NCBI GenBank assembly: GCA_000092065.1 | Contig: CP000582.1 | Strand: one strand, 5' to 3' | Origin: Ostreococcus lucimarinus | Taxonomy: Eukaryota | Length of the DNA: 64,000 nt | Shown here: in pieces, positions 1-64,000 of the stretch | How positions within the stretch are numbered: position 1 is the stretch's first letter | How the letters are laid out: each line of letters begins with the position of its first letter | Notes under the pieces: model-generated | What the model saw: the letters and a program-made list of their open reading frames with translations, nothing else | The model's database searches: none | Told to the model about the DNA's origin: nothing | Translations under genes and position numbers: made by a program

Positions 1-3000
1 CGCGCGTTGTCGGATTTGCCCGTCGAGGCGGTGGTGCAACATGCGTCGCGCGCGCTCGAACGCGTCTGCGAACTTCTCTCGGCGTCTGAGCCACGACTGT
101 GCACTCTGGAGACTCGACGAGAGGCGTTGAGCGTCGTTAGGCAGTGCGCGCAGGCGCTGCACAGAGAGTTGATTGACGTTTCTCGAGAGTGCTTGCTGAC
201 GGTGGATGGGACGCCCGTCAGAGCGACGGGAAAAGTGGCGCGCCCGCAGTCGCCGAACTCACCGATCGCCGAAAACTTTCCACCGAGCGAGCGAGGGCAC
301 GGATATGGCGCGTCTCGAGGAGCACCGACGCGCGTACTTCCGATCGCGCACGCGTTTATGCTACACGTGATTCCCGCAGTGTGCGATCCTGCTCTTCGAG
401 CGAGCGCTATCCGAGCGGTGCGCCTTCTGTTGCCGCTCGTTCAAATCGACCCTACGAACAAGGATGCTCAGCCACACGGCGATGCGTTGATGCGTCTCGG
501 GCAGTATCTCGATTTGTGGGAGTCGTCGTTGGCGACGATTGAGTTTGAATCGGGCGCCGCAAGCGAGTATCTCACGTGCGTTCAAGTAAGCGCGGAAGTA
601 GCTGCAGTGGCGAGCGGTGCACCGATCCGAGGTGCTGGTGCGGCGCACAAGAGACTGTCCTCACGCTGGTACGATGTCTGCGTCGACGAAGTCATCGCCG
701 CGGCGAATCCGTTGGCTCGGCAATACTGTGCGCAAGCGCTCGTGCACATATGCCCAACGCTTTCTCTTGATATTTCACTCGTGCGAGACGCAGACCAGTG
801 TCTGCGCATCGCGATGTCGGCGGCGGTTTCTGGTTTAGACGCTAAATCATTCGCACGTATCGTCAGCAAGGCGACACCGGCTTTGAGTATCATGGGCGCG
901 ACTGATAATGTGACGCCGTTTTGCTCAAGCATGACCGCGAAGCTCGTCGCACTCGCCTCTACGAGCGAATCAGCAGACGATCTCGATGAGGTTGTCAGCG
1001 CGATGCTTGCATTACTGTCACATGGCATCGATGACGTTCGGACGTCTGCTTACGCCACACTCGCTACAGCAAGCTCGCCGCACACCGCGGCGAGAGCCAT
1101 TCTCGAGCACTCTACGATCATCGGAGAACTCATCGTCGGCGGTTTGAACCATTCGTCCACCGTTCGGAATGCGGCTTTGTGCTTGGAATCATTATGCAAT
1201 TCGACCTTGAATCGGCGCGCAGTCGCGACCCAGGTTTCGCTCTACTCCGCCTGGATTGAAGCTCTCATCGACGATGCAGACGCTGGACATGCGGCGAGAG
1301 AAGCGCAAAAGATGATTCAAGAAGCGAACGTAGGCGGACGATTAAGCAAACTTGCGCCTCTATTGCGCGGGTTGTTTCACGAAAGCGAGAAAGTTCGTGT
1401 GCGGAGTGCGACCGATTTAGCGTACGGTATAGCGCACGGACTCAGCTCGGCAGCGCAAGTTCTCCTGGCGTCTCACGACGATCCTTTCGATTCTGTCTTA
1501 CTCACGGATGACGAGTACGTGCGTCAAGAAGACGCGGACTCGCGCGTTGTGGCGTTCAAAGAGAGTCTGCGGTTGAGAACGTTTGACGATGTGCGCGCTT
1601 GTTTGAGACGTTTCATCTTCGATGACGCGAAACACCGTGACCAGCTCCTTGCCGAGCTAGAAATCATGATGAGAGACGAGAGACTCGCGACTGTTCTCGC
1701 CGACCCGAGTTTGCTCGAGTCATTGATAAAGTTAACGCTCGATCAGGGTTCGCATGTGAACGTCGTGGCCGGCGCGCTGCGAATTCTTGCTGCTGCGATC
1801 GGGGCATCGACTCTGGTTCGCGATATTTTGAGCCGCGAAGATGGGCGAGGTGGAAGAGTCACGCAATTGCTCGGACTCGTGTTCCATCCTCAGCGTCGGA
1901 TTCGGGAGGCGATGGCGTCGCTTCTCGCGTACTTTCTGTTTTCCCCTGTCTGTGAGACCGTCACGGCGCGCGTGGGTGCGGTAAAAACGCCCGATTTGAG
2001 CCTTCCAAAGCTTTTCCTGGAGACCTACAGGTTTCCTCAGTTCGTTCCCGAGCTCGAGAGCCCGCCGGCGGTTGGCGATACCGATCCATTGATGACGGAT
2101 GTTGTCGACCGAAATCGAGTTTTGTACATGTTTAAGCGTCGTCAAACACTCATGTACACGTACGACGCGGTCGACGACGATGAATCTGCGCTCCTCGCGT
2201 TTGCGCTGGATGAAGAGGCAGAAACAGAAAGTGGCGAGCTGCGCGTGATGCGCGACGCCGCTCGAATTTCTTGCGCGCCGGTCGTCATTGGAAATCTAGT
2301 CAGTGCCCTTGGTGAAGCTCAATCGTACGAAGAAGCGATGAGAATCGTCGACGCTTTGATGACAAACGTCCAATCCACTCGTTTAAACGCCATGGCTTTT
2401 TTAGCATCTCTAGGACGATGGGACGAAACGAGTGAGCGATTCATTCGGCGCCCGCCGCGGTCGACTACTGACATTTCATTATGGGTTGGGATGGCTGAAG
2501 TTCTTACATCGTGCTTAGAGTCATTCATGCGCGTGGAAGATAGTATTCTCCCTCCTTTGGCGATGAAAAAAATGATCGAAGTCGTCCATGACGTCATAGT
2601 TCCGCTCGCGAGTGCAGGCGCGGCGCTGAGCGTCAGCTGCGACGGTGATATGTTACGCGACCCACCAGTGCTTAGACATCCTATCGCGGCTGGTAAAGCA
2701 CTCGGTGACGATGGTGGCGCTTTTTGCGCGGCGCGCGCAGACGCTGTACGTGCGGCGATGAGCTTGCTTGCGAACGTGTACGAAGCAGCGAGGAGATTTA
2801 GAATTTATGCGGTACCCGACGTTGACGCGGAAGCCGTGGTGGCAGAACTTCTCGATATCGATTGCGTCGGCGTGGTGACAAACACGTTAGTCGGAGAGCC
2901 AAGTTGCGACTACACGGCTAGGTGTGTCGCCATCGATGCCGTGAATGCGGCGCTGCGTCTCGGAGGGGTTCCATCCGAAGACATCTTCAACCTGGTTCAG

Positions 3001-5496
3001 TCGATGTTAACGAGGGTGTATCCGTCATACTCGTCCTCGGATCATCGCGGCTCTGTACTCATGAACAAGGCGACGCGTGTTTTACTGCTCATTATGGACA
3101 GTTCTAGATCTGATAAATGGGCCGACGGTTTCTATGAAATCGACGACTTGGTTTGGTTGAGTGACATGCTTGTCGATGCGTCTTCTCGCGCACGTGAGAG
3201 GGCATGGCAAATCGTAGCGGCATCCGTAGGACCAAGCTCTCCAATCGCGGACGTTATCGCCGCCAAATTCCCTGACATCTTCGAGCGTGCAACGGCATGT
3301 GCACTTGACAAAGAAGAGGCGGCGGTGACGCGCGCCGCAGCGTTCCGATGCGTCGCCGCGCTCATCGCGGGAAGCTTTGCGCAGGAAGTTTCACTGGAAA
3401 TTCCAGACGACGGCTTCTATTCGGGGGAGAAGTCCTCCGTGCCGTTCCCATCGATCCCGATGCTCGCCGCAAAGGACGTGTGGCGAGACTTTGCCAGAGT
3501 ACTTATGGATGATGTGAGTGGTGACGATGAACGTGTTGCTGTTTTGCATCGCGGCGCCTCTTCAGCGCTGCTCGCCGCCGCGCGCGTCGACGCGCTCGGC
3601 ATCGCTGAAGCGTTTGACTTTAATCCCAGTCATGAGACGGATGGCACGATGTGGCACGGTACTTTCGCAGTCTTGCGAAGGACCAAGTTTGTCGGCTACG
3701 GTTCCACCGATGCGGCCGCGGCTGCATCGAATGTAGCCGCTCTGTTAGGCGTCATGGTCGTCGCCGGTGTGACGAGCTTTGACGTCAAACTCGCAGCGTC
3801 GGCGTTATACGATTGCCTGCGTAACGCTTCGCGCACCTTGCGCTCTGGCGGCGGTGGTGCAGCTGCCCGAGCGGCGTCCAGATGTGCCGAGGCGCTCGCA
3901 ACTGTATTACAAGCCCACTCGCACGGCGATGAAGACGTGTTCCCGTCTCACGGCGTCGCGGCGATGTGCGCAGAAATTCTCGCCAACGCGGTCGGGCCGA
4001 GTGCGAGTCCAGAATGCATCAAAGCTTCCGTTGGCGCGTGTCTGCTTACATCCACAGTATTCCGATCGAAATCGACCTCCGAGCGCGCCATCGATGGCGC
4101 TTTTGAACACGTTGGAGCGTCGATATTACAATCACTACTTGTCCTGTGGCACTTCCGCTTGCTCGGTAACTCAACGCAACAACGCTCGGTCCCGACAATG
4201 TCTATCATTATCAGCGCCACGCGGAACGTGCTCGCGCACGACGTCAGCGCAAAAGCCGCGGCTTGTGAGTGGGGTCTAGTAAGCAGTTTAGTTCAGACGA
4301 CCGTCGCGGCGGTGCGACGTTCAATGAGTCCGGATGGATCGTTCAAGAGCGTGCCCACCGCCATGGACGTCTACGTCGCTTCCTCGGCGATGAGGGCGAA
4401 TCGTAGGGATGCCCTCGCTGCCGCCATGGAATTCGGACTCGATGCCGATGGGAAAGAACTACCATCAACCGTCGCCCTCGGATCCCTCACGTGCTTGCGA
4501 CATATGATGTACTCTTTTCCGACGAGCACAAGCGACGACGCTTGGCTAGAGGAAATCGTCAACGAAATCCGCGAAAACGCCGTGGATTCGGGCATCGTGG
4601 ACATGTTCCGGACGACTTGGCCGTACGCAACGCTCGATCAGACGGTGATGTACGAGTTACTGTCCCTCGTGGTGAACTTTGTCGCCAAATGTCCGAACTC
4701 GAAACGGGCAATCACCGCCGTCGGCGCCGGCGAGGATGGCGAACAACCCAAATCCTTCGCGCAACGTTTGATGGATCACGCTTTTGACTCCAAGCACGCC
4801 CCTGGGTCTTCGAGTCTATGCTTGACGTTGAAGGCGTTGTCGTCGCTTGCCACGGTCGAAGGGCCGGCGCGTTATTGGCTCATCCGCTCGTCTTTCGTAG
4901 ACGACGTCGCGCTGACGCTCGCGCACGCGTTGACCAAGGTACGCGCATATGACAGCGACGCCAACGACGTCCCGCGCGCGCGCTGGATGACGACCGTGAC
5001 CGCGTGCGTCCGTGCACTGTGCAACGTAGCGTCGTTCGGCGATGGTCAGCGTGCTGTTTTGCGCGCTAACGCTGGAGCACACGTTTTCGAGCTTTGTCTG
5101 GAAGTCGTCGCCGCCGCCGCGGACCCTAACGACGACGCCCGTCGTGAGACGTTTCTGCTCATGCACAACCTCGCCTTCCACCCAGACGCAAAGTCGCATT
5201 ACGCCGCGAATGAAGTCGCCATCGATTGTCTAGTTCAAGGCGTGCGCGACGAAGATTTACAGTGCGCGTCTGCGTCCTGTGGCGCGCTCTTCGCGCTCAC
5301 GCGAAACGGACAGCGCGTCTGCGCCCTGCTCCGCGAGCGCGGTCGCGATCGCGCTTTGCGCGCTGCTTCCAAGTCTCACGCCGCGAAAACGCCGAACGAC
5401 CCGCGCTCCAAGCACTGGTCCCGATGTCTCCGAGGCATCTTGCTCGTGCTCAGCGCCAACGAAAAAGTCGACGCGTACGACGGCGCGCTTCGATAG
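1..5496 (+). CDS. Large (>1829 aa) alpha-helical repeat (ARM/HEAT-like) protein of unknown function. It is 5'-partial: the ORF is open to the window start.
   Basis: Uninterrupted 5.5 kb ORF in a GC-rich genome, with high GC3 and a TAG stop at 5494-5496. The ORF-track M at position 7 is a TTG, so the true start lies upstream of the window. No confident family assignment. Confidence 0.5.
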   Translation, partial: RALSDLPVEAVVQHASRALERVCELLSASEPRLCTLETRREALSVVRQCAQALHRELIDVSRECLLTVDGTPVRATGKVARPQSPNSPIAENFPPSERGHGYGASRGAPTRVLPIAHAFMLHVIPAVCDPALRASAIRAVRLLLPLVQIDPTNKDAQPHGDALMRLGQYLDLWESSLATIEFESGAASEYLTCVQVSAEVAAVASGAPIRGAGAAHKRLSSRWYDVCVDEVIAAANPLARQYCAQALVHICPTLSLDISLVRDADQCLRIAMSAAVSGLDAKSFARIVSKATPALSIMGATDNVTPFCSSMTAKLVALASTSESADDLDEVVSAMLALLSHGIDDVRTSAYATLATASSPHTAARAILEHSTIIGELIVGGLNHSSTVRNAALCLESLCNSTLNRRAVATQVSLYSAWIEALIDDADAGHAAREAQKMIQEANVGGRLSKLAPLLRGLFHESEKVRVRSATDLAYGIAHGLSSAAQVLLASHDDPFDSVLLTDDEYVRQEDADSRVVAFKESLRLRTFDDVRACLRRFIFDDAKHRDQLLAELEIMMRDERLATVLADPSLLESLIKLTLDQGSHVNVVAGALRILAAAIGASTLVRDILSREDGRGGRVTQLLGLVFHPQRRIREAMASLLAYFLFSPVCETVTARVGAVKTPDLSLPKLFLETYRFPQFVPELESPPAVGDTDPLMTDVVDRNRVLYMFKRRQTLMYTYDAVDDDESALLAFALDEEAETESGELRVMRDAARISCAPVVIGNLVSALGEAQSYEEAMRIVDALMTNVQSTRLNAMAFLASLGRWDETSERFIRRPPRSTTDISLWVGMAEVLTSCLESFMRVEDSILPPLAMKKMIEVVHDVIVPLASAGAALSVSCDGDMLRDPPVLRHPIAAGKALGDDGGAFCAARADAVRAAMSLLANVYEAARRFRIYAVPDVDAEAVVAELLDIDCVGVVTNTLVGEPSCDYTARCVAIDAVNAALRLGGVPSEDIFNLVQSMLTRVYPSYSSSDHRGSVLMNKATRVLLLIMDSSRSDKWADGFYEIDDLVWLSDMLVDASSRARERAWQIVAASVGPSSPIADVIAAKFPDIFERATACALDKEEAAVTRAAAFRCVAALIAGSFAQEVSLEIPDDGFYSGEKSSVPFPSIPMLAAKDVWRDFARVLMDDVSGDDERVAVLHRGASSALLAAARVDALGIAEAFDFNPSHETDGTMWHGTFAVLRRTKFVGYGSTDAAAAASNVAALLGVMVVAGVTSFDVKLAASALYDCLRNASRTLRSGGGGAAARAASRCAEALATVLQAHSHGDEDVFPSHGVAAMCAEILANAVGPSASPECIKASVGACLLTSTVFRSKSTSERAIDGAFEHVGASILQSLLVLWHFRLLGNSTQQRSVPTMSIIISATRNVLAHDVSAKAAACEWGLVSSLVQTTVAAVRRSMSPDGSFKSVPTAMDVYVASSAMRANRRDALAAAMEFGLDADGKELPSTVALGSLTCLRHMMYSFPTSTSDDAWLEEIVNEIRENAVDSGIVDMFRTTWPYATLDQTVMYELLSLVVNFVAKCPNSKRAITAVGAGEDGEQPKSFAQRLMDHAFDSKHAPGSSSLCLTLKALSSLATVEGPARYWLIRSSFVDDVALTLAHALTKVRAYDSDANDVPRARWMTTVTACVRALCNVASFGDGQRAVLRANAGAHVFELCLEVVAAAADPNDDARRETFLLMHNLAFHPDAKSHYAANEVAIDCLVQGVRDEDLQCASASCGALFALTRNGQRVCALLRERGRDRALRAASKSHAAKTPNDPRSKHWSRCLRGILLVLSANEKVDAYDGALR

Positions 5497-5574
5497 GGTC
5501 GTCGACGACAAATTTCCCGTATCTATTATTAATTAACATCGCACCCCCTCCGCGCGCGAGCCCTCCCTTCGAAA

Positions 5575-6111
5575 CTACGACTCCGAGCTCCCTCCCCCGA
5601 ACACCTCCAAAAACGTCTTCCCCGTCGCCTCCCGACTCGTCCTCGCCGCGACCTCGCTCGCCGCGTCCGCCGGCCCTCGTCCCGTCGCCCGCACCGTCCT
5701 CCGCCCCATCGCCTCCCCCGGCATCGGTATCACGCTCCCGCTCGCCAGTCGCCCCCTCGACACCCGCACCTTCGTTCCGTCGTCCAAAAACATCCGCGTC
5801 ACTCGCACCGGGTGTCCATTCGCCGGATCCGCGAGCGCCACGCTCGAGTACCGCAGCGCCGCCTCCCTCGCGACGATCTGCCCCGGCGTCTCCCCGTCCC
5901 CCCTCGCGTGCTTCTTCACCAGATTCACCCCCGTGACGTACACCAACGACCTCTCTCGGTCCACCTCGCGCACGACGCCCGTCTGCCCCCGATCGCGCCC
6001 GCGCGTGACGACGACGCGATCGCCGCGGTAGATGTTCCACGACGAATCCGCGATCGCGTTTCTCGCCAGTCGCTTGAGCTTGTGCGCCGCCTTGCGGAAC
6101 GGTTGCGACAT
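5575..6111 (-). CDS. Organellar (probably mitochondrial) ribosomal protein uL24 with a KOW domain.
   Basis: ATG at 6109-6111. The core GDRVVVTRGRDRGQTGVV...GVNLVKKH...GQIVAREAALRYSSVAL...VRVTRMFLDDGTKVRVSR matches bacterial-type L24. A 26-aa basic amphipathic N-terminal extension and a C-terminal extension are present. Confidence 0.75.
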   Translation of the reverse strand: MSQPFRKAAHKLKRLARNAIADSSWNIYRGDRVVVTRGRDRGQTGVVREVDRERSLVYVTGVNLVKKHARGDGETPGQIVAREAALRYSSVALADPANGHPVRVTRMFLDDGTKVRVSRGRLASGSVIPMPGEAMGRRTVRATGRGPADAASEVAARTSREATGKTFLEVFGGGSSES

Positions 6112-6239
6112 GGCGCGTTGGCGCCGCGCGTTCGCGGTCGCGACGGCGCGACGCGCGGCGTCGGCGACGATTCGCGCGCGCGATTGTGCGGCGCCGACGC
6201 GCGGCGTCGGGAATTCGCCAGAGCGCGACGCGTCGCGCG

Positions 6240-9143
6240 ATGGCGCGCGCGCGCGCGCGGTGGACGACGCGCGCGGCGCTCGCGCTGGCGCTGCTCGCGC
6301 TGTCGGCGCCGCGACGCGCGTCGAGCGCGGACGCGAGGGGGGAATCGACGAGACGCGTCGGAGATTCGCGCGCGCGCGGAAGACCGCTCGTCGTCGTGTC
6401 GCTGGACGGCGTCGTGCGCGCGCTGGACGCGGACACGGGCGATAACGTGTGGGCGTTCGACTCGGGAGGCGCGCTCGCGGGGGCGTCGTGGACGAGCGCG
6501 GGCGAGGACGCGCGGGCGCTGACGCCGCGGAGCGCGGCGAGCGGGACGCGAACGCGAAACGTGTTCCCGGGCGTCGACGGCGCGCTGTACGCGCATCACG
6601 TCGATCAGGACGCGAAACACGTCGTGCGGAGGTTGCCGGTGACGACGCGGGAGCTGGTGGAGGCGAGCCCGAGCGCGACGCGAGACGGGGCGCTGGTGGT
6701 GGGACGACGGTCGTCGACGATTTACGCGCTGCGCGCGAGCACGGGGGCGCTGGTGCGGAGCGTGGACGTCGATGGGACGATCACGAGCGTGATGGGAGGC
6801 GACGCGATGAACGGGGCGGACGAGGAGTTGATTTACGTCGGGCGCACGGAGTACGTGGTGCGGAGCGTGGACGCGGAGACGGGCGAGGAGCGATGGAACG
6901 TGACGCACGGCGAGTTGCGAAGTCTGAGTCGAGACTCGGACACGGGCGCGCTGCGCATAGGAACGGATCGCGCGAGCGATGCGGGATCGCTCGTGATCGG
7001 GCCAGGAAACGTGGTTCGAAGCGTGGACGAGGAAACGGGGGAGATTAAGTGGTCAAAGCGAATGGCGTCGTTGCCTTTGGGCGTGAGCGACGCGAGCGGG
7101 CGCGTCATCGTGGAGAACGCGGCGCAGATTCCAGCCGAAAGCGACGATAAAATTATTGTCGGCACGCACGAGAGAGGATTGTTCGCGCTTCCGTACACCG
7201 CCAGTGCGGGCGAAGGTTTACGAGACGGATCCGACAGCTCGAACGCCCTCGTCGCCGCGAGCGAAAGCGAAGACTTCGTTCGCGTCGATATAGGGAGCGA
7301 CGAGGACGATTGGTCGTGCATTCCTGAAGATTTGGTCAAGGCGACGCTCGATAAGACTTCGTCGAGGTTACCGGGTTCGAGAACGTCGCGACGAGCGCTC
7401 AACGTGCTGCTCGTCGGCGGCTTGTCCATCGTCTTCGTGTACTTGACGCAATTGAAGAGGCGAAATATAGAGGTCCACGACGTGAACGCACCGTCGAGCG
7501 TGGTGACAGGAGTAGAGGATGCAGAACAAGAGCATCAACGCACCGCTGCGGCGAAAAAACGAGCGAAAAAGCGGGCGAAACAAGCCGAAGCGCGAGCCGC
7601 TGAGGCGGAGCTCGCGGCGAAGATTCAGGAAGTCATGGAAGAAAAGACGCGCGAGGAAACGCGAGTCGGGCGCTTGCGCATTAAACCATCCGTGCTGGGA
7701 TACGGCTCGTGCGGTACGATCGTGTTCGAAGGCGAGCTGGATGGACGGCGCGTCGCGGTGAAGCGCTTGCTGGCGCAGTTTCACGAACTTGCGCGCAAGG
7801 AGCTTCAGGCTCTCATCGCCTCAGACGAGCACCCGAATATTTTGAGATGCTTTGCGCTCGAGGAAGACTCGAACTTCGTGTATATGGCGCTTGAGCTCTG
7901 CGCGTCGTCACTCGCTCGCGTCGTCGATCCTGTCGGGGCGGCGAACGAGAGCGAATCGTCCGCGGCGGAGACGAACGCGAAAGCGTTAAACATCAAATGC
8001 ATCGACGAGGCGACAAAGTATCCGACGGCAGAGTGCTTAAGAATTCTACACGACGTCGTCGCGGGTTTGGCCGCACTCCACGGGCAAGGCATCATTCATC
8101 GCGATTTGAAACCACAAAACGTCTTGATAACGTCGTCTGGACGAGGGAAAATCGCCGACATGGGACTCGCCAAGCGCGTGAACGTGTCCGAGGGAACGTC
8201 TTTTTACACGCACACGAACGGAAATTTGAACGTCAACGACGCGGCGGGCACGTCGGGTTGGCAAGCCCCCGAGCGATTGACGCAGGGGCGTCAATCGCGC
8301 TCTGTCGACGTCTTCAGTCTCGGTTGCTTGATGTACTACTGTCTCACGGGTGGTGCTCACCCGTTCGGTGAGAGGCTCCAGCGCGACGCCAATGTCGTCG
8401 CAAACAGCTACGACGTGTCCAAGCTGAAGTATTTCCCCGAAGCCGAGGCTTTGGTGAAGGCGTGCATCGACGCCGATCCATCCAAACGACCGTCGGCGAC
8501 GGAAATCTTGGCGCACCCGATGTGGTGGGACGCCGAGAAGAAGCTTCAGTTCCTTATCGATGCCTCGGACCGAGTCGAACTAGAAGATCGCATGAGCGAT
8601 CGATCGTTGCTGCGCGCGTTCGAGACGCGCGCGAAGTCCTCGATCGCGTGCGATGACTGGACCAAAAAGCTCGACGCCGCGTTGCTCGAAAATCTTGGGC
8701 GATACCGCGAGTACGACGGAACTTCTCTGCGCGACTTGCTTCGAGTCATACGCAACAAGGCGAATCACTACCGTGAGCTTCCTCCCAAGCTCCAACGCAC
8801 GCTTGGGTCGTATCCAGACGGCTTGTGGCGATACGTTTCCATCCGATTCCCCGCCCTGCTCCTCGGCGTGCGCGATTTCTTCGCCCCCTCGGCGGCGCGA
8901 GAACCCACCCTCGCGAAGTATTTCCTCAGCATCGATGCCGCGTCGAAAGCTTCATTCGCTCCACCGCTGGCGCGCGCCGAGTCCATCCCCGACAAGCCCT
9001 TAATAGCCCCCCAAGTCTTCCCGAGCCGTCCCGGCCGCGAGCCGTGCGAATTCTACATGAAAACTGGCCGCTGCAAGTTCGGCGCCACGTGCAAGTTCGA
9101 TCATCCTCAAGGCGTGCACTGGGACGTTCACAACGAACGATGA
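6240..9143 (+). CDS. IRE1: Serine/threonine kinase and endoribonuclease IRE1 (ER stress sensor), with a C-terminal CCCH zinc finger.
   Basis: Signal/TM segment (ALALALLALSAP) and a beta-propeller-like luminal domain, then a TM segment (LLVGGLSIVFVYL). The kinase carries GSCGTIVFEG, VAVKRLL, HRDLKPQNVLI and DMGLAK. The KEN/RNase domain carries WDAEKKLQFL...LRDLLRVIRNKANHYRELP. The C-terminus is CEFYMKTGRCKFGATCKFDH (C-x8-C-x5-C-x3-H). The ORF-track start at 6186 is GTG; the first ATG is 6240. Confidence 0.85.
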   Translation: MARARARWTTRAALALALLALSAPRRASSADARGESTRRVGDSRARGRPLVVVSLDGVVRALDADTGDNVWAFDSGGALAGASWTSAGEDARALTPRSAASGTRTRNVFPGVDGALYAHHVDQDAKHVVRRLPVTTRELVEASPSATRDGALVVGRRSSTIYALRASTGALVRSVDVDGTITSVMGGDAMNGADEELIYVGRTEYVVRSVDAETGEERWNVTHGELRSLSRDSDTGALRIGTDRASDAGSLVIGPGNVVRSVDEETGEIKWSKRMASLPLGVSDASGRVIVENAAQIPAESDDKIIVGTHERGLFALPYTASAGEGLRDGSDSSNALVAASESEDFVRVDIGSDEDDWSCIPEDLVKATLDKTSSRLPGSRTSRRALNVLLVGGLSIVFVYLTQLKRRNIEVHDVNAPSSVVTGVEDAEQEHQRTAAAKKRAKKRAKQAEARAAEAELAAKIQEVMEEKTREETRVGRLRIKPSVLGYGSCGTIVFEGELDGRRVAVKRLLAQFHELARKELQALIASDEHPNILRCFALEEDSNFVYMALELCASSLARVVDPVGAANESESSAAETNAKALNIKCIDEATKYPTAECLRILHDVVAGLAALHGQGIIHRDLKPQNVLITSSGRGKIADMGLAKRVNVSEGTSFYTHTNGNLNVNDAAGTSGWQAPERLTQGRQSRSVDVFSLGCLMYYCLTGGAHPFGERLQRDANVVANSYDVSKLKYFPEAEALVKACIDADPSKRPSATEILAHPMWWDAEKKLQFLIDASDRVELEDRMSDRSLLRAFETRAKSSIACDDWTKKLDAALLENLGRYREYDGTSLRDLLRVIRNKANHYRELPPKLQRTLGSYPDGLWRYVSIRFPALLLGVRDFFAPSAAREPTLAKYFLSIDAASKASFAPPLARAESIPDKPLIAPQVFPSRPGREPCEFYMKTGRCKFGATCKFDHPQGVHWDVHNER

Positions 9144-9216
9144 CACGACGACCGATCCATTTATTTCCACGCGCTCAGCTCGCCGTGCGCGCGCTGTGTA
9201 ACTTCAGACCACTTCT

Positions 9217-9252
9217 CAAACCAAATCAAACCAAACCAAACCACACCAAACC
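9217..9252. repeat. (CAAAC)n-like microsatellite in the IRE1 3' / MinD 5' intergenic region.
   Basis: The sequence caaaccaaatcaaaccaaaccaaaccacaccaaacc is seen directly. Confidence 0.8.
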
Positions 9253-9480
9253 GCCAGGGCGCGCCGAGGATCGGGCCGAGCCGAACCCATCGCGCCGCAC
9301 ACCACGACGCTCGCGAACGCACGTCTCGCGGAAACTCGCCGATCGCGACGCACGAACGCGCTCGATCGTACGAACGCTCGACGCACCGCGCACGTCCTCG
9401 CGAGGCGCCGCGAACCGCGACGATCGCGAGTCGTTATTTCAAACCGAGATCGACAGATACCGAAAGCTTGATCGCCACGA

Positions 9481-10467
9481 ATGATGTCGCAAACAGCCGT
9501 GCGCGCCGCGCACACGAGCGGTGTTCGCGCGAGAAACGTGCGTAAGACGTCTGGGTGCGCGGCCGCGACGCGAGGGACGGTGAAGCGCGCGGAAAGTGGA
9601 CGCAGAGGGGCGACGGCGCGACGAGCGAGCGGCGCGAGCGAGACGCCGACTGGGGACGGCGATGCGCAAGTCGTCGTCGTGACCTCCGGGAAGGGTGGCG
9701 TCGGGAAAACGACGTCGAGTGCGAATCTTGGGATGAGCATGGCGCGTTTGGGGTATCGCGTGGCGCTCATCGATGCGGATATCGGATTGCGTAATCTCGA
9801 CTTGTTGCTCGGGTTGGAAAATCGAGTGATGTACACGGCGATGGAGGTGCTGGAGGGTGAGTGCCGGATGGAACAGGCATTGATTCGCGACAAACGGTGG
9901 CGCACGTTGGCGTTGTTGCCGATTTCGAAGAACCGAGCGAGGTATAACGTGACGAAGAACAACATGCAGACGCTCATCAAGGTGTTGAAGGAGATGGAGT
10001 TTCAATACATCATCATCGATTGCCCGGCTGGGATCGATGTGGGTTTCATCAACGCCATCGCGTGTGCGGACAGCGCTGTTATTGTGACGACGCCGGAAAT
10101 CACGGCCATTCGTGATGCCGATCGCGTGGCTGGGTTGTTGGAGGCTAACGGCGTGTACGACGTCAAGCTCTTGGTAAATCGCGTGCGAGCGGATATGATC
10201 AAAAAGAACGACATGATGAGCGTGAAGGACGTGCAGGAGATGCTCGGCGTGCCGCTTCTTGGCGCGATTCCGGAAGACACGGAAGTCATCGTGAGCACGA
10301 ACAGAGGGGAGCCGCTTGTGTTGAAGAAGAAGCTCACCTTGGCGGGCATCGCGTACGAAAACGCCGCGAGACGCATCTCTGGCAAGAGTGATTTCCTCAT
10401 CGATCTCGACAAGCCGAAGAAGGGCTTATTCCAACGCGTGGGCGAGTTCTTCGCGGGCGACGAATAA
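9481..10467 (+). CDS. MIND: Plastid division site-determining ATPase MinD, nuclear-encoded with a transit peptide.
   Basis: The S/T/R/A-rich N-terminus is followed by VVVVTSGKGGVGKTT, a deviant Walker A motif. MinD homology runs to the C-terminus (DVGFINAI...LLVNRVR...). Confidence 0.9.
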   Translation: MMSQTAVRAAHTSGVRARNVRKTSGCAAATRGTVKRAESGRRGATARRASGASETPTGDGDAQVVVVTSGKGGVGKTTSSANLGMSMARLGYRVALIDADIGLRNLDLLLGLENRVMYTAMEVLEGECRMEQALIRDKRWRTLALLPISKNRARYNVTKNNMQTLIKVLKEMEFQYIIIDCPAGIDVGFINAIACADSAVIVTTPEITAIRDADRVAGLLEANGVYDVKLLVNRVRADMIKKNDMMSVKDVQEMLGVPLLGAIPEDTEVIVSTNRGEPLVLKKKLTLAGIAYENAARRISGKSDFLIDLDKPKKGLFQRVGEFFAGDE

Positions 10468-10547
10468 TTAGTATACTATCATTTCATCGCACGTTTTAAC
10501 GTACAAGCCTACCATTTGCTACCTTTGATTATAAATCGCTCTCGCAC

Positions 10548-11687
10548 TCAGCGCCCGACGTCAAACTTACACACGCAGTCGTAAAGCTCACCGTCTAAAA
10601 GCTCCGCGACTTCCAAGTGCTTCACCATACCGAGCTTCAAGGCGTCTATTTTTACGAACTTGGCCCATAAATTCGTCTCGATGCCGCGTCCCATGCCCTC
10701 GAGCACGAGCAAATCGCAAGTCTCAGCTTCGGCGCACGCCTCGGCGGACAAGTACCTCAGGTCGATCACCGGCATGTCGCTCCCCGACGACACGACACGC
10801 ATGCGCTTTCCCACGATCGCATCGCGCAGTACGCTATCGCCCATCTCGAGCAAAGCTGGAATTATTTGTTCACGCATCTCGAGAGCGGTGACGTCGTTGA
10901 TCGAAGGCGTCTCGTTCGCCGCGACGACGACTTCGGTGCCTCGTCGAAGCAGTTCGCGAATGAACGGAATCATCCCCAAGCACACGTCTGCACCAGCGTT
11001 GTCGACGAACACGATCGCCTTCGCGTGCGTCTTCGTCGCGAATCGCGCTCGCAGCGCGTCGAAATCGTCGACGCACCACGGTCGCGGCTTCAATCCGTTC
11101 ACCGTCGACGCAAAGTCCACGCCGTCGGTGTCGTATAAATCCGCGCTCGACGCCGCGCCCAAATCAAATATATTTCCCGCGAACACTCCTCGCACGAGCG
11201 CCAAAAGCCGTTCGCCGTCGTCCTCGATCCCGTCCGTCGCCGCCAGCGCGCCCGCCAGCGCTCGCAGCGCCGTCGCGTTCTCCGCCGCCTTCACGCCGCG
11301 AAAGCAATCCGCGAATCCGCATCGCCGTAAAATCCCATCGCGCGCGCGGCACATCTCCAAGCAATTCACCCCCTCCCACGGCGCCCACCACGCGCCGCCG
11401 CTCGCCTCGCCTCGACACGCCTCGCGCGCGTCCTCGTCCCCCGCCTCGCACCGCGCGCACGCCGCCTCGAACGCCCGCGCGAACGCCCGCGCGCGCGCCG
11501 TCGCGCCGTCGCCCGACGCCTCGTCCAGCGCCGCTCGGCGCTCGAACGACGCCGCGGACGCGCGAAAGACGCCGACCCACGCGCGGCGCTGCGCGTCCGT
11601 CGTCCACGGCGCGAACGTCACGGGCGCGTACGTCGCGTCGAGCCACGGGAACGCGACGGGCGCGCCGGAAGACTCGCGCGCGGGCAT
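10548..11687 (-). CDS. DUF89 / ARMT1-like damage-control phosphatase family protein.
   Basis: Contains KAIVFVDNAGADVCLGMIPFIRELL...LVLEGMGRG, the DUF89 hallmarks. Start is chosen at the ATG at 11685-11687 (MPARESS...). The longer ORF to 12047 is probably a GC-rich read-through that overlaps psaE exon 1. Confidence 0.7.
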   Translation of the reverse strand: MPARESSGAPVAFPWLDATYAPVTFAPWTTDAQRRAWVGVFRASAASFERRAALDEASGDGATARARAFARAFEAACARCEAGDEDAREACRGEASGGAWWAPWEGVNCLEMCRARDGILRRCGFADCFRGVKAAENATALRALAGALAATDGIEDDGERLLALVRGVFAGNIFDLGAASSADLYDTDGVDFASTVNGLKPRPWCVDDFDALRARFATKTHAKAIVFVDNAGADVCLGMIPFIRELLRRGTEVVVAANETPSINDVTALEMREQIIPALLEMGDSVLRDAIVGKRMRVVSSGSDMPVIDLRYLSAEACAEAETCDLLVLEGMGRGIETNLWAKFVKIDALKLGMVKHLEVAELLDGELYDCVCKFDVGR

Positions 11688-11991
11688 CGCCGCGCGCGCC
11701 CGCGCGCGTCGGCGAGCGCGGGCGCGCGCGCGCGGGCGCCGCGCGCCGGTCGCGACCGTGGCGACCGACCGCGTGTCCCGCGTGGGGTAAACAGTACCAC
11801 GTGATGTATGGTGACCGAATGTCCGAACATGTACACGTTCACACTGTCTGCGCATACAAAATAAATAAACCGACCCCCCCGATCCGCGCGTACGCGACGC
11901 CGATCGCGCGCCATGAAATCGAACGCGACCCGATCCGTGGACGCCCGTCGTCGCCCGCGCGCGCGTCCGCACACAAGCACGCACGCGCACG

Positions 11992-12047
11992 ATGTTCGCG
12001 ATGTCCACGATGCAAACCGCCGCGGCGCGCGCCGTTTTCGTCTCCAA
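11992..12047 (+). CDS. psaE: psaE exon 1 (photosystem I subunit IV precursor; transit-peptide start, MFAMSTMQTAAARAVFVS + 2 nt).
   Basis: ATG at 11992. The donor CAA|GTGCGTCGCG lies at 12048. The exon ends in phase 2 and joins exon 2 to give an AAG (K) codon. Confidence 0.55.
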
Positions 12048-12243
12048 GTGCGTCGCGATCTCGCGCGAGCGCGCGCGTCGGAAAACGCGACGCGACGCGA
12101 AGACCGCGCGCGATGGATCGTTCGCGTCGCGATCGCGGCGCGATGCGACGACGTTCGACGCGATGCCGCGCGCGCGGCGACGCGACGACGGCGAGCGGTG
12201 ACTGACGAACGCGCGCGATCATTTCGCTTCTTCGAACCCGCAG

Positions 12244-12298
12244 GCCGACGGCGACGAAGCGCCGCACGACGATCGTCCGCGCGGAGGGCGACGCCGCG
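12244..12298 (+). CDS. psaE: psaE exon 2 (transit peptide end, ...PTATKRRTTIVRAEGDAA).
   Basis: The acceptor cccgcag lies at 12241-12243, preceded by the branch site GTGACTGACGAAC at about 12198. The donor GCG|GTGCGTCTCGAG lies at 12299. The VRA|E stromal processing motif matches Chlamydomonas PsaE (VVRAEE). Confidence 0.7.
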
Positions 12299-12431
12299 GT
12301 GCGTCTCGAGATACGCGAGCGTATCGTGGATGCGACGCGTCGCGGTGATTCGACGTCTCGCGAGGCCGATCGCGACGCGCGCGACGAAGACGCGCGACTG
12401 ACGATGAAGAAAAATGTTTGGGACGACGCAG

Positions 12432-12482
12432 GAACCCGCGAAGGCGGCGCCGCCGGCGATCGGACCGCCGAGAGGCTCGAAG
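12432..12482 (+). CDS. psaE: psaE exon 3 (EPAKAAPPAIGPPRGSK).
   Basis: The acceptor gacgcag lies at 12429-12431 with the branch site GACTGACGATG at about 12397. The donor AAG|GTGCGCGCGG lies at 12483. The GP(K/P)RGS motif is conserved in PsaE. Confidence 0.75.
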
Positions 12483-12627
12483 GTGCGCGCGGGGAGACTT
12501 ATCGCGACGACGCGCGCGCGGTATCGCGGACGACGGCGACCGATCGGGACGGGAGAGGCGCGTTGGCGAGCGAAGGACTGTGACTGACGATGTGTGCGCG
12601 CGGTGTGCGGTTTGCGAATGGACGTAG

Positions 12628-12789
12628 GTTAAGATTTTGCGCCCGGAATCGTACTGGTTCAACGACTACGGCAAGGTCATCTCCGTCGATCAATCCGGCG
12701 TGCGGTACCCGGTTGTCGTTCGTTTCGAAAAGGTCAACTACGCGGGTGTTTCCACGAACAACTACGCGCTCGATGAGATCGAGTACTAA
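12628..12789 (+). CDS. psaE: psaE exon 4 ([53 protein letters not shown], then stop).
   Basis: Near-identical to the PsaE core, for example Chlamydomonas [51 protein letters not shown]. The acceptor acgtag lies at 12625-12627 with the branch site GACTGACGATG about 40 nt upstream. The six-frame track did not list this exon because it has no internal start codon. Confidence 0.85.
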
Positions 12790-13096
12790 GTGGGCACCTC
12801 GTGGGTGAAACCGAGAACGGCTGGCGCGAGCGATCGTCGCGGCGAGCGCGCCTCGCAAGGCGCGCTCGGCGGCGCGACTTCGTTCGCGGGCGCGCCGTTC
12901 GAGGCGCAATAGACAAATAGCACACGCAACAATTCGAGAGATCGAGGTTTATAATGACGCATCTCACGATATAACGACGCATCGATCGATCACGCGCCGT
13001 CTGCTCGCTCGCGCGCGATCCGCGTCGTCTCCGCGCCGCGCCGAACACCCGTCCCTCTCGCGCGCGCGACTTCCGCACTCGCGCGCGCGACGCGCG

Positions 13097-15832
13097 ATGT
13101 CGCGCGCGTCGGCGAGCGAACGCGCGAGTCTTCTCGCGTCGTCGTCGACGTCGATCGACGTCGAGCGCGGGCGCGACGCACCGTCATCGTCGTCGGCGCG
13201 CGTGGGTGTTAACACCCACGATGACGCTCGAGCGCCGTCACCGTCGACGCGGACGCGTTCGCGGGCGTGCGCGGTCGCCGCAGCGTGCGTGATCGCGTGC
13301 GCGATCGCCGCGGCGTGCGCGGGCGACGCACGGGCGAGATCGCGCGCGCGGCTCGGGCTCGAGATCGGGCGCGAGTCCGACGCGAACGCGACGATGGAGG
13401 CGGGCCGAGAGACGGCGGCGATGGGAGCGTCGAAGCGCGACAACGTGGACGATAGGGCGATGCGGGATGAATTTTTAGAGTCGCAGGCGGCGAGCGTGAC
13501 GAAGGCGCACGAGGCGAAGGCGAAGGCGTTCTCGACGGAGCTGGCGAAGGAGTGGCGACGGTTCGAGGAGCGCTCGCGGCGAACCGAGGATTCGGACGGC
13601 GACGTCATATGGATGGTGCGAACGGCAGAGTACGCCAATGTAGCGATGGATAAGAGAGGGTGGTGGCGACCGCGGACGTTGACGCAGCGAGATAAAGGGG
13701 ATTGGATGATGAGTTCGGTGGGGGCGCGCACGGACCCAGCGGCGACGGCAGCCTTGAGCTTGCAAGAGCGCTTGGCGCACTCGCAAGCGCATCGTGAGGC
13801 GATGATTTTTAACTCGTGTCCGAGTTTAGTGTACTTGGGTGCGGAATACGCGAGTCATACGTGGCCTTCGACCGTGCGCCAGCTCGGTTTCGCGCACGGT
13901 TTGCGCGGGACGACGACCGGGACGATGGATACGCTCAAGAGCGTTCGCATGAACCCTAAGGGTCCTAACTTTGTTTTGGGTGCGAGCGACGGCCTGAGTT
14001 ACGAAGGTTTATCCGCGATGCTCGGCACGATGAGCGCTCGCGACAACGGACGTTTAGACGAATCCAAATCGCTCTTTCTCATCGCAGGCGTGCGCGACCC
14101 GCTCAAGCGAGCCATCGAGGCTTACATGCAATACGGCGTTGCTCGTCGAGGCTGGGAGCCGACGGTGGAGAGCTTTGAAAATTTCGTGTTCGGGCGCTAC
14201 GGGCGGCTGGCGCACGTGGGGAACATACAGTTTAAGATGCTCGCTCCGGAGGAGTTGGTGAAAAAGGCGCTCGAGCGTGAAGCTCTTCAAGCAAAAGCAC
14301 CTCCGATCAAGGATGCGGAGATCATGCGTGTATTGAACACGTATGATCTCGTCGTGACGCCAGAGCACGACCTTTTGGCCCGTCTGCTTGTGAAGCAGAT
14401 GCTGTACCGCGTCGTTTCCGTAAGACAAATTTTAACGCCACCAGATGTCGGATACGCGAGGCTCGATCGCTTCGGGTTTAAGAGGTACGACGTCGAGGAT
14501 AAGGAAAACGTTTTACCGAAACCTTTGTTGGAGTATGTCAACAGTCGGGCGTTCAAAGTGAGGTTCAACAGGCTTAACTTGCTGGATCAAAAGCTGTACG
14601 ACGCCGCAAACGCGCGGCTGCTAAGAATGTGGAAGGAGCATCACGTGGTCGAAAGTTACTTGGCGTGGCGAGAATCTGTGCACGATTACGTCATGCCGAA
14701 ATTGATGAACACTCAGAGCCTAAAGGCGGCGAGAGAGTTATCGCAAAGCAGCCCTCGAGTGGCAAAAGTGTGCCCGTCAGGGCACGAGGATGACTGCTCT
14801 ACCGTATTCGAAGAGCACGCTGACGAGTTCCTCGCCGAAGAGAAGCGCCGACACGCCAGCGAGCAGTGCATGTTTGAGAACTACGGTTGTTTCAGTCGTC
14901 AATTGGTAAATCTCGGGCTTTTGCACTACAAAAGGACTCGAACCGCCGAACTGGCGAGTTTTTTCAAACAGCAAGAGACGCCAGAGTCGTATGGTACCGC
15001 CAAGGCGGCCTCGTGCGCCGGGGTGGCAATGGTTTCGGAGATTCGATTTTGCGCCGATAACGCGACTTTAGGCGACGGTGTCGTCGGTAAAGCCATGACG
15101 GGCCTAGCGGATTCGATTTATCTTCTCTGTGCCCGACACGCATGCGAAAACTTGTGCGTGCCGAAGAGTTGGGAAACCAAGGTTCGCGTTGTCGACGGCG
15201 CCAAGATTGACCGATGCTTCGGTATACAAGCAACCGAGAACCATTTCCGCCGCGCCACGCTCTCGCATGGAGCGATCGTCGCACACGCCAGGCAGGAAAA
15301 GTTTCGGAACGTCGCGGTCGTGGAGGTAGACGTCAACTTTGTCGACCCGGATCCATCCAACTATCCCGACTACGACGCCGCGAAGTCGGTTCAGTCAATC
15401 GCAAAACACATCGATGGTAACACGGCCGCAGATTCTGACGATCCATTCACCATCATTCGTCTCGGCTATCGCGCGTGGGAGTTTGAGCGCGGCGTCGTGG
15501 CGTGCCCTCACGGCTGCGGTTGTCGCCGCGGCGCCGACGGCGCCGACGACTCCTACTGCGTCGTCACCCGAGCGCAGTGCGACCTCCGCGGCTCCCACGC
15601 CTACATTCTCTCCGGAGACTCCTTCAACCTCTTCCTCGAGCCCGTGCTGAGCAAAAAGCGCACGCAAACCAAGGTGATCGACTTCAACGTCTTTCAACGA
15701 TTTCCCCAGCAGCTCGTGCTCGAGCCCATGCTCGCCGCGCAAGCCGGTTACTCCAACGACGCCGACGTTATCGGCGTCGACCAGCAATTCCACGACGCTC
15801 GTCGCTTCGCGCAATCGTGCGTCGTTCGTTAG
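13097..15832 (+). CDS. Type II membrane protein with a sulfotransferase-like domain; the C-terminal half is unassigned.
   Basis: ATG at 13097. The N-terminal cytosolic tail is followed by a TM anchor, ACAVAAACVIACAIAAACAG. Sulfotransferase-like 5'-PSB and 3'-PB motifs are present (TTGTMDTL..., ...VRDPLKRAIEAY). Confidence 0.6.
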   Translation: MSRASASERASLLASSSTSIDVERGRDAPSSSSARVGVNTHDDARAPSPSTRTRSRACAVAAACVIACAIAAACAGDARARSRARLGLEIGRESDANATMEAGRETAAMGASKRDNVDDRAMRDEFLESQAASVTKAHEAKAKAFSTELAKEWRRFEERSRRTEDSDGDVIWMVRTAEYANVAMDKRGWWRPRTLTQRDKGDWMMSSVGARTDPAATAALSLQERLAHSQAHREAMIFNSCPSLVYLGAEYASHTWPSTVRQLGFAHGLRGTTTGTMDTLKSVRMNPKGPNFVLGASDGLSYEGLSAMLGTMSARDNGRLDESKSLFLIAGVRDPLKRAIEAYMQYGVARRGWEPTVESFENFVFGRYGRLAHVGNIQFKMLAPEELVKKALEREALQAKAPPIKDAEIMRVLNTYDLVVTPEHDLLARLLVKQMLYRVVSVRQILTPPDVGYARLDRFGFKRYDVEDKENVLPKPLLEYVNSRAFKVRFNRLNLLDQKLYDAANARLLRMWKEHHVVESYLAWRESVHDYVMPKLMNTQSLKAARELSQSSPRVAKVCPSGHEDDCSTVFEEHADEFLAEEKRRHASEQCMFENYGCFSRQLVNLGLLHYKRTRTAELASFFKQQETPESYGTAKAASCAGVAMVSEIRFCADNATLGDGVVGKAMTGLADSIYLLCARHACENLCVPKSWETKVRVVDGAKIDRCFGIQATENHFRRATLSHGAIVAHARQEKFRNVAVVEVDVNFVDPDPSNYPDYDAAKSVQSIAKHIDGNTAADSDDPFTIIRLGYRAWEFERGVVACPHGCGCRRGADGADDSYCVVTRAQCDLRGSHAYILSGDSFNLFLEPVLSKKRTQTKVIDFNVFQRFPQQLVLEPMLAAQAGYSNDADVIGVDQQFHDARRFAQSCVVR

Positions 15833-16165
15833 CACACCATCATAGCTTAGCCCTTCAACAGCGACGTCACGACGTCCTCGCGCGCCGAATTCCTTCGCGT
15901 CGCGCTCGGCGGTTGAAACGCGCGCCCGACGCCAACCCTCGGTCAAGCTGTAGGATCGCTTTTCGGCGACGTCAAACGCGCGCGCGCCGCGAGGAAGCGC
16001 GCGTCTCGCGCCCATCGACGCGAAACCCTCCATTGTCGCCATCACCGCGCGCGCGCGTTCTCGCGGCGCGTCGTCGACGCGCGCGCGCCGTCCGAGTCGC
16101 CGAAAAGCGATCGCCGCCGCCGGTGCAGACGCGCGCGGTCGCGCCTAAAACGCGCGTCGAACGCC

Positions 16166-19100
16166 ATGCCGACGTTCCGGGACGACATGGCGGGGTCATC
16201 GCACGACACCGCGGCGATTGATTTCACGAAGACGCCGTTCGCGCCGGCGTCGACGCCGAGAAAGATTAGCGCGGTGCGGTTTTCGCTGATGAGCTCGAGC
16301 GAAATCGGACGCGCGGGGGTGTTTCACGTGTTCGAACGGAATTTGTATCAGATGCCGCAGCGAACGCCGATGCCGAACGGGATATTAGATCCGAGAATGG
16401 GGACGACGGATAAGCGCGGTGGGGAGTGCGCGACGTGTCGAGGGAACATGGTGGATTGCGCGGGGCACTTTGGGTACATCAAGCTGGAGCTGCCGGTGTT
16501 TCACATCGGATACTTTAAAAACATCATCAGCGTGTTGCAGTGCGTGTGCAAGAATTGCTCGCGGATTTTACTGAACGAGGATGATCAAGATATGTTTTTG
16601 AAGCGCTATCGGAATCCAAGACTTGAGATTACGCAGAGGCGTCTGCTGTACAAAAAGTTGACGGAAAAGTGCAAACGATGCCGAACGTGTCCGCATTGCG
16701 GAGATTACAACGGCGTGACCAAGCGTGCGGGGCAGACTTTGAAGATCGTTCACGAAAAGTATAGTAAAAACCCAGCGTTGTTGGAGGAGTTTATGAAGGA
16801 GTTTGAAACAGCTTTGAAGTACAACGAGCAGCTTCGAGCGTCACTGCCAAAGGTGCAAGACGATTTGAATCCCATTCGTGTGTTGGGCATATTACAGCGC
16901 GTCACTTCGGCCGATTGCGAATTACTAGACATCGCAGATCGACCGGAACACTTGCTCTTGACGCACCTGCCCGTTCCGCCGTGTTGCATCAGGCCTTCGG
17001 TGGAGATGGACGGCGTGTCAGGGTCAAACGAAGACGATATCACGATGAAGCTCATACAAATCATCGAAGTCAACAATGTTTTGCGGCAAGGCTTAGAGAA
17101 AGGGCTCGCTGTTAACAATATGATGGAGAATTGGGATTTTTTACAGATTCAATGCGCCATGTACATCAACAGCGAGCTTCCCGGTTTATCTCTGCAGTAC
17201 CAGGGCCCTGGTAAGCCGCTGCGCGGCTTTGTGCAAAGACTCAAGGGTAAGCAAGGGCGCTTCCGCGGTAACCTCAGCGGTAAGCGCGTAGACTTCAGTG
17301 CGCGCACTGTGATCTCACCAGATCCGAATCTTCGGATCGACGAGGTTGGTGTACCAATACATATAGCGAAGACAATGACATACCCAGAAGTCGTCAACAA
17401 ACACAACATGGTGATGCTGAGAGAGCGCGTGCGCAATGGTATGGCGAAGCATCCTGGAGCGAACTTTGTCAAGTTTGCGTCTGGTGGTATGCAGTACTTG
17501 AAGTACGGCGATCGTCGCAAGATTGCCAGCGAGTTGAAATTCGGAGACATTGTTGAGCGACATTTGCACGACGGCGACATTCTGTTGTTCAATCGTCAGC
17601 CGAGTTTACACAAGATGTCAATCATGGCGCACAAGGCACGTATCATGGAGTGCCGAACTCTACGTTTTAACGAGTGCGTGTGTACGCCGTACAACGCCGA
17701 TTTCGACGGTGACGAGATGAATATTCATTGCCCTCAAACGGAAGAAGCGCGCGCCGAAGCGATGCAACTTATGGGAGTGCAACACAACCTGTGCACACCG
17801 AAAAACGGCGAGATTCTCATCGCAGCGACGCAGGACTTCCTAACTGCAGCGTTTCTTCTCACCATTAAGGATGCGTTTTTTGATCGCTCTCAGTTTGGCT
17901 CGCTCGTCGCGTACATGGGTGATGCGCTCCTTTCCGTGGATCTTCCGACGCCAGCAATCTTGAAACCCATTGAGCTGTGGACTGGAAAGCAAGTGTTCAG
18001 CGTTCTCATTCGACCGAAAGCGTCCGATCACATATATGTTAATCTTGAAGTCGCTGAAAAGCTGTACAACAAGAAGGACAAAACAATGTGTCCCGACGAC
18101 GGGTACGTGTGCATTCAGAATAGTGAAATAATCTCAGGGCAACTCGGCAAGGCGACACTCGGTAGTGGAAATAAAAGTGGACTATTCTACGTGCTCAACA
18201 TAGAATACGGCGCCGAAGCCGCCGCAAATGCGATGAATAGACTCGCCAAGCTGAGCGCTCGATGGCTGGGTACGCGCGGGTTTAGCATTGGCATCGACGA
18301 CGTCTCACCGGCCGCGGAGTTGTCAGCCGAAAAGGGCCGACGTATCGAGGACGGCTACAGAACTTGCGACGAACGAATCGCTTCGTATGAGAAAGGTACT
18401 TTACCTCTTCAAGCGGGCTGCAACGCGGAGGAAACGTTGGAGGCTGAAGTTCTCGGGGTCTTGTCTGCGGTGCGCGAAGCCGCGGGGAACGCGTGTTTAA
18501 AGGCGCTGCCGCGTCGCAACGCACCACTTATCATGGCTCTTTGCGGCAGTAAGGGTAGCACGATCAACATTTCTCAGATGATCGCGTGTGTTGGTCAACA
18601 AGCTGTGGGAGGCTCGCGACCTCCTGACGGTTTCGCCGAGCGATCGCTCCCGCATTTCAGGCGCGGAGAAAAGACACCCGCCGCAAAGGGCTTTGTCGCC
18701 AACTCTTTCTTTTCTGGCATGCGACCGACGGAATTCTTCTTCCATACCATGGCTGGTCGTGAAGGTCTCGTCGATACTGCCGTAAAGACTGCAGAGACTG
18801 GATACATGTCTCGTCGTCTCATGAAGGCGCTAGAGGACCTATCGCTTCAGTACGACGGCACTGTGCGCAACTCGATGGGTGGCATTGTGCAGCTGCGCTA
18901 CGGCGACGACGGCATGGAACCGACTATGATGGAGAGTGAAGACGCCCAACCGATCGAGTTTAAGCGGTGTTTGATGAATGTGCGAGGTCTGAACTCGGCA
19001 CGAGGCGAACCGCCAGCGACTCGCTCGGCGTTAGATGCGGCGCTGGACCAGTTCAAGCGAAACAACAGAATTATCAATGTCGACGAAGAAGGCGAAAGCG

Positions 19101-20446
19101 CCGAGACGCGCGAACTCGTGTACAGCGCTGGTATCTCGCAATTATTCTACGAAAACATGAGAACATTCATCATCAACGAAGTGGAGTCGCCTTCGGATGG
19201 CGTATACATGTCGGATCGACAGATGAAGGCATTTTTGGACGCGTGCGCGCGAAAATACACTGAAAAACGAATTGAGCCCGGCACCGCAGTTGGCGCCATT
19301 GGCGCACAATCCATCGGCGAGCCAGGCACACAAATGACGCTGAAGACGTTCCATTTCGCCGGTGTGGCGTCGATGAACATCACCCTCGGCGTTCCTCGAA
19401 TTAAGGAAATCATCAACGCGTCCAAGAATATCAGTACGCCAATCATCACGGCGTCGCTCATGAGCGACAGGGACGTCAAGGCGGCGCGCGTGGTGAAGGG
19501 TAGAGTGGAGAAGACGACGTTGGGCGAAATCTGTTCCGAAATCAATATTGTCGTTCGTCCGCACGATCTTTACCTCGAGCTTATGTTAGATATGGAGGCG
19601 ATCAATCAACTTCAGTTGGACGTCACCATTCACTCCGTGCGCCTGGCTGTGCTCGGGGCGCCAAAGCTCAAGCTCAAGCCTCAACACGTGCTCATCGCCG
19701 GCGAGAATATCTTGCATGTCTTACCCTCGGAAGAAGCACTGATAGAAAAACGCGCGTTGTTCACTCTGCAGCACATGCGACTGGCCATTCCCGCCGTCAT
19801 CGTGCAAGGCATCCCATCCGTCGGTCGAGCCGTCATCAACGACAAGGGCGACGGAACGTACAACCTCATCGTGGAAGGCGTGAACTTGCAGTCCGTCATG
19901 GGTATCGAGGGCATCAAGGGAACAGAGACACGAACAAACCATGTCATGGAGTGTGAACGCACGCTAGGCATCGAAGCGGCGCGCGCGTGCATCATTGAAG
20001 AGATTGACAGCACGATGGGCGCTCACGGCATGTCAATCGACAACCGACACTCGATGTTGCTCGCCGACGTCATGACGTACAAGGGCGAGGTTCTCGGGAT
20101 CACGCGTTTCGGCATGGCAAAGATGAAAGACTCTGTACTCATGTTGGCTTCGTTCGAGAAAACTACGGATCATCTGTTCGACGCAGCGCTGCACGGGCGC
20201 ACGGATTACATCGACGGCGTCTCCGAGTGCATCATCATGGGCATTCCAATGCCCATCGGCACGGGGATGTTCCGCTTGCAGCACCGCGCGATGAAACTCG
20301 AAGTTGACATCAACTTGGTAGAAGAAGACGGAAGAGAAACGTTGATGACGACTGTCACCCCCGAACAACGCGAAGAATTGCCGAAAAGACCGCCCTTGCT
20401 CTTGCAAGGCGGATACTGCAAACCATGCAGACCTATCGAAGCTTAA
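16166..20446 (+). CDS. RPC1: DNA-directed RNA polymerase III largest subunit (RPC1 / POLR3A).
   Basis: 1426 aa with no CTD heptads. Conserved clamp and active-site regions are present, including NADFDGDEMNIH, the Pol III-specific ...RSLPHFRRGEKTPAAKGFVANSFFSGMRPTEFFFHTMAGREGLVDTAVKTAETGY, and the zinc ribbon CATCRGNMVDCAGHFG. Confidence 0.9.
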   Translation: MPTFRDDMAGSSHDTAAIDFTKTPFAPASTPRKISAVRFSLMSSSEIGRAGVFHVFERNLYQMPQRTPMPNGILDPRMGTTDKRGGECATCRGNMVDCAGHFGYIKLELPVFHIGYFKNIISVLQCVCKNCSRILLNEDDQDMFLKRYRNPRLEITQRRLLYKKLTEKCKRCRTCPHCGDYNGVTKRAGQTLKIVHEKYSKNPALLEEFMKEFETALKYNEQLRASLPKVQDDLNPIRVLGILQRVTSADCELLDIADRPEHLLLTHLPVPPCCIRPSVEMDGVSGSNEDDITMKLIQIIEVNNVLRQGLEKGLAVNNMMENWDFLQIQCAMYINSELPGLSLQYQGPGKPLRGFVQRLKGKQGRFRGNLSGKRVDFSARTVISPDPNLRIDEVGVPIHIAKTMTYPEVVNKHNMVMLRERVRNGMAKHPGANFVKFASGGMQYLKYGDRRKIASELKFGDIVERHLHDGDILLFNRQPSLHKMSIMAHKARIMECRTLRFNECVCTPYNADFDGDEMNIHCPQTEEARAEAMQLMGVQHNLCTPKNGEILIAATQDFLTAAFLLTIKDAFFDRSQFGSLVAYMGDALLSVDLPTPAILKPIELWTGKQVFSVLIRPKASDHIYVNLEVAEKLYNKKDKTMCPDDGYVCIQNSEIISGQLGKATLGSGNKSGLFYVLNIEYGAEAAANAMNRLAKLSARWLGTRGFSIGIDDVSPAAELSAEKGRRIEDGYRTCDERIASYEKGTLPLQAGCNAEETLEAEVLGVLSAVREAAGNACLKALPRRNAPLIMALCGSKGSTINISQMIACVGQQAVGGSRPPDGFAERSLPHFRRGEKTPAAKGFVANSFFSGMRPTEFFFHTMAGREGLVDTAVKTAETGYMSRRLMKALEDLSLQYDGTVRNSMGGIVQLRYGDDGMEPTMMESEDAQPIEFKRCLMNVRGLNSARGEPPATRSALDAALDQFKRNNRIINVDEEGESAETRELVYSAGISQLFYENMRTFIINEVESPSDGVYMSDRQMKAFLDACARKYTEKRIEPGTAVGAIGAQSIGEPGTQMTLKTFHFAGVASMNITLGVPRIKEIINASKNISTPIITASLMSDRDVKAARVVKGRVEKTTLGEICSEINIVVRPHDLYLELMLDMEAINQLQLDVTIHSVRLAVLGAPKLKLKPQHVLIAGENILHVLPSEEALIEKRALFTLQHMRLAIPAVIVQGIPSVGRAVINDKGDGTYNLIVEGVNLQSVMGIEGIKGTETRTNHVMECERTLGIEAARACIIEEIDSTMGAHGMSIDNRHSMLLADVMTYKGEVLGITRFGMAKMKDSVLMLASFEKTTDHLFDAALHGRTDYIDGVSECIIMGIPMPIGTGMFRLQHRAMKLEVDINLVEEDGRETLMTTVTPEQREELPKRPPLLLQGGYCKPCRPIEA

Positions 20447-20519
20447 TACGTTGCGGTCCGCTCGAAATTTTAGAAATTTTAGTAGAATAGACGGATTTTT
20501 ACAATTCAATTCGAGGGCG

Positions 20520-21953
20520 TTAGCCAAATGTCGCGATCGTGCGAGCGATGATCTTCGCTGCATCCTTCATATCGCTCAAGCTACAGTATTCATCATCCGC
20601 GTGGTACGTACTCATCAAACCGAAACCGATGAGTTGGATGTCGAAACCGTTCTGTTGCATTTCCGCGACGAGAGGAAGCGAACCGGTCAAACTGTACGGC
20701 TCAGCTTGACCTTTGACTTCTTGGATAACGTCGCAAAGTGTCTTGAGAGCCGGGCTCGATAAGTCGCACGCGATTCCTGTAAGTAAGTGCTCGCCCCATT
20801 CAAGTTCGAGCGAACCGCGAAGCGTGCCGCCTTTGCCGTCCGGAATGACAAATTTGCTGTAGTCTCCCTTGGTCGGAAGCGATTCAACATCGGCGTTAAT
20901 CGCCGCTACTTCGGCTTCGATGCATGCCTTGACATTATCCACTGGGTAGAAAGGCGTCAAACGAATGTCACCTGAAATCGTGGCTTCCGGCGGGATCTGA
21001 TTCAAACCGCCCGGGGCGCACGAGATTTGCGTCGGCTTCATCGTGCTCGAGGTGATGAATTTGTAGTCCCGTTCTTGCTCACACGCGGGAAACGTCGCGT
21101 AAAACTTTTCTTGCACGCGTTCAATGGCAGCCATACCGAGTTCGATCGCGTTGATACCCTTGTGTGGTAATCCAGAATGAAACCGATGTCCTTTCGCCTT
21201 GAGCGCCCACGTAATCGCCCCCGCCGTGCCTATGCACGGTTGACTATCCGCGCAGTCCACCCAAATCACCGGCCCCGGTTTACAGTGATCCAATTTTCCA
21301 TCCGCGACGAGTCCATCGACGCCGATCCCCGGTCCATTCGCCTCCTCGCTCGCGATGAACACGCACGTCAACGACGTATCCAACTCTGGCTTCAGCTCCC
21401 CGAGCTGCGCGAAAATCGTCGTCATCAACGCCACGTGTCCCAAGCAATCCGTCGTCCCTCTGCCGTACAATTTATCCCCATCCATCGTCAATTTAAACGG
21501 ATCCACGCTCCACGCTTCGGGATTCGCCGGCACGACGTCCATGTGACTCCCCGCGAACGTCAATTGTTTCTCCTTCGCCGCGTTCGCGCCGCGTCCCGGG
21601 TACCGAATCACCACGTTGCCCCGTCCTTCGGCGTACGTCACGTGTTCGACCTCGAGCACGCCCCCGTTTTCGACGCGGTACGGCTTCAGGGTCTCGAGGA
21701 CGTGTTTTACCGCCAGATCTTCGCGCGGGACGTGCGCCGTGCCGACGCCGGTGTTTTGAAGGTGTCGCGACTCGCCGATGAGTCGGGACAAGAGGTTGAG
21801 AAAGACGTCTTCGTCGAGTTCTAGCGCGCGCAAGGCGTCCGCGGCGGCGGTGGACATGGCGCGCGGTCGGGGACGCGCGCGGTGCGAGCGCGTGAAGCGA
21901 CGGTGGCGCGCGAGGACGGAGTGCGGCGCGATGGAACGAGCCGCGGCGGGCAT
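20520..21953 (-). CDS. M20-family peptidase, ArgE/DapE-type (N-acetylornithine deacetylase-like), with an N-terminal organellar presequence.
   Basis: ATG at 21951-21953. Contains SHMDVVPANPEAWSVDPF...GRGTTDCLGHVALM, the M20 metal-binding motifs. The N-terminus is R/S-rich (MPAAARSIAPHSVLARHRRF). Confidence 0.8.
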   Translation of the reverse strand: MPAAARSIAPHSVLARHRRFTRSHRARPRPRAMSTAAADALRALELDEDVFLNLLSRLIGESRHLQNTGVGTAHVPREDLAVKHVLETLKPYRVENGGVLEVEHVTYAEGRGNVVIRYPGRGANAAKEKQLTFAGSHMDVVPANPEAWSVDPFKLTMDGDKLYGRGTTDCLGHVALMTTIFAQLGELKPELDTSLTCVFIASEEANGPGIGVDGLVADGKLDHCKPGPVIWVDCADSQPCIGTAGAITWALKAKGHRFHSGLPHKGINAIELGMAAIERVQEKFYATFPACEQERDYKFITSSTMKPTQISCAPGGLNQIPPEATISGDIRLTPFYPVDNVKACIEAEVAAINADVESLPTKGDYSKFVIPDGKGGTLRGSLELEWGEHLLTGIACDLSSPALKTLCDVIQEVKGQAEPYSLTGSLPLVAEMQQNGFDIQLIGFGLMSTYHADDEYCSLSDMKDAAKIIARTIATFG

Positions 21954-22016
21954 AGTTGTGAAGTCGCGGCGTCGAGCCGCGGCGAGCGCGAGAGTTACAA
22001 ACTCGGGGAAAAGTCG

Positions 22017-24017
22017 CTAATCGACGGCGTAAATGGATTCTTTTCGCGCAACTGCACGCTTGTCGTGTTCCTTGACGGCGCGTTCGTATCGAGTGCCCAT
22101 GGAGAAGAGTTTGGTGCGGAGTTCGCCGAGCGACCGGCGGTTCGATTTCGACACCTTGCGCGAGAGGAAACGGGTGAAGAGCTGGAGACCGCCCTCTGGG
22201 TCGTTTTCCTCGGCATCGACGACGCGACCGCCGTTCAGAGTGACGTCAACGAGATCCATGCACACGATGACGGACCAGACCTCTTTCGCCGGGGTGTCTT
22301 GTCGGACGACGACGTCGGACAAATGTTCCATCGCGGCTCGTCGACGAGCAATAACTGACTGCGCGTCGTCGCGAGCAAGCTTCGGGATGATCTTCATCAG
22401 CTCCGCGGGTGTGATCCTTTTTGGCTTCTTACCTACGCTGGCGGTGGATTTGGCAAATGGTAGGAGGTGTCGAATCGAGACGGCGGACGCCGCCGCGAGC
22501 GCGTCTCGCAAATCTCTGTCGCGGCTCGTGAGGTTCGGCAACCATTGCACGACGCGCGCGTACACACCGACGTTCGCATACTCGTCCTCCTCCGTTGCGT
22601 TTGAGTCTATGTTGGAACTGATCTCGAGCAGGTAACGGATCGCCTTGGATTTGAACGTGTCCCACGATTTTTGCGGAACGCTCGCGAGGAGCGCCGCCGC
22701 GGCGTCTTGGAGAACCCATCCCAAAGCCTGCGCGCGATAGTCGATCGCGATGGACACAAACATTTGCAGCATCCTAGCGCATCCATCGACATTATCGAAC
22801 GCTTCGACGTTCCGCGCGAAGGCGTTGTCGCAAACTGCAGTCACCATCTCCGCCACGACGAAGAGTTCTGGGCGCAAACAAAGCGCGTCGTCCTCGTTCG
22901 CAGGGGTCGCCGGTGCGGATAGTGATGAACGCTGCGAGTTCACGTAGTCTCGCGCACCGAAAGTGCGCAATGTATCGCACACGGTGCTCGCGCAAAGTAT
23001 CCAAGCCGGAGGCGGACACTGCGATCTCCCATCCGCGGGCGCGCCGAGTCTGTAGTCGTACCTCTGCTCTCGAGCGTCGTACAGCGAACCCCACTTACAA
23101 TCGAAACCGAGCGCGGCCAAAAACGAGTCACGCGCCGCCAATCGAACGTCGTGACGCGAGCACGTCGTAGCTACGTCCCATAACCACTCCATGGTGTGCT
23201 CGTCGCACGCGCGCTTCGCCGACGCCCAACGCATCGGCAGCCACCGCTCGAGCAAGAGCACGCGCCACAAGTCTTCTTCGCGCGCGCTCGACACGCTCTC
23301 AAGTCCGCGTTTCACGACTGCGCGCAACGCTTTCGACGCGCACTGCCCGAGAACCTTCGCGTCACTTTCCGAAGAAGTCGTCGCGGCCGAGCTTCGCGAC
23401 GACGCGAACGCGTTCGCTCCCAACGTCTCCGCGTCGTACCTCAACTCGAACGCCTCCCCGTGCGCGTCCAAGAACTCCTCGTGACTATCCAACGCTTTCA
23501 ACGCCGCCGCCTCTTCCATCTCCGCCTCTCGCTTCATCGCCGCCGCCTCCTCGAGCCGTCTCGCCTCCAAATTCTCGTCGTCCAACCGCCGCCGTTCCCG
23601 CGTCTCCGCGTCCCGCTTCACGCCCGCCTCCAATTCCGCCTTCTCCGCGAGGAGATATTCGAACGAGCCCGCGCTCGTCTTCCGTCCTCCGCTCGTCGTC
23701 GCCAGCCCGCGCGCGCGCATCGCGTTCTTCAACCAGTCTTCGCTGTCGCTCCCGTCGCCCTCCGTCGCGGGCTTCGCGCGCTTCGCGTCCGCCGACGCCG
23801 CCTCGCGCCCTCGTCCCGCGCGCTTCCGCGCGCTCGGCGTCGCGCGCGCGCCGCCTCGTCGTCCCGTTCCCGTCGACGTCGCCGCGTTCGCATCCGTCTT
23901 CGCCCGCGCGCCGTCGCGCGCGCCGTCGCCCCCGCGCGCGAGCGGCGACAGCGACGCGTCGTCCTCGAGCGCGTCCGCGCGCGCGTCGTCGTCGTCGTCG
24001 TCGGAATCGCTCGGCAT
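22017..24017 (-). CDS. Hypothetical 666-aa protein with a poly-acidic N-terminus (MPSDSDDDDDD) and a conserved-looking C-terminal region; family not recognised.
   Basis: Long uninterrupted ORF with an ATG start. That start overlaps the ATG of the opposite-strand ORF within the palindrome GCATGC at 24014-24019. Confidence 0.5.
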   Translation of the reverse strand: MPSDSDDDDDDARADALEDDASLSPLARGGDGARDGARAKTDANAATSTGTGRRGGARATPSARKRAGRGREAASADAKRAKPATEGDGSDSEDWLKNAMRARGLATTSGGRKTSAGSFEYLLAEKAELEAGVKRDAETRERRRLDDENLEARRLEEAAAMKREAEMEEAAALKALDSHEEFLDAHGEAFELRYDAETLGANAFASSRSSAATTSSESDAKVLGQCASKALRAVVKRGLESVSSAREEDLWRVLLLERWLPMRWASAKRACDEHTMEWLWDVATTCSRHDVRLAARDSFLAALGFDCKWGSLYDAREQRYDYRLGAPADGRSQCPPPAWILCASTVCDTLRTFGARDYVNSQRSSLSAPATPANEDDALCLRPELFVVAEMVTAVCDNAFARNVEAFDNVDGCARMLQMFVSIAIDYRAQALGWVLQDAAAALLASVPQKSWDTFKSKAIRYLLEISSNIDSNATEEDEYANVGVYARVVQWLPNLTSRDRDLRDALAAASAVSIRHLLPFAKSTASVGKKPKRITPAELMKIIPKLARDDAQSVIARRRAAMEHLSDVVVRQDTPAKEVWSVIVCMDLVDVTLNGGRVVDAEENDPEGGLQLFTRFLSRKVSKSNRRSLGELRTKLFSMGTRYERAVKEHDKRAVARKESIYAVD

Positions 24018-24072
24018 GCGCGACGATGTGTCGCGATGGGCCGACGGTTCGCGACGTCACTTCGCGCCCGTC

Positions 24073-24291
24073 ATGCGCGCCGCCGCCGCGCTCGCGTCTC
24101 GCGCGTCGCGATTCGCGCGATCGAACGCCCGAGCGCCCGGCGCGCGCGCGCGAGGGCGCGCGCGATCGACGGTGGCGCGAGAGACGCGCGCGAACGGGAA
24201 AGCGGCTGAGCTCGCGCCGCTGGAACAGCGCGTCGACCTGCGCGTGGGGAGAGTGCTGAGCGCGAAGCGACACGAGGACGCGGAGAAATTG
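24073..24291 (+). CDS. tRNA-binding (EMAP-II/Arc1p C-terminal, Myf-domain) protein, exon 1. It holds a presequence and the start of the OB-fold (...RVDLRVGRVLSAKRHEDAEKL).
   Basis: ATG at 24073 (MRAAAALASRASRF...); an alternative ATG lies at 24016. The donor TTG|GTGCGTGGGG lies at 24292. Confidence 0.65.
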
Positions 24292-24397
24292 GTGCGTGGG
24301 GTCGATCGCGGCGCGCGCGCGGGCGCGGACGCGGAGGCGGGGATGGGAGGACGGCGGGACTGACGACGACGACGCTTTATCCGTTCGCGCGCCGCAG

Positions 24398-24520
24398 TAC
24401 ATCGAGGAGATCGATCTGGGCGAGCCCGAGGGGCCGAGGACGATTTTGAGCGGACTGGTGCCGTACATGTCGGCGGAGGACATCGAGGGGAAGAGCGTGA
24501 TCGTGTTTGCGAATCTGAAG
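24398..24520 (+). CDS. tRNA-binding protein exon 2 (YIEEIDLGEPEGPRTILSGLVPYMSAEDIEGKSVIVFANLK).
   Basis: The acceptor ccgcag lies at 24392-24397 after the branch site CTGACGACGACG and the tract ctttatccgttcgcgcgccgcag. The donor AAG|GTGCGAGG lies at 24521. The sequence aligns to the EMAP-II / MetRS C-domain motif VGEI.PRTVVSGLV.......NR.V.LLCNLKP. Confidence 0.8.
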
Positions 24521-24634
24521 GTGCGAGGACGCGAACGACGCGCGGCGAGCGAAGCGCGACGCGAACGCGAGACAAAGTTTGACGTTGATCGAACGCGCGA
24601 TGACTGACGAGACGCGAATGCGAACGCGACGCAG

Positions 24635-24946
24635 GCGCGTAAGCTGGCGGGCATTCCCTCGCACGGGATGATTCTCGCGGCGTCGGACGCTTCGCACGAA
24701 AATGTTGAGTTGCTCGTCGCGCCGGAGGGCGCCGTCGTCGGCGAACGCGTTCGATTCGGCGAATCCGACGAGCCGCAAGCCGAGCCGCAAACTCCGAACC
24801 AGATTCAAAAGAAGAAGACGTGGGAGGAACTCCAACCGCTTTTGGTGACGAATCAAGATTGCGTGGCGACGTACGAAGGCGCGCCGATGATGACGTCCGC
24901 CGGTCCGGTGAAGTGCGCCACCATGAAGGGCGCCACCATCGGGTAA
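24635..24946 (+). CDS. tRNA-binding protein exon 3 (ARKLAGIPSHGMILAASDASHENVELLVAPEGAVVGERVRF...KKKTWEELQPLLVTNQDCVATYEGAPMMTSAGPVKCATMKGATIG, then stop).
   Basis: The acceptor gacgcag lies at 24629-24634 with the branch site TGACTGACGAGACG at 24601. The C-terminal part matches the EMAP-II / Arc1p C-terminus (KKKIWEQIQPDLHTNDECVATYKG...). Confidence 0.8.
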   Translation, partial: ARKLAGIPSHGMILAASDASHENVELLVAPEGAVVGERVRFGESDEPQAEPQTPNQIQKKKTWEELQPLLVTNQDCVATYEGAPMMTSAGPVKCATMKGATIG

Positions 24947-25097
24947 TCTCGCGCGCGCCCCGTCGCGCGCGCTCGACGCGCACGATTCATCCGTTAATAT
25001 TTATTCACGCCATTTATTAACGCGCGCTCGACACACCGCGTCGCGCTCGACCGACCCCGCGGCGTCGGTTGCGTCGCTTTACTTCGCGCCTCGCGCG

Positions 25098-25727
25098 ATG
25101 TCTCGCGCCGACGCCGACGACGCCGTCACGCGCCCGTTTCTCGGCGTGAAAGAGCGTCGACGAAGTTCGTTCGCCAAGCGCGCGCTCGGGGACGATCTCG
25201 GCGTCGCCAAGGATGCGCTCGGCGCGAAGGCTTTGGAAAAGTACGGCGCCACGCGCGTCGTCTTCAGCGCGCGCGCGCTCAAGCTGAACCATCGAGACGA
25301 GCTCAAGGCCCGCATTCTCGTCGTCACGGACGTCGGCGTCATGCTGCTGGACGAACAAACCAAACGCGTGCGACGGAGGTTTAGTTGGAAGGATTTGGCG
25401 GAGGTGCGCGTGAGCGTGTACGCCGACGACTTTTTCGCGTTGGTGTCGCCGGACGAGTACGACACGCTGTGCGCGTGTAATCGCAAGACGGAAGCAATCG
25501 TCGCGATGCGGGAGATGTGGAAGCGCGATCGGGCGATGCGACGCGCGAGGGATGGGACGGCGCTCGACGCGTTCGAGGAGTTACCCGTGACGGCGAGCGA
25601 GCGCTTCACGTACAGAGCGAGCGCGACGCGCGAACGCGCGGTGAATTTCGTGCGCGTGGACGACGGTGACGTAGACATAGATGTCATCGACGTCGACGAC
25701 GAGAACGAGGACGAGAACGAGACGTAG
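25098..25727 (+). CDS. Standalone myosin-tail-homology-1 (TH1)-like domain protein, 209 aa, with an acidic C-terminal tail.
   Basis: ATG at 25098. RVVFSARALKLNHRDELKARILVVTDVGVMLLDEQTKRVRRRFSWKDLAEVRVS...DDFFALVSPDEYDTLCACNRKTEAIVAMREMW follows the class-I myosin TH1 pattern (KxNrkgk..R.LllTd.alY.ld...hv..eYD.l.es.kKtElv). No motor domain lies nearby. Confidence 0.5.
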   Translation: MSRADADDAVTRPFLGVKERRRSSFAKRALGDDLGVAKDALGAKALEKYGATRVVFSARALKLNHRDELKARILVVTDVGVMLLDEQTKRVRRRFSWKDLAEVRVSVYADDFFALVSPDEYDTLCACNRKTEAIVAMREMWKRDRAMRRARDGTALDAFEELPVTASERFTYRASATRERAVNFVRVDDGDVDIDVIDVDDENEDENET

Positions 25728-25804
25728 ACTCGACGCGCGCGGCGACTCTGAGCGCGTAATTCGCGGTGTAACAACAAAACTTCTAGACGACGCGCGTTCG
25801 TCCC

Positions 25805-26023
25805 TCACCCCGGTCCAACCTTGGGAATATCGTGATGCTCGCTCAGCTTGCTCAGCTTCTCGTTGAACTCCCGCACCTTATCCTTGTGCGATTTACTCGC
25901 CATCTCCTTGATCATCTGCGCCTCTCTCGCGCGTTTATAGTGCGCCTCGTACGCCAGCTCCGCCTTGGTTCGCGTCTCCTCCTTCGCCGTCGCCTTCCCG
26001 CTCGCCGACCGCTCCCGATCGCC
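25805..26023 (-). CDS. FAM32A-like protein exon 2 (GDRERSASGKATAKEETRTKAELAYEAHYKRAREAQMIKEMASKSHKDKVREFNEKLSKLSEHHDIPKVGPG, then stop).
   Basis: The C-terminus matches the FAM32A signature ...KTHKQRVEDFNRHLDTLTEHYDIPKVSWTK. The 92-nt intron 26024..26115 carries the branch site GAGTGACTGACGACG and the acceptor ACGGACAG. The spliced protein is 109 aa, close to FAM32A at 112 aa. Confidence 0.7.
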   Translation of the reverse strand, partial: GDRERSASGKATAKEETRTKAELAYEAHYKRAREAQMIKEMASKSHKDKVREFNEKLSKLSEHHDIPKVGPG

Positions 26024-26115
26024 CTGTCCGTTCGCGCGCGAGTCGACGTCGTCAGTCACTCGTCGCGCGCCGCGCGCCCCGCGTCCGCGCGTCGCTCGTC
26101 GCGCGCCGCGCGCAC

Positions 26116-26226
26116 CTTTTCCCGCTTGTCCTTTTTCGTCTTTTTCGCCTTCTTCGCGGTCGTCGTCGTCGCCTTGAGCGCCAACCGGCCGCGAACGACG
26201 TGGTCGTACGCGCCGTCCTTCGTCAT
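26116..26226 (-). CDS. FAM32A-like (DUF1754) protein exon 1 (MTKDGAYDHVVRGRLALKATTTTAKKAKKTKKDKREK).
   Basis: Matches the human FAM32A N-terminus (GPLKLKG + Lys-rich tract). The donor AAG|GTGCGCGCGG on the minus strand lies at 26115-26106. Confidence 0.7.
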
Positions 26227-26698
26227 CGCGCTCGCTCGCTCGCGGTCGATCGTGCGGCGCCGCGCGCGCTCGGCATCGCGTCGCGGAGTGTCGCGCGCGT
26301 CGCCCCGCGGTGTCTTTGTCAGCGCGAACCGCGATCGGCGACGCGATCGCGATACGCCGACGCGCGCGACGTCGCTCTCGACGCACGAACGCGCGGAAAC
26401 GGTCGATAAATATCGCGCGCGCGAGAATCGCGCGCGCGAGCGGACGTCGGCGACGCGCGAGAGGCGCGAGAGGCGTGAAACGCGCGGCGCGCGCGGAACG
26501 ATCTCCGCGCGCGCGTGGTGATTGCGAGCGCTGGACGCGCGCGCGAGCGCGCGAGGGCGTCGAGCGCGCGCTCGGTACGGACGGAAACGTTCGGTGGGTC
26601 GGTCGCGCGCGACGCGAGGGACGTAGGACGGCGCGAGGGCGACGCGAGGGCGCGCGAGGGAAAGGTTGGAGACCGAGGGTATCCTCGCGGCGCGCGCG

Positions 26699-27892
26699 AT
26701 GGCGTCGCAGAGCGGTTTAGAGCTGCGCGTGGGGAATAAGTACAGGCTCGGACGGAAGATTGGATCGGGGTCGTTCGGAGACATTTATCTCGGCACGCAC
26801 ATCAAGACGAATGAAGAGGTGGGGATCAAGCTGGAGAGCTGCAAGACGAAGCATCCGCAGTTGCTGTACGAGTCGAGGTTGTACAAGATTTTACAAGGCG
26901 GCACGGGCGTGCCGAACGTGCGATGGTACGGCGTGGAGGGTGATTATAACATCATGGTGATGGATCTGCTCGGACCGAGCTTGGAGGATCTGTTCAACTT
27001 TTGTAACCGAAAGTTGAGCCTGAAGACGGTGTTGATGCTGGCGGATCAGCTCGTGTCGAGGATCGAGTACGTGCATAGTAAAAGTTTCATCCATCGCGAT
27101 ATAAAGCCGGATAACTTTTTGATGGGACTCGGAAAACGAGCGAATCAGGTCAACATCATCGACTTCGGGCTGGCGAAGAAGTATAGAGATCCAAAGACGC
27201 ACTTACACATTCCGTATCGAGAGAATAAAAACTTGACGGGAACGGCGAGATACGCGAGTATCAACACGCACGTTGGGATCGAGCAATCGCGACGGGACGA
27301 CTTGGAGTCGCTCGGGTACGTTTTGATTTACTTCTTGCGCGGATCTTTGCCCTGGCAAGGCTTGAAAGCGGCGACGAAGAAACAAAAATATGAAAAGATT
27401 AGCGAAAAGAAGATGACGACGCCCATCGAGGTGTTGTGCAAAGGCTATCCGCCAGAGTTTGTGACGTACTTCCAAGTCGTGCGCTCGCTGCGGTTCTCGG
27501 ACAAGCCGGATTACTCGTACCTTCGCAAGCTGTTCCGCGATTTGTTTATTCGCGAAGGCTATCAGTACGATTACGTATTCGACTGGACGATTTTAAAGTA
27601 CCAGCAGACGCAGGCGTTGACGCGTCCCAGCGCGAGCGCGGCGCAAGCGCAGGCGGGTGTCGGCACGAGCGGTGACGCCACCGACCCCAGCGCCGCGCTC
27701 CGACGTCAATCAACTTTAGATCGCAACGCAAGCGTTTCGCGACCGAGCGGGACGAGACTAGTCGAGAAGGAAGTCGCGAGCGCAGATCGGACCACATCCT
27801 TCGCGCGCAACTACGATCGCCAGCGCTCGAGCTCGCGACCTCTCGCCAGTAGAAAGGAAGAGGATTACGACGGCGGTCGTGCGTACCAATAA
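26699..27892 (+). CDS. CK1: Casein kinase I (CK1 delta/epsilon-like).
   Basis: Contains [30 protein letters not shown] and [10 protein letters not shown], plus the CK1-specific LPWQGLKA...KYEKI. The ORF-track start at 26666 is TTG; the first ATG is 26699 (MASQSG). Confidence 0.9.
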
Positions 27893-27954
27893 TCTTGTAT
27901 TCTATAGGAACAGCAAACCAACGAGCAAGCGTTTCATCCGCACAGCGCGGCGGC

Positions 27955-27961
27955 GTATATA
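27955..27961 (+). promoter_or_regulatory. TATATAA motif about 21 nt upstream of the 27982 ATG; candidate TATA element.
   Basis: ggcgTATATAAccgccgcgccgtcgaggccATG is seen directly. The position implies a very short 5' UTR, or the match is coincidental. Confidence 0.25.
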
Positions 27962-27981
27962 ACCGCCGCGCCGTCGAGGCC

Positions 27982-29277
27982 ATGCCTCCCGAGCGCGCTT
28001 CCTTCGCCTCGCGCCTGCTCGACTCCCAGTCCGCGTCCCTCGATGCGAACGACGAAGACACGTTCGTGAACGCGCTCGCGACGCAGCCGACGGCGCCGCA
28101 CGCGACGCAAAGTCTCGCAAAGTCAAAGTGCTCTTTCGCATCGCGCGCGTTCGAATGCTCCGCCGACGCTGACGCCAAGCGCCGCGTGGACCACCTAGAC
28201 GCCGAGTCGATCGGAATAAAACGCGCCTTGGTGGTCCCGCGCGCGCCGAGCGCTGGATCTGTCGTGCTTTGGCCTCCCGAGGGCGCCTGCAGAGCGACGA
28301 CGGCGATGACGCTGCCGGCGACGCACGCGACGCGAATGACGCCGAGACAGATTGAAGTCGTGCGCGCGCTCCACGAGAGGTTCACCAAACATCACATTAA
28401 CTCTGGCTGCGTGGTGCGCGATGCGGATGAGCTGGAACCGATCGTGGGGGTGTGCGCGTTCGCGTCGGCGATGTTGGCGGCGCGGGGCGACGCCGACAAA
28501 GAGGCGTCTTTGCTAGTCTTGTGCGCGCCGAACGCGATTTTGGCGTGGGTGCAGACTCTGCAGACGTATGGTGTCAGTGGATTAGAGTCCGCGCGAGGCG
28601 TGACGCAGAGCGAAAGGGCGTTGACTCGAGTCAAGAGCGGCGCCGCGTGCGCCCTGGTGATGTCGCACGACACGTATAGAAACGCGGTGCATGACGTGAT
28701 CCAGGTGCCTTGGGCGATGTGCGTCTACGATGAAGTCCACCGTTTGAAGTCAGACAAGAGTAAAGCGTACGAAGCGGCGCATCTGCTTCACAAGAAGGTT
28801 TTCCGTGTCGGGTTGTCCGACCAACTTTTCACGAACTGCAACGCATCGGAGCTTTGGAGCGTGATGAACTGGATAGTGCCTTGGCGACTCGGCGATCGCA
28901 ACCTGTACGACTCTTACTTCGTCAAGCCGATCAACGATGGGCATAGAAATGTCCACACGGATGTCGCGCAACAACGTACGCGCGAATTGCACGTGCATCT
29001 GTCCGCGGCGATGACGCCGGGCATCGGCGAAGCGCAACTGTTTAGACAGTACGCACCAGACGTCGAAGGCACCGACGGTTCCGCTACGACAGCCCACAAA
29101 GCGCTCGAGGCGCTGGCGAGCTTTGAGAATTTGCCGGTCGCCGAAATGGCGGCCAAACTACTCGCGATGGACAAGCGCGGGCGCGACGCGCTGCGCTGTC
29201 GAGTCATCGCGAGCGAACTCGGCACGTTCGCCACCGTTCTCGAGCAATGGCAGAAAGAAAACGACGACGTGAAGTGA
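27982..29277 (+). CDS. SNF2 N-terminal-lobe-like protein (432 aa) with a degenerate Walker A motif and no helicase-C lobe.
   Basis: ...YDEVHRLKSDKSKAYEAAHLLHKKVFRVGLSDQLFTNCNASELWSVMNWIVP mirrors SNF2 motifs II-III (DEAHRIKN....LTGTPLQN.L.ELWSLLNFL.P). The motif-I position reads GCVVRDADELEPIVGV, with no GKT. A stop follows at 29275-29277. The ORF-track start at 27895 is TTG. Confidence 0.55.
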   Translation: MPPERASFASRLLDSQSASLDANDEDTFVNALATQPTAPHATQSLAKSKCSFASRAFECSADADAKRRVDHLDAESIGIKRALVVPRAPSAGSVVLWPPEGACRATTAMTLPATHATRMTPRQIEVVRALHERFTKHHINSGCVVRDADELEPIVGVCAFASAMLAARGDADKEASLLVLCAPNAILAWVQTLQTYGVSGLESARGVTQSERALTRVKSGAACALVMSHDTYRNAVHDVIQVPWAMCVYDEVHRLKSDKSKAYEAAHLLHKKVFRVGLSDQLFTNCNASELWSVMNWIVPWRLGDRNLYDSYFVKPINDGHRNVHTDVAQQRTRELHVHLSAAMTPGIGEAQLFRQYAPDVEGTDGSATTAHKALEALASFENLPVAEMAAKLLAMDKRGRDALRCRVIASELGTFATVLEQWQKENDDVK

Positions 29278-29334
29278 ACACGATGACTAGCTATACCTAG
29301 CGATTAGCAATTACAATTCAATTCAATTTGAACA

Positions 29335-29958
29335 TCAGACGAACTCGTTCAACAGACGCTCTACGGTTTGCGCGTCGAGACCCATGACGCCGTCCATCGA
29401 CCCTTCGATGCGCTTTAGATACGGCTGAAGCAGCGGATGCTCGACCATGAGACCTCCGGCGCAAAACATGCACTCGCCCTCGTCCACGATGGCGTTCACG
29501 ACGTCATCGGGAATTTCGTCGAAGACGACGGTGTTCACGTCCACCGCCGACGCCGACTTTCCGCTCGATAAATCCGTCACCATCGTCGACCCGACCGTGG
29601 ACGGCGGGTCCAAGCCGTACCCGCGTATGAACTCTCGCGCCTCGCTCGCGCTCGTCGGTTTCTCGCGGATGATTCCTCGATGCACCACGACTTGGTCGCA
29701 CGTGATCAACAATCTCCGCGCTCCCTCACCGCGCTCCGCGAGCTTTTCGCGCACCGCCGTCGCCTTCGCGCTCGCCAGCGCGCGCACCAAAACTTCGGGA
29801 TCATCAAACCGTATCGCCTTCTCGTCGATATCCGGCTTCTCGATGACGTACTCGATGTTCATCCCCGACAAGATGGCGCGTCGCGTCGCCGAGCCCGAGC
29901 CCAAGATCACCGCCGTCGACGTCTCCTTCAATCTTTCCGCGACCGTTTTCGCGTTCAT
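29335..29958 (-). CDS. MAF: Maf-like nucleoside triphosphate pyrophosphatase (septum formation protein Maf family).
   Basis: Starts MNAKTVAERLKETSTAVILGSGSATRRAILSGMNIEYVIEKPDIDE..., the Maf N-terminal motif, with homology through the C-terminus. The ATG lies at 29956-29958. An upstream in-frame ATG at 30045 would add a short presequence. Confidence 0.8.
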   Translation of the reverse strand: MNAKTVAERLKETSTAVILGSGSATRRAILSGMNIEYVIEKPDIDEKAIRFDDPEVLVRALASAKATAVREKLAERGEGARRLLITCDQVVVHRGIIREKPTSASEAREFIRGYGLDPPSTVGSTMVTDLSSGKSASAVDVNTVVFDEIPDDVVNAIVDEGECMFCAGGLMVEHPLLQPYLKRIEGSMDGVMGLDAQTVERLLNEFV

Positions 29959-30089
29959 CGCGCGCGCGATCGCTTCGTTCCGCCCACACGCGCGCGTCCG
30001 AACGATCCACGCGCACCGACGCGTCCAGGTCGTCGTCGCGCGCATCCGCCGCGTTTTGCGGCGCGCGTCCTCGTCCCTCCGCGGCGCCT

Positions 30090-30439
30090 TCACCCCGTCC
30101 CGCCTCCGAACGTCGACGTCTCCCGCTCGCTCGCTCGCCCGTTCGCCAGCGTCTCTCGCTCGGCGTCGCGCAGCTCGCGTTCGCTCGGCACGTTCGCGCC
30201 GAACAGCTTCCGCCACGCGCGTCCCGCGCGCTCGGCGTCCTCGCGCGTCAGCGGCGACGTCCCATTCGCGTCTCCCTCGCCCGTCTCCGCGCGCGCGCGC
30301 GCCGCCCGTCGCTCGGGCGCGGGTAATCCCTCGCGCTGCGCGCGCTTCACCGCGAAGCACTCCCACAGGTCGCTCCATTTCTCGTCGCACGCGTCGAGCT
30401 CGCCGTGTCTGTAGTACCGACTCAACTGAAACATCGGAT
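30090..30439 (-). CDS. Small Cx9C-motif protein, exon 2 (DPMFQLSRYYRHGELDACDEKWSDLWECFAVKRAQREGLP..., then stop).
   Basis: ORF with a single C-x9-C (CDEKWSDLWEC). The acceptor gacgcag sits 5 nt upstream of the listed ATG (30434), with the branch site GAGACTGACGACG. Confidence 0.45.
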
Positions 30440-30505
30440 CTGCGTCGCGTCGCGCGCGTCGTCAGTCTCGCGCCGCGCGATTCGGCGCGGTCGTTCGAGG
30501 CGCAC

Positions 30506-30572
30506 CGTAGCACGTCCAGACGCGCTCGACGGCCTCGGCGACGGTCTCGGGCGGGAGATCCGCGCGCGTCAT
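30506..30572 (-). CDS. Small Cx9C-motif protein, putative exon 1 (MTRADLPPETVAEAVERVWTCY + 1 nt).
   Basis: Its ATG lies at 30570-30572. The donor ACG|GTGCGCC lies at 30505. The 66-nt intron 30440..30505 has a full branch/acceptor signature. The splice keeps frame into exon 2. Confidence 0.35.
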
Positions 30573-30680
30573 GGCGAGGCTCGGAGTGCCGCGCGCCGTC
30601 ACAGCGCGACGCGTCGACGGCGAATCGCGCGCGGCGATCGACGCCGTGCGCGCGGTGAGAGACGCGCGGGCGACGCGGCG

Positions 30681-32597
30681 ATGCGCGTCGACGCGGCGCG
30701 CGCGCGCGCGGCGACGCGCGCGGACGCGATGGCGTCGAGGTGCCGACTCGGACGACGCCCGGAGGGTTCGCGCGGTGCGACGACGCGCGCGCGGCGCGCG
30801 CGGCGCGCGAGATGGGTCGAGTGCGCGGTGACGGACCCGCCGGTGACGCGCGAGGCGGTCAGGACGTCGGACGTGGAGCTGTTCGAGGGGAAGAAGCGAT
30901 TGCAGACGCAGGCGACGGCGCTCGGCGAGGGCACCACGCTGATACGGTCGCTCGATTGGGATCGCGATCGGTTCGACATCGAGTTTGGGTTGGAAAAAGG
31001 GACGACGTATAACTCGTACATCATTCGCGGCGCGCCCGGGACGGCGGCGCTGATCGACGCGAGTCACGAAAAGTTTCGGGAGTTGTACATGAAGACGCTG
31101 ACTGGAGAAATCGACCCGCTGGAGATCAAGTACGTGGTGTGCTCGCACACCGAACCCGATCACTCGGGATTGATCGGAGACGTGCTGAAGATTGCGCCGA
31201 ATGCGACGGTGCTCGGGAGTAAGGTGTGCTTGGCGTTCTTGGAGAATTTGATTCACGAGCCGTTCGAGTCGAGGGTGGTCAAGGGGGGCGACGTCGTGGA
31301 TTTGGGCGACGGACACGAGCTGAAGTTTATCATGGCGCCCAACTTGCATTGGCCGGATACGATGTTCACATACGATCCGAAGTCACGATTGATGTACACG
31401 TGCGACGCGTTCGGGTCGCATTATTGCAGTGAGGACCCGTTCGACGGGGACTTGAGCGCGTTGATGCCGCACTATCGTTTCTACTACGAGTGTTTGATGA
31501 AACCGAACGCTCGATCGGTGCTCACGGCGCTTCGCAAGTGCGAGTCCGAAGGCGCAGATTTTGTGGGCATTTGTAACGGCCACGGACCGTTGCTGCGGTA
31601 CAACGTGGACGAACTCGTGGGGGATTACAAGAAATGGAGCGAGAGCGCGTTGGCCAAGGCCAAGGCAAACGTGGCGGTATTTTACACCGCCGAGTACGGT
31701 TTCAGCGATCGACTTTCGCAGTCCATCGCGCGCGGGTTGACGAAGACCGAAACAGAGGTTGTCATGATGGATTTATTGTCCGCAGATTCTCAAGAACTCG
31801 TCGAAACGACGAAGCACGCGGCTGGCATCGTCTTGCTTTCGCCGCCGCGCGCCGGTCCAGCCAACGAGCAGCTCGCCAACATCATCGGCGCCGTGGACGC
31901 CAAGCAAAAGTTCTTCATCGCGGAATCGTATGGTGGTGAAGACGAGCCCGTGGACTTGTTGGCGAAGAAACTCGCCGAGCTCGGCGTTACCGAGGCTTTT
32001 TCGCCCCTCAAGGTGACGAGCGACCCGACCGAGGGCACGTATCAATTGTTCGAAGAGGCTGGCACCGATTTGGGTCAACTTTTGACGAAGAAGAAGACAC
32101 TGGCGGACATGAAGAGCGCCATGTCACCTGACGTCGCCAAGGCGCTCGGTCGTGTCAGTGGAGGCTTGTACGTCGTCACCGCCGCGCAGGGCACCGCGCG
32201 TTCGGCGATGATCGCGTCTTGGGTCGCCCAAGCCTCGTTCGAACCTCTCGGTTTTACCGTCGCGGTGGCGAAAGATCGCGCCATTGAATCACTGATGCAA
32301 GTCAACGACACGTTTGTCCTGAATTGCCTTCCCGAGAACGGCTTCGAACCGTTAATGAAGCACTTTCTGACGCGATTCCCACCCGGCGCCGACCGCTTCG
32401 AGGGCGTGGAGTGGGCGCCTGCCAACTGCGGCGCGCCCATCCTCGGCGACGCCGTGGCGTTCATGGAGTGCCGAGTGGTGTCTCGAATGGAAGCCAACGA
32501 TCACTGGATCGTGTACAGCGAAGTTTTCAACGGTAAGGTGTTCAACCAAGACGTACGAACGGCGTCCCATCATCGCAAAGTCGGCTCTTACTACTGA
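30681..32597 (+). CDS. FLVB: Class-C flavodiiron protein (metallo-beta-lactamase-like + flavodoxin + C-terminal flavin reductase domains), FLVB-like, with a plastid transit peptide.
   Basis: The canonical diiron ligand motif CSHTEPDHSG is present, with a flavodoxin-like region and a C-terminal flavin-reductase domain ending HHRKVGSYY. The ORF-track start at 30405 is GTG; candidate ATGs lie at 30681 and 30729. TGTAA lies 20 nt after the stop. Confidence 0.85.
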   Translation: MRVDAARARAATRADAMASRCRLGRRPEGSRGATTRARRARRARWVECAVTDPPVTREAVRTSDVELFEGKKRLQTQATALGEGTTLIRSLDWDRDRFDIEFGLEKGTTYNSYIIRGAPGTAALIDASHEKFRELYMKTLTGEIDPLEIKYVVCSHTEPDHSGLIGDVLKIAPNATVLGSKVCLAFLENLIHEPFESRVVKGGDVVDLGDGHELKFIMAPNLHWPDTMFTYDPKSRLMYTCDAFGSHYCSEDPFDGDLSALMPHYRFYYECLMKPNARSVLTALRKCESEGADFVGICNGHGPLLRYNVDELVGDYKKWSESALAKAKANVAVFYTAEYGFSDRLSQSIARGLTKTETEVVMMDLLSADSQELVETTKHAAGIVLLSPPRAGPANEQLANIIGAVDAKQKFFIAESYGGEDEPVDLLAKKLAELGVTEAFSPLKVTSDPTEGTYQLFEEAGTDLGQLLTKKKTLADMKSAMSPDVAKALGRVSGGLYVVTAAQGTARSAMIASWVAQASFEPLGFTVAVAKDRAIESLMQVNDTFVLNCLPENGFEPLMKHFLTRFPPGADRFEGVEWAPANCGAPILGDAVAFMECRVVSRMEANDHWIVYSEVFNGKVFNQDVRTASHHRKVGSYY

Positions 32598-32707
32598 CGC
32601 GCCGTCGACCCCGCATGTAATTCTTAACAAAAAATGTTGGCTCTTTCAATACAACAAACGTCGCGACGTGCGAGCGTTCCAGCACTTTCTAATCAATTCG
32701 CGCACGT

Positions 32708-33175
32708 CTACATGCTCATCCTACCCACGAAGCGTTCCACGTCGCGCGTGAATTGCGCCTCCGCCGCCGTCTCCCCCCTTCGCGTCGCGTCGCTCGTCGC
32801 GCTCTTAACCGTCCCCGCCACCATCGTCCGCTTCACTCCACTCACCACCGGTTGCGGTGTCGGCGCATCCGTCGTCATCGTCGGCATCATGCTCACCACG
32901 CCGAGCGCGAACGCCAGCACCGCCTTTGTCGCCGCGTCCCGCTCGCGATTCACCCTCGCCGCCGCGCGTTCCAACCGCGTCGGTTTCACCGCGCGTCCCG
33001 CGTCCACGGAATCTCCGAGTCTCAGCTTCGCGACGAGATCATCGTTCTTCGCTCGCCGCGCCGTGGACGACGCGTCGCTCGTCGGCGCGTCGTCCGCGGA
33101 CGTCGCGCGTCGCTTCGGGACGCGGCGACGGTGAGAGTCGAAAAACGCGCTCGGCGGCACGCGCGGAAGCAGCAT
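32708..33175 (-). CDS. Candidate small protein (155 aa) with one predicted TM helix (AVLAFALGVVSMMPTMTT); unassigned.
   Basis: The ORF lies in a roughly 900-nt gap between genes. Its residue composition is more protein-like than the opposite-strand ORF. No homology was recognised. Confidence 0.25.
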   Translation of the reverse strand: MLLPRVPPSAFFDSHRRRVPKRRATSADDAPTSDASSTARRAKNDDLVAKLRLGDSVDAGRAVKPTRLERAAARVNRERDAATKAVLAFALGVVSMMPTMTTDAPTPQPVVSGVKRTMVAGTVKSATSDATRRGETAAEAQFTRDVERFVGRMSM

Positions 33176-33541
33176 GGCGACGCGCGCGCGTCACGTCGCG
33201 CGCGAAGCGCTTTTTCTTCGTCACCGCGCGCGCGCGGCGTCGGGCGCGCGAAGACGAGGCGCGGTGTGGGGAGAATTATCCAGCCACGAGGGCGACGCCG
33301 CGCCTAGTCAGCGCGCGAGGACGCGCGAGAGGACGCGGCTGAAAAACGAGACGGAGATTGTCTGAAAAGCGGCGACTCGACTTCTGGAGACGTGATTCGT
33401 ACGAGCGTTGATATCTATACAAAACTATGACGGTGCGAACGCGCGCGGTGAAAGCTGGAGGAGGCGCGAGAGACGATATCGCCGGCGCGAGATCGCTCGA
33501 TCTCCTCGGAAAAAGTGGTTGGAATCGCGCGGAGAGCGGCG

Positions 33542-35263
33542 TTAGCTCACCGTGCGACCGAACGCGACGGCGCTGATGTAAAGGTTCTTCGCCCACTTTT
33601 CTTTGACGTGCGTGGACGGGAAGGCCGAGGTGCGAAGAGTTTCCTGCGTCTCGTCGCCCGGTCGGCGGCGAGGGATGGAGAGCACGAAGGCGGCTTGGTC
33701 TGTCGTCGCCGCGCAGCACGTGATGCGGAAACCACCGTTCCAGCGTCGGTGAATGCCTTCACTCGGGTACATAAAGTCCAGTTCAACGCATTGATCGACG
33801 AAACCGGCGTTTCGGGACATGACGACTGCCCAGCGGCACCCGCAAGTGGCCATGGAGGTGACGTAAAAGCCTTCCTTCCACTTTTTATTGATCCACTTGA
33901 AGGGGAACGAGTCGCTCACCTTGTACGACTGCTGCGTGTACGTCGAGCCTTTCGACATGACGACGATGGCAGAGCCGGCGGACGAACCCGCGAGCGCGGT
34001 GATGTAGTATCCATCGTCCCACTGTTCCAAGATCCAGTCCTTCGGCAAGAAGTGCGTGGACAAGTTCCAAATCTGCGCGCTGAAGCCCGTACCGGCGTCC
34101 ATGATGAGCGCCCAGAGCTCAGCCGAACAGGAGACGCTGGAGATGAATAGACCGTCATCGTTACCTTTCTCCACGTGCTGCTCGATGCGCGAGTTCGCCA
34201 CGTTGTAGTGGTATCTTTGCTTCATCGGTCGGTGGGCGTTGTAAATGGTGATCCATTGCTGCGCGGGCAAGCCGACGCGTACCTTCTTCTTCAGTCGGTC
34301 CTTATCGTCGGTGTCAAACTGCATGTCAGAAATTTTACGCTTCATGCCAACCTTCTTCGCGCCTTCGGTAGAGATCGGGCGTCTCGCGACGGCGCCGCAC
34401 AGAGGCTCAAAGAGTCCGGACATGGCTCCGTACTTAGGTTCTTCGTCAAACTTCAAGTTGATGACGGCTTCCATAAACTGCCTGAATGCGCTCGGAGTGT
34501 ATCTGCAAAGCGCCTCGGGACTGGTAGCCATCTTCTTCTTGCATACTAAAAACCCCTTGTTATCGCCTTGGTAACCTTGCCACGGTAATCGCCCCTTCAA
34601 GAGGAACAATAAAGTATACGCCAGCGATTCCAAGTCGTCGCGTCGAGATGCGGTGCGGCCCAAGTGCGCGTGCACGGACGCGTAACGCACTGTTCCTCGG
34701 AAAATATCTGGTCTCTGGTCGTATTCTATGTGAGCCGAACAAATTGGGTCGCGCCAACGCGTCCCCAGACCTAAATCAACCAAATACAACTTCTTCTCCG
34801 TCGGCGTTCCCGGAGGTCCGAGCAAAAAGTTCTCCGGCTTGATGTCGCCGTGCACGAACCCTTTACTGTGAAAGTTCTCCAAAATCGCGAGCGACTCCAC
34901 CGCAATGCACGCGACCATCTCCTGCGACATCATCTGCCCGTTCGCGTTCCACTTATCCCACAAAGACGGCCCCAACAAATCCATCACCATCACGTAGTAG
35001 TCTCCTTGACTCCCCTTATAGTGCACCTTCGGCACCCCGAGAATACCCCCCAGCGAGTTATACACGCTCCACTCGTACGGTGGTCCGTAATCACATCCCT
35101 TACTCGACCTGTGTTCAAACTTCAACGCCACCTGGTTCGCATTCGGCCCCGTCGTCGCGCTCGGGTCGGTCGGCTTCAACCGCCGTCCGACGTACACCTG
35201 CCCGAACCCGCCCTTTCCGAGTTTCCGTTCCACGATGTACACGGGCGATCCCCCGACTTGCGT
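33542..35263 (-). CDS. MLK: MUT9-like / CK1-family kinase (MLK/PPK type), exon 2: kinase domain plus the conserved C-terminal region.
   Basis: The kinase domain carries [18 protein letters not shown]...[12 protein letters not shown]...[12 protein letters not shown] (CK1-like). The C-terminal region has repeated W..G..IT motifs, as in plant MLKs. Confidence 0.85.
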
Positions 35264-35435
35264 CTGCATCGTTCACAAACCACACACTCGTCAATCTCGC
35301 GTCGTCGTCGCGTCGCCGGCCGCCGTCGCGCCGTCGCGAATCGCGTTCGCGTCGTTCGCGCGTCTCGGGTTTGAATCGCCTCGCCGCGCGCCGCGCGTTT
35401 CCGCGCCCGCGCGCGTCTCTCGCCCTCGCGCGCAC

Positions 35436-35519
35436 CTTCTCCGGCACGGGCGCCGTGGAGGGGTCGTCCCCCACCGGCGCCGCGTGGTCCCCGCTTCGTT
35501 CCTCGCTCGGTTCGTCCAT
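35436..35519 (-). CDS. MLK: MUT9-like kinase, putative exon 1 (MDEPSEERSGDHAAPVGDDPSTAPVPEK).
   Basis: The donor AAG|GTGCGCGCGAGG lies at 35435. The 172-nt intron 35264..35435 carries the branch site GATTGACGAG and the acceptor GATGCAG. The ORF-track ATG at 35269 lies inside the acceptor. The frame is kept into [14 protein letters not shown]. Confidence 0.55.
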
Positions 35520-35880
35520 CGCGCGTCGTCGATCGCGCGCCGACGCGTCTTCTCGAGATCCTCTCTCGCGCGTCGCTCGCGCGTCGCTCGAGCGCGCGCG
35601 CGCGTTCGCGCGCGCCGACGCGACGATCGGCGCGTCGTCGACGCGCGCGGACTCGAGGCGTCGCGTCGCGCGGGCGTCGCGCGGGCGTTCGACGATCGGT
35701 CGAGTCGTCAAGTGTCGCGTCGGCGAATCGTCGCGTCAGACGACGACGCGCGACGCGCGACGCGCGACGCGCGCCATGATTCGCGCGCGCGTCGCGCCCG
35801 CGCGCGCGCGAGATCGCGTCGCGTCGACGCGCGCGCGCGCGCGACGCGGGCGTCGCTCGAGCGCGGCGCGGGCGTCGTTC

Positions 35881-36603
35881 ATGGATAAACTGTTGGACTT
35901 GGTGACGCCGAAGGATTCCGACTCGAGCGCGCCGAATCGCGAGGCCTACGACGCGTGGACCGCGCGGGCGACGGCGAAGGACGCGTCCGTCGCGGCGGTG
36001 CTCGCGGCGGTGCGCGGGACGGTGCTGGAGGGGAGGGTTTTGGAGGTGGCGTACGACGCGGAGACGCGAGGGTACAACGCGCGAGCGTTTCACGCCGACG
36101 TCGACGGGCGCGGGCCGTGCCTGGTGATCGGGAAAACCACGAAAGGGTCGCGGTTCGCGGGGTTCAATCCGCTGGGTTTTTATTCCGTCGAGGATTATCG
36201 CGAGAGCGGGAACGCGTTTTTGTGCAAGTGGCGGAGCGACGCGGCGTTTCGACGAGGAGACGCGCCGAGCGACGTCGCGAACGTCTTGCCGGGGGGAAAT
36301 GCGGCGATCTTTGATTTTGGCGCGCAGGGACCGTGCTTCGGCGTCGATGCTTTGCGCGTGCCGCTCGGTTTCGCGCCACCGAACGGGTCGTCGTACGCGG
36401 GCGTCGGCGGTTCGTTCGATCTCGGCGAGGCGAACGCCACGGGCTCGCGCGAGTGTAAGAGCCGGTTGGGCACCCATTACGAATCATTCGAGGACGGGTC
36501 CGGACTTTTTAAAGAAGGCGCCGGCGCGACGCTCGCGGAATTACGAGTGTACTACGCCCCCGCGCTGCGTCGAAACGAATCCGACGGGTTGTACGTTTCT
36601 TGA
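35881..36603 (+). CDS. TLDc-domain protein (Oxr1/NCOA7-like C-terminal domain), 240 aa.
   Basis: ATG at 35881 (MDKLLDLV). LEGRVLEVAYDAETRGYNARAFHADVDGRGPCLVIGKTTKGSRFAGFNPLGFYS...NAFLCKW matches the TLDc core. The upstream part of the listed ORF (35080-35880) is low-complexity and overlaps the MLK gene. Confidence 0.7.
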   Translation: MDKLLDLVTPKDSDSSAPNREAYDAWTARATAKDASVAAVLAAVRGTVLEGRVLEVAYDAETRGYNARAFHADVDGRGPCLVIGKTTKGSRFAGFNPLGFYSVEDYRESGNAFLCKWRSDAAFRRGDAPSDVANVLPGGNAAIFDFGAQGPCFGVDALRVPLGFAPPNGSSYAGVGGSFDLGEANATGSRECKSRLGTHYESFEDGSGLFKEGAGATLAELRVYYAPALRRNESDGLYVS

Positions 36604-36658
36604 ACGATTCGCCGCTTTTTAGAATACGACTAGAACTAGCTAGCAGCGTCCGAATCAC

Positions 36659-37672
36659 TCACGCCAGACTAAACGCTTTCGCGAGTTCGTTCATCGACGC
36701 TCGATCGATGACGGAGCCGCCGCACACGACGACGACGATCGGCGCTCGCGGGTCGGACGATATCCCGTCGAGCGCGCCGAGTTCCGGAAAGTACGCGGCG
36801 GAGAGCGCGGCGCCGCACGCCGGCTCGACGAGCACGCGATGATCGTCGGCGAAGCGCAGGCACGCGGCGACGGCGTGCGCGTCGTCGCACGCGCGCACGC
36901 GCACGCGCGCGTCGCCGAGTTCGACGCACATCTTAAACACCGCCGGCGACGGCGACGCCGCGCCGAGAGATTTCGCCACGCTCGTGATCGCCGGCAGCGT
37001 CACCACCTCTCCCGCGCGCATCGACGCGTTCAGCGAATCCGCCCCGATCGTCTCCATCGCCACCACGACGACGTCGTCGCCCCATCCGCACCGCTCGATG
37101 CCTCGCAGACATCCCGCCAGCAATCCGCCGCCGCCGACGCACGTCGCGACGGCTGCCGGCTTTCGTCCGCCCAAATCTTCCGCGATCTCATCGATCATCG
37201 TGCTGTGCCCGTCCCACGTGTCCTCGCCCTCGAACGGGTGTATCATCGCCCCTCCGCACGCCGCCGCGCGCGCCGTCGCCGCCGCGTTCGCCTCGCTCCA
37301 CTGCGTCCCGCGCACCTCAACCTCGGCGCCGTACGCGCGCAGCGCGTCCCGCACGCGCTCCGGCGTCGTCTCCGGCACGTACACCACCGTTTGCGCGCCC
37401 AGCTCGCGTCCCGCGTGCGCCGTCGCGAGTCCCGCGTTGCCGCCCGAAGAGGAGACGAGCAGGCGCGCGCCGTCGCGCTCGACGGCGAGCGCGCACGCGC
37501 GTCCGACGCCGCGCAGCTTGAACGACCCGCTCGGCTGCGCGCACTCGAGCTTGAGGTACACGTCGCGACGCATTATCTCGCTCAGCGGCGCGGACTTCAC
37601 GAGCGGGGTGCGAACGTGGAGCCGCGAGACGTCGCGCGCGGGCGCGACGGAGGCGAAGACGACGCGAGGCAT
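36659..37672 (-). CDS. PLP-dependent serine/threonine dehydratase (serine racemase / L-threonine dehydratase family).
   Basis: Contains LKLECAQPSGSFKLRG, the PLP-lysine motif, and the glycine-rich loop SSGGNAGLA. The ATG lies at 37670-37672. Confidence 0.85.
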   Translation of the reverse strand: MPRVVFASVAPARDVSRLHVRTPLVKSAPLSEIMRRDVYLKLECAQPSGSFKLRGVGRACALAVERDGARLLVSSSGGNAGLATAHAGRELGAQTVVYVPETTPERVRDALRAYGAEVEVRGTQWSEANAAATARAAACGGAMIHPFEGEDTWDGHSTMIDEIAEDLGGRKPAAVATCVGGGGLLAGCLRGIERCGWGDDVVVVAMETIGADSLNASMRAGEVVTLPAITSVAKSLGAASPSPAVFKMCVELGDARVRVRACDDAHAVAACLRFADDHRVLVEPACGAALSAAYFPELGALDGISSDPRAPIVVVVCGGSVIDRASMNELAKAFSLA

Positions 37673-37813
37673 GGTGTGACGCGACGACGGTTCGCGACCG
37701 ATCGACGACGACGACGACGCGAAGACGACGCGCGCGAACGATTCATTTCGAGCGCCGCGTTAAAACTAACGCTAGACTACCCGCGCGACGCGACGCGACG
37801 CGACGCTCGACGA

Positions 37814-38333
37814 CTATCGCGACGGCGCGCCGACGCGCGCTCGACGACGGCGCTCGCGCGCTCTGCGCGTCTTCGTGTGCGCCAGCGCGACGCCCTCGCC
37901 CTCGAGCCACTCGACGAACACCGCGCGACTCGCCCGCACGCCCGCGACTCGCGCGCGCGCCAGCGCGTCGTCGACGTCGACGCCGCGCGTCAGCAGCGCG
38001 CGCTCGTACGTCTCGTCGTCGGCGCGAAGCCACGCCGCGAGCGCGTTCGCGACCTCGGAATCCGTCGCCGCGCGTCGCGTCGCGCGTCGCGTCGCGCTCG
38101 ATCGCGCGTCTCCCGTCGTCGCGGCGTCGCGGCCGCGCTTTAATCGCTCGCGAAGCGGTGGAATCTCGCTCTCGGACGCGTCGTCGCCGTCGCGCCGAGC
38201 GTCGAGCGCCGAGCGCGGTCCGTCGTCGTCGTCGTCGTCGTCGTCGCTCGTCGACGCGTCGCCGCTCGCGCGTCGATCGGCGAGAATTCGAGCGAACGCC
38301 TCGCGCACGCGCGCGCCGCCCTCGCGCTCGTCC
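37814..38333 (-). CDS. Small acidic protein, exon 2 (RDEREGGARVREAFARILADRRASGD..poly-D..., then stop).
   Basis: The acceptor CGCGCAG lies at about 38336-38334, after the branch site GACTGACGACG. The exon joins in frame to the ORF listed as 37814..38308. Stop at 37814-37816. Confidence 0.45.
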
Positions 38334-38360
38334 CTGCGCGCGACGCGTCGTCAGTCGTCG

Positions 38361-38390
38361 CGAACCGAACCGAACCGAACCGAACCGAAT
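38361..38390. repeat. (CGAAC)n pentanucleotide microsatellite, about 5.5 units.
   Basis: The sequence cgaaccgaaccgaaccgaaccgaaccgaat is seen directly. It lies inside the putative minus-strand intron. Confidence 0.85.
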
Positions 38391-38417
38391 CGTCGCGCGC
38401 GCGCTCGCCGCGCGCAC

Positions 38418-38506
38418 CGATCGACGCCCATCGCGCGCAGGAGCTCGCCGACGACGTCGTCGCGCGTCGCGCCGAGCGCGCGCGCGATGGCGTCGACGCG
38501 CTCCAT
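38418..38506 (-). CDS. Small acidic protein, exon 1 (MERVDAIARALGATRDDVVGELLRAMGVD + 2 nt), a UBA/CUE-like helical motif.
   Basis: The donor CG|GTGCGCGCGG is identical to the psaE and FAM32A donors. The roughly 84-nt intron contains the (CGAAC)5 microsatellite. Coordinates may be off by 1-2 nt. Confidence 0.4.
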
Positions 38507-38564
38507 CGCGCGCGCGTCGCGCGATGGCGACGCGCTGACGCGGACGGCACTCGACGACGCCGCG

Positions 38565-40718
38565 ATGCGCGCCGCGACGCGCGCCGCGACGCGCGGTGAC
38601 GCGACGCGATGCGCGACGCGACGCGCGCGCGATGTCGCGCGTCGACGGCGCGCGACGGCGCGACGCGCGCTCGAGACGGGACGCGAGGAGACGCGCGCGG
38701 CGGATTCGAAGCGCGCGCGCGACGCGCTGTTCGCGGCGAACGACGGCGCGCGCGACGGCGACGACGGCGACGATCGCGTCGCGACGCGCGATGACGTCGT
38801 CGGCGGGGTGGCGATGGTGTCGTTCGCGACGCGCGCGCGACGGACGTTCGAGGTGGAGTACGGCGCGCGGCGAGGGACGACGGAGAACGCGTACGCGACG
38901 CGAGGCGAAAAGGATGCGTGCCTGATCGATTGCGTCGACGGGAGACACGCGGAGGGGTACGCGCGCGAGATCGAGGGGCTGGGGGCGTGGGCGCGCGACG
39001 CGGCGTATCACGCGGTGCTGCACGTGAGTCCGCGGCGGTTGGACGCGCTCGCGGCGGCGATCGCGAACAGGAGCGAGGGCGCGGCGTGCGTGGAGGTGCT
39101 GTGCTCGAATCCGGGGGCGCAGTTGATTCAACAGGCGCTGAAACCGAATAGTCCTCTGACGAATGAAGCGCTGTGTGCGGCGTGGAAGGGGACGGATGGG
39201 AAACTGAGGGCGCGGTTGCGCGTCGTGCGCAACGGCGAGCGGTTGGATTTGGGCGGGCGGACTTTGAGATTTACGCTCGCGCCCACGCCGCGTTGGCCGG
39301 ATTTGATCTTCGCGCGCGATGAGAAGTCGCAAACTCTGTTTACATCGAAGTTTTTCTCCGCACACGTCGGCACGATGGAAGGATACGGCGATGAGGGCGG
39401 GTTGGAGACGTTCGGGGAGGATTGGAGGTTTTACTTTGACTGCCTCCTCGCGCCGATGGCGAGGCAAGTGTCGCCTTTGCTCGAGAAGCTTACCGTGAAA
39501 GAAGAGAACGCGTACGACGAACGGATGGGACGACGGATGGAGGAGTGGGAAAAGAGCGGCGCGGTGAAAAAGGTTTTGCTGCGCGCGATGGGCAAGTCCA
39601 TGGCGGGGAAAACGAGCTCGCAAGCGTTCGAGGGCGTCGCGAAGACTATTTGCCCGGCGCACGGCCCGGTCGTCGCGTCCTCGGTCACGGAGCTGTATCG
39701 AGAGTACGTAGAGTGGTGCAAAATGCAAACTTCCGCTGGGGATAACTTGTCCGTGGCCGTCATCTACGCCAGTGCGTACGGGAACACCGGCGCGATGGCG
39801 CAAGCCATCGCGCGAGGCGTCGCCAAGACAGGCGTCGGCGCGGAAATGTTCAACTGCGAGCTCGCGTCACCGATCGAAGTGGAAGAAGTGTTGAAACGTA
39901 GCGCGGGGTTCGCCCTCGGTGCACCGACGCTCGGTGGCACTTTACCGACGCCCGTGCAGACCGCACTCGGGGCGATCGTGAAGGAGGGCGATTTGGAGAA
40001 GCCGTGCGGCTCCTTTGGATCCTTTGGCTGGTCTGGCGAAGCGGTGGCGATGATCGACAAACGCTTGACAGACGCGGGCTTTAAAAGTGCGTTCGAGCCG
40101 TTGCGGTGTAAATTCAAACCTACCGCCGAGACGCTGCAGCTTTGTGAAGAGAGCGGGACGGATCTCGCGCAAGCGGTGCGCAAGATCGAGCGCCGCAAAC
40201 AAGTGCTCGAGCGTAAATCCGTCGGCCAAGCCGCGGACGGCGTCAGTGACACCGCCGCCGCCGTCGGGCGCATCGTCGGCTCGCTATGCGCGGTGACGAC
40301 GAAGAACGAAGACACGCAAAGTGCCATGTTAGCGTCTTGGGTATCTCAAGCGAGCTTCAATCCGCCGGCGCTCACCGTCGCCGTCGCCAAGGAGCGCGCC
40401 GTCGAGAGTTTCCTCATGACCGGCGGCAAGTTCAACCTCAACGTCCTCAAGTCCGGCGGCGAAAAGGACGTCATGAAGGCCCTACTCAAACCGTTCGCTC
40501 CCGGTGAGAACCGTTTCGGCGCGCTCGACGTAGACATCTCCGAAACCAACGGCTGCGCCGTGGTGAAACAGGCCCTCGCGTGCGTCGAGTGCACCGTCAC
40601 GAAGCGAATGGAGGCCGGCGACCACTGGGTCGTCCTCGCCGAAGTCGAGCGCGGGACTCTCTTAGACGCCGAAGGCGTGACGAGCATCCACCACAGAAAG
40701 ACTGGTAGTTCTTATTAA
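38565..40718 (+). CDS. FLVA: Class-C flavodiiron protein, FLVA-like (non-canonical diiron site), with an N-terminal transit peptide.
   Basis: The FDP core starts near VAMVSFATRARRTFEVEYGARRGTTENAYATRGEKDACLIDC. The ligand region reads DCVDGRHAEGYA, deviating from H-x-E-x-D-H. A flavodoxin-like region and a C-terminal flavin reductase domain are present, ending HHRKTGSSY. The start ATG is uncertain: 38565 is preferred, and 38487 would overlap the divergent small-protein exon. The ORF-track start at 37875 is GTG. Confidence 0.8.
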   Translation: MRAATRAATRGDATRCATRRARDVARRRRATARRALETGREETRAADSKRARDALFAANDGARDGDDGDDRVATRDDVVGGVAMVSFATRARRTFEVEYGARRGTTENAYATRGEKDACLIDCVDGRHAEGYAREIEGLGAWARDAAYHAVLHVSPRRLDALAAAIANRSEGAACVEVLCSNPGAQLIQQALKPNSPLTNEALCAAWKGTDGKLRARLRVVRNGERLDLGGRTLRFTLAPTPRWPDLIFARDEKSQTLFTSKFFSAHVGTMEGYGDEGGLETFGEDWRFYFDCLLAPMARQVSPLLEKLTVKEENAYDERMGRRMEEWEKSGAVKKVLLRAMGKSMAGKTSSQAFEGVAKTICPAHGPVVASSVTELYREYVEWCKMQTSAGDNLSVAVIYASAYGNTGAMAQAIARGVAKTGVGAEMFNCELASPIEVEEVLKRSAGFALGAPTLGGTLPTPVQTALGAIVKEGDLEKPCGSFGSFGWSGEAVAMIDKRLTDAGFKSAFEPLRCKFKPTAETLQLCEESGTDLAQAVRKIERRKQVLERKSVGQAADGVSDTAAAVGRIVGSLCAVTTKNEDTQSAMLASWVSQASFNPPALTVAVAKERAVESFLMTGGKFNLNVLKSGGEKDVMKALLKPFAPGENRFGALDVDISETNGCAVVKQALACVECTVTKRMEAGDHWVVLAEVERGTLLDAEGVTSIHHRKTGSSY

Positions 40719-40958
40719 TCACATTTTTTCCGCCGCGTCTCCCCGCGCCGCGCCCAGGGGACCGAACGGGAGCGCAACACCCCGCGCGTAAAAAAACCAT
40801 CATCGGCATAACGCGCCTCGTGCGCGCGCGCGCGACGTGATTCGCCGGCCGGACGCGCGCACGCGAGAAAGAAATCCTCGACGCGCGTTCCGAAGCGCTC
40901 AGAGCGCGACTCGGACGCGCGCGCGCGCGACGCGGCGACGAAATAACGCACAGAAACC

Positions 40959-42743
40959 ATGGGCTTCAAAGAGCTCCTCAAAGACTCCGTCACGGAGGTC
41001 TTCACCTACCGCACCACGAAGCTCGTGAAGACGAACGATAAGTTCTTAGTGACGCTGCACTTCATATTCATGAGCCTGATCGCGACGTTCGCGCTGGTGT
41101 CGATCTTATTGAGTCATAACTACATGCTTTTCGAGCTTCCGGCGCTGTACGTGACGACGACGTATCAGAAATTCGGACCGGATCCGGTGACGAGCAACGT
41201 GGTGCTGGCGCGTGAAATCGCGCAGAATGCGACTGTGGATTATTGTAACACAGGGTACGTGAATTGGCGTCGAGGGGGGAAGGTGTTTGACGACGCTTAC
41301 ATGACGGCGCTCGAATGTACGGCGCAGCACGCGCCGGCTGAGTACGTGTGGCCGTTCGATGCGGGGAATGGGATGACCATCGGCACGTTTGCAGAAGTAC
41401 ACTCCGTGACGAGATCGTGTACATCACCGGGCGCGTCGACGTACGGGGCGGCAGGGTGTACGGAGACTCAGACGTCGCCGCAAGCGTACATGGTGGTCGG
41501 CGTAGACTTGCTGAGCATGCAGTTAGATATTCGGTACCAAACAGCCACTGGAACTCTTAACGAGGCGGAAGTCGTTGACGTAAATGGAGTAGAGTATATC
41601 ACCTCGATAACCAAGCCGACGGTCACGTTTCCGCAGTTGTTAGCCATGGCGGGGATCAACTCGCTCGACGAAACAAATCCCTCAATCGTCGGCGACCGAG
41701 GCTCCGTGACAGGGCTGCCCTATCGCATGTCGGGCCTGCGCCTGAACGTGAAGGTGTCGTTTACAAACACTTATTTTAGTAAACCGTTGAAGACGACGGT
41801 CACGGCGACTTTGTCTGCGGAACAAGTGAAGACGAATAACTTCAACGCGAAGACGACGGTGACGTATTTGCCTCACCCAACAGATGCCGGGATACATTCC
41901 ATATCGCGGTACTTCCACACGTGGGCCACGTCAACCGTCACGTTTGTGTCGTCCGGGCATATCGGCAAGTTCGACTTGTTCGCCTTGGCTCTCGCCATCA
42001 CGAACGCTTTCGTGCTAATTGGCATGGCGACGACCATCGTAGATTTTGTTGGCGTCATGTCTTCTGAAACGTTTTTAGACGACAAGTACGAAGACGACGG
42101 CGAACGTTTCGGTTTAGAAATGATGCTAGCGAACATCGAGAACGATGATCACCCGGGAGTGCCGTTCGATCCCAACGACTTGCGCTTGAAGGACGCTGCC
42201 GGCGACCCTGGCCTGAGCTACGAAAAGACACTCGAGCAGTTACTCGACGAGGTGCGGGAAATCCAAGAACAGCTCAGTCTGCTGCCGGAAGATGAAAATG
42301 AGCTTCGCGCTATCACTACTGGCCATGCTGAGGAAGAAGAGTATAGAAAGCTGCGCTTGATTTACGTCCCTGACCCGCTCTCAACTGAGGCAAACGACAA
42401 GTCCTACGTTCCTCCAGAGATTTTATTGCACGACGGTCAGCAAACGATCGGTCGTGGCATGGGGGGTATTGAAAACAAGGGCGTGAGTAGACAGCAGTTC
42501 TCAATCGCGGTCATCAAGGAAAGGATCCGCATGAAGTCTCTGCACGAAGGACCTGGGGTGTGGCGCCAGAGCTCAGGTCGTTGGGAGATGCTCCCAGTCG
42601 GCAAGGCCGCTGTCTTGAGTGTTGGCGATCGTTTGTGCTTTAGAATGCGAGAGGGTAAATTGGGGGGGCACGAAGGCGTGTTCACGCTCGATTTCCAAGA
42701 CACGCGCATGGAGTGCACGGTGTTTGGAATCCCGTTGCGTTGA
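40959..42743 (+). CDS. P2X-receptor-like ligand-gated channel (two TM helices, divergent ectodomain) with a C-terminal extension containing an FHA-like domain.
   Basis: The N-terminus VFTYRTTKLVKTNDKFLVTLHFIFMSLIATFALVSILLSHNYMLFE resembles the P2X pre-TM1/TM1 region ([36 protein letters not shown]). GHIGKFDLFALALAITNAFVLIGMATTIVDFV resembles P2X TM2 ([28 protein letters not shown]). The C-terminal QTIGRGMGGIENKGVSRQQFSIAV...LSVGDRLCF is FHA-like. Confidence 0.65.
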   Translation: MGFKELLKDSVTEVFTYRTTKLVKTNDKFLVTLHFIFMSLIATFALVSILLSHNYMLFELPALYVTTTYQKFGPDPVTSNVVLAREIAQNATVDYCNTGYVNWRRGGKVFDDAYMTALECTAQHAPAEYVWPFDAGNGMTIGTFAEVHSVTRSCTSPGASTYGAAGCTETQTSPQAYMVVGVDLLSMQLDIRYQTATGTLNEAEVVDVNGVEYITSITKPTVTFPQLLAMAGINSLDETNPSIVGDRGSVTGLPYRMSGLRLNVKVSFTNTYFSKPLKTTVTATLSAEQVKTNNFNAKTTVTYLPHPTDAGIHSISRYFHTWATSTVTFVSSGHIGKFDLFALALAITNAFVLIGMATTIVDFVGVMSSETFLDDKYEDDGERFGLEMMLANIENDDHPGVPFDPNDLRLKDAAGDPGLSYEKTLEQLLDEVREIQEQLSLLPEDENELRAITTGHAEEEEYRKLRLIYVPDPLSTEANDKSYVPPEILLHDGQQTIGRGMGGIENKGVSRQQFSIAVIKERIRMKSLHEGPGVWRQSSGRWEMLPVGKAAVLSVGDRLCFRMREGKLGGHEGVFTLDFQDTRMECTVFGIPLR

Positions 42744-42830
42744 GGAATAGAATAATTAAGTTGTAAATTGTCCAGTTATCCTAAGAAGACGAGTTTTACT
42801 CGCGCGCGAAACGCTCAAACTCGTGCGCAC

Positions 42831-42853
42831 CGCATCGCATCGCATCGCATCGC
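42831..42853. repeat. (GCATC)n microsatellite.
   Basis: The sequence cgcatcgcatcgcatcgcatcgc is seen directly. Confidence 0.8.
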
Positions 42854-43172
42854 TATCGCGGCTTGACTGATACTGTACAACTAATCATTTGATATACAAA
42901 TTCGAACAATCCCGTGTGGTACGTACGGGCTAAAAAATCTCTGTTTCCGAGCGCGCCGCCTTAAAGGCTATGCAAAACGTGTCGCGCAAGACGGTTCGAA
43001 CGACCGTTAACGGCCAGGTACCAAGTTGATGTGTTGCAAGTTGGAACGTGAATAGATGTGCGGTTGATGTGAGGATATTCTTGAAGACGTACGATACGCC
43101 GCGCGAAGACGCGCGACGAGCGACAAATCGTCGCTCGACGCGTTTCCATCGCGAGGAGGACTACGTCTTACA

Positions 43173-43436
43173 TTAGTCCTCCATGTCCATCTCCATCCTT
43201 TTTCGTTCCTTCTTGCTCATCTTGACCTGTCCGCCGGTGCGTTCGAACTCTTCTCTTTCGAGGCGAGCGGCGACCTTGGCCTCCTTCGCCGCTCTGCGTT
43301 CCGCCTTCGCGCGCTGCTTCGCGCGTTCGTGTTCGCCCATGATCTCGAGCGCGCTCTTCTGGCGACTGGCCTCGTTCAACTTTTTCGTCTGGGCTTCGCC
43401 CAAGATACCCTTACCGAACGATTTAATCGTCCCGTT
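43173..43436 (-). CDS. Small KE-rich coiled-coil protein, exon 2 (NGTIKSFGKGILGEAQTKKLNEASRQKSALEIMGEHERAKQRAKAERRAAKEAKVAARLEREEFERTGGQVKMSKKERKRMEMDMED, then stop).
   Basis: The exon joins in frame to exon 1 for a 129-aa product. The ORF-track start inside it is TTG. Function unknown; an ATPase inhibitor IF1-like protein is one low-confidence possibility. Confidence 0.5.
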   Translation of the reverse strand, partial: NGTIKSFGKGILGEAQTKKLNEASRQKSALEIMGEHERAKQRAKAERRAAKEAKVAARLEREEFERTGGQVKMSKKERKRMEMDMED

Positions 43437-43608
43437 CTGTTCGGCGCGAATCGAGAATCATCCGAGGTCAGTCTCGCCACGTCAGCATCCGCGTCAGCAT
43501 CCGCGAATCGCCGACCCGCGCCATCGATCCCGCGCCCGCGCGCGCGCGCCCCCCCGCCCCTCCGTCCCGCGAACGATTCACAAAAAACCCACGCCGCTCA
43601 AAACGTAC

Positions 43609-43734
43609 CGCGATGTGCTGCTGCACCTCGTACGCGTTCACCTGCTGCGACCGGTTCATGTACGCGAACACCGCCATTTGTTCATCCGCGGTGAGCCCGT
43701 GTTGATCGAGCGAGGTTTGCACGTTGACCGACAT
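43609..43734 (-). CDS. Small KE-rich coiled-coil protein, exon 1 (MSVNVQTSLDQHGLTADEQMAVFAYMNRSQQVNAYEVQQHIA).
   Basis: The donor GCG|GTACGT lies at 43608. The 171-nt intron carries three CTGAC copies, including GAGACTGACC, and ends with the acceptor CCGAACAG. Confidence 0.55.
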
Positions 43735-44108
43735 TTGACCGTCGAGGTTGGTTGTGTGTGAGCGAGTGTCGTGTAACGCTTAAATTTCAAGCGTCGCCGT
43801 GTCGTCGCGCGGGGCGTCGACGGGTCGTTCTGAGTTCAGTAATGCCGTCGCCGCGCGCGCGCGCGCGACCCGCGTCGAGGTGCCGAGGCGGCCCGGGGTG
43901 GCGATCGCGTTTTTATTGGTCGTCGTGCTTCCATCTAGGCGAATGGGTCGCTCGAATACGGATCGAGCGGCCTCGGACGAGACGACGGGTCCCGACTCGA
44001 CGCGATCGGGGGTCGGGGGTCGAAACGATCCGTGTGTCGCGTGCGTCTCGCACCGCGCGCGTCCGCATCGTTCGCGTCGTCCGTCGCCGCGGCGACGCGC
44101 GCCGCTCG

Positions 44109-47100
44109 ATGGCGCGCGACGCCGCGCTCGGCGTCGCCGCGGACGACGTCGACGCCGTCCGTCGTCGCGTGCTCGCGCGCGCGGCGCGCGCGGCGCGCGA
44201 GGACGACGCGAACGATGCGGACGTCGACGCGGACGTCGACGACGCGCGGCGCCTGCGCGCGAGGCTCGAGCGCGACGCCGAGGCGACGCGGGCGGAGTAC
44301 GAGGCGGTCGAGCGCGCGCTGGAGGAGTGCGACGAAGCGCGGGACGCGCTGCGCGCGGCGGTGGGGAAGAAACGGTTGGAGGGACTGCGAGGGAAGATGG
44401 AGGCGCAGGCGGCGGCGGCGCGCGCGGCGGAACGCGCGGCGCGGGCGATCGAGGACGACGGAGGGACGGCGGAGGGAGAGGGAGGCGCGAGAGGAAGGGT
44501 CGCGTCGACGACGGCGACGACGCGCGGGACGGAGGGAGACGGGCGCGCGACGAACGGGCGGGCGAGGACATCGGCGGCGCGGCCGAAGCCGGACGACGAC
44601 TTTTTCGACGAGCTCTTCGACGAGCCCGCGGCGGCGAAAGCCGCGGCGACGGAGACGGAGCGCGAGCGGTTGATCAGGATTGGAGTTTTGACGCCGTTCG
44701 ATAGGCTCGATGGATTCGAACGCGTGGTGAAGGAGAAGGAGACGGCGACTAAAGCCGCCGCGGCGACCAAGGCGTGGCGAGATTCGAGGAGTCGAGCGAA
44801 GACGTTGACCGTGGAGGAAACTCCGCGGTTAGAGCCGAACGCGCGGCCGTTTGCGAGCCGCGCGATGAGAAACGCGACGAGCGCGGCGACGAAGCAGAAG
44901 ATGGCAGCGAAGCGTGCAGAGTGGCGGGCAAAGATGCGCGAGAACGACGAAGACGCGACGGGCGTCGCAAAGCGCTCGCGGCGTAACGGATTTCACGACA
45001 GCGACGAGGACCGAGCGGCGGAAGATGACGAAGACGAAGACGAAGACGAAGATGAAGAACCATTAGAGGACGTCGAGTTTGCGGGCGGATTATCGATCCC
45101 GGGCGATACGTACGAAAGGTTGTTACCACACCAAAAGACGTGCCTGAAGTGGTTGTGGGAATTGCACTGCCAACGCGCCGGAGGCATCATTGGAGACGAG
45201 ATGGGACTCGGTAAGACGGTACAAGTGGCGTCGTTTTTAGCCGCTTTACATCATTCGCGCATGTACTCGCCCTCGATCATCGTTTGCCCGGCGACGATGT
45301 TGCGGCAGTGGCGTCGAGAGCTTCGAATCTGGGCGCCTAAATTGAAGACGACAATTTTGCACGATTCAGCCATCTCCAGCGAGGCGGGCGGGAAGAAACG
45401 CGCGCGAGAGCGATTGTTTAACGAGTGCATTTCCGACGGTGACGGAGTTTTACTCACTACATACGAGCACATGCGAATGTTTCGCGATCGAATTTGCGCC
45501 GTGCGCTGGGGATACGCCGTCTTGGACGAAGGACACAAAATTCGCAATCCAGACGCCGACGTGACCATCGTCGCCAAGCAGCTTCAAACCGTCCATCGCA
45601 TCATCATGAGCGGTGCGCCGATTCAAAACCGCCTGTCAGAACTTTGGTCATTGTTTGACTTCGTGTTCCCTGGAAAGCTGGGCACGCTTCCCGTGTTTCA
45701 AGCGCAATTCTCGGTACCGATTCAAATCGGCGGTTACACGAACGCGAGTAATCAGCAAGTCACGACGGCGTATCGCTGCGCGGTGACTCTAAAAGATCTT
45801 ATCGCGCCGTATCTACTTCGACGCATGAAATGTGACGTAGACGTAAAGTTACCGGACAAAACTGAGCAAGTTTTGTTCTGTCCGATGACTTGCGAGCAAC
45901 GAGAAGCGTACCGAGCGTACTTGGCCAGTCGCGAGGTGGAGGAAATATTAGATGGCTCGCGCGAAGCCTTGGGGGGCATCGATGTCTTGCGCAAAATCGT
46001 CAATCATCCAGACTTGCTCGAGCGTCGAACGCAAGCCGCGAACGAAGGCTACGGCGACTCTGTGCGCAGTGGTAAGCTTCAGGTGACGCTCAAGGTGCTT
46101 TCACTTTGGCGCGAGCAAGGTCACCGATGCCTCGTGTTCAGCCAGACGCAGCAGATGCTCGATATCTTGGAGAGCGCAGTGGCGTCTGCTGGGTACAATT
46201 ACCGCCGAATGGATGGAAACACGTCTATCGCTTCGCGCATGTCTCTCATCGATGACTTCAACGACGACGACAGAGGCGTGTTTGTGTTTTTGCTCACCAC
46301 CAAAGTCGGCGGTTTGGGCGTAAATCTCACCGGGGCGAATCGCGTGTTGTTGTACGATCCCGACTGGAACCCTTCTACGGATGCGCAAGCGCGCGAACGC
46401 GCGTGGCGTATTGGTCAGAAGAAAGAAGTCACGATTTATAGACTCATCACCGCGGGGACGATCGAAGAAAAGGTGTATCACAGGCAAATTTACAAGGAAT
46501 TTTTGACGAGTAAAGTGCTCAAAGATCCCAAGCAGCGACGCTTTTTCAAAGCGCGCGACATGGCTGATCTATTCACCTTTGACGAAGTCGCCGCCGGAGG
46601 CGGAGACGCGCACGATAAGGCGACGATTGAAACCGTGGAGCTGTTCTCCGAAGTCGAGGGTCAGATCTTACGCGGCGACGTCGAGGACGAAGACGAAACG
46701 AAGGCAACGTCCGAGGATGGCGAAATAGAGCGCGACGCGTGGGACCCAGACGACAACGAGGCACCGCCACCGAAATCTAGAACGCGTCCTACTCGACAAA
46801 GTAACCGAGTTCGTGTGGAAACCGCGCGCGAGACCGCGTCAACAGCGAGCGGTGACGGCGGCGCTGGCGATTCGCAAATTTTGCGCGGTTTGTTCGATTC
46901 GGGAAACATTCAAGTCGCGATGAATCACGACAAGATCATGAACGCCGCAGGTGTCGACCGTATGTCACATAATGCTGAGGCGGATCGCGTCGCGCGTCGC
47001 GCGGCCGAGGCGCTTCGCTTGTCTACGCAAACAGCTCGCGCGGGTTTGGCCGTTCATGTACCGACGTGGACGGGCAATCGCGGCGCCGTTGGTGGCGCGC

Positions 47101-47522
47101 GGACTGGGGTGTCCGCCAACACCACAGCACGCCCGCTCGGACGTTTCGGTCGCACGAGCACGGCACCCTGCGCGTTAGCTACGGACGCTCCCGCCGTGGG
47201 CTCTCGCGCACTCCTTGACCGTATAGCCGCTCGACGAGAAGAAACAGCTCGAGCAGTCGAAGCCGATTTGGACAGTGCAGAGCTCGACGAAACTCAAGCT
47301 AACGAGCTCATGCGCGACATTATCTTACTTCTCAAATCTCGAGGCGGACGAGCACCGACAAACTTCGTCATAGACGCCTTCCAGGACCGCATCCAGAGTC
47401 ACCAGCACGCGCTGTTTCGCAAACTCTTGAAGCTCGCCGCCGACTTGGAGCGCAACACCGCGAGCTCTCGCCAAGGCGCCGCCAGCGCGTGGGTGCTCAA
47501 ATCAGAGTTCATGAGCTTGTAA
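44109..47522 (+). CDS. ERCC6: SNF2-family DNA-dependent ATPase ERCC6/CSB/Rad26-type (transcription-coupled repair).
   Basis: Contains LLPHQKTCLKWLWELHCQRAGGIIGDEMGLGKTVQ, DEGHKIRNPDADV, SGAPIQNRLSELWSLFDFVFPGKLG and the helicase-C motifs, with an acidic stretch before the ATPase. The ATG at 44109 is chosen; the upstream part of the ORF-track frame is low-complexity. Confidence 0.9.
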   Translation: MARDAALGVAADDVDAVRRRVLARAARAAREDDANDADVDADVDDARRLRARLERDAEATRAEYEAVERALEECDEARDALRAAVGKKRLEGLRGKMEAQAAAARAAERAARAIEDDGGTAEGEGGARGRVASTTATTRGTEGDGRATNGRARTSAARPKPDDDFFDELFDEPAAAKAAATETERERLIRIGVLTPFDRLDGFERVVKEKETATKAAAATKAWRDSRSRAKTLTVEETPRLEPNARPFASRAMRNATSAATKQKMAAKRAEWRAKMRENDEDATGVAKRSRRNGFHDSDEDRAAEDDEDEDEDEDEEPLEDVEFAGGLSIPGDTYERLLPHQKTCLKWLWELHCQRAGGIIGDEMGLGKTVQVASFLAALHHSRMYSPSIIVCPATMLRQWRRELRIWAPKLKTTILHDSAISSEAGGKKRARERLFNECISDGDGVLLTTYEHMRMFRDRICAVRWGYAVLDEGHKIRNPDADVTIVAKQLQTVHRIIMSGAPIQNRLSELWSLFDFVFPGKLGTLPVFQAQFSVPIQIGGYTNASNQQVTTAYRCAVTLKDLIAPYLLRRMKCDVDVKLPDKTEQVLFCPMTCEQREAYRAYLASREVEEILDGSREALGGIDVLRKIVNHPDLLERRTQAANEGYGDSVRSGKLQVTLKVLSLWREQGHRCLVFSQTQQMLDILESAVASAGYNYRRMDGNTSIASRMSLIDDFNDDDRGVFVFLLTTKVGGLGVNLTGANRVLLYDPDWNPSTDAQARERAWRIGQKKEVTIYRLITAGTIEEKVYHRQIYKEFLTSKVLKDPKQRRFFKARDMADLFTFDEVAAGGGDAHDKATIETVELFSEVEGQILRGDVEDEDETKATSEDGEIERDAWDPDDNEAPPPKSRTRPTRQSNRVRVETARETASTASGDGGAGDSQILRGLFDSGNIQVAMNHDKIMNAAGVDRMSHNAEADRVARRAAEALRLSTQTARAGLAVHVPTWTGNRGAVGGARTGVSANTTARPLGRFGRTSTAPCALATDAPAVGSRALLDRIAARREETARAVEADLDSAELDETQANELMRDIILLLKSRGGRAPTNFVIDAFQDRIQSHQHALFRKLLKLAADLERNTASSRQGAASAWVLKSEFMSL

Positions 47523-47670
47523 ATTAGCCATTAGTTAGCAGCACCCGTAGCCATTATAGATGACAATTGTCATAGAAACGTAGCAAACGCGACCGTCGAC
47601 GCCGTCGAGCCGCACTCGTCGTCGCGCCGTCGACCGCACGGCGTCGACACCGCGCCAATCTCGCGACAGG

Positions 47671-48279
47671 ATGACGTCTTTTGCGATAATGTCGCTTCCG
47701 ACGCCCACGACGGGTGCCGCACTTCGTCTTTTCGCCGCGTTCCTCGCGCACTTTCACCTGAGTGAGTTCGCATTCGCCCTGCGCTTCAACCCCCAAGACG
47801 TCAGCACGCGCTCGTTCCTGCTTTCCAGGCCCTACGCCGCGGCGATGACGTGTGGAGTGATTGAATTCGCCGCGTCGAGCGCGCTGATGCCCGAGCGTAA
47901 GGCGTCACTGGTTCGTGGGACGTTTTACCTCGGCGCGTTCATGTGCGTCTTCGGCGAATGGCTGCGCAAGTCAGCGATGTGCACCGCAGGGGCGGCGTTC
48001 ACGCACTTGATTCAGACGCGACGACGGGCGACGCACGTGCTGGTGACCGAGGGGGCGTACGCGTACGCGCGGCATCCGGGCTACCTCGGATGGTTCATAT
48101 GGGCGCTCGGGACGCAGTTGGTCCTCGGAAACGTGGCGAGCGTGGCGGCGTTTGCCGTCGTGACGTGGGTGTATTTTAAACGTAGGATCACATACGAGGA
48201 GCGGCATTTAAGGAATATGTTTTCAGAGTACGATGCGTACGCCAAACGCGTGCGAACATGGATACCGGGGATTAAGTGA
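47671..48279 (+). CDS. ICMT: Protein-S-isoprenylcysteine O-methyltransferase (ICMT/Ste14).
   Basis: Multi-TM protein with THVLVTEGAYAYARHPGYLGWF and EERHLRNMFSEYDAYAKRVRTWIPGI, the ICMT C-terminal signature motifs. Confidence 0.85.
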   Translation: MTSFAIMSLPTPTTGAALRLFAAFLAHFHLSEFAFALRFNPQDVSTRSFLLSRPYAAAMTCGVIEFAASSALMPERKASLVRGTFYLGAFMCVFGEWLRKSAMCTAGAAFTHLIQTRRRATHVLVTEGAYAYARHPGYLGWFIWALGTQLVLGNVASVAAFAVVTWVYFKRRITYEERHLRNMFSEYDAYAKRVRTWIPGIK

Positions 48280-48408
48280 GTGGTCCGCCGCCGTCACGAA
48301 TCGCGCAAACGCGAATGCGAATTGATAGCTCACAATGCAATAGAAATTAGCGCTAGGATACAACTGATACAACGTTTCGCGCTCTAGAGCGCGCTCACTT
48401 CTCGTGCG

Positions 48409-49467
48409 CTACAGCACGCTCACGTCGTTCGAGACCACGACGTATGTTTCCGCACCGTTTGTCGCGTTGATGGAGCCTTTCGCATTGTTACGAAGCTCGC
48501 TCGACTCTATTTCGCCCTCGCAATCGATCAACTCCACGCCGTAACGCTTGTTACCGTTCAACGTACAGTGCCGCATGTGCACGACGACCCCTCCGCGGAT
48601 CAACGCCCCGTTGGCGTTGTTACCATCGAACGTGCACCGCTCCAACGTTGCTCGACCGCTTCCCGGCAAACCGGTCGAGTCCCCCAAACCGACGAATCCG
48701 TGCGACGCGCACCCGCTCGCGACGCAATCGACGAGCGTGACTTCCCCACCCTCCACCGCAAATCCCGAACCAGTCGTCGATTTCACCGCGCACGACTCAA
48801 ACGTCGCGCTCGAGCCCTCCACCGCGAAGACGCCGTAATTGTTCGCCACGGATTTCGACCCGTGCGCGACGTCCAAATTCTTCACCACCACCCCTCGACC
48901 GCGAATCTCCAGCACGCTCTCGTACGGATTCGACGTAAAGTGACTCAACGTCGCCCGGCCACCGTCCGCGACGTCGATCGTGAGTCCATCGACGTTCGCC
49001 GCGAACGTTCCCTCGTGCGCGCTCGCGGCGGCCAGCGTCACCGTCGACCCACTCCGCGCGTTCGCCAGCGCCTCTCGCAGCGACGCGTACGCCCGTCCGT
49101 CGACCGCGACCGTCGACGCCAAGTTTCCCGACGCCGTCGCGTCGCTCGCGTCGGCGCGCGGCGACCGGAGCGACTCGAAAACGACGACGGCGCGGACAAA
49201 GTCGCGACGGTTCAACTTCACCGCGATCGAAACCTTCGACGCGCGTTCGCATCGCGCGCGCGCGTCGCGCGCCGCTCGACCGCGCGCGGGCGTCGTCGAG
49301 CGAATCGCGCGCATCGCCCGCGCGCGCTCGGACGCGCGACGCGCGCGCGTGTGCGGCGGCGCGTTTGATCCAAACGAACGAAACCCTCGACGAGGATCGG
49401 AGATTCGCGCGCGCCGCACACGCGCGCGCGCGACGCTCGAAACCGCGCCCGAACGCCGAGAACACAT
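48409..49467 (-). CDS. Right-handed parallel beta-helix repeat protein (pectin-lyase fold, NosD/FBXO11-like), with an N-terminal presequence.
   Basis: Repeated PbH1-type turns: ...[27 protein letters not shown]...[21 protein letters not shown]...[14 protein letters not shown]. The ATG at 49465-49467 lies 8 nt from the divergent chorismate-synthase ATG; an alternative start is the ATG at 49314. Confidence 0.6.
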
Positions 49468-49475
49468 CGCGCGCG

Positions 49476-50852
49476 ATGCGCACCGCGCGCGCGACGTCGA
49501 AACCGAGCGCGCGCGCGGCGCGATCGACGACGAAGTCGACTCGAACGGCGACCGGGCGGACGCGCCCCGCGCGGTGTCCCGACGCCGGCGACGCGCGTCG
49601 AGGCGCTCGAACGATCCCGCGCGCGGGAAGCACGTTTGGACGGATATTCCGCGTCACCACGTTCGGGGAATCGCACGGTGGCGGCGTTGGGTGCGTCGTG
49701 GATGGGGTGCCGCCGCGACTGCGCGTCACGCGCGAGGAGCTGCAGTTCGAGCTCGACCGGCGACGCCCGGGACAGAGCCGAATCACGACCCCGCGAAACG
49801 AAGAGGACTCGTGCGAGATACTGAGCGGGGTCGGGCTCGATGGCGTCACGCTGGGCACGCCCGTGGCGGTGCTGGTGAGGAATAAAGACCAGCGAAGCCA
49901 AGACTACGGAGAAATCGCGGTGGCGTATCGACCGTCGCACGCGGATGCGACGTATGATATGAAATACGGCGTCCGAGCGATCGCCGGTGGTGGACGAAGC
50001 AGTGCTAGAGAAACTATCGGACGCGTCGCGGCCGGTGCGATCGCGAAGAAGGTGCTCAAGGAGGTGGCGGGGACGGAAATTTTGGCGTACGTGAGCGCGG
50101 TGCGCGACGTGAAAACCACCGCGGTGAACCACGAGACTATGACGATGGATGACGTTGAGTCAAACATCGTGCGGTGCCCGGACGAGAGTTGCGCGCAAAA
50201 GATGATCGATGCGATCGATGAGGTTCGGGTGAAGGGGGACTCGTGCGGGGGCGTGGTGACGTGCGTCGTGCGCAACCCACCGCGAGGCTTGGGTGCGCCC
50301 GCGTTCGACAAGCTCGAAGCCGATTTGGCTAAGGCGATGTTGAGCTTACCGGCGACGAAAGGTTTCGAAATCGGTAGCGGTTTCGACGGCACGTTGCAAA
50401 AGGGTAGCGAGCACAACGACGAGTTTTTCATGGATAGCGAAAAGGGTTTGCGTACGCGCACGAACCGCTCCGGCGGTATCCAGGGTGGCATCTCCAACGG
50501 GGAGATGATCGAGATGAAGATTGCGTTCAAACCGACGTCGACGATCACACAGGCGCAAAATACGGTGAACCGCGATGGGGTGGAGACGGAGCTCAAGGCT
50601 CGCGGTCGACACGACCCGTGCGTGGTCCCGCGCGCGGTGCCGATGGTGGAAGCCATGGTCGCGCTCACGCTCGTGGATCACTTGATGCTTCAGCACGCAC
50701 AATGCAACTTGATCGACGCTGGAGATTTGACTGAGCTCGTTCAAGGAAACCTGCCCACTCTTTACGACCCCGAAGCCATCGCCGCTGCGGCCGCGGCGTC
50801 CAAGGCGCAAATGACCACGAAGGACATGTCTGACGCGTTCAGCGAAGATTAA
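49476..50852 (+). CDS. Chorismate synthase, plastid precursor.
   Basis: The transit peptide is followed by [27 protein letters not shown]...[14 protein letters not shown]...SARETIGRV...GGISNGE, the chorismate synthase signatures. The ORF-track start at 49365 is TTG; the first ATG is 49476. Confidence 0.9.
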
Positions 50853-50863
50853 CGCATGACACT

Positions 50864-50911
50864 CACGTTCATTACCACATTTGATTTCACGTTCATTACC
50901 ACATTTGATTT
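50864..50911. repeat. Perfect 24-nt tandem duplication (cacgttcattaccacatttgattt x2) in the convergent 3' intergenic region.
   Basis: Seen directly between the chorismate synthase stop (50852) and the PUF gene stop (50939). Confidence 0.85.
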
Positions 50912-50938
50912 CTATTATATCAGCTATTGATAACCCAG

Positions 50939-52975
50939 CTATTTCTTGTCCTTCTTGTCCTTCTTGTCCTTCTTGTCCTTCTTCTCTTTCTTCGCCTTCT
51001 TCTCGGTTTTTTCCTTCTTCACCTTCTTCTCGATGACTGTCTCCTTGACCGGTGGATCCTTGCGCTTCGAGCTCTTGCTCTTCGTCGGCTCATCCGCGCC
51101 GAACTCCTTCTCAAACTCACTCATCATCGTCTCTGCAGTCTTTTGCTTACTCTTCCATTGATCTGGTGCGGCTTTAAATTGCGTGACGCCGAGACGTCGC
51201 ATGAGAATCGGGCCGTGTCTCGTCGCGTTGAGCGGCCCTTCTTGTCCGGCAAGCCCGCTTAATATGAGCTCCTTACCTCGCGCGTCGGCTTCTCGATAGC
51301 ACGCTTCGAGTACATGCGAACCAACGGGCGACAGCCCGAGCTGTGCCCATCGACCGTTGAGCTTGGCGATGAATTCCTTCTTCAAGTTTTGCTTTTGCGA
51401 CGGCGACGCCAAAAACGCCTCTATCGCTCGCGATCCGGCGCTGTCCTGGCACACCTTGAAGACCTCGACGTCGGTCATGGACACCAAACTTTCAGAAAAC
51501 ATGGGCACGCAATCGGCGTTGAACTTGAACAGCGTCTGAAACATCGCGCTCCCGAGTACCGAGCATCGACCGTAATTCGGCGTGTCGAGCCAAAACAGCG
51601 CCGGCGCGAGCTGCGAACGACCTTCCTTTCGAGCCTCCATCTTGAGCGTCAGGCCTCGCGCGAGCGCCTTGGCGCTGTCCTTTTCGGCCACTTTCAATCG
51701 CGCGCACGCGGCCAACGTTGCGGCTACGACGCCCGAACGCTTTTCGTGAAGCAAAGTCCCGAACACTTGCGAGAGCTCGCCGAGCGTGCTCGAGACGTGT
51801 TCGGGATCCTTCGTCGCCGCCAATAACGCCTGAAGCACAAAGTTGGACACTGGATGTTTCGCGGTAGAAATCATCTTGTCACGGAAAAAACGTCGATATA
51901 TTTCGTTGAACAAACCTTTCGGCGCGACACCCAGGATGGCTTCCATCAAGTGCGATCCGGCGCGCGACTGCATCACATTCTTGATATCCCACTCCTGGGC
52001 GTCCGCGAGAAGTTCGCCTTCGGTCGTGCCTTCGGCGGGCGCGCAGCCGAGTAAGCCGGGTATGATCCAATTCAACGCCTCGCCATCGCCTTCGTGCGCT
52101 TTGAGCGTGGCTTGCAACAACGCGCTCCCGCACGTGTCCTCGACCAAATTCCACAACTCCTCCTCGATGGCGGCCAACATGGCGTCAGAGAACTTCCTCA
52201 GCTCCTCATTGAATCTATACGACGCGTTGTGTGAACTAGAAAATTTCCCCGCCGCGGACGTCCCTCCACGCAGCTTATCCGCCAGACTCTTACCGTCGCT
52301 TCGCGCGCCGCCGCCGCCGCCGCCGCTCGCGTTCAAATCCGCCCTTCCCGCGAGTAAAGCTAAAAATTTCCGCGCCACGGGGCTCGCGCGCTTATCGAAC
52401 GCCACATCCACCGCGTTCTCCACCAACGCGCGTCCCATGGGTTCCAACACATCCCTCCGAAACGCATCCGTCCTCGCCTCGTCCGCCTCGTTCGCGCCCT
52501 CCGTCCTCAGGTGCTTCTCCATCATCACCCCCATCGCGCTCTCCAGCACCCTCGACCCGAACAACGACTTCGCCATGACGTAATACCCCCCACCGTTCGC
52601 TTCCGTCACCTCCCCGCACCGTTTCATGAACCCCTCGACCGCCTCTCGCGTCGCTCGCGTCGCGCACGCCTCGAGCGTCCGCGAGCACCGCGCGTCCATG
52701 CTCAGCGCGCACTCCTGCCCCTCGCATCCCTCCAGCGCGTTCGACCCGATCGCGCGCGCTTCCTCCTCGATCGCGCGCGCTTCCTCCTCGTCCTCGCGCG
52801 CCGTCTCGCGCGCCCGTCGTTCGCACGCGTCCAGCGCGCGCTGAATCTCGTCGTAGTACGCCACCGCGTCCTCGTCGACGCGGTACCGCCGCCCGTCGCA
52901 TCCCTGCACGCTGCCGTCGTACCCAGACTTGGCGCGTCGCTTCTCCAGCGCGTCCTCGCGCGCGGCGTCGTCCAT
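50939..52975 (-). CDS. Pumilio-family (PUF) repeat RNA-binding protein of the nucleolar type (Nop9/PUM3-like) with a Lys-rich C-terminal tail.
   Basis: PUF-repeat signatures are present (...DSAGSRAIEAFLAS..., ...SPVGSHVLEACYRE...). The C-terminus is KKVKKEKTEKKAKKEKKDKKDKKDKKDKK. The ATG at 52973-52975 is chosen (MDDAAREDALEK); upstream ORF extension is low-complexity. An in-frame 39-nt direct duplication (EEARAIEEEARAI) lies near 52750-52800. Confidence 0.7.
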   Translation of the reverse strand: MDDAAREDALEKRRAKSGYDGSVQGCDGRRYRVDEDAVAYYDEIQRALDACERRARETAREDEEEARAIEEEARAIGSNALEGCEGQECALSMDARCSRTLEACATRATREAVEGFMKRCGEVTEANGGGYYVMAKSLFGSRVLESAMGVMMEKHLRTEGANEADEARTDAFRRDVLEPMGRALVENAVDVAFDKRASPVARKFLALLAGRADLNASGGGGGGARSDGKSLADKLRGGTSAAGKFSSSHNASYRFNEELRKFSDAMLAAIEEELWNLVEDTCGSALLQATLKAHEGDGEALNWIIPGLLGCAPAEGTTEGELLADAQEWDIKNVMQSRAGSHLMEAILGVAPKGLFNEIYRRFFRDKMISTAKHPVSNFVLQALLAATKDPEHVSSTLGELSQVFGTLLHEKRSGVVAATLAACARLKVAEKDSAKALARGLTLKMEARKEGRSQLAPALFWLDTPNYGRCSVLGSAMFQTLFKFNADCVPMFSESLVSMTDVEVFKVCQDSAGSRAIEAFLASPSQKQNLKKEFIAKLNGRWAQLGLSPVGSHVLEACYREADARGKELILSGLAGQEGPLNATRHGPILMRRLGVTQFKAAPDQWKSKQKTAETMMSEFEKEFGADEPTKSKSSKRKDPPVKETVIEKKVKKEKTEKKAKKEKKDKKDKKDKKDKK

Positions 52976-53049
52976 CGCGCGCCGTCGCGCGATGCCGCCG
53001 CGCGACGCCGCGCGCGCGGACGCGCGCCGGCGGCGCGATGGCCGACGCG

Positions 53050-53120
53050 CGATCGATCGATCGCGGACGCGCGACGTCGATCGATCGCGCGTCGATCGAC
53101 GCGCGATCGTCGATCGACGT
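53050..53120. promoter_or_regulatory. Cluster of palindromic CGATCGATCG / TCGATCGA motifs in the divergent promoter between the PUF gene and the NDH-2 gene.
   Basis: At least six copies of tcgatcga / cgatcg lie within about 70 nt (gatcgatcgatcgcggacgcgcgacgtcgatcgatcgcgcgtcgatcgacgcgcgatcgtcgatcgacg). Confidence 0.4.
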
Positions 53121-53379
53121 CGCGCGCGCTTCGAGTGTCCGAACGCGCGCGCGACGCCGTCCGCGCGATCGCAGATGGACGAAACAGCGCGCATAGTACG
53201 ACGCGATGGCGAATAAACGATGGCGCATAAACGATGCGCGCGGCACCCTCGCACACGCGGGTTTTTCACGAGGGGGGCTCCCGCGCCGCGGCAAAGCACG
53301 CCGCGGCGTCGCACGCCGACGCGCGCGCGCGACGCGCACGGCGACGCGCGACGCGCGACTCGAATTCGTCGCGCTCGCG

Positions 53380-55149
53380 ATGCCGTTCGCGTCCGTGCAG
53401 GCGTGCGCGCGCGCGCTGAGCGTCGCGGTGCGATGTAAGACGGCGTCGCTCGTGCCGAGACGCTCGCGCGCCGCGGTGACGGCGCCGGCGACGACGGGCG
53501 CGCGGCGGGGCGTGATGACGGAGGCGGTGATCGCGGACGACGTCGGCGAGGCGCGGGTGACGGCGGCGGCGGCGGGGAAGCGACGGGTGGTGGTGCTGGG
53601 GAGCGGATGGGGGGCGATTTCGTTCGTGAAGAGCCTCGACGCGAGCGGGCCGTACGACGTCACGCTGGTGTCGCCGAGGAATTATTTTTTGTACACGCCG
53701 TTGTTGCCGGGAGCGGCGACGGGGGCGGTGGAGGATCGGTCGATCGTGGAGCCGATTCGACGCCCCATCTCGAGCAAGGGGTACAGGTACTTTGAGGCGA
53801 ACGCGCTGAGCGTGGACGTGGCGAAGCGAACCGTGCGGTGCCGAGGGAGCGATCATACGTTTCAAGATGAGGAGGATCTGGCTAAGAGCCAGGCGTGGAA
53901 GGAGTTTGACTTGGAGTACGATTACTTGGTCACGGCGGTGGGGGCGGTGCCGAACACGTTTGGCGTGCCGGGGGTGCAGGAAAATTGCATGTTTTTCAAA
54001 GAGATCAACGACGCGGCGCGGTTTCGACGCGAGGTTAACGAAAGATTTGAATGTGCCACGCTTCCGGGGGTGCCGAAAGAGCGCATCCAGCAGTTGTTGC
54101 GTTTCGTTGTCATCGGCGCCGGGCCCACCGGCGTCGAGCTCGCCGCGGAGCTGTACGACTACGTGTACCAAGATGTGGCGAAGACATTCCCTCGTCGGTT
54201 GCTCGAAGACGTGAGCATCGAAATCATCGATTTACAAGAAAAGATTTTGTCGGCGTACGACAGGCGGATCGCAGAGTACGCGACGGATTTCTTTCAACGG
54301 GCCAACATCAAGTGCCTGCTCGGCGCCGCCGTTAAGGAGGTCAAGGACGGCGCCGTCGTCATCTCTGATCGTGATGGTTCGAACGTGCGCGAAGTTCCGT
54401 TCGGGCTCGCAGTTTGGTGCACGGGTATCAAGCTCAACCCGTTCTGCGAAAAGCTGATCGAGTCTTTACCCCAACAAGAAAACAAGCGTTCGTTACTCAC
54501 CGATAAGAATCTTCGAGTCAAGGGAAGCGACGGGACGATTTTTGCCTTGGGCGATTGCGCCACGATCGAACGTCCGCGCTCGCTCGCCAAAGCGGAAGAA
54601 CTCTATCGAGAAGCGGCGCGATGCACCCCAGAAGGTGACTGCGAAATCGATCTCAGCAAGGACGGCGTGAAGAAGGCGTTGAAGTACGGCTTCGACGAGT
54701 TTCCGCACTTGGAAGAAATTTACAACCGCGTGGATGATGTTTTCACTACGTTCACGGGTGGTAGTGATCGTATGTCTTTCCCCGAGTTCCGTGTCATGCT
54801 CGAAGACGTTGACAAAGGCCTTCGCGCTTTGCCGGCGACGGCGCAGGTAGCTAAGCAAGAGGGCCAGTACCTTGCTCAGTATTTCAACACTTGCGCGGGG
54901 GATGAGGATAAAATCAAACAAGGTGACGCGCGATTCGATTACGTGCACAAAGGTTCGCTCGCGTACATCGGCAAGGACGCGGCTGTCGCTGATATTCCCG
55001 GTTTCGCCATCGTAAAGGGCTTTGCTGCCGGTTTGATTTGGAAATCGTTTGAGACAGTTTCCCAGGTTTCCCCGCGCAACGTTCTTCTCGTCGCCGCCGA
55101 CATGATCAGAACCAAGATCTTTGGTCGCGACATTTCGCGCATCAACTAA
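53380..55149 (+). CDS. Type II NAD(P)H dehydrogenase (alternative NADH:quinone oxidoreductase, NDB-like with a putative EF-hand insert), with an organellar presequence.
   Basis: Contains the Rossmann motifs VVVLGSGWGAISF and VVIGAGPTGVELAAEL, plus an insert DLSKDGVKKALKYGFDEF...FTGGSDRMSFPEF that is EF-hand-like. An in-frame upstream ATG lies at 53206 (MANKRW...); the choice of 53380 is uncertain. Confidence 0.85.
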   Translation: MPFASVQACARALSVAVRCKTASLVPRRSRAAVTAPATTGARRGVMTEAVIADDVGEARVTAAAAGKRRVVVLGSGWGAISFVKSLDASGPYDVTLVSPRNYFLYTPLLPGAATGAVEDRSIVEPIRRPISSKGYRYFEANALSVDVAKRTVRCRGSDHTFQDEEDLAKSQAWKEFDLEYDYLVTAVGAVPNTFGVPGVQENCMFFKEINDAARFRREVNERFECATLPGVPKERIQQLLRFVVIGAGPTGVELAAELYDYVYQDVAKTFPRRLLEDVSIEIIDLQEKILSAYDRRIAEYATDFFQRANIKCLLGAAVKEVKDGAVVISDRDGSNVREVPFGLAVWCTGIKLNPFCEKLIESLPQQENKRSLLTDKNLRVKGSDGTIFALGDCATIERPRSLAKAEELYREAARCTPEGDCEIDLSKDGVKKALKYGFDEFPHLEEIYNRVDDVFTTFTGGSDRMSFPEFRVMLEDVDKGLRALPATAQVAKQEGQYLAQYFNTCAGDEDKIKQGDARFDYVHKGSLAYIGKDAAVADIPGFAIVKGFAAGLIWKSFETVSQVSPRNVLLVAADMIRTKIFGRDISRIN

Positions 55150-55340
55150 ACAGTCAAGCTTCGCATCAATAGCATTTAAGCGAAGTGATTTAAGCCGCTC
55201 ACTACAGCATCATACTGTACTCGTGTTGAAATGAAATCTCATCGTACTTCACGCGTCGCTCGCCGCTAACTTGTTTTTTTAGAAAGATGGTTGGAAAAGA
55301 TGTTTGGTTTCTTATTACTGTAGCCAACGACATAAATGTC

Positions 55341-58300
55341 TCATGCGGCCGCACGGCGCGATCGTCGCGGCGGACTTGTCGGTGGCGTCGCAACCTTGGG
55401 TAAATCGGGCGCAACGTTTTCTTGCTCATCGGAAGTCTTGCTGTCTGTTCGGACAATTTCCGATGGAATTTCCTCGTCGTTGTCCACTGTTTGAGGTTTT
55501 TCCTCGCTAGGTTCTTCTTCCTCTTTCTTAATTTCTGCAACAACAGTCTCTTCTTTACCCTCAGCTCGCGCCGACACGTTGTATGCTGCCGCTCGTTCGA
55601 CGTGCGCGTCGTTAAGCCTAGTCTCGAAAGCCTCCACAAACTGTTTTGCTTCGGGCTTTGCCGCGCGCTTCTGCTTGTGACACATCGCGATGAAGCACGC
55701 ATGTACTTCGTGATCATACAAGGCAGCATCGTACTGCTTCCAACTCTCTGTGAACTTCTTGAAAGCACGCTCGCTGAGGTTGAGTTGCGAGATGCAAAAG
55801 GCGATATCGCGCGCAGGTTTCGGTGTTTCAGCCAAACACGCCTCGGCAAATCTCGCGCACATCTTTTCGCATATTGCTTCAGCCTGACGCTCCTTGTCAA
55901 TGAACCCGACGAGACGAGTCATGATGCGCTTGAAAGCGTCCGGAGAAATATCTTCGTCGGAGGACAGCCTAGACAATAAATCTGTCAGCAAGTTGTAAAT
56001 CGGATTACCGTGCTTCTGAGAGAGTTCGTGGAAGAACAGCTTTGCCACGCCGGCGACTCGGGGGTCGACATCCTCCAGACATCGAGCCATCTCGCTGATA
56101 TGACCCTTGACTTTCATCATATCGTTCAAAACCAAATGGGACAACATCGTGATGGCGTGTTGTCGAACGCTTGCGTCGGTGTCGTGCAACGAGTTGCCCC
56201 ATTCCTTGATACCGTACAAGTGTTCAGTCCACGGCTCGACGGCGTTGGGGAATCGGAACGCCAGATCACCAAGGGCGACAAGAAGCGCGGAGCGAGTACC
56301 CTTGTCGGACTCGACTTTGAGACGAGTAAAGATCAATTTGAGATGATCCTCGCAGAATTTGGCGTCCAAAACCATGAAGCGCGTAAGCGCGGCGAGCGCA
56401 GCGCCGCGCAAAAGTTCGGGCCCTTGCACCACTGCTGGGTGAGAGCAAAGCTGCACGACAAATGGAGCATATATGGCGACGAGCCCACGCGCAGCGCCCT
56501 TTTTCGTGGCGAGAAGCTCAGCTTCGGCCTTTTCTCGAGTGGCGTCTAACAAGAGATCCTCTGCGACGGCACCTTCGCCCATGGCGGCGGCGAGATCGTT
56601 GTCACCCGAGTCACCTTTTTCCTTTGCCTCGGCCGCCTCGCGGTCACGAACGACTCTGGCTTGACGAACGGAGCGCGCGAGCTTTTCGATGTGTACCAAG
56701 TGTTTCAGTGAAACCTCGCCGAGAACGAACAAGAACCGTGCCAACACAGCAGTAGGTATTTTGTCCATAGAGTTGCCATTGAACGTAGCAACGGCGAACG
56801 CCTTGATGACTTCCGAAGACGCATGCTCAGGGTCGGGATGGAGCGAATAGAGAGCCGAAATCGCTTGTTCGGCGGATGGAAACCACGCGCGACCCGCGAG
56901 CGGAGCGGCCGGATGAAGCACCTTGGCAAGCTCAGCGAATACCGGGTGGCTGAGCTCCAAAGGCTCGCCATCCTTTCCTCGGACCACCGTGAGCGCGCAG
57001 CACGCGGCTCGGCACAGTGTTGGAGATTTCTTTTCGCCCGATAGCGCAGCCTCGATCGCGGCGCACACAGTTCCGAGATGTCCCCGCACGATTTCAGGAC
57101 TCGTACGAGCGCACATCGTGAGTACATTAAGCGCCGCGGCCTTGCGGTTATTCGAACATTCATCACTCGATACATTTGACCACAAAGTCTTCATCACCGC
57201 GCCAGTCGGCGGCAATCGACCCGATAAGACGAGCGCCTTCAGGACATCTTCAAGCGACGCTAGTTCACCTAGTGCGGCTGTGGCAGCGAGTTCGCTCAAG
57301 CCCGCTGCTGCGAGCATCGGGCTCTCGGCGTTCGAAAGATACAACACATCCACAGCTTCGACAACGGCGTCTTTGATGGCTTGATCGCGAGAGAAGATGA
57401 GGCCGAGCAATCGTCGAACACCTTCGGTAGAACCATCGACATTAAATTGACGCATGCGAACGAGTAAGCCAATAGCTTCGGTGACGTCGGAGGCGACAGA
57501 GGAAGTGAGGAGATTGCTCAAGTTTGCCACCGTGCCAGAGAGTTGCACCGTGAACCCGAGGGCGGTTTTCAGCGCCGCAACCATGGTGCGAACTGCTTCG
57601 AGACCGCCATTGAGATGGATTGCGGCGTTCGCATCGCCTTCTTGTTGTTTCGGAGGTTCCTGCGATCCGTCCTCGGTGTTCGATTCTTTGCCTTCGGCGC
57701 TCTCCTCGGGCGTTTCTTCTTCGGGCGGAGTCATCGACGCGAGCTTGGCTTCGTAATCCTTCAACGATTCAGCAAACGTCGCGCTCGGAAGTTGCGGAGC
57801 GAAAGGGTTGAACCCCAAAAGCGATGCAAGTAGACCCATAGCCGCCTTGCGCACGAGTGCGCCCTTGTCGTGCAGTCGCCCGATTGCGAGGTCCGTGACG
57901 ACGAGCCAGTGCGACAACGGAATCGCCTTGGCTTCAGCCATGGTCGCCCACGTGTTCAATACTCGTGCTCGCGTAAACGCACTCGTATCGTGTACACGCT
58001 CGACGAGTAGATCTAAGAACCCTTGTTTCGTGCGTAGAAGTGGCGCAGTGCTGTTGTCGTGATGATCGCTCACCGCAACGACATCCTTCTGCGAAATCAA
58101 GAGGTGTCCCAATACAGAGACTATCGCAGAACGCAAAGAGTACGCTTCGCCATCCAAATGAGGCATGAGCACGGACATGTTCGTCATCGTCGTCTTTGGC
58201 ATACGTTCTGCGATTTCACTGAGGAAAGCACCGACACAACGCACGCCGACAGCGTCGCTGGCTTGCTGCAGCTTGTAATCATGAGGATCGACGCGCCCAA

Positions 58301-58965
58301 CCTCGCGAATAAGTGCCGCCGCGAGGTGCGCGTTTTCAAATCTATCAGCCGCCGCGCTCGCGAGTTCCGCGATTGGGCCGGACAAATGCTCGCACTTGTT
58401 CAGTAGATGAATCAACGCTGTGGTTACTTGCTCGAGCTGGCCCCACTTGAGCGCACAAGAGCCCATCATTTCAAACGCCGCGCGCTTCGTCACTTTGCTC
58501 TTCAACGCCGCGGGATTTTCGAGCAACATCGACCCGAGACGCACAAACAACCTCAAGAAGTCCTCCTCGGGCTGCTTCGGACGGAATACCTGCCACAAAT
58601 CGATGTCCAAGGCACCAGCCATGACGTGCACGATGCGCTCACGCTGTTCGTCCCACGCCCACTCCGCCAACTTTGCCTTATTCGTCTGCTTCTTCTTCCC
58701 CTTGGCGCCAGGCGCGGGCTTTTGCGCGCACGCCATCGCGGCGCACTCCTTCGATTCTTTTTCGCACACCTCGCACACGTGGAATATAAACGTTGCGTAC
58801 GCCTTCAACGCCTGTCGATACCCAAACATCGTCTCCGCGTGCGCCTCATCCGCGCTCGCGCCGCTCACCACCGCCGCCGTCACGCTCGCGCTCAACACGC
58901 TCAAATTCGAACACAACGCATCGATCAAGCGCATGCGTTCGATCGGCGTCAACTCGATGAAATCT
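55341..58965 (-). CDS. Condensin complex subunit 1 (CAP-D2/Cnd1 family), main exon.
   Basis: HEAT-repeat protein. The conserved Cnd1 C-domain is LVALGDLAFRFPNAVEPWTEHLYGIKEWGNSLHDTDASVRQHAITMLSHLVLNDMMKVKGHISEMARCLEDVDPRVAGVAKLFFHELSQKHGNPIYNLL (human NCAPD2: ...GDLAIRFPNLVDPWTPHLYARLRDPAQQVRKTAGLVMTHLILKDMVKVKGQVSEMA...). Confidence 0.85.
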
Positions 58966-59108
58966 CTGCGTTCGCGCACCATCGTCAGTCTCCGACCGCG
59001 CCCTCATCGTTTCGTCGCGCGCTCGCGCGGGCGCGCTTCGCTCGCCCCGGAATCAAAGTTCGTTGAAAACGGCCCACGCGTCGCATCGTATTCCTTCGCT
59101 CCGCGCAC

Positions 59109-59371
59109 CTGCACAGCGCGTACGCCCCCCCGAACGCGTTCAAATCGTTCACCAACGTCTCGGCTTCGCCATCGCACAGGATGCGGACGACGTCATCGAC
59201 CGCGTCGGCGCGTTCGGACGGATCGCACGACGCGACGTCGAGGCTGGCGTCGCGCGCGATGACGATGCGTCGTCGTCCGTCGCGCGCGCGGGCGTCGTCG
59301 TCGTCGGCGTCGACGCAGAGGTCGGCGAAGGCGTCGGGAACGACGAATTCTCGCGCGAGGTCGAGGGCCAT
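59109..59371 (-). CDS. Condensin subunit 1, putative 5' exon (MALDLAREFVVPDAFADLCVDADDDD...LVNDLNAFGGAYALC + 2 nt).
   Basis: The donor CAG|GTGCGCGGAG lies at 59108. The 143-nt intron 58966..59108 ends with GAGACTGACGATGGTGCGCGAACGCAG. The ORF-track ATG (58982) lies inside that branch-site/acceptor sequence. The splice restores frame into DFIELTPIERMRLIDAL and adds an N-terminal region (FxxP...L) comparable to the CAP-D2 N-terminus. Confidence 0.55.
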
Positions 59372-59507
59372 CGCGGCGCGGGGACGCGCGTGGGTGTGAG
59401 GGAGGTGGCGGGCGAGCGAGCTTTTGGTTCCCCCGCCGCGCGCGCGAGGGCGAAGGCGCGAGGGGTGATTGCGGATGAATTCAATTAAAGATTGAGACCG
59501 CGCGCGT

Positions 59508-62500
59508 CTATGCGACGTCGCTCGTGTCGGATGGCGCGACGTCGACTTGGACGTCGACGCCTTCGTCGGGCGCTTCGATGACGGGCGCTTCGATGACGGG
59601 CGCTTGGACGTCGACGTCGACGACGTCGACGGCTTCGACGAGGCTCGTATCGATTTCTTGACGGTTGCCGCCGCCGAAAAGACCACCAAAGAAGCCTGGT
59701 TTCTTCGTACGCTTTTTCGCTTGCTTTTGTGCGCGCTTTTCGAGTGTTTTTGACTTCTTTTCTGCCAAAATCTTGAGATTGTCGTGCGCGGCTTGCGCGC
59801 ACTCCTGACAGCGAACGCTGAAGCCACTTTCGGCGATGCTCTGAGACGCGCGGACGCACCAGTCAACGAAATCGGTCACTTCGCTCTGTAAATGTTGTTC
59901 AAGTGACGTGTCTTCTTCGTCCGATCGAATAGACTTGATTATACGCTCCGTCATCGTCTCGAGAACCTGCATGAACTTGACGTCGCCAAAGTTTTTAAAT
60001 AGGGGCTTCCATTCCACGGCGCGCAGCACCACGCAGTTTTGTAAGTAGGTGTCATGATTTTTCAGAGCATCGATGGTTTCGTCGAGCAAAAGCCTGTTCG
60101 CTTCGACATTATCACCAACGAGAGACTCGCTTTCTGGATGTCTGAAGAGCTCGATGCATGCGTCCCGCCAAGTTTCGTGCTTGACGATGATGTCGTCGAA
60201 GGCGTTCAAGACGACGAGCACCCTGCCGACGTCGTCAACAGAAACTACCTGCGCGAGTTGAATAGTGAAGGTATCGGCCTGGGTGCAGAGAATTGATGCG
60301 TTCAGTTCATCCGTGCCGAAGTGTTCGGGAAGCGTTCTTTGCTCATCTTCGAGAGCCACTGCCTCTTGACCTAAAGAGATGAGTTCCGTTACTCGCTCAC
60401 CGCGAGCGTACTCCAACATATCGTCATCCAACTGCTTAGCAGCGCGATCGAATGCATGAATTCGCAGCAGTAAGTGTAAAGCGCCGGCGGTTGACTCGTT
60501 TGCATTCGTCCGGCGTACAAACTCTACCTCGGCGGCTTCAATCAAAGTCGTCAGTAAGTTGGCGGCGCTTTCAATTTGTTGTTCAACGTCGCGGTCCGCC
60601 GGCACAGGTTGAATGGTACACACGTTGACGATGTGCGCCACCTCATTCGCGATTTCCAGAAGTGCACGAATTTGTGCGGGATCTTCGTCACCCTTGTCCT
60701 TCATGTGTTGAACTCTCCGTAGCATGGCCTCACGTGTAGCCTCGAGCCGCGCGCGAACTTTGCGTTTGGATACGGCGACTTGAGCTCTCAACGCGTAGAT
60801 GCTAACGATCTTTCCAGCCTTCGCGAGATCGATAAATTCTCGATGGACAGAATTTGCGCTCTCCTCAGGTTCTTTCTCAAAATTCAGCTTTTTCGTGACC
60901 TTCTTGCTCACTGAAAGCCTTTCTGATACAATCATACCAACGCGCACCATCAACAGAGCGCATATGATGCCCATCAGAAATGCTGTGGACAGGCCCGTCA
61001 ACGAGCTGTCTGTCGCGAATATCATACCGAGGAGGGGAATGAGACCTTGCAAAAAACCAGCGGTCGACTCAGTCTTATTGAGCGCATTGTGGATTTTCTT
61101 TTGAGCAAAACCGAGGGTGATAATACGCCATGGCTGGCAAATCAAAACGAACAAAGCGGATATCCAGTGCACCGCCACGAGGCCGTAAATACTGATGCCC
61201 TCGGCGATGTTTGGAGAACCCGCGAGAATCACTCCAAGCTTTTGAATCATTTCAATTGCGAGGTAATTCAATGCCAGACGATCGAGCCAAGCCATTTTCG
61301 AGGCGCGCTCTCGAGCTTTCTGGGTCAACGTTCTTTTCAATGGTTTCTTTTTCATCGAAAGTTCCGGAAGGCGTTCGCGACGACTCTTCTGATTCTTTAG
61401 ACTCTTCGCTTTCTCGAGGATTCGACCGAAGAAGGATGGTTTTTCCGTCGCTTGACCGCTTTGTTCCTCGAATAACTCATCGTCGACTATGGCGGCGAGC
61501 TCTTCGGTTTCCGAGTCGAGCTTGAAAGTCGACGTTCGTTCAAATGTGGGCTTACGAAGACTGACACTTTGGGACAAAGATTTATCAATTTCGACTCTCG
61601 CCAAAGTTGAAGTTCGTTGAAGCGTCGGTTTTCGCTCAGCCCCGCTTGGGGTAGGCGAGTGTGAATCGCCGTCTTGCGCAAGAGTCGTAGACCGCGATAG
61701 CACTGGTGTGCGTATAGTCGCTTGTCGCGAGACGTTCCTCACAATCTCCGAGATTTCCAACTTATCAGATTCCGTCAACTCAGTGCGTCTGTAGATATCG
61801 TATAGGGCACCCCAGCTATCGAGGGTTCGCGCATCGTCCAATTTACCATCGATTCGAATACGACGAACTTTGTTGATAACGAAAAGTGGTAGCCCCACAC
61901 CGATGGCGAGTATGATCCCGCATGCCGCAGATGTCGCGAGAATATGCTCTGGTGAATCGCAATCGACGTCAACGTCGTAGACCAACACTCTGGCTTCGCT
62001 CGAGCCGTACTTTATGCAATCAAACGCCTGGAGACACAGGCGGACAATCGGTAAATACAGAATTGTCAAACAGAGCGAGCCAAATACTCGAAGCGTCGCC
62101 CTTAGCTTGTATTGCCGCTGCAATTCTTTCACCACTCGATCACCGCTCTCAGACGCGTATGTTCGACGCTCCTTCGAGCTAAAGATGCCAGGCCGAGCGA
62201 TCCAGAACATCGTCTTTTCTCCGTCGTGAGCGCTGCGAATTGCCAAAACAGTGTGTTCGTAACAGTATGCAGCGTAGCGATCGCGAAGATAAAACACCAC
62301 AGCTAAGCCGCATGGAATTATGAGCGCACCCGACCAAAAGAGAGTGGGCCATTTGATGTTCGCACCTGCGCACTCCGGAGCCAAAAACTCGATGTTGAAG
62401 TTGAAAGCCTTCAGCCAATCCGCAAAGTTCAGAACCGGGAGAGGCCATTTAATTTCCACACTAAAGGAGATGGAAAAGAATTGCAAAGTCTCAACCACTT

Positions 62501-64000
62501 TTTTGATCATGTTGGTAGAAACGGCACCCAAAGCTTCCGCAGCTTTGAAGCCCACGAGGCCTGCGACAACGACGAAGAAGGCGGCGACGCCGGCGCTCGC
62601 CGCCGAGTTTTCTGGGCATTCTAAACATTGCGTGCCGCTCTTGTAATAGCCTTCGAGACAAGCTCGGCAAAGCAGACCCGTTGATCCTTCACGGCAGCCA
62701 GCATTTCCTTCAACGCAGCGTATGGGAAAAGGACATTCTCCCTGTGGCACACAAAAATCATCGATAGAAGCGTATACACCCTCGTTGTTTGTGCAGTCTT
62801 GGATGTAAGCGTTCGGAGGACCGTCGGTGTTGGGCAGTTCGTCGAATCGCTTGAACATCAAGGGCCAATGCTCAACATCGGCGAACATTCCAGTGGAATT
62901 CTCATAAGAAACTGTAGAATTCCAAACGGTGATGTCGCTCTTGAAGGGTGTCACTTGCGCAAACATGTTGCGCATGTCTGTCACCTGCCTGACGTTCCAG
63001 CTGTTGATGGATAAATCCATTAGAGACGCTCCTTGAAACATTGAATTCATATCAACCACGGAAGACGTGTCCCAAGCCAGCGAAGAGACATTGTTATTGT
63101 TAAAATTCGTTGCGAGATTAAACATTCGCGCCATGCTCGTAACTGAACCTGTATTCCAATTACCGACGCCACCGTTGAATAAGGATGCTCCGAGAAACAT
63201 TTCTTCCATATCCTTGACGGCTAGAGTGTTCCAAGCACCCCAAAAGCGATCACCACTATCGATAATCGGGTTCAAAGCGGATGCAGAGGCGAACATTCTT
63301 TTCATTGACGTCACGGCTGCTGTGTTCCATCTGCCGACACCACTGTTCGCAGTGCCGGCGCCGTTGAACGCGACTGCGCCCTCAAACATGGACGCCATCG
63401 AGATCACTGAAGAAGTATCCCAATTATTGATGTCCTGGTCGAATGTAGTGGCACGGTATAGCATGTACTGCATATCGACGACATTACTTGTGTCCCACGA
63501 GTAGAGTGGTTGATTGAAAGCCGCATTATCAGCCATCATGTAGGACATGTTCACCACCGAGGACGTGTCCCAAGCACCGATGGCGCTGTTGAACAGAGCC
63601 GCCCCCTGTAACATGTTTGCCATGGTCGTGACAGAGCTTGTGTTCCAAACACCGATATCGCCGGCAAACGCGGTAGCGTTTGCGAAAACCTCCGACATAT
63701 CCTGCACCGTATTCGTGTTCCAACTCGTCAGATCACTGGTAAACGTCGTCGCACCTCGAAACATGCCTCGCATCCTCTGCAAATTCGTCGTACTCCACGA
63801 TGCAAGGACGGAGTTGAACGTTGACGCAAACGCAAACATATCAGTCATATCAACGACATTAGATGTGTCCCAGTCATCGATCGAACTTGTGAATGCAGTG
63901 GCGTTGTAGAACATCTCCTTCATCGACGTTGCAGCGCCCGTATTCCACGAACCAATCGGTTGGCTGAAGCTCGATGCCTGCGAAAACATTGCCTCAAAGC
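59508..64000 (-). CDS. Giant multi-pass membrane protein with extracellular DUF285 / BspA-like (Mycoplasma-type) leucine-rich repeats, a Cys-rich module and a long cytoplasmic tail. It is 5'-partial: the N-terminus lies beyond the window end.
   Basis: More than 20 tandem repeats of about 26 aa of the form W(N/D)TS.V..M..MF..A..FN..I..W (DUF285). A Cys-rich region (CPFPIRCVEGNAGCREG...CRACLEGYYKSGTQCLECP) follows, then about 8 TM segments. Stop at 59508-59510. The ORF is open to position 64000. Confidence 0.7.
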   Translation of the reverse strand, partial: FEAMFSQASSFSQPIGSWNTGAATSMKEMFYNATAFTSSIDDWDTSNVVDMTDMFAFASTFNSVLASWSTTNLQRMRGMFRGATTFTSDLTSWNTNTVQDMSEVFANATAFAGDIGVWNTSSVTTMANMLQGAALFNSAIGAWDTSSVVNMSYMMADNAAFNQPLYSWDTSNVVDMQYMLYRATTFDQDINNWDTSSVISMASMFEGAVAFNGAGTANSGVGRWNTAAVTSMKRMFASASALNPIIDSGDRFWGAWNTLAVKDMEEMFLGASLFNGGVGNWNTGSVTSMARMFNLATNFNNNNVSSLAWDTSSVVDMNSMFQGASLMDLSINSWNVRQVTDMRNMFAQVTPFKSDITVWNSTVSYENSTGMFADVEHWPLMFKRFDELPNTDGPPNAYIQDCTNNEGVYASIDDFCVPQGECPFPIRCVEGNAGCREGSTGLLCRACLEGYYKSGTQCLECPENSAASAGVAAFFVVVAGLVGFKAAEALGAVSTNMIKKVVETLQFFSISFSVEIKWPLPVLNFADWLKAFNFNIEFLAPECAGANIKWPTLFWSGALIIPCGLAVVFYLRDRYAAYCYEHTVLAIRSAHDGEKTMFWIARPGIFSSKERRTYASESGDRVVKELQRQYKLRATLRVFGSLCLTILYLPIVRLCLQAFDCIKYGSSEARVLVYDVDVDCDSPEHILATSAACGIILAIGVGLPLFVINKVRRIRIDGKLDDARTLDSWGALYDIYRRTELTESDKLEISEIVRNVSRQATIRTPVLSRSTTLAQDGDSHSPTPSGAERKPTLQRTSTLARVEIDKSLSQSVSLRKPTFERTSTFKLDSETEELAAIVDDELFEEQSGQATEKPSFFGRILEKAKSLKNQKSRRERLPELSMKKKPLKRTLTQKARERASKMAWLDRLALNYLAIEMIQKLGVILAGSPNIAEGISIYGLVAVHWISALFVLICQPWRIITLGFAQKKIHNALNKTESTAGFLQGLIPLLGMIFATDSSLTGLSTAFLMGIICALLMVRVGMIVSERLSVSKKVTKKLNFEKEPEESANSVHREFIDLAKAGKIVSIYALRAQVAVSKRKVRARLEATREAMLRRVQHMKDKGDEDPAQIRALLEIANEVAHIVNVCTIQPVPADRDVEQQIESAANLLTTLIEAAEVEFVRRTNANESTAGALHLLLRIHAFDRAAKQLDDDMLEYARGERVTELISLGQEAVALEDEQRTLPEHFGTDELNASILCTQADTFTIQLAQVVSVDDVGRVLVVLNAFDDIIVKHETWRDACIELFRHPESESLVGDNVEANRLLLDETIDALKNHDTYLQNCVVLRAVEWKPLFKNFGDVKFMQVLETMTERIIKSIRSDEEDTSLEQHLQSEVTDFVDWCVRASQSIAESGFSVRCQECAQAAHDNLKILAEKKSKTLEKRAQKQAKKRTKKPGFFGGLFGGGNRQEIDTSLVEAVDVVDVDVQAPVIEAPVIEAPDEGVDVQVDVAPSDTSDVA

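Follow-up and report, generated by a model that had tools for sequence, protein, structure and literature searches.

A conserved C-terminal CCCH zinc finger in the IRE1 of Ostreococcus lucimarinus, a putative RNA docking module

IRE1 of Ostreococcus lucimarinus continues past its KEN RNase domain into a CCCH zinc finger, which is real, well conserved and already known. The gene lies in the window analysed here (a stretch of 64,000 nucleotides from contig CP000582.1, assembly GCA_000092065.1) and is, judged by its sequence, the IRE1 orthologue of Ostreococcus, an ER-membrane stress sensor. MinD, encoded in the same window, is 94% identical to its O. tauri counterpart, which fits an Ostreococcus other than O. 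tauri. As the fusion of KEN and CCCH is common to green algae and has been published, this is a typical gene of an established kind, carrying a conserved trait of chlorophyte IRE1. Since the fusion itself is not new, the value of this protein resides in the putative function of its finger rather than in discovery. We propose, with a probability of roughly 0.6, that this is a chlorophyte-type IRE1 whose finger would act as a flexibly tethered docking module for single-stranded RNA, serving either bZIP mRNA splicing or regulated IRE1-dependent decay (RIDD).

The protein is encoded by a single open reading frame of 967 aa, which opens with an ATG at 6240, closes with a TGA at 9141–9143 and has no internal stop (Table 1). 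An identical protein occurs in public metagenome collections, where its cluster, named IRE1 by JGI, counts 152 members. The IRE1 layout that the earlier note had read from the sequence, with luminal, transmembrane, kinase and KEN parts, is borne out by Pfam matches above their cutoffs, namely PQQ_2 (aa 56–292; 44.6 bits, cutoff 27.6), Pkinase (aa 485–761; 143 bits) and Ribonuc_2-5A/KEN (PF06479, aa 768–895; 123 bits), and by one hydrophobic segment of transmembrane type, the only one in the whole protein. Its further claim, that a C-x8-C-x5-C-x3-H finger shares this frame, also stands. At the C-terminus, zf-CCCH (PF00642) matches aa 931–957 with 41.7 bits (cutoff 20.5, E 1e-10), or 46.6 bits when the tail is scanned by itself, and there is no stop between KEN and the CCCH segment in the genomic frame.

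Table 1. Features of the Ostreococcus IRE1 gene, with positions in the window
Feature	Position	Strand	Basis
Full-length IRE1 CDS, 967 aa + TGA	6240..9143	+	One exon as read from genomic sequence
Putative signal peptide (MARARARWTTRAALALALLALSAPRRASSAD)	6240..6332	+	By eye from sequence
Luminal PQQ-like beta-propeller repeats (stress-sensing domain)	6405..7115	+	PF13360
Lone transmembrane helix, aa 387–405	7398..7454	+	Kyte-Doolittle 19-residue mean 1.9
Basic K/R box, cytosolic juxtamembrane linker, aa 436–461	7545..7622	+	Sequence
Ser/Thr protein kinase domain with VAVK(508), HRD(620–622), DMG(640–642)	7692..8522	+	Pfam, alignment
KEN / Ribonuc_2-5A endoribonuclease domain	8541..8924	+	Pfam, alignment
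Linker from KEN to finger, aa 896–930, ~35 aa	8925..9029	+	AF2 pLDDT
CCCH zinc finger, C-x8-C-x5-C-x3-H	9030..9110, core 9045–9104	+	Pfam, AF2
C-terminal tail GVHWDVHNER + stop codon	9111..9143	+	Sequence

The alignments show the catalytic residues of both the kinase and the RNase to be intact. The kinase motifs VAVK, HRDLKP and DMG are all present, and in the KEN domain Y825, R838, N839 and H843 are retained, with RYREY...RNKANH aligned to RYRKY...RNKYHH of yeast Ire1, where the counterparts are Y1043, R1056, N1057 and H1061. Yeast Ire1 (3fbv) aligns across aa 477–885 (E 8e-91) with the RNase Y, R, N and H kept. The predicted AF2 model (pTM 0.77) shows the IRE1 fold in the kinase-RNase part, matching the IRE1 crystal structures 7bmk, 3lj0 and 3fbv with E ~1e-32 and with target-normalised Foldseek TM-scores of 0.85–0.9 against solved IRE1 structures. 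RNase L, the other family with a KEN domain, is soluble, has N-terminal ankyrin repeats and lacks a luminal domain and a transmembrane helix; membership of that family was rejected, as the Ostreococcus protein has no ankyrin match and possesses both the luminal PQQ-like domain and the helix.

The finger motif itself, CEFYMKTGRCKFGATCKFDH (aa 936–955), is the only CCCH motif in the protein, and is modelled by AF2 with a pLDDT of 81–87. The linker that precedes it, where pLDDT falls below 50 at aa ~899–923 and both length and sequence differ widely among orthologues, is probably flexible. The finger, the best conserved part of the protein, keeps 56–89% identity among orthologues, at least as much as the kinase and KEN domains, as measured by per-region amino-acid identity, the relatives being either >99% identical or saturated for dN/dS. 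Conservation extends into the C-terminal tail, where an HPxG(V/L)H motif is common to other Mamiellales-like orthologues.

Fusions of the same kind are found across the green algae. A search with the KEN and finger profile covered 1.84 billion representatives, and among its best 150 matches, partly swamped by multi-CCCH proteins, true fusions were picked by a regular expression demanding CCCH downstream of the KEN catalytic motif. Among the matches listed, KEN is followed by one to three fingers in at least ~60 distinct tail sequences, with at least 25 single-finger and at least 35 tandem-finger tails, including ~35 further 50%-identity cluster representatives. Named carriers are Volvox and Chlamydomonas eustigma in the Chlorophyceae, Trebouxia and Auxenochlorella in the Trebouxiophyceae, and Caulerpa in the Ulvophyceae, and Micromonas- and Bathycoccus-like metagenome sequences have the fusion too, single-finger tails among them, so that the finger is conserved in four chlorophyte classes. 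One complete MMETSP transcript also holds KEN and CCCH in one product. C. reinhardtii CrIRE1 was absent among the matches to a Volvox tail query, which did recover C. eustigma and other relatives. The earlier note had held the finger to be missing in animals, fungi and land plants, and this agrees with our matches: all named land-plant matches, including a transcript of the hornwort Nothoceros, stop after KEN, as do the PDB chains of yeast and human, and none has a CCCH finger. The novelty that it implied is, however, not supported, given this chlorophyte conservation and a published description (PMC11077094).

That article (2024 NAR, citing Yamaoka et al. 2018, Plant J 94:91, on Chlamydomonas CrIRE1) states that green-algal IRE1 has at least one CCCH finger, missing in land plants, and it already proposes that the algal finger recruits mRNA, the idea that the earlier note had also put forward. 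In the papers covered by our reading, we found no published test of the function of the finger, and a Sci Rep 2016 survey of IRE1-bZIP evolution (PMC4891664) mentions neither algae nor zinc fingers.

Other chlorophyte IRE1 proteins have the same order of parts as that of Ostreococcus, from luminal domain, transmembrane helix, kinase and KEN to a variable linker and C-terminal CCCH finger or fingers, with a homologous finger, PxRPGxxxCxFYxKTGxCKFGxxCxFxHP, in Volvox, C. eustigma, Trebouxia, Auxenochlorella and Caulerpa. When the fingers of these five and of Ostreococcus are aligned, no variation is seen at the P, R, three Cys, His and Pro. The main difference is one of number and spacing: Ostreococcus has one finger behind its ~35-aa linker, whereas in Volvox, Trebouxia, Auxenochlorella and Caulerpa far longer linkers lead to a pair of fingers that are spaced by exactly 41 aa. 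Two small HMMs, built for finger 1 and finger 2 of the tandem forms, score the single finger almost equally (62.4 versus 60.9). CrIRE1 of Chlamydomonas, too, differs from Ostreococcus, as Yamaoka et al. 2018 reportedly describe tandem zinc fingers at its C-terminal end. Membership of the CrIRE1 type nevertheless holds with one finger, because the definition in the literature is 'at least one'. Land-plant IRE1a/IRE1b, yeast Ire1 and human IRE1alpha match the Ostreococcus protein in luminal sensor, transmembrane helix, kinase, KEN, catalytic residues and fold, but end just past KEN and have no CCCH finger.

What the finger might do is suggested by its resemblance to the fingers with which TTP and TIS11d bind RNA. 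The nearest solved relative is TTP (1m9o, E 2.9e-7), and sequence comparison shows that the base-stacking aromatics F947 and F953 are kept; the C-x8-C-x5-C-x3-H spacing and the CKF/CKY and CxF aromatics are common to the Ostreococcus finger and to TTP/TIS11d (PDB 1m9o, 1rgo). TTP/TIS11 proteins differ in that a short spacer of fixed length separates their two fingers and in their (R/K)YKTEL lead-in, while the Ostreococcus finger is single, led in by SRPGREPC and fused to an enzyme. Membership of the TTP/TIS11 family was rejected for this lone finger, which lacks the (R/K)YKTEL lead-in; it may nonetheless work as the TTP/TIS11d fingers do.

In the mechanism that we propose, the finger would be a single-stranded-RNA docking module tethered behind KEN, and docking would enrich substrate mRNA locally around ER clusters of IRE1 before cleavage by KEN, candidate substrates being bZIP1/bZIP60-type mRNA or RIDD targets. 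Docking and then cleavage in two steps would parallel yeast Ire1, in which the [+]-box of the cytosolic linker docks substrate mRNA ahead of RNase cleavage (van Anken et al. 2014, PMC4279078). By this analogy, the [+]-box and the Ostreococcus finger would be alike as non-catalytic elements on the cytosolic side of IRE1, docking being proposed in the case of the finger; the former, however, precedes the kinase and is basic and unstructured, and the latter is a zinc finger that follows the RNase. Ostreococcus also has a K/R box that appears to sit where yeast Ire1 has its [+]-box (PMC4279078).

If the finger does dock RNA, chlorophyte IRE1 would be a naturally occurring RNase whose substrate recognition is extended by an appended RNA-binding module. 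Two ways of bringing mRNA to IRE1 are known, ribosome stalling with SRP in land plants and animals, and the 3' bipartite element with the [+]-box in yeast; docking by the finger would be a third, protein-encoded way of bringing UPR mRNA to the ER sensor. With its tiny genome and lone finger, Ostreococcus offers a minimal system in which to probe the docking idea.

It is less easy to say which RNA would be docked. A single CCCH finger typically touches few nucleotides, so that low affinity or specificity may follow, unless IRE1 oligomerises. A finger that binds RNA could serve RIDD or a general capture of ER-bound mRNA instead of unconventional bZIP splicing, and a short, common motif would indeed fit broad capture better than the recognition of one mRNA; we consider this unlikely, since Chlamydomonas, whose IRE1 bears the finger, splices CrbZIP1 mRNA in an IRE1-dependent manner (PMC11062448; PMC11077094). 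With a similarly small chance of being correct, the finger might be a sequence-specific selector of substrates that has co-evolved with the chlorophyte bZIP mRNA and replaces both the ribosome-stalling/SRP and the yeast 3' bipartite-element routes. Chlamydomonas-type bZIP1 mRNA has twin stem-loops without the canonical CxGxxG motif (PMC11077094), and selection by the finger, if true, would account for the tolerance of such stem-loops. On this reading, how long a motif is recognised would be adjusted, from one algal class to another, by whether there are 1, 2 or 3 fingers.

Some CCCH fingers mediate contacts with proteins, and this, along with the small RNA-binding surface of a single finger and a predicted flexible linker that would allow it to reach neighbouring protomers, is compatible with a protein-interaction or regulatory module involved in IRE1 oligomerisation, autoinhibition of the RNase, or recruitment of tRNA ligase or decay factors. 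We regard such a role as quite improbable: the nearest solved relatives bind single-stranded RNA and the stacking aromatics are kept, the finger and its PxRPG lead-in match plant multi-CCCH proteins (P0061, P0073), and with an RNase as the fusion partner, a role that involves RNA is the simplest reading.

A gene-model artefact, with the finger in a separate downstream gene or cut off by an intron or early polyadenylation so that the protein ends after KEN, is very hard to sustain, as the truncated or frameshifted tails of some metagenome relatives (P0002, P0112, P0122) are single contigs in which another frame of the same DNA is read, suggesting assembly errors, and as the stretch from KEN to the finger is stop-free, KEN and CCCH form one product in annotated models from the intron-containing Volvox, Auxenochlorella, Trebouxia and Caulerpa genomes, and the MMETSP transcript holds both together. 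The same unbroken frame is called in relatives of 90% identity and in other Mamiellales-like contigs. The fusion of KEN to CCCH in one open reading frame is thus confirmed as real and far exceeds chance: a GC3 of 0.71–0.74 runs on in one frame across KEN, linker and finger, while the remaining two frames of the tail contain stops or lose the GC3 signal.

The earlier note read this gene as an IRE1 of canonical layout (luminal domain, transmembrane segment, kinase and KEN domains) with a CCCH zinc finger appended at its C-terminus, and this observation is confirmed, far beyond chance, by the domain matches, the position of the motif and the single hydrophobic segment. On the + strand, the ORF listing places a GTG start at 6186, with the first ATG at 6240 and the TGA at 9141–9143; from the ATG, the ORF encodes 967 aa. 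All domain matches in a Pfam scan of this protein exceeded their curated cutoffs, and the tail C-terminal to KEN, scanned alone against PF00642, scored 46.6 bits.

Features of the IRE1 protein (aa numbering) and of its neighbouring genes (window numbering)
Feature	Position	Strand	Evidence or remark
PQQ_2 (luminal beta-propeller-like repeats)	aa 56–292	+	Pfam 44.6 bits
Sole hydrophobic segment, between luminal and cytosolic parts	aa 387–405	+	sequence analysis
Pkinase	aa 485–761	+	Pfam 143 bits
Ribonuc_2-5A (KEN)	aa 768–895	+	Pfam 123 bits
zf-CCCH PF00642	aa 931–957	+	Pfam 41.7 bits, cutoff 20.5, E 1e-10
CCCH motif CEFYMKTGRCKFGATCKFDH	aa 936–955, nt 9045–9104	+	motif position in ORF
1829-aa ORF, runs in from window start	7–5496	+	no Pfam match
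Organellar-type ribosomal protein L24 (KOW)	5575–6111	-	neighbour of IRE1
Plastid division MinD ATPase	9481–10467	+	94% identical to O. tauri XP_003075230.2
ARMT1-like damage-control phosphatase	10548–12047	-	neighbour of IRE1

The protein is an intact IRE1 in which a conserved, independently folded CCCH finger is tethered behind the RNase. Residues 477–885 match yeast Ire1 (3fbv, E 8e-91), the kinase domain has its Lys, HRD and DMG motifs, and Y825, R838, N839 and H843 (RYREY...RNKANH) align with Y1043, R1056, N1057 and H1061, the catalytic residues of the yeast RNase. An AlphaFold2 model of aa 470–967, built from an alignment of 20 sequences (mean pLDDT 79.8, pTM 0.77), has as its best PDB matches only IRE1 kinase-RNase structures (E about 1e-32, target-normalised TM 0.85–0.9). 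With pLDDT below 50 at aa ~899–923 and 81–87 in the finger region, the model suggests that the finger folds and is held by a flexible linker some 25–35 residues long.

Whether the query was KEN with its tail or the entire cytosolic region, many proteins with both PF06479 and PF00642 were retrieved. All named land-plant IRE1s retrieved have PF06479 without PF00642, which agrees with the absence from land plants presumed in the earlier note, and a transcript of the hornwort Nothoceros ends directly after KEN. A KEN-plus-finger profile, run against 1.84 billion 50%-identity representatives, found at least about 35 further cluster representatives in which one to three CCCH motifs come after the KEN catalytic motif. 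Among all sequences retrieved, distinct tails number 25 with a single finger and 35 with tandem fingers. Counting this Ostreococcus (Mamiellophyceae), carriers of the finger span four chlorophyte classes; the named ones are Volvox and Chlamydomonas eustigma (Chlorophyceae), Trebouxia and Auxenochlorella (Trebouxiophyceae) and Caulerpa (Ulvophyceae). In tandem IRE1s (e.g. the retrieved proteins P0119, P0265, P0286 and P0305) the fingers are spaced exactly 41 residues start to start, or 42 in one case; against this near-fixed spacing, the KEN-to-finger linker of two-finger IRE1s can be anything between about 100 and about 480 residues long.

Yamaoka et al. 2018 reportedly described CrIRE1 as set apart from other IRE1s by a C-terminal tandem zinc-finger domain. 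Green-algal IRE1 is described, in a passage of PMC11077094 citing Yamaoka et al. 2018, as having at least one CCCH finger that is absent in land plants, and the same passage relays a proposed role in mRNA recruitment. On these statements, both the fusion and the functional idea attached to it are therefore already published, so that the domain reading of the earlier note stands and its implied novelty does not. The gene belongs, as a regular single-finger member, to a chlorophyte IRE1-CCCH subfamily that has been described before, and Ostreococcus would be a minimal system in which to probe the function of the finger.

Among solved structures, the finger comes closest to fingers that bind single-stranded RNA, those of tristetraprolin (TTP; 1m9o, E 2.9e-7) and its TIS11-type relatives, and it retains the aromatic residues that follow the second and third cysteines (F947 and F953). 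However, it is not a TTP-family member, since it is single and lacks the TTP lead-in. Its extended signature, PxRPGxxxCxFYxKTGxCKFGxxCKFxHP, recurs in the multi-CCCH proteins P0061 and P0073 from the same searches, a pattern consistent with an origin by domain shuffling. Identity between orthologues is 56–89% in the finger, which makes it no less conserved than the kinase (47–78%) and KEN (48–84%) domains; in the linker it is only 29–60%. Directly after it, at 9111–9140, lies a motif HPxG(V/L)H(W/Y/G), kept in Ostreococcus-, Micromonas- and Bathycoccus-like IRE1s and absent from other chlorophyte tails.

We propose that the finger would dock single-stranded RNA and so help deliver substrate mRNA to IRE1 clusters ahead of cleavage. 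Docking before cleavage has a precedent in yeast, where the element is instead a basic [+]-box in the Ire1 cytosolic linker, on which HAC1 mRNA docks as a prerequisite for RNase action (PMC4279078). Chlamydomonas bZIP1 mRNA is without canonical CxGxxG loops and ribosome stalling (PMC11077094), and there would therefore be room for a finger-based recruitment route. That the finger binds RNA for regulated IRE1-dependent decay instead of splicing seems unlikely, and a role as a protein-interaction or regulatory module somewhat more so. Ostreococcus IRE1 also has a K/R-rich box, AAAKKRAKKRAKQAEARAAEAELAAK (aa 436–461, window 7545–7622), in its juxtamembrane cytosolic linker, at a position equivalent to the yeast box; orthologues of Micromonas-like, Chlorella-like and hornwort type have basic patches there as well.

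A gene-model artefact, with the finger outside the protein that contains KEN, is highly improbable: the 967-aa ORF has no internal stop, and thus none between KEN and finger. Coding-type third-position GC (0.71–0.74) runs unbroken in one frame across KEN, linker and finger, while in the tail the two alternative frames are broken by stops or no longer show this signal. Public assemblies contain the exact protein; the full-length members of its 90%-identity cluster (152 members, JGI name IRE1) differ by 5–8 residues, 1–3 of them in the tail. More distant Mamiellales-like orthologues, among them one of 993 aa with 60–81% identity per region as well as Micromonas-like and Bathycoccus-like sequences, have the same finger in a continuous ORF. 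KEN is likewise followed by CCCH in annotated proteins of Volvox reticuliferus, Auxenochlorella protothecoides (XP_011396430.1), Trebouxia sp. (KAL3141813.1) and Caulerpa lentillifera, and by three fingers in P0278, a complete MMETSP transcript.

The translations of four close metagenome relatives (P0002, P0112, P0027 and P0122) depart from the IRE1 frame within or after KEN; the tail of P0002 is the +1-frame ORF at window 8825–9484, and P0112 returns to frame further on. Errors of assembly or gene calling in single contigs are the probable cause.

Among the neighbours, L24, MinD and the ARMT1-like phosphatase have no evident link to IRE1; the match of MinD to O. tauri identifies the organism as an Ostreococcus. 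The 1829-aa ORF, without Pfam matches at E <= 0.001, may be a large helical-repeat-type protein. Intergenic gaps around IRE1 are about 130–340 bp, a dense packing as expected for Ostreococcus.

Follow-up and report, generated by a model that had tools for sequence, protein, structure and literature searches.

Organization of the psaE locus

The stretch of Ostreococcus lucimarinus DNA analyzed here (64,000 nucleotides; the window) carries a psaE gene on the plus strand at positions 11992 to 12789, divided into four exons. Exon 1 (11992 to 12047; 56 nt) provides the start codon, the codons for residues 1 to 18 of the putative transit peptide, and 2 nt of codon 19, and it ends in phase 2. It is followed by intron 1 (12048 to 12243; 196 nt; phase 2) and by exon 2 (12244 to 12298; 55 nt), which encodes the end of the putative transit peptide (…KRRTTIVRA) and then the predicted start of the mature protein (EGDAA), with Ala32 encoded at 12281 to 12283. 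Intron 2 (12299 to 12431; 133 nt; phase 0) separates exon 2 from exon 3 (12432 to 12482; 51 nt), in which the N-terminal arm of the mature protein, EPAKAAPPAIGPPRGSK, is encoded. Intron 3 (12483 to 12627; 145 nt; phase 0) precedes exon 4 (12628 to 12789; 162 nt), which contains the codons for the PsaE core (VKILRPES…ALDEIEY) and ends with the stop codon TAA (12787 to 12789).

The spliced coding sequence is 324 nt long, with a frame that is open from the ATG at 11992 to the stop codon, and its product has 107 amino acids. No in-frame ATG is present in exon 4. At the beginning of the gene, three in-frame ATGs are located within 21 nt (11992, 12001, and 12010, corresponding to M1, M4, and M7), and out-of-frame ATGs lie upstream of the gene at 11804 to 11829 and at 11913. 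In an exhaustive search, only one ATG-to-stop chain of exons joined across GT/GC-AG introns encoded the annotated O. lucimarinus product exactly. It had the coordinates proposed in an earlier sequence-only reading of the same DNA, in which a PsaE core lacking a start codon of its own in the last 162 nt was joined to three short upstream exons, one of them encoding a GPPRGSK motif, to give a 107-amino-acid protein. The reading of this locus as a four-exon nuclear psaE gene is correct to the base: all exon and intron lengths agree, the core is confirmed by translation and by its Pfam match, the GPPRGSK motif is found in exon 3, and the protein obtained after splicing matches the public PsaE entry for O. 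lucimarinus exactly. The complete 798-bp span was also found, identical, in two independent Logan assemblies (SRR1179203 and SRR23274481).

Upstream of psaE, an intergenic region of ~300 bp (11688 to 11991) separates the gene from a divergently oriented ARMT1-like gene on the minus strand, the start codon of which is at 11687. Judging from this gene layout, the region presumably contains a bidirectional promoter and the psaE 5' untranslated region. A search of the window with the Rfam families and a tRNA scan identified no Rfam family and no tRNA.

Identity of the gene product

The product is 100% identical over its full length to the O. lucimarinus CCE9901 protein XP_001416091.1 (ABO94383.1; UniProt A4RTE0; UniRef100_A4RTE0), annotated as "Photosystem I reaction center subunit IV." Because this top match covers 100% of the query at 100% identity, the window is nuclear DNA of O. 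lucimarinus and the annotation already assigns this product to the gene; it is an ordinary, known gene, listed publicly ever since the genome was described. There is no detectable difference from the annotated PsaE, the agreement of the exon coordinates being judged from the product.

Residues 51 to 106 match positions 3 to 58 of the 60 positions in the Pfam profile PF02427 (PSI_PsaE) with 112.5 bits (E = 7.5e-33; the curated cutoff is 27 bits). In addition, 87 distinct PDB chains match the product, all of which are named PsaE or subunit IV, and the closest solved structure is chain E of O. tauri photosystem I (PSI) (7YCA_E; E = 7e-46). The gene also has the setting of a nuclear gene, with three GT-AG introns and with neighbors that include an IRE1-like kinase/RNase and an RNA polymerase largest subunit. 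The protein is a full member of the PsaE family, and the introns conform to the canonical type already described for Ostreococcus, with no departure from the published picture.

Open reading frames called across the locus

The sequence-only reading described the gene as hidden. This holds for naive open reading frame (ORF) calling, which misses psaE, but not for the reference annotation, which has it. As that reading also noted, the short exons are invisible to six-frame ORF calling: the only ORF listed over the core is a 50-amino-acid ORF starting with TTG (12637 to 12789). Two further listed ORFs are spurious, one of 69 amino acids running from exon 1 into intron 1 and the other of 94 amino acids covering intron 2, exon 3, and intron 3. 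The same 69- and 94-amino-acid junk ORFs are reported by prokaryote-style calls on two Logan contigs of the same DNA (window positions 11992 to 12583), in which PsaE is missed. These calls are a concrete case of database pollution arising from ORF calling on eukaryotic DNA.

Splice signals of the psaE introns

The extended donor sites of introns 1, 2, and 3 are GTGCGTC, GTGCGTC, and GTGCGCG, and the acceptors are CGCAG, CGCAG, and CGTAG, respectively; donors and acceptors alike are of the canonical Ostreococcus form. The motif ACTGACGA, within GACTGACG, is present once per intron, at 12200 to 12207, 12396 to 12403, and 12582 to 12589. The putative branch adenosines (12205, 12401, and 12587) are located 38, 30, and 40 nt, respectively, from the 3' ends of the introns. 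The GTGCG(T/C) donors, the single branch site in each intron, and the CAG/TAG acceptors that had been read from the DNA were therefore all recovered.

These motifs are the published signature of introns confirmed by expressed sequence tags (ESTs) in this species. Among 560 EST-confirmed O. lucimarinus introns analyzed by Irimia and Roy in 2008 (PMC2483917), those outside the atypical part of chromosome 2 have the 5' consensus GTGCGTG and tend to end in CGCAG; 87% of them contain ACTGAC and 66.5% contain GACTGACG (PMC2483917). The distance from the branch site to the AG in these introns is constrained, with a broad peak at 20 to 35 bp (PMC2483917), and two of the psaE introns are at or just beyond the upper edge of this peak.

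A loose donor/branch/acceptor pattern occurred 8 times in the window compared with 4.9 ± 3.0 times in sequences simulated with a Markov model (~4.9 per 128 kb), so that its window-wide enrichment is not significant. The weight of the argument therefore lies in local clustering and frame restoration and not in window-wide counts: three of the matches follow one another in order along 800 nt of a single strand, and with these removed the PsaE frame is restored. The combination of signals and frame restoration is far beyond chance.

We also considered whether these could be introner-like repeated introns of the kind present in Micromonas. This was rejected, as BLASTN searches with the three introns within the 64-kb window returned only CG-rich matches of at most 27 nt, and the three introns are not alike beyond their splice signals.

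Some other matches to the composite Ostreococcus intron signature were located at 24292 to 24397 (plus strand), 30440 to 30505 (minus strand), and 26024 to 26386 (minus strand), and these may mark introns. A GTGCGY…ACTGAC…YAG match at 58966 to 59108 (minus strand) falls between the ORFs at 58985 to 59866 and 55341 to 58982, both on the minus strand. By coordinate arithmetic, its removal joins the two ORFs in frame, in phase 2, and it probably represents a further genuine intron, within a single long gene.

Gene neighborhood and synteny

The gene order around psaE is common to O. lucimarinus and O. tauri: IRE1-like gene, ParA-like ATPase gene, ARMT1-like gene (minus strand), psaE (plus strand), a gene for a protein of ~900 amino acids, and the gene for an RNA polymerase largest subunit. 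The ARMT1-like gene and psaE also form a pair in Bathycoccus. In O. tauri, the spacer between these two genes is 278 bp long and the layout is likewise divergent.

Several of the neighboring ORFs were characterized in their own right. (i) The IRE1-like protein (6186 to 9143, plus strand) contains a PQQ beta-propeller, a protein kinase domain, and an RNase 2-5A domain, followed by a C-terminal CCCH zinc finger; this architecture, including the CCCH finger, was also called in O. tauri and Micromonas commoda, beside the psaE neighborhood. (ii) The ORF directly 3' of psaE (13097 to 15832, plus strand) is intronless, encodes 911 amino acids with no Pfam domain, and has a counterpart of 903 amino acids in the same syntenic place in O. 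tauri. (iii) The RNA polymerase largest subunit (16166 to 20446, plus strand; 1,426 amino acids) has Rpb1 domains 1 to 5 only, with neither domains 6 and 7 nor a heptad-repeat tail, and by this domain content it looks like a polymerase III (or polymerase I) subunit rather than a polymerase II subunit. (iv) A 1,493-amino-acid ORF of DUF285 repeats (59508 to 63989, minus strand; Pfam E = 2.7e-108, four stretches) lies in a stretch with ~50% GC, compared with 60% for the whole window, which ends inside this low-GC part.

Conservation of psaE among the Mamiellales

PsaE of O. tauri (101 amino acids; PMC10097422) is 73% identical overall to the O. lucimarinus protein, and the core is nearly identical. 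The O. tauri gene consists of four exons of 44, 55, 45, and 162 nt; the three introns between them fall on the same columns of the alignment as those of O. lucimarinus and agree with them in phase. Relative to O. lucimarinus, O. tauri has 12 nt fewer in exon 1 and 6 nt fewer in exon 3. A global DNA alignment of the two genes gives 92% identity in exon 4 and 63% to 69% in the introns. The similarity between the introns of the two species is weak (z = 2 to 4.7) and is mostly confined to the 5' end and the branch site. In intron 1, the first ~50 nt (12048 to 12100) can be aligned nearly base for base with O. tauri, while the remainder has diverged (z = 4.1 for the whole intron against shuffled sequences).

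The differences in exon 4 fall mostly on third codon positions. At positions 1, 2, and 3, respectively, there are 2, 1, and 10 differences from O. tauri; 3, 0, and 24 from Bathycoccus; 3, 2, and 21 from Micromonas pusilla; and 1, 0, and 21 from M. commoda, with 0 to 2 amino acid changes against these four relatives. This pattern shows psaE to be under purifying selection.

It is extremely improbable that the locus is a silent or decaying duplicate, a pseudogene, with the working psaE gene elsewhere in the genome. The frame is intact and the splice signals are all consensus, the substitutions in exon 4 are strongly biased to third positions and change only 0 to 2 amino acids, and in both O. tauri and Bathycoccus the gene has the orthologous syntenic position. 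The best 120 of 2,601 protein matches include a single PsaE from O. lucimarinus. Within the 64-kb window there is likewise one psaE locus: TBLASTN searches with green-algal PsaE sequences gave a strong match only at 12628 to 12786 (Mesostigma, E = 1.8e-27; Bathycoccus, E = 9e-33), accompanied by weak matches to exon 3 (Bathycoccus, E = 0.002; Mesostigma, E = 0.07), and no second locus was found in the window with the Mesostigma, Bathycoccus, or other PsaE queries.

In Bathycoccus prasinos, M. pusilla, and M. commoda, the core is identical at the protein level, and the first two introns are in the same general regions and in phases 2 and 0. At the position of intron 3 (GSK/VKIL), an intron is present in O. 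tauri and M. commoda but not in Bathycoccus or M. pusilla, and M. commoda has an additional intron at VDQ/SGV. As Bathycoccus and M. pusilla encode GSKVKIL uninterrupted, splicing of the window sequence recreates a sequence that is contiguous elsewhere. Within the Mamiellales, this small gene shows intron turnover, by gain or loss. Unlike the strict GTGCGT donors of Ostreococcus, the donors in the Bathycoccus gene are GTAAAT and GTACGG; its introns have ~40% GC, and the first of them contains no CTGAC. The spliced M. commoda psaE coding sequence was found exactly in an intronless Logan contig, which is presumably RNA derived.

The O. tauri psaE gene (strain RCC4221, CAID01000002.2; strain RCC1115, KZ155839.1) is apparently located on chromosome 2, which carries the candidate mating-type region. 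The locus should be outside the divergent mating-type region, since it is 99.6% identical between RCC4221 and RCC1115, which are of opposite mating types.

Protein and transcript evidence

Mass spectrometry of the purified O. tauri PSI-LHCI-Lhcp supercomplex has identified the PsaE peptides AEGEAAKPAAKPQVGPPR (residues 28 to 45) and AEGEAAKPAAKPQVGPPRGTMVK (residues 28 to 50) (PMC10097422). Peptides of O. tauri PsaE cross both the exon 2/3 junction (A33/K34) and the exon 3/4 junction (M48/V49) (PMC10097422, supplementary file 1). The peptide coverage extends from residue 28 to the C-terminal …DEVEY, with none detected upstream of residue 28, and the cryo-electron microscopy (cryo-EM) model of O. 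tauri PSI traces 62 PsaE residues (PMC10097422). Junction 1 is in the poorly conserved transit-peptide region, and the evidence for it consists of the splice signals, the frame, and the O. tauri parallel.

Among the metagenome and metatranscriptome contigs scanned, there was no match to the exact 24-mer of the exon 3/4 junction or to a degenerate back-translation of EGDAAEPAKAAPPAIGPP, which spans junction 2/3, and the exact 107-amino-acid product was absent from the contig index. In the supplements of the O. lucimarinus EST paper (PMC2367439), the terms "psaE," "subunit IV," and "reaction center" are absent and "photosystem" occurs seven times in one file. We infer splicing in O. lucimarinus itself from the annotation, the splice signals, the conservation, and the O. 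tauri protein data, and we infer expression likewise.

Alternatively, exon 4 alone might be genuine PsaE coding sequence, in which case the three micro-exons before it would have been assembled wrongly and other splicing or other upstream exons would be used in vivo. Exons 1 to 3 do encode low-complexity, poorly conserved sequence, with exon 1 only 46% identical to that of O. tauri at the DNA level, and the junction scans of metagenomes and metatranscriptomes yielded no O. lucimarinus transcript. However, every intron has a consensus donor and exactly one GACTGACG, no other canonical exon chain encodes the annotated product, and the O. tauri gene is split at the same three points in matching phases, with peptides of its product crossing junctions 2 and 3. 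Splicing at junction 3, moreover, restores GPPRGSK/VKILRPES, which is encoded by a single exon in Bathycoccus and M. pusilla. Misassembly of the upstream exons is accordingly very unlikely, and the four-exon structure is retained.

Start codon and putative transit peptide

Residues 1 to 32 include no Asp or Glu, 6 Lys or Arg, 8 Ser or Thr, and 7 Ala, and by this composition the N-terminal extension looks like a transit peptide. The sequence-only reading had placed a VRA/E processing motif in it (the slash marks the cut). The sequence VRAE is indeed present in exon 2, but a cut at this point is not supported by the O. tauri peptides.

In O. tauri, the motif is TRA/E where O. lucimarinus has VRA/E, and the PSI peptides (AEGEAAK…) repeatedly begin at Ala28, the Ala of TRA/E. 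In O. tauri, then, this Ala is retained in at least some of the mature PsaE. The homologous candidate sites in O. lucimarinus are IVR/AEGD versus IVRA/EGD. On this evidence, PsaE is probably cut at R/A, which would give an N-terminal peptide of tryptic appearance, or further upstream, and not at VRA/E.

The VRA/E proposal itself rests on analogy with Chlamydomonas reinhardtii, in which the nuclear-encoded PsaE (P30; PDB 7DZ7_E and 6JO5_E) is made as a precursor whose short, basic transit peptide ends in …VVRA and is followed by acidic residues, and whose core is conserved. The 73-residue Chlamydomonas chain 6JO5_E starts right after VRA, at an offset of 24 residues from the 97-residue full-length chain. 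By comparison, the cut in Ostreococcus PsaE may lie one residue closer to the N terminus than that in Chlamydomonas (VRA/EE).

We regard it as an even question whether the same gene gives a precursor that is shorter, starting at 12001 or 12010, and/or is cut at IVR/AEGD or further upstream. The three closely spaced in-frame ATGs would allow a later start; the O. tauri protein has 6 residues fewer, and Met1 of Chlamydomonas aligns with Met7 of O. lucimarinus. As for the cut, peptides starting at Ala28 would be impossible if all of the O. tauri protein were cut after that Ala. On the other hand, scanning ribosomes normally use the first AUG, the public gene model starts at 11992, and Chlamydomonas chain 6JO5_E begins directly after VRA. 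A peptide starting after Arg is also expected from trypsin acting on a longer mature form, and the mass spectrometry data therefore set only an upper bound for the position of the N terminus. The gene model starting at 11992 and its 107-residue precursor are used below.

Discussion

The locus is almost certainly the single-copy nuclear psaE gene of O. lucimarinus CCE9901, or of a sequence-identical strain, which has three introns and encodes a PsaE precursor with a putative chloroplast transit peptide. The pre-mRNA would lose three canonical U2-type introns by means of the 5' GTGCGY sites, the branch motif GACTGACG 30 to 40 nt from the 3' end, and the YAG acceptors. Translation in the cytosol would then yield the 107-amino-acid precursor, in which a basic, hydroxylated transit peptide of ~31 to 32 residues devoid of acidic residues would direct import into the chloroplast before being removed. 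The predicted mature PsaE of ~75 to 76 residues (~8.3 kDa) would fold into a small beta-barrel and, by analogy with the family and with O. tauri, would be located on the stromal face of PSI beside PsaC and PsaD.

PsaE in other organisms helps in ferredoxin docking. The O. lucimarinus protein would, by analogy, have the same role. Membership in PSI has been physically seen, by mass spectrometry and cryo-EM, for the O. tauri orthologue, and the O. lucimarinus PsaE is expected to be a PSI subunit on the strength of this relationship.

The psaE coding sequence of 324 nt is interrupted by three introns, all with nearly perfect splice signals, in a stretch that is otherwise highly compacted and almost intron free, the large flanking ORFs (911 to 1,829 amino acids) being single uninterrupted frames. 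An intron-rich psaE gene amid uninterrupted ORFs fits the observation of Lanier et al. in 2008 that highly expressed O. lucimarinus genes have more introns (PMC2367439). Following the proposal made by those authors (PMC2367439), the three introns could conceivably have been kept by selection, with splicing boosting the expression or export of a very abundant mRNA, an explanation that we put forward tentatively and hold to be rather doubtful.

The biological weight of the finding is small. As a nuclear gene of photosystem I, psaE is textbook knowledge. For picoeukaryote DNA in general, ORF-only or prokaryote-style calling misses genes with short exons and reports junk ORFs across introns, and the strict GTGCGY…GACTGACG…YAG signature can be used to search such sequence for more split genes.

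Follow-up and report, generated by a model that had tools for sequence, protein, structure and literature searches.

Strongly shared splice signals in eleven candidate introns of an Ostreococcus lucimarinus genome segment

Why are the splice signals of introns in a GC-rich alga nearly the same from gene to gene? The question is raised by a stretch of 64,000 nt from contig CP000582.1 of Ostreococcus lucimarinus (assembly GCA_000092065.1; hereafter the window). For it, the original prediction had proposed one uniform intron signature, ascribed either to a recent common origin, such as introner-like proliferation, or to very strict splice-site constraint. The signature is already known: it was published in 2008 for this exact genome (Irimia & Roy 2008, PLoS Genet 4:e1000148; PMC2483917). 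In O. lucimarinus introns that are confirmed by ESTs and lie outside chromosome 2, ACTGAC was found in 87% and GACTGACG in 66.5%; the 5' splice site consensus of the same set is GTGCGTG (4.8 bits), CGCAG is favoured at the 3' end, and branch-to-AG distances form a broad peak at approximately 20–35 bp (PMC2483917). Because of this earlier description, the signature has little discovery value. Set against Chlamydomonas, the signature can fairly be called unusual in a GC-rich alga, but it is a documented hallmark of Ostreococcus and not new. What we add to the 2008 paper is the conservation of the introns at orthologous positions and a check against the snRNAs of Ostreococcus tauri. We conclude, with a probability of about 0.93, that the introns are ordinary U2-type (GT-AG) introns, independent and old, whose signals are strictly constrained in a genome with few introns. 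By their signals and length, we assign them to the 'rest-of-genome' class described in 2008.

Introns of the window

The host is O. lucimarinus CCE9901: the RPC1 ORF of the window is identical at 1384/1384 positions to XP_001416093.1 of this strain. A total of 11 introns, 66–196 nt long, were found in 8 genes of the window, which contains about 33 genes. All of them lie on the coding strand, have GT-AG ends and regain the reading frame on removal. Splicing of the 11 intervals is inferred from frame restoration, continuity of Pfam matches, intronless orthologs and conserved exon–intron structure; for psaE introns 1 and 2 and for the KE-rich and UBA-like introns, the sole basis of the predicted splicing is cross-species conservation. 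The shared signature was confirmed at the places where it had been reported, and all 11 introns named there are real candidates. The accompanying count of at least 13 was not borne out: the introns listed for it sum to 11, and none further was found. In the following description, the branch site is GACTGACGA and the acceptor is CAG except where another is given, distances give the separation of the branch A and the intron's 3' end, and L numbers denote the sequences with which the genes were compared.

The psaE gene (plus strand) contained three introns. Intron 1 (12048..12243; 196 nt, phase 2; donor caa/GTGCGT; distance 38 nt) leaves the transit peptide in frame once spliced out; its counterparts at that codon measure 312 nt in L005 (donor GTACGT) and 261 nt in L004. 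Removal of intron 2 (12299..12431; 133 nt; donor gcg/GTGCGT; distance 30 nt) also restores the frame, and orthologous introns of 179 nt and 278 nt are present in L005 and L004, respectively. Intron 3 (12483..12627; 145 nt, phase 0; donor aag/GTGCGCGCGG; acceptor TAG; distance 40 nt) was present in L005 and missing from L003 and L004; its junction, between residues 54 and 55, is crossed by the Pfam PSI_PsaE match (residues 51–106, E=7.5e-33).

In the gene for a tRNA-binding-domain protein (plus strand), the coding sequence of which starts with the ATG at 24073, two introns were found: intron 1 (24292..24397; 106 nt; donor ttg/GTGCGT; distance 34 nt) and intron 2 (24521..24634; 114 nt; donor aag/GTGCGA; distance 27 nt). 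The Pfam tRNA_bind match runs unbroken over both junctions (profile positions 1–95 of 96). Both introns had orthologs in L003, L005 and L007; those of intron 2 were a GC-AG intron in L003, an intron with an ACTAAC branch in L005 and one with a GATTGAC branch in L007.

The remaining introns lie on the minus strand. Splicing of the FAM32A-like gene intron (26024..26115; 92 nt; donor aag/GTGCGCGCGG; distance 28 nt) restores the frame, with a weak Pfam FAM32A match over the junction (E=0.039, below the cut-off); orthologous introns were present in L005 and L007, while the L003 gene lacks one. The junction of the Cx9C / PANTS-like gene intron (30440..30505; 66 nt; donor acg/GTGCGC; distance 22 nt), between residues 22 and 23, falls inside a Pfam PANTS-like match (residues 11–60, E=2.4e-12), and orthologous introns were found in L014, L016, L020 and L023. 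The intron of the MLK / casein-kinase-like (DUF7477) gene (35264..35435; 172 nt; donor aag/GTGCGCGCGA; branch site GATTGACGA; distance 27 nt) likewise restores the frame. The same site (..APVPEK/xQVGG..) was occupied in all Ostreococcus lineages examined and in Bathycoccus-like and Micromonas-like contigs.

If the 'UBA-like' gene intron (38334..38417; 84 nt; donor tcg/GTGCGCGCGG; distance 17 nt) is read through, translation runs into a stop codon in frame. The protein has weak Pfam support; L016, L020, L023 and L026 share its exon 1 peptide (..IARAYG..ALL..GFER) and carry an intron at this position. The intron of the KE-rich protein gene (43437..43608; 172 nt, phase 0; donor gcg/GTACGT; branch site GACTGACC; distance 31 nt) was located by direct reading of the sequence, and both exons, with an intron between them, were kept in L014, L016, L020, L023 and L026. 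Two extra CTGACG copies lie immediately upstream of its branch site. Finally, splicing of the intron in the gene for condensin subunit 1 (Cnd1/CAP-D2; 58966..59108; 143 nt, phase 2; donor cag/GTGCGC; distance 19 nt) yields an N-terminus that aligns without a gap at the junction (..ALCR/DFIE..) to orthologs with uninterrupted ORFs; L089, L090 and L091 carried an intron at the same site.

Signals shared by the introns

Donor positions +1 to +5 were GTGCG in 10 of the 11 introns and GTACG in one. The expected uniform GTGCG(C/T) hexamer held for nine, the exceptions being intron 2 of the tRNA-binding gene (GTGCGA) and the KE-rich intron (GTACGT). At position +6, C was found in 6/11, T in 4/11 and A in one; the published consensus has T here, which is no substantive difference. 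G occupied position +7 in 7/11 and exon position -1 in 10/11. The branch motif was GACTGAC in ten introns and GATTGAC in one, followed by GA in 10, so that GAYTGAC was present in all 11, in agreement with the predicted CTGAC core with a single TTGAC. The extended variants ACTGAC, GACTGACG and GATTGACG were present in 10/11, 9/11 and 1/11, respectively. Acceptors were CAG as predicted in 10/11, with TAG in psaE intron 3; upstream of them, position -5 was C in 8/11 and position -4 was G in 9/11. Between the branch A and the end of the intron we measured 17–40 nt, which corrects the 20–42 nt given before. Our set thus agrees with that of Irimia & Roy 2008 in organism, donor, branch, CGCAG, distance and low intron density.

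The 9-mer GACTGACGA occurred nine times in the window against 0.81 expected, and all nine occurrences are predicted branch sites. ACTGACGA was observed 10 times against 2.8 expected; its tenth copy (60548-60555, minus strand) is coding sequence and not an intron. By contrast with these longer words, the GTGCGY hexamer by itself was not enriched in a scan of the window (207 observed, 195 expected), and the CTGAC pentamer by itself was depleted (67 observed, 91 expected); therefore, neither motif counts as evidence on its own, and diagnostic value belongs to the extended or combined signal only. A looser composite module gave 21 matches against 12 expected, half of them antisense or inside continuous ORFs, so a tighter module was adopted. 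It was found 12 times in the window against 1.8–3.8 in Markov simulations; 11 of these matches are the introns, and the other, at 17623 on the minus strand, is a chance match antisense to RPC1.

U12-type introns carry an [A/G]TATCCTT donor and an TCCTTAAC branch site 10–15 nt from the 3' end. Nothing resembling these signals was seen in the donors or branch sites (0/11), which rules out this type. Introns of the low-GC region of Ostreococcus chromosome 2 are abundant and 40–65 bp long, their GTRNGT donors are weak and a clear branch motif is lacking (PMC2483917); with lengths of 66–196 nt and strong signals, the window introns are not of this small outlier kind either. Outside algae, there is a likeness to hemiascomycete yeasts (GTATGT ... 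TACTAAC ... YAG), which are likewise intron-poor, with a near-invariant 5' hexamer and a branch box of 7–9 nt; in both groups, the consensus donor mismatches U1 at +4. The consensus sequences themselves differ: Ostreococcus has the wobble variant CTGAC as its branch core, with conserved G and GA on its two sides, and the window introns are short (66–196 nt) and very rich in GC and CpG.

Age and origin of the introns

All 11 introns were found at orthologous positions in other Ostreococcus lineages, where their lengths differ and their interiors cannot be aligned (mean z = 0.65 against shuffles). Among the first 25 orthologous introns tabulated, the donors were GTGCG (11), GTACG (9), GTAAG (2), GTGAG (2) and GCGCG (1), the branch cores CTGAC (22), TTGAC (2) and CTAAC (1), and the acceptors CAG (18) and TAG (7). 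The signals recur in this way at orthologous sites in at least four other Ostreococcus lineages, with interiors diverged beyond alignment, which supports the very strict splice-site constraint that was one of the two origins proposed. Judging from its occupied site in all three genera, the MLK intron is older than the Ostreococcus/Micromonas/Bathycoccus split.

The other proposed origin, in which the introns are recent copies of one mobile intron family and share their ends for that reason, has some points in its favour. The ends are very alike, and the 10-mer donor GTGCGCGCGG is identical in three introns (psaE intron 3, FAM32A-like and UBA-like; a fourth identical donor had been claimed, but that of MLK is GTGCGCGCGA). 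Introner elements do occur in related Micromonas species (PMC4540971), and the psaE intron 3, FAM32A-like and Cnd1 introns are each missing from one Ostreococcus lineage. However, GTGCGCGCGG is mostly a run of CG dinucleotides in a CpG-rich genome. The Micromonas elements (Worden 2009; Verhelst 2013; Simmons 2015), from the same order Mamiellales, are also sense-strand, spliceosomal and bounded by canonical splice sites, but sense orientation and GT-AG ends are true of any intron and so do not discriminate. Introner families are recognized by high similarity along their whole length and a presence/absence pattern of recent gain (PMC4540971), whereas the window introns share signals only and are orthologous across species; no pattern of recent gain was seen when the 11 introns were compared with other Ostreococcus lineages, and the three absences from single lineages may reflect either loss or gain. 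An all-against-all comparison of intron interiors within the window gave a mean local score of 12.96 against 11.40 for shuffled sequences and no full-length match. This comparison, of the kind suggested for detecting introner families, returned short CG-rich matches only; similarity was limited to such low-complexity sequence, and lengths ranged from 66 to 196 nt. Since the positions also predate the splits between species, and for MLK those between genera, we consider a recent common origin extremely unlikely. It is conceivable, though rather improbable, that the Cnd1, psaE intron 3 and FAM32A-like introns were gained with consensus signals already in place.

The uniformity could, alternatively, be an artefact of motif-led intron finding, with further introns in the window that lack the signature. 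The motif was indeed said to have made splicing predictable from the letters of the sequence, ACTGAC is absent from about 13% of the confirmed introns that lie outside chromosome 2 (PMC2483917), and the cross-species check covered coding regions of the window up to 45 kb and, beyond that, Cnd1. Against this, the window is accounted for by about 33 genes, whose ORFs are long and unbroken and carry Pfam domains, and the set includes two introns that depart from the motif (the GTACGT donor and the TAG acceptor). Conserved blocks beyond the exon models, in the part covered by other species, were edge extensions of at most 77 nt; this check used a strand-blind mask, raw per-strand tblastx output being swamped by off-frame and antisense HSPs. 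An artefact of this kind seems to us distinctly improbable.

Under the preferred reading of old, independent introns, purifying selection would hold each of the few introns (11 in about 33 genes) near one optimal set of signals. This set would comprise the 5' splice site G/GTGCG(Y)(G), the extended branch site GACTGACGA and the 3' end CGCAG, placed 17–40 nt past the branch A without a polypyrimidine tract. The sequence between the signals would drift freely, with the signals alone conserved.

Basis of the consensus and its significance

Co-evolution with the snRNAs was called 'worth exploring' by Irimia & Roy (PMC2483917): Ostreococcus U1 and U2 would have been altered to pair perfectly with GUGCGU and GACUGACGA, enforcing a consensus that is atypical by comparison with GTAAGT and CTRAY. 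An Rfam scan of the window matched no family and so revealed neither snRNA genes nor intronic snoRNAs there. In O. tauri, U1 starts with AUACUUACCUG, CUUUUAC forms the U5 loop, and GUGUAGUA and ACAGAGA occur in U2 and U6, respectively (PMC7671301, Supplementary File 2). The experimentally mapped RNAs of this species are thus canonical in the U1 5' end, the U2 GUGUAGUA element, U5 loop I and the U6 ACAGAGA box. Paired by hand with them, GUGCGU leaves a mismatch at +4, and the G and A flanking the branch core stay unpaired with U2. These canonical recognition sequences, taken from a congener of O. lucimarinus, indicate that the atypical consensus does not come from re-tuned U1 or U2, and we regard snRNA co-evolution as highly unlikely. 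The question left by the 2008 paper is thereby answered at least in O. tauri, where there is no compensatory change in U1 or U2.

Three conserved bases have no partner in canonical U2, U1 or U6: the G 5 nt upstream of the branch A, the A 3 nt downstream of it and the donor +4 C. Pairing therefore does not account for this particular consensus. The consensus would more likely stem from preferences of protein factors, or from low or stringent spliceosome activity. One specific form of this, which we offer tentatively and hold to be rather improbable, is that proteins peculiar to this lineage, such as an altered SF1/BBP or SF3b, read the branch site and the 5' splice site, or that the 3' end is recognized independently of U2AF. 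The +4 C, the G 5 nt upstream of the branch A and the GA that follows the core, along with the lack of a polypyrimidine tract, would be the traces of such a read-out.

The cross-species comparison cleanly shows selection on the signals only. In practical terms, these signals are strong enough for introns to be predicted and audited from sequence alone; a case in point is the public RPC1 gene model in the window, whose 3' intron lacks the signature and is contradicted by orthologs. A protein read-out, if true, might in addition account for the way a single spliceosome copes with two intron classes as different as those of this genome.

Introns of the Window and Their Splice Signals

Sequence reading and joining of open reading frames (ORFs) yielded 11 introns across eight genes in the window, which was gene-dense and had a G+C content of 60%. 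Three were located in psaE (12048-12243, 12299-12431, and 12483-12627) and two in the gene with a tRNA-binding domain (24292-24397 and 24521-24634; CDS start at 24073). The others, on the minus strand, interrupted a FAM32A-like gene (26115-26024), a Cx9C/PANTS-like gene (30505-30440), an MLK-type kinase gene (35435-35264), a 'UBA-like' gene (38417-38334), the gene of a KE-rich protein (43608-43437), and the gene of the condensin subunit Cnd1 (59108-58966). No further candidates were obtained by ORF joining in the window; the 'at least 13' introns of the original prediction were a miscount, its own list totaling 11. The label 'UBA-like' is doubtful because Pfam gave just a sub-threshold match to UBA_2 (E = 0.064). 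The conserved portion of this protein was its C-terminal half (37814-38333, minus strand; ..YERALL.R.VDVDDAL.RAR..G.R.SR..FV.WLE.EGV..), not the putative UBA region.

The introns were 66-196 nt long, and the shared signature claimed for them proved real, while several of its details were wrong, so the earlier observation was partly confirmed. The branch motif GA[C/T]TGAC was present in all 11 introns, with the CTGAC core in ten and TTGAC once, as claimed, and was directly followed by GA in ten. The donor (+1 to +5) was GTGCG in 10/11 introns and GTACG in one, with G at exon position -1 in 10/11; position +6 was C in six introns, T in four, and A in one. The proposed GTGCG(C/T) donor therefore held for most introns, but not for the GTACG donor or the one with A at +6. 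Ten introns ended with the predicted CAG, but the third psaE intron ended with TAG; acceptor positions -5 and -4 were C in 8/11 and G in 9/11, respectively. The presumed branch-point adenosine lay 17-40 nt from the 3' end, instead of the 20-42 nt before the acceptor given originally. There was no polypyrimidine tract in the 11 introns (44% pyrimidines from the branch site to the 3' end). Their sense strands (1423 nt in total) contained 42% G, 28% C, and 13% T, with a CpG observed/expected ratio of 2.05 versus 1.65 in the window.

These signals were already known. Irimia and Roy (2008, PMC2483917) analyzed the O. lucimarinus genome itself and, among 319 EST-confirmed introns outside chromosome 2, reported ACTGAC in 87%, GACTGACG in 66.5%, a preference for CGCAG at the 3' end, an 'atypical consensus GTGCGTG' of 4.8 bits at the 5' splice site, and a distance from branch point to AG of 'around 20-35 bp'. 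They contrasted the intron-rich part of chromosome 2, which has weak signals, with the rest of the genome and proposed that intron-poor genomes converge on strong signals. Since the same signals in the same genome match those of the window, the finding is a rediscovery, correct in substance.

Evidence for Splicing

Short single signals were not enriched in the window: GTGCGY occurred 207 times (195 ± 15 expected) and ACTGAC 19 times (17 expected). The CTGAC pentamer was under-represented on both strands (67 vs. 91 ± 9 in order-2 Markov simulations), which may come from cryptic branch sites being avoided or simply from codon usage. ACTGACGA was enriched (10 vs. 2.8 expected; none of 100 shuffles reached 10), as was GACTGACGA (9 vs. 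0.81), all nine copies of which were predicted branch sites. A composite module (GTRCG no more than 200 nt upstream of GAYTGAC, plus YAG 15-42 nt past the branch adenosine) was found 12 times; Markov simulations of orders 1, 2, and 3 gave means of 3.8, 2.6, and 1.8 and maxima of 10, 7, and 6, respectively. Eleven matches were the introns, and the remaining one was antisense to RPC1.

Several further lines point to the 11 intervals being introns. Pfam domains were unbroken over the junctions of the third psaE intron, both introns of the tRNA-binding-domain gene, and the PANTS-like gene; the match over the FAM32A junction was weak. The spliced Cnd1 N-terminus (..ALCR|DFIE..) aligned without a gap at the junction to four orthologs with uninterrupted ORFs. 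For all 11 introns, both flanking exons and the intervening intron were kept in other Ostreococcus lineages, whose protein-coding DNA showed ~74% identity to the window. Where these lineages covered the window, the only conserved blocks outside exon models were edge extensions of up to 77 nt, with no sign of missed exons or signature-less introns.

Neighboring Gene Models

The RNA polymerase III RPC1 ORF (16166-20446, plus strand, 1426 codons) fell in the same 90% identity cluster as the public model XP_001416093.1/ABO94385.1 of O. lucimarinus CCE9901 and was identical to it over 1384/1384 aligned residues. Logan contigs matched the DNA of the window at 100% identity, and the window is accordingly O. 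lucimarinus or a strain that cannot be told apart from it. The model (1395 aa) diverged past residue 1384, and its last 11 residues were encoded from 20516 onward, thus implying a 3' intron (region 20318-20515) with the donor GTAGAA and without the ACTGAC motif. This predicted intron looks spurious, since RPC1 orthologs of 1422-1423 aa keep the unspliced C-terminus (..TVTPE..ELPKRPPLLL..).

Two paralogous flavodiiron-type genes (metallo-beta-lactamase/flavodoxin/flavin-reductase domains) were located 6 kb apart on the plus strand (30405-32597 and ~38600-40718). Because the second gene's long ORF, which opens with GTG, overlapped the minus-strand 'UBA-like' gene, the second gene probably begins near 38600 instead. 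An uninterrupted 1493-codon ORF with four DUF285 repeats (59508-63989, minus strand) had a G+C content of ~50% versus ~60% for the remaining window; this may point to foreign origin, to fast evolution of the gene, or to a low-GC outlier region nearby.

Origin and Maintenance of the Signature

Two readings had been offered: introner-like proliferation and strict splice-site constraint. Introner elements are near-identical within a family, are sense-oriented and spliced, and show the presence/absence pattern of recent gain (PMC4540971); the introns of the window differ in sequence and in distribution. When intron interiors were compared in all pairs after signal removal, the mean local score was 12.96 versus 11.40 in shuffled controls. 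Blastn gave only CG-rich matches of 15-29 nt, also present in intergenic and coding DNA. All 11 introns occupied orthologous positions in other lineages, with differing lengths (196, 312, and 261 nt for the first psaE intron), and the MLK intron lay at an identical codon position in Ostreococcus-, Bathycoccus-, and Micromonas-like contigs. Within the reach of the window-level and cross-species comparisons, introner-like proliferation is thus refuted.

Strict constraint, in turn, was supported by 25 orthologous introns of other Ostreococcus lineages, which carried the same consensus and varied around it to an ordinary degree: GTGCG (11), GTACG (9), GTAAG (2), GTGAG (2), and GCGCG (1) donors; CTGAC (22), TTGAC (2), and CTAAC (1) branch cores; and CAG (18) and TAG (7) acceptors. 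Interiors of orthologous introns aligned no better than shuffled sequences (mean z = 0.65). Such a picture is to be expected of old introns in which selection acts only on the signals.

The sole interior similarity to stand out was that of the KE-rich intron with contig L023 (z = 5.5). This intron contained three tandem CTGAC motifs (43471-43501, minus strand; ..GATGCTGACGCGGATGCTGACGTGGCGAGACTGACC..), similarly laid out in other Ostreococcus lineages (contigs L014, L020, and L023), which may be redundant branch sites; Rfam gave no match for the segment. The third psaE and the FAM32A introns were absent in the L003/L004 lineage. The Cnd1 intron was lacking from P0188, P0190, P0192, and P0208, which represent the P0188 lineage and orthologs of Micromonas/Bathycoccus type; the KE-rich gene of the L026 lineage had two extra introns (860-1035 and 476-545). 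The ortholog of the second tRNA-binding intron in L003 (19970-20080) was an apparent GC-AG intron, aag|GCGCGT ... GACTGACAG ... TAG.

Whether the unusual consensus is matched by divergent snRNAs was a question that the 2008 study raised without settling it (PMC2483917). Experimental mapping of the snRNAs in the congener O. tauri followed later (PMC7671301, Supplementary File 2): U1 starts with AUACUUACCUG, U2 includes GUGUAGUA, U5 loop I is CUUUUAC, and U6 includes ACAGAGA. All four O. tauri recognition sequences are canonical. When base pairing with these snRNAs was worked out manually, G|GUGCGUG paired with U1 at -1, +1, +2, +5, and +6, with wobbles at +3 and +7 and a mismatch at +4. The core ACUG(A)C of GACUGACGA paired with U2 with one G-U wobble, leaving the conserved 5' G and 3' A unpaired. 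Pairing with snRNAs therefore does not account for the extra conservation. Its likeliest cause would be either read-out by proteins or a stringent or low activity of the spliceosome, the latter as proposed by Irimia and Roy (PMC2483917).

Follow-up and report, generated by a model that had tools for sequence, protein, structure and literature searches.

Why should the genes for two different flavodiiron proteins, FLVB and FLVA, lie within a few kilobases of each other in the nucleus of a green alga, and is their proximity inherited or accidental? We analysed a 64-kb stretch of Ostreococcus lucimarinus chromosome 2 (the window) that carries both nuclear genes. FLVB is an intact, intronless ORF with its ATG at 30681, FLVA is an intact, intronless ORF with its stop at 40718, and both lie on one strand with 5,889 bp between the FLVB stop and the FLVA ATG; the outer coordinates and the spacing of approximately 6 kb given by an initial annotation of this sequence are therefore correct. 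Window FLVB has exactly the sequence of XP_001416098.1 from O. lucimarinus CCE9901. The exact FLVA sequence was found in the protein collection and the gene is also called in loci L001 and L002, the former being a contig near-identical to the window. The genes of the region are as follows.

29338..30093, minus strand: Maf-like gene (tblastn panel; Pfam Maf on the called gene in L001)
30093..30434, minus strand: PANTS-like small gene, divergent neighbour of FLVB
30681..32597, plus strand: FLVB, Flv3-type class-C flavodiiron protein, 638 aa (identity, Pfam, PDB, ligands, tree)
32708..33175, minus strand: 155-aa ORF (s155), called in L001/L002
33542..35269, minus strand: casein-kinase-I-like kinase (CK1) with C-terminal DUF7477, 575 aa (Pfam, PDB)
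35776..36603, plus strand: TLDc-domain gene, 275 aa (Pfam TLD, E 1.6e-7)
36659..37672, minus strand: L-serine dehydratase / ammonia-lyase, PLP-dependent, 337 aa (Pfam, PDB)
37814..38308, minus strand: Slx4 C-terminal-like ORF, 164 aa, divergent from FLVA (blastp)
38309..38486, no strand: 178-bp spacer between the Slx4-like ORF and FLVA, from coordinates only; putative site of both promoters
38487..40718, plus strand: FLVA, Flv1-type class-C flavodiiron protein, 743 aa (Pfam, 6H0C alignment, ligands, tree)
40959..42743, plus strand: 594-aa gene (X594), next gene downstream of FLVA, a conserved neighbour

Five genes lie between the pair, four of them on the opposite strand. The kinase, TLDc gene and serine dehydratase named by the initial annotation are all real; the 155-aa and Slx4-like ORFs had been missed. 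The kinase matches Pfam Pkinase and DUF7477 (E 3e-153), with the casein kinase I-like 3SV0 as its top PDB match, while the serine dehydratase matches Pfam PALP (E 7e-67) and the L-serine dehydratase 1P5J in the PDB (E 2e-71). The window copy of the Slx4-like ORF has no direct Pfam match and is identified by blastp against the Pfam-confirmed Slx4 of L017 (E 3e-25) and M. commoda Slx4 (E 6e-11). There is no Pfam match for s155, which is 51–65% identical in O. tauri, L017 and L018, and no significant one for X594, which is 67–72% identical in other Ostreococcus loci and approximately 35% identical in Micromonas-type loci, where it also lies downstream of FLVA. The Maf-like gene upstream of FLVB and s155 downstream of it are kept in all Ostreococcus loci and in low-GC loci that we call Bathycoccus-like by GC content alone (0.47–0.52). 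The TLDc gene is patchy: it occurs solely in window-type loci and L025, whereas O. tauri, L017, L018 and the Bathycoccus-like loci lack it. The kinase, which is 86–87% identical in Micromonas-type loci, always lies close to the FLVB 3′ end, and the pairing of Slx4 (−) with FLVA (+) is conserved in Micromonas-type loci.

Both ORFs have the three-domain class-C architecture ascribed to them, on the evidence of Pfam, PDB and structural-core alignment. For FLVB, the Pfam matches are ODP/Lactamase_B and Flavin_Reduct, and the flavodoxin-like domain finds counterparts in PDB 3HLY/3FNI (E 1e-33 to 1e-35). FLVA matches Pfam Flavodoxin_1 and Flavin_Reduct; its metallo-beta-lactamase domain is visible solely when the protein is aligned to 6H0C, the Synechocystis Flv1 core (residues 21–218; 282 bits for the FLVA–6H0C comparison). 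R/A-rich N-terminal extensions of 103 aa in FLVA and 80 aa in FLVB compare with 13–21 aa in cyanobacteria. When aligned to the seven diiron ligands of E. coli NorV (H79, E81, D83, H84, H147, D166 and H227), FLVB retains all seven (H-E-D-H-H-D-H), as its canonical SHTEPDH motif had suggested, and FLVA reads H-S-R-R-R-K-H, with five of seven replaced. Hence, the ligand difference between the two survives realignment and the degeneracy of FLVA is real, although it had been pinned to the wrong string: DGRHAEGY aligns with SHEKFRELY of FLVB and DHKFSREF of NorV, 27 residues upstream of the true equivalent, LHVSPRR, in which H is kept and E, D and H become S, R and R. All 21 FLVA/Flv1-type sequences are non-canonical at these columns, most of them H-[SNATG]-[KNR]-R-R-K-H, with three exceptions. 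FLVA also contains an insertion of approximately 45 aa that the FLVA of O. tauri and of Micromonas-type loci share but cyanobacterial Flv1 and FLVB lack; in position it matches residues I313-K364, described as FLVA-specific in P. patens (PMC11408035). The motifs, all on the plus strand, are these.

31143..31163: FLVB SHTEPDH, canonical H-x-E-x-D-H diiron motif
31341-31358: FLVB NLHWPD, ligand motif
31398-31415: FLVB TCDAFG, ligand motif
31575-31589: FLVB NGHGP, ligand motif
38937..38960: FLVA DGRHAEGY, residues 151–158, not the diiron-site equivalent
39018..39038: FLVA LHVSPRR, residues 178–184, degenerate H-x-E-x-D-H equivalent
39285-39302: FLVA TPRWPD, H147 replaced by R
39342-39359: FLVA TSKFFS, D166 replaced by K
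39495..39647: FLVA-specific insertion, approximately 45 aa, residues 337–387, before the HGP motif
39654-39668: FLVA PAHGP, H227 retained

The genome measures roughly 13 Mb, and on that figure we estimate the probability of two named genes falling within approximately 8 kb by chance at near 0.1%. Linkage of FLVB and FLVA was seen again in every related locus that we looked at. On O. tauri chromosome 2 and in three further Ostreococcus clades the order is FLVB(+)-s155(−)-CK1(−)-serine dehydratase(−)-Slx4(−)-FLVA(+)-X594(+), and in 11 of 11 Ostreococcus-type metagenome loci with a detected second FLV gene, FLVA lies on the same strand approximately 6–7 kb past the FLVB stop. Bathycoccus-like locus L058 keeps this order too, its FLV genes being 8.4 kb apart. 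This same-strand layout, with five unrelated intervening genes, characterises Ostreococcus and the Bathycoccus-like lineage. In Micromonas and three trebouxiophytes the genes are instead head-to-head, with between zero and two genes separating them. M. commoda RCC299 (CP001326.1, approximately 4 kb apart) and L005, L007, L036, L040 and L045 have the two genes divergent and separated by Slx4, either alone or with one extra gene; L010–L012 are directly head-to-head at approximately 630 bp, and loci with the divergent layout include L009, L010, L013, L015 and L016. Among the trebouxiophytes, the pair is directly head-to-head in Micractinium tetrahymenae (390 bp) and in Elliptochloris bilobata (835 bp), and Coccomyxa elongata has HSP70 between the divergent genes. 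In Klebsormidium the pair is unlinked.

Synteny in the Mamiellophyceae, proposed earlier as a check, thus shows the pair linked in all sampled Ostreococcus clades, Bathycoccus-like contigs and Micromonas, and since linkage spans the Mamiellophyceae sampled and three trebouxiophytes, it is old, and inherited rather than accidental. The suggestion of an 'ancestral tandem arrangement' stands to that extent; tandem ancestry itself is not established, because the pair is divergent outside the Ostreococcus/Bathycoccus-like group. Nor is the clustering new, as had been implied: Table 1 of Allahverdiyeva et al. 2015 (Life 5:716, PMC4390876) lists 'O. lucimarinus CCE9901 flv3-XP_001416099-flv1' and, for O. 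tauri, 'flv3-3 ORFs-flv1'. The former is the same locus, XP_001416098 (flv3/FLVB) being our upstream gene, although one intervening ORF is counted there and five conserved genes here; the table also marks Micromonas RCC299, CCMP1545 and Chlorella variabilis as unorganised, whereas RCC299 is in fact linked and divergent. What is new here is comparative: the layout across Ostreococcus clades and Bathycoccus-like contigs, the head-to-head pairs of Micromonas and trebouxiophytes, and the five intervening genes.

Taking the evidence together, we consider it highly probable that these are green-lineage FLVB and FLVA genes in inherited linkage, with the tandem layout likely arising from a head-to-head one. 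Whether linkage still matters is a separate question. Neither a common transcript nor a common promoter is possible for the two window genes, because five genes on both strands intervene. It is a tenable if somewhat doubtful reading that the linkage has no present function, being leftover synteny in a compact genome whose FLVA and FLVB are regulated independently in Ostreococcus. The separating genes, a set that varies by clade (TLDc and TRM13 being present or absent), point this way, as does the finding that no k-mer of at least 7 is common to all FLVA and FLVB upstream regions of four Ostreococcus clades; unlinked genes, moreover, suffice in Chlamydomonas and Klebsormidium. Against this, linkage has lasted through two classes despite turnover of surrounding genes, and the FLVA and FLVB products are needed in stoichiometric amounts (PMC11408035). 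Such a reading is compatible with the history favoured above and disputes solely present-day selection on linkage.

As to how the tandem layout arose, a head-to-head ancestor, as in Micromonas and the trebouxiophytes, would be its most likely source, and the layout of Ostreococcus may be derived through an inversion carrying the FLVB–CK1–serine dehydratase block, together with at least one further rearrangement; a single inversion is insufficient to interconvert the layouts, the orientation of the serine dehydratase being different. In both layouts CK1 lies 3′ of FLVB and Slx4, where detected (not in L010), lies 5′ of FLVA, as inversion of an FLVB block predicts. The window pair, being co-directional, is not head-to-head, and it shares strand and order with the cyanobacterial flv3-flv1 operon, yet has 5,889 bp and five genes in between. 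That FLVB precedes FLVA on one strand, as flv3 precedes flv1, counts against the tandem layout being derived.

It is possible, though we think it unlikely, that the same-strand order is a relic of that operon, moved whole to the nucleus and split by gene insertions, and that head-to-head pairs reflect independent secondary inversions. Order and strand match the operon of most cyanobacteria (PMC4390876), which also occurs in eight metagenomic cyanobacterial loci here, and the 2015 review words the green-algal cases as 'retaining clustering' (PMC4390876). In a single-gene neighbour-joining (NJ) tree of FLVB, moreover, the low-GC, tandem-layout Bathycoccus-like group falls outside Ostreococcus and Micromonas with 96% bootstrap, and if this were how the species are related, a tandem ancestor would be as parsimonious as a head-to-head one. 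However, given monophyletic Bathycoccaceae (NCBI taxonomy) and a trebouxiophyte outgroup, a relic requires two independent inversions against one, and the divergent layout both spans two classes and is the tightest form (390–835 bp); the constancy of CK1 and Slx4 likewise favours derivation of the tandem layout from a head-to-head pair.

The phylogeny called for by the initial annotation places its two copies in separate FLV clades, and with the ligand pattern supports its naming of the upstream gene as FLVB/Flv3 and the downstream gene as FLVA/Flv1. In an NJ tree built from 41 sequences over 594 columns, with NorV as root and with Flv2/Flv4 references left out, window FLVB falls in the FLVB/Flv3 clade with Cre16.g691800 and Selaginella 448328 (99% bootstrap) and window FLVA in a eukaryotic FLVA clade with MpFLV1 and Selaginella 143660 (100%), within an FLVA + Flv1 clade that includes the Synechocystis Flv1 core (81%). 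Since their clades are separate and their identity is 32%, the paralogy of FLVB and FLVA is ancient, with cyanobacterial Flv3 and Flv1 as the respective ancestors. That the pair arose by recent tandem duplication within Ostreococcus and that one copy is decaying, as the shared strand, equal domain architecture and 6-kb gap might suggest, is ruled out by that low identity, by clades that each contain cyanobacteria and land plants, by a ligand pattern that is family-wide, and by an FLVA that is intact and conserved along its full length.

By homology, and from studies of Chlamydomonas, Physcomitrium, Marchantia and Synechocystis, the extra 80–100 aa or so at each N-terminus would act as a chloroplast transit peptide, and FLVA and FLVB would form hetero-oligomers that pass excess photosynthetic electrons to oxygen, a photoreduction that would protect photosystem I under fluctuating light. 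Canonical and non-canonical clusters of flavodiiron proteins have been distinguished (PMC4390876). The FLVB diiron centre is the probable site of catalysis. P. patens FLVA/FLVB assemble as heterotetramers, which bind both flavin and iron and carry out O2 reduction (PMC11408035); for Ostreococcus, where the literature searched contained no expression, localisation or activity data, the role of O2 photoreductase is inferred by homology only.

Among known systems, the FLVA and FLVB of Chlamydomonas reinhardtii and Physcomitrium patens are orthologues of the window pair (window FLVB is 61% identical to Cre16.g691800), sharing its ligand dichotomy, three domains and FLVA-specific insertion. Their function has been tested experimentally. 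In Chlamydomonas the two are indeed unlinked, as the initial annotation states, with FLVA (Cre12.g531900) and FLVB on different chromosomes. Of the solved structures, Synechocystis Flv1 (sll1521; PDB 6H0C/6H0D core) matches both window proteins best; its ligands are H-N-N-R-R-K-H where window FLVA has H-S-R-R-R-K-H, and in cyanobacterial Flv1 the insertion and transit-peptide-like extension of the eukaryotic protein are lacking. The genes of the cyanobacterial operon follow the same order but are adjacent and co-transcribed, where 5.9 kb and five genes intervene here. The fused FLVA-FLVB gene of Symbiodiniaceae (bioRxiv 10.1101/2021.04.03.438294) likewise couples the paralogues physically in a eukaryotic nucleus, although there one coding region holds both, FLVA before FLVB, whereas in Ostreococcus separate genes run from FLVB to FLVA.

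Two long plus-strand open reading frames (ORFs) of the mechanical ORF list, ending at 32597 and 40718, encode the flavodiiron (FLV) proteins FLVB and FLVA, and the FLVB stop is separated from the FLVA start by 5,889 bp. The features of the locus are as follows, with the two FLV proteins counted from the first plausible ATG:

30681-32597, plus strand: FLVB, 638 aa
32708-33175, minus strand: conserved 155-aa ORF, between the FLV genes
33542-35269, minus strand: casein-kinase-I-like kinase with C-terminal DUF7477 (CK1-DUF7477), between the FLV genes
35776-36603, plus strand: TLDc-domain gene, between the FLV genes
36659-37672, minus strand: L-serine dehydratase, between the FLV genes
37814-38308, minus strand: Slx4 C-terminal-like 164-aa ORF, by homology to Slx4 genes of related loci
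38487-40718, plus strand: FLVA, 743 aa

The FLVB protein equals O. lucimarinus CCE9901 XP_001416098.1 / ABO94390.1 (record title 'diflavin flavoprotein A 1-like') at every residue, which makes the window chromosome 2 of O. lucimarinus or of a virtually indistinguishable strain; the exact FLVA sequence is present in the protein collection, and its gene is called on two marine metagenome contigs near-identical to the window. Pfam models matched FLVB for ODP/Lactamase_B and Flavin_Reduct, with Flavodoxin_1 sub-threshold at 18.9 bits, and its middle domain matched flavodoxin-like domains of known structure (3HLY, 3FNI, 2KLB) with E values of 1e-32 to 1e-35. FLVA matched Flavodoxin_1 (50.7 bits) and Flavin_Reduct and no metallo-beta-lactamase model; this last domain showed up on alignment with 6H0C, the Synechocystis Flv1 core (residues 118-339 against 21-218; 282 bits overall). 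Both are therefore three-domain class-C flavodiiron proteins, bearing out the architecture given to them in the initial annotation. Each also begins with an R/A-rich N-terminal extension (80-103 aa), which the cyanobacterial homologues lack and which is consistent with a putative transit peptide. An insertion of ~45 aa ahead of the HGP motif of FLVA (39495-39647) is a hallmark of eukaryotic FLVA, shared in poorly conserved form by Ostreococcus and Micromonas-type FLVA, and its P. patens counterpart has been described as 'FLVA-specific residues I313-K364' (PMC11408035). Insertion and extensions fit the assignment of the downstream protein as FLVA.

Diiron ligands were read from a 41-sequence alignment at the columns of E. 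coli NorV H79, E81, D83, H84, H147, D166 and H227. The window FLVB, together with every FLVB/Flv3-type sequence aligned, reads H-E-D-H-H-D-H; the window FLVA reads H-S-R-R-R-K-H, the Synechocystis Flv1 core H-N-N-R-R-K-H, and most of the land-plant and algal FLVA sequences H-S-K-R-R-K-H. The contrast originally drawn between a canonical site upstream and a degenerate one downstream thus holds on realignment, but the degenerate motif had been misplaced: DGRHAEGY (FLVA residues 151-158) pairs with 'SHEKFRELY' of FLVB and 'DHKFSREF' of NorV, and three independent alignments rule it out as the diiron motif. The true counterpart of SHTEPDH is LHVSPRR (residues 178-184, nt 39018-39038). At the level of sequence, the domain set, the intact diiron site of FLVB and the substituted site of FLVA are established. 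A 2015 review reports canonical ligands in cluster B (Flv3, Flv4) and non-canonical ones in cluster A (Flv1, Flv2) (PMC4390876).

Comparison of the flavodoxin loops of FLVB (31695-31712, 31923-31949) and FLVA (39777-39791, 40014-40043) shows divergence in the opposite direction to the iron site, a trend repeated in the Pfam scores. The FLVA/Flv1 clade keeps canonical YGNT / G[SA]PTLGG / FGSFGWSGEA, as does NorV, whereas a different, non-canonical set, YGFSDR / PP..G / ESYGGxDEP, is conserved across the FLVB/Flv3 clade from cyanobacteria to conifers. According to the literature, two flavodiiron chains pair head to tail, with the iron site of each lying opposite the FMN of its partner; in a heterodimer so arranged, FLVB iron with FLVA FMN would be the only fully canonical composite site. 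Counting against this reading of the loops, moss FLVA and FLVB each carry about one flavin per monomer and both residue sets have been called typical (PMC11408035). The P. patens proteins also bind iron and assemble into heterotetramers; in vitro they use NAD(P)H to reduce O2, FLVB being more active than FLVA (PMC11408035). FLVA/FLVB (Flv1/Flv3) are described as jointly performing light-dependent O2 reduction downstream of PSI, and the Ostreococcus pair would act likewise in the plastid; a literature search turned up no experimental study of what the FLV proteins do in Ostreococcus.

FLVB and FLVA of the window share 32% identity. In a neighbour-joining tree rooted on NorV (594 columns, 200 bootstraps, without Flv2/Flv4), with reference labels taken from source names and from the accession list of a Symbiodiniaceae FLV preprint (bioRxiv 10.1101/2021.04.03.438294), FLVB groups at 99% with cyanobacterial proteins that have canonical ligands and with Chlamydomonas Cre16.g691800 (FLVB) and Selaginella 448328 (FLVB), and FLVA groups at 100% with Marchantia MpFLV1 and Selaginella 143660 (FLVA). 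The eukaryotic FLVA clade is joined at 81% by Flv1-like proteins of cyanobacteria and the Synechocystis Flv1 core. In this neighbour-joining tree the copies do not share a clade, in keeping with the partner identities first proposed; the low identity and the separate clades rule out a recent duplication, and the comparison marks FLVB and FLVA as ancient paralogues. FLVA diverges much faster than FLVB, with 71% identity between O. lucimarinus and O. tauri against about 87-88%, and about 55% between the window and Micromonas-type loci against 73%.

The kinase, TLDc and serine dehydratase genes initially noted between the pair are all real, but that list had missed the 155-aa ORF and the Slx4-like ORF. 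The latter has no Pfam match of its own; it is recognised by homology to a Pfam-confirmed copy (E 3e-25) and to M. commoda (E 6e-11), and is called on related contigs. With four of the five intervening genes transcribed from the other strand, FLVB and FLVA cannot belong to one transcription unit. The Slx4-like ORF stands 178 bp from the FLVA start (spacer 38309-38486) in opposite transcription, a divergent pair that is kept in Micromonas-type loci. CK1-DUF7477, found within a few kb of the FLVB 3' end in every Mamiellophyceae locus examined and in both layouts, shows 86-87% identity between Ostreococcus and Micromonas-type loci, above the 73-76% of FLVB itself. The TLDc gene is patchy, being present in window-type loci and one other (L025) and missing from this place in O. 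tauri, two further Ostreococcus clades (L017, L018) and Bathycoccus-like loci; a TRM13 methyltransferase lies directly upstream of FLVA in L017, L018 and L028.

No k-mer of at least 7 was shared by FLVA and FLVB in the 350 bp upstream across four Ostreococcus clades, and words common within either set were only short, mostly CG-rich 8- and 9-mers. The 11-mer CGATCGACGCC, present in both window upstream regions, was discarded, being not conserved and within chance for this composition. A promoter/terminator scan of the Slx4/FLVA spacer, using a bacterial model ill-suited to a eukaryote, returned nothing, and tRNA and Rfam scans found no RNA genes in the whole window. Tandem repeats in the window were only CG-rich and of low complexity, several of them inside regions coding for the putative transit peptides; degenerate CG-rich repeats at 38461-38727 and 30627-30728 fall within and shortly ahead of the 5' ends of the FLVA and FLVB coding sequences, and a (GAACC)n run directly precedes the FLVA start. 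Long ORFs (at most 686 aa) that run antisense to real genes or overlap them out of frame, at 37743-39803(-), 35176-36477(-) and 29335-30513(-), with GC of 0.65-0.69 and no Pfam matches, look like composition artefacts. GC is 0.50-0.57 at 14000-22000 and 54000-64000 and 0.60-0.69 in the rest of the window; the two low stretches may belong to the compositionally atypical region of Ostreococcus chromosome 2.

FLVB and FLVA are linked in all the Mamiellophyceae examined (Ostreococcus clades, Bathycoccus-like and Micromonas-type loci), in two layouts. O. tauri chromosome 2 reads Maf, PANTS-like, FLVB(+), small ORF(-), CK1-DUF7477(-), serine dehydratase(-), Slx4-like(-), FLVA(+) and then a 594-aa gene; L017 and L018 have this order with TRM13 inserted before FLVA and without TLDc. 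A metagenome scan with FLVB as query yielded 80 loci. A second FLV was detected in 11 of the Ostreococcus type, and in every one of these FLVA is on the same strand, ~6-7 kb past the FLVB stop. Loci of GC 0.47-0.52, assigned as Bathycoccus-like by composition only, have the same order, and in one (L058) FLVA lies 8.4 kb downstream of FLVB. M. commoda RCC299 (CP001326.1) reads CK1-DUF7477(+), FLVB(-), 549-aa gene(+), Slx4(-), FLVA(+), with FLVB and FLVA divergent across ~4 kb. This arrangement recurs in L005, L007/L008 and L045, and Slx4 alone separates the two in L036 and L040. The 594-aa gene downstream of FLVA was rejected as the equivalent of the 549-591-aa gene between FLVB and FLVA in Micromonas, since the true Micromonas homologue of the 594-aa gene is also downstream of FLVA. 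Also among the Micromonas-type loci, a GC-0.72 relative (L010-L012) has FLVB and FLVA directly head-to-head, ~630 bp apart. Outside the Mamiellophyceae, three trebouxiophytes have them divergent: directly in Micractinium tetrahymenae (390 bp apart) and Elliptochloris bilobata (835 bp apart), and with HSP70 between in Coccomyxa elongata. FLVA of Klebsormidium has no FLVB within 10 kb. Cyanobacterial loci (L083, L087, L089-L091, L094-L096) show a contiguous ~3.6 kb same-strand region scoring for Flv3 and Flv1, which is the published flv3-flv1 operon.

CK1-DUF7477 lies beyond the FLVB 3' end in both layouts, and Slx4, wherever detected (it was not found in L010), lies directly 5' of FLVA and is transcribed away from it; inversion of a block with FLVB and CK1 would yield these positions. 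A single inversion is insufficient as the whole difference, as the orientation of the serine dehydratase does not fit, and at least one further event is therefore needed. On the premise of monophyletic Bathycoccaceae (Ostreococcus and Bathycoccus), with trebouxiophytes as outgroup, a head-to-head ancestor requires one change and a tandem ancestor two. In an FLVB-only neighbour-joining tree the low-GC group falls outside Ostreococcus plus Micromonas at 96%, and a species tree of that shape would make the two ancestors equally parsimonious. That placement may reflect compositional attraction of two GC-rich genera, and the branching order was set aside as clashing with taxonomy and probably due to compositional bias. 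FLVB-then-FLVA is the order of the cyanobacterial operon too, so that derivation of the Ostreococcus layout from a head-to-head pair is only the somewhat better-supported reading, at an even chance or slightly above.

Under head-to-head derivation, green-algal FLVA and FLVB may have started divergent around one short shared bidirectional promoter, which would be a eukaryotic substitute for the cyanobacterial operon in balancing the two subunits. The pairing survives, on this account, in Micromonas and trebouxiophytes, which the literature lists without flv gene organisation, and the same-strand layout of Ostreococcus and Bathycoccus would be a later product of inversion and not a retained operon. 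Such a divergent start with a bidirectional promoter, taken jointly with flavodoxin loops peculiar to FLVB and one canonical heterodimer site, we put a little short of even.

Flavodiiron proteins are the main PSI safety valve in cyanobacteria, algae and non-flowering plants and are now being moved into crops, and the linkage and orientation of the two subunit genes bear on how one-to-one expression is secured. For the window the gain is small: a catalogued pair is confirmed, and the position of the degenerate site and the count of intervening genes are corrected. Table 1 of Allahverdiyeva et al. already gives 'Ostreococcus lucimarinus CCE9901 ->flv3-XP_001416099-flv1->' and 'Ostreococcus tauri ->flv3-3 ORFs-flv1->' (PMC4390876), and O. 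tauri and Micromonas FLVA/FLVB appear in published alignments and trees (bioRxiv 10.1101/2021.04.03.438294). Given this clustering and the published ligand split, the finding as first written was already known; the initial annotation read a known gene pair correctly, apart from one mislocated motif and genes missing from its list. A modest addition is the head-to-head pairing in Micromonas and some trebouxiophytes. Ranked literature results from a query that was not FLV-specific contained no earlier account of such pairs. In the 2015 table, Micromonas and Chlorella variabilis are entered as without organisation (PMC4390876); contrary to that 'lacking organisation', M. commoda RCC299 has FLVB and FLVA linked and divergent.
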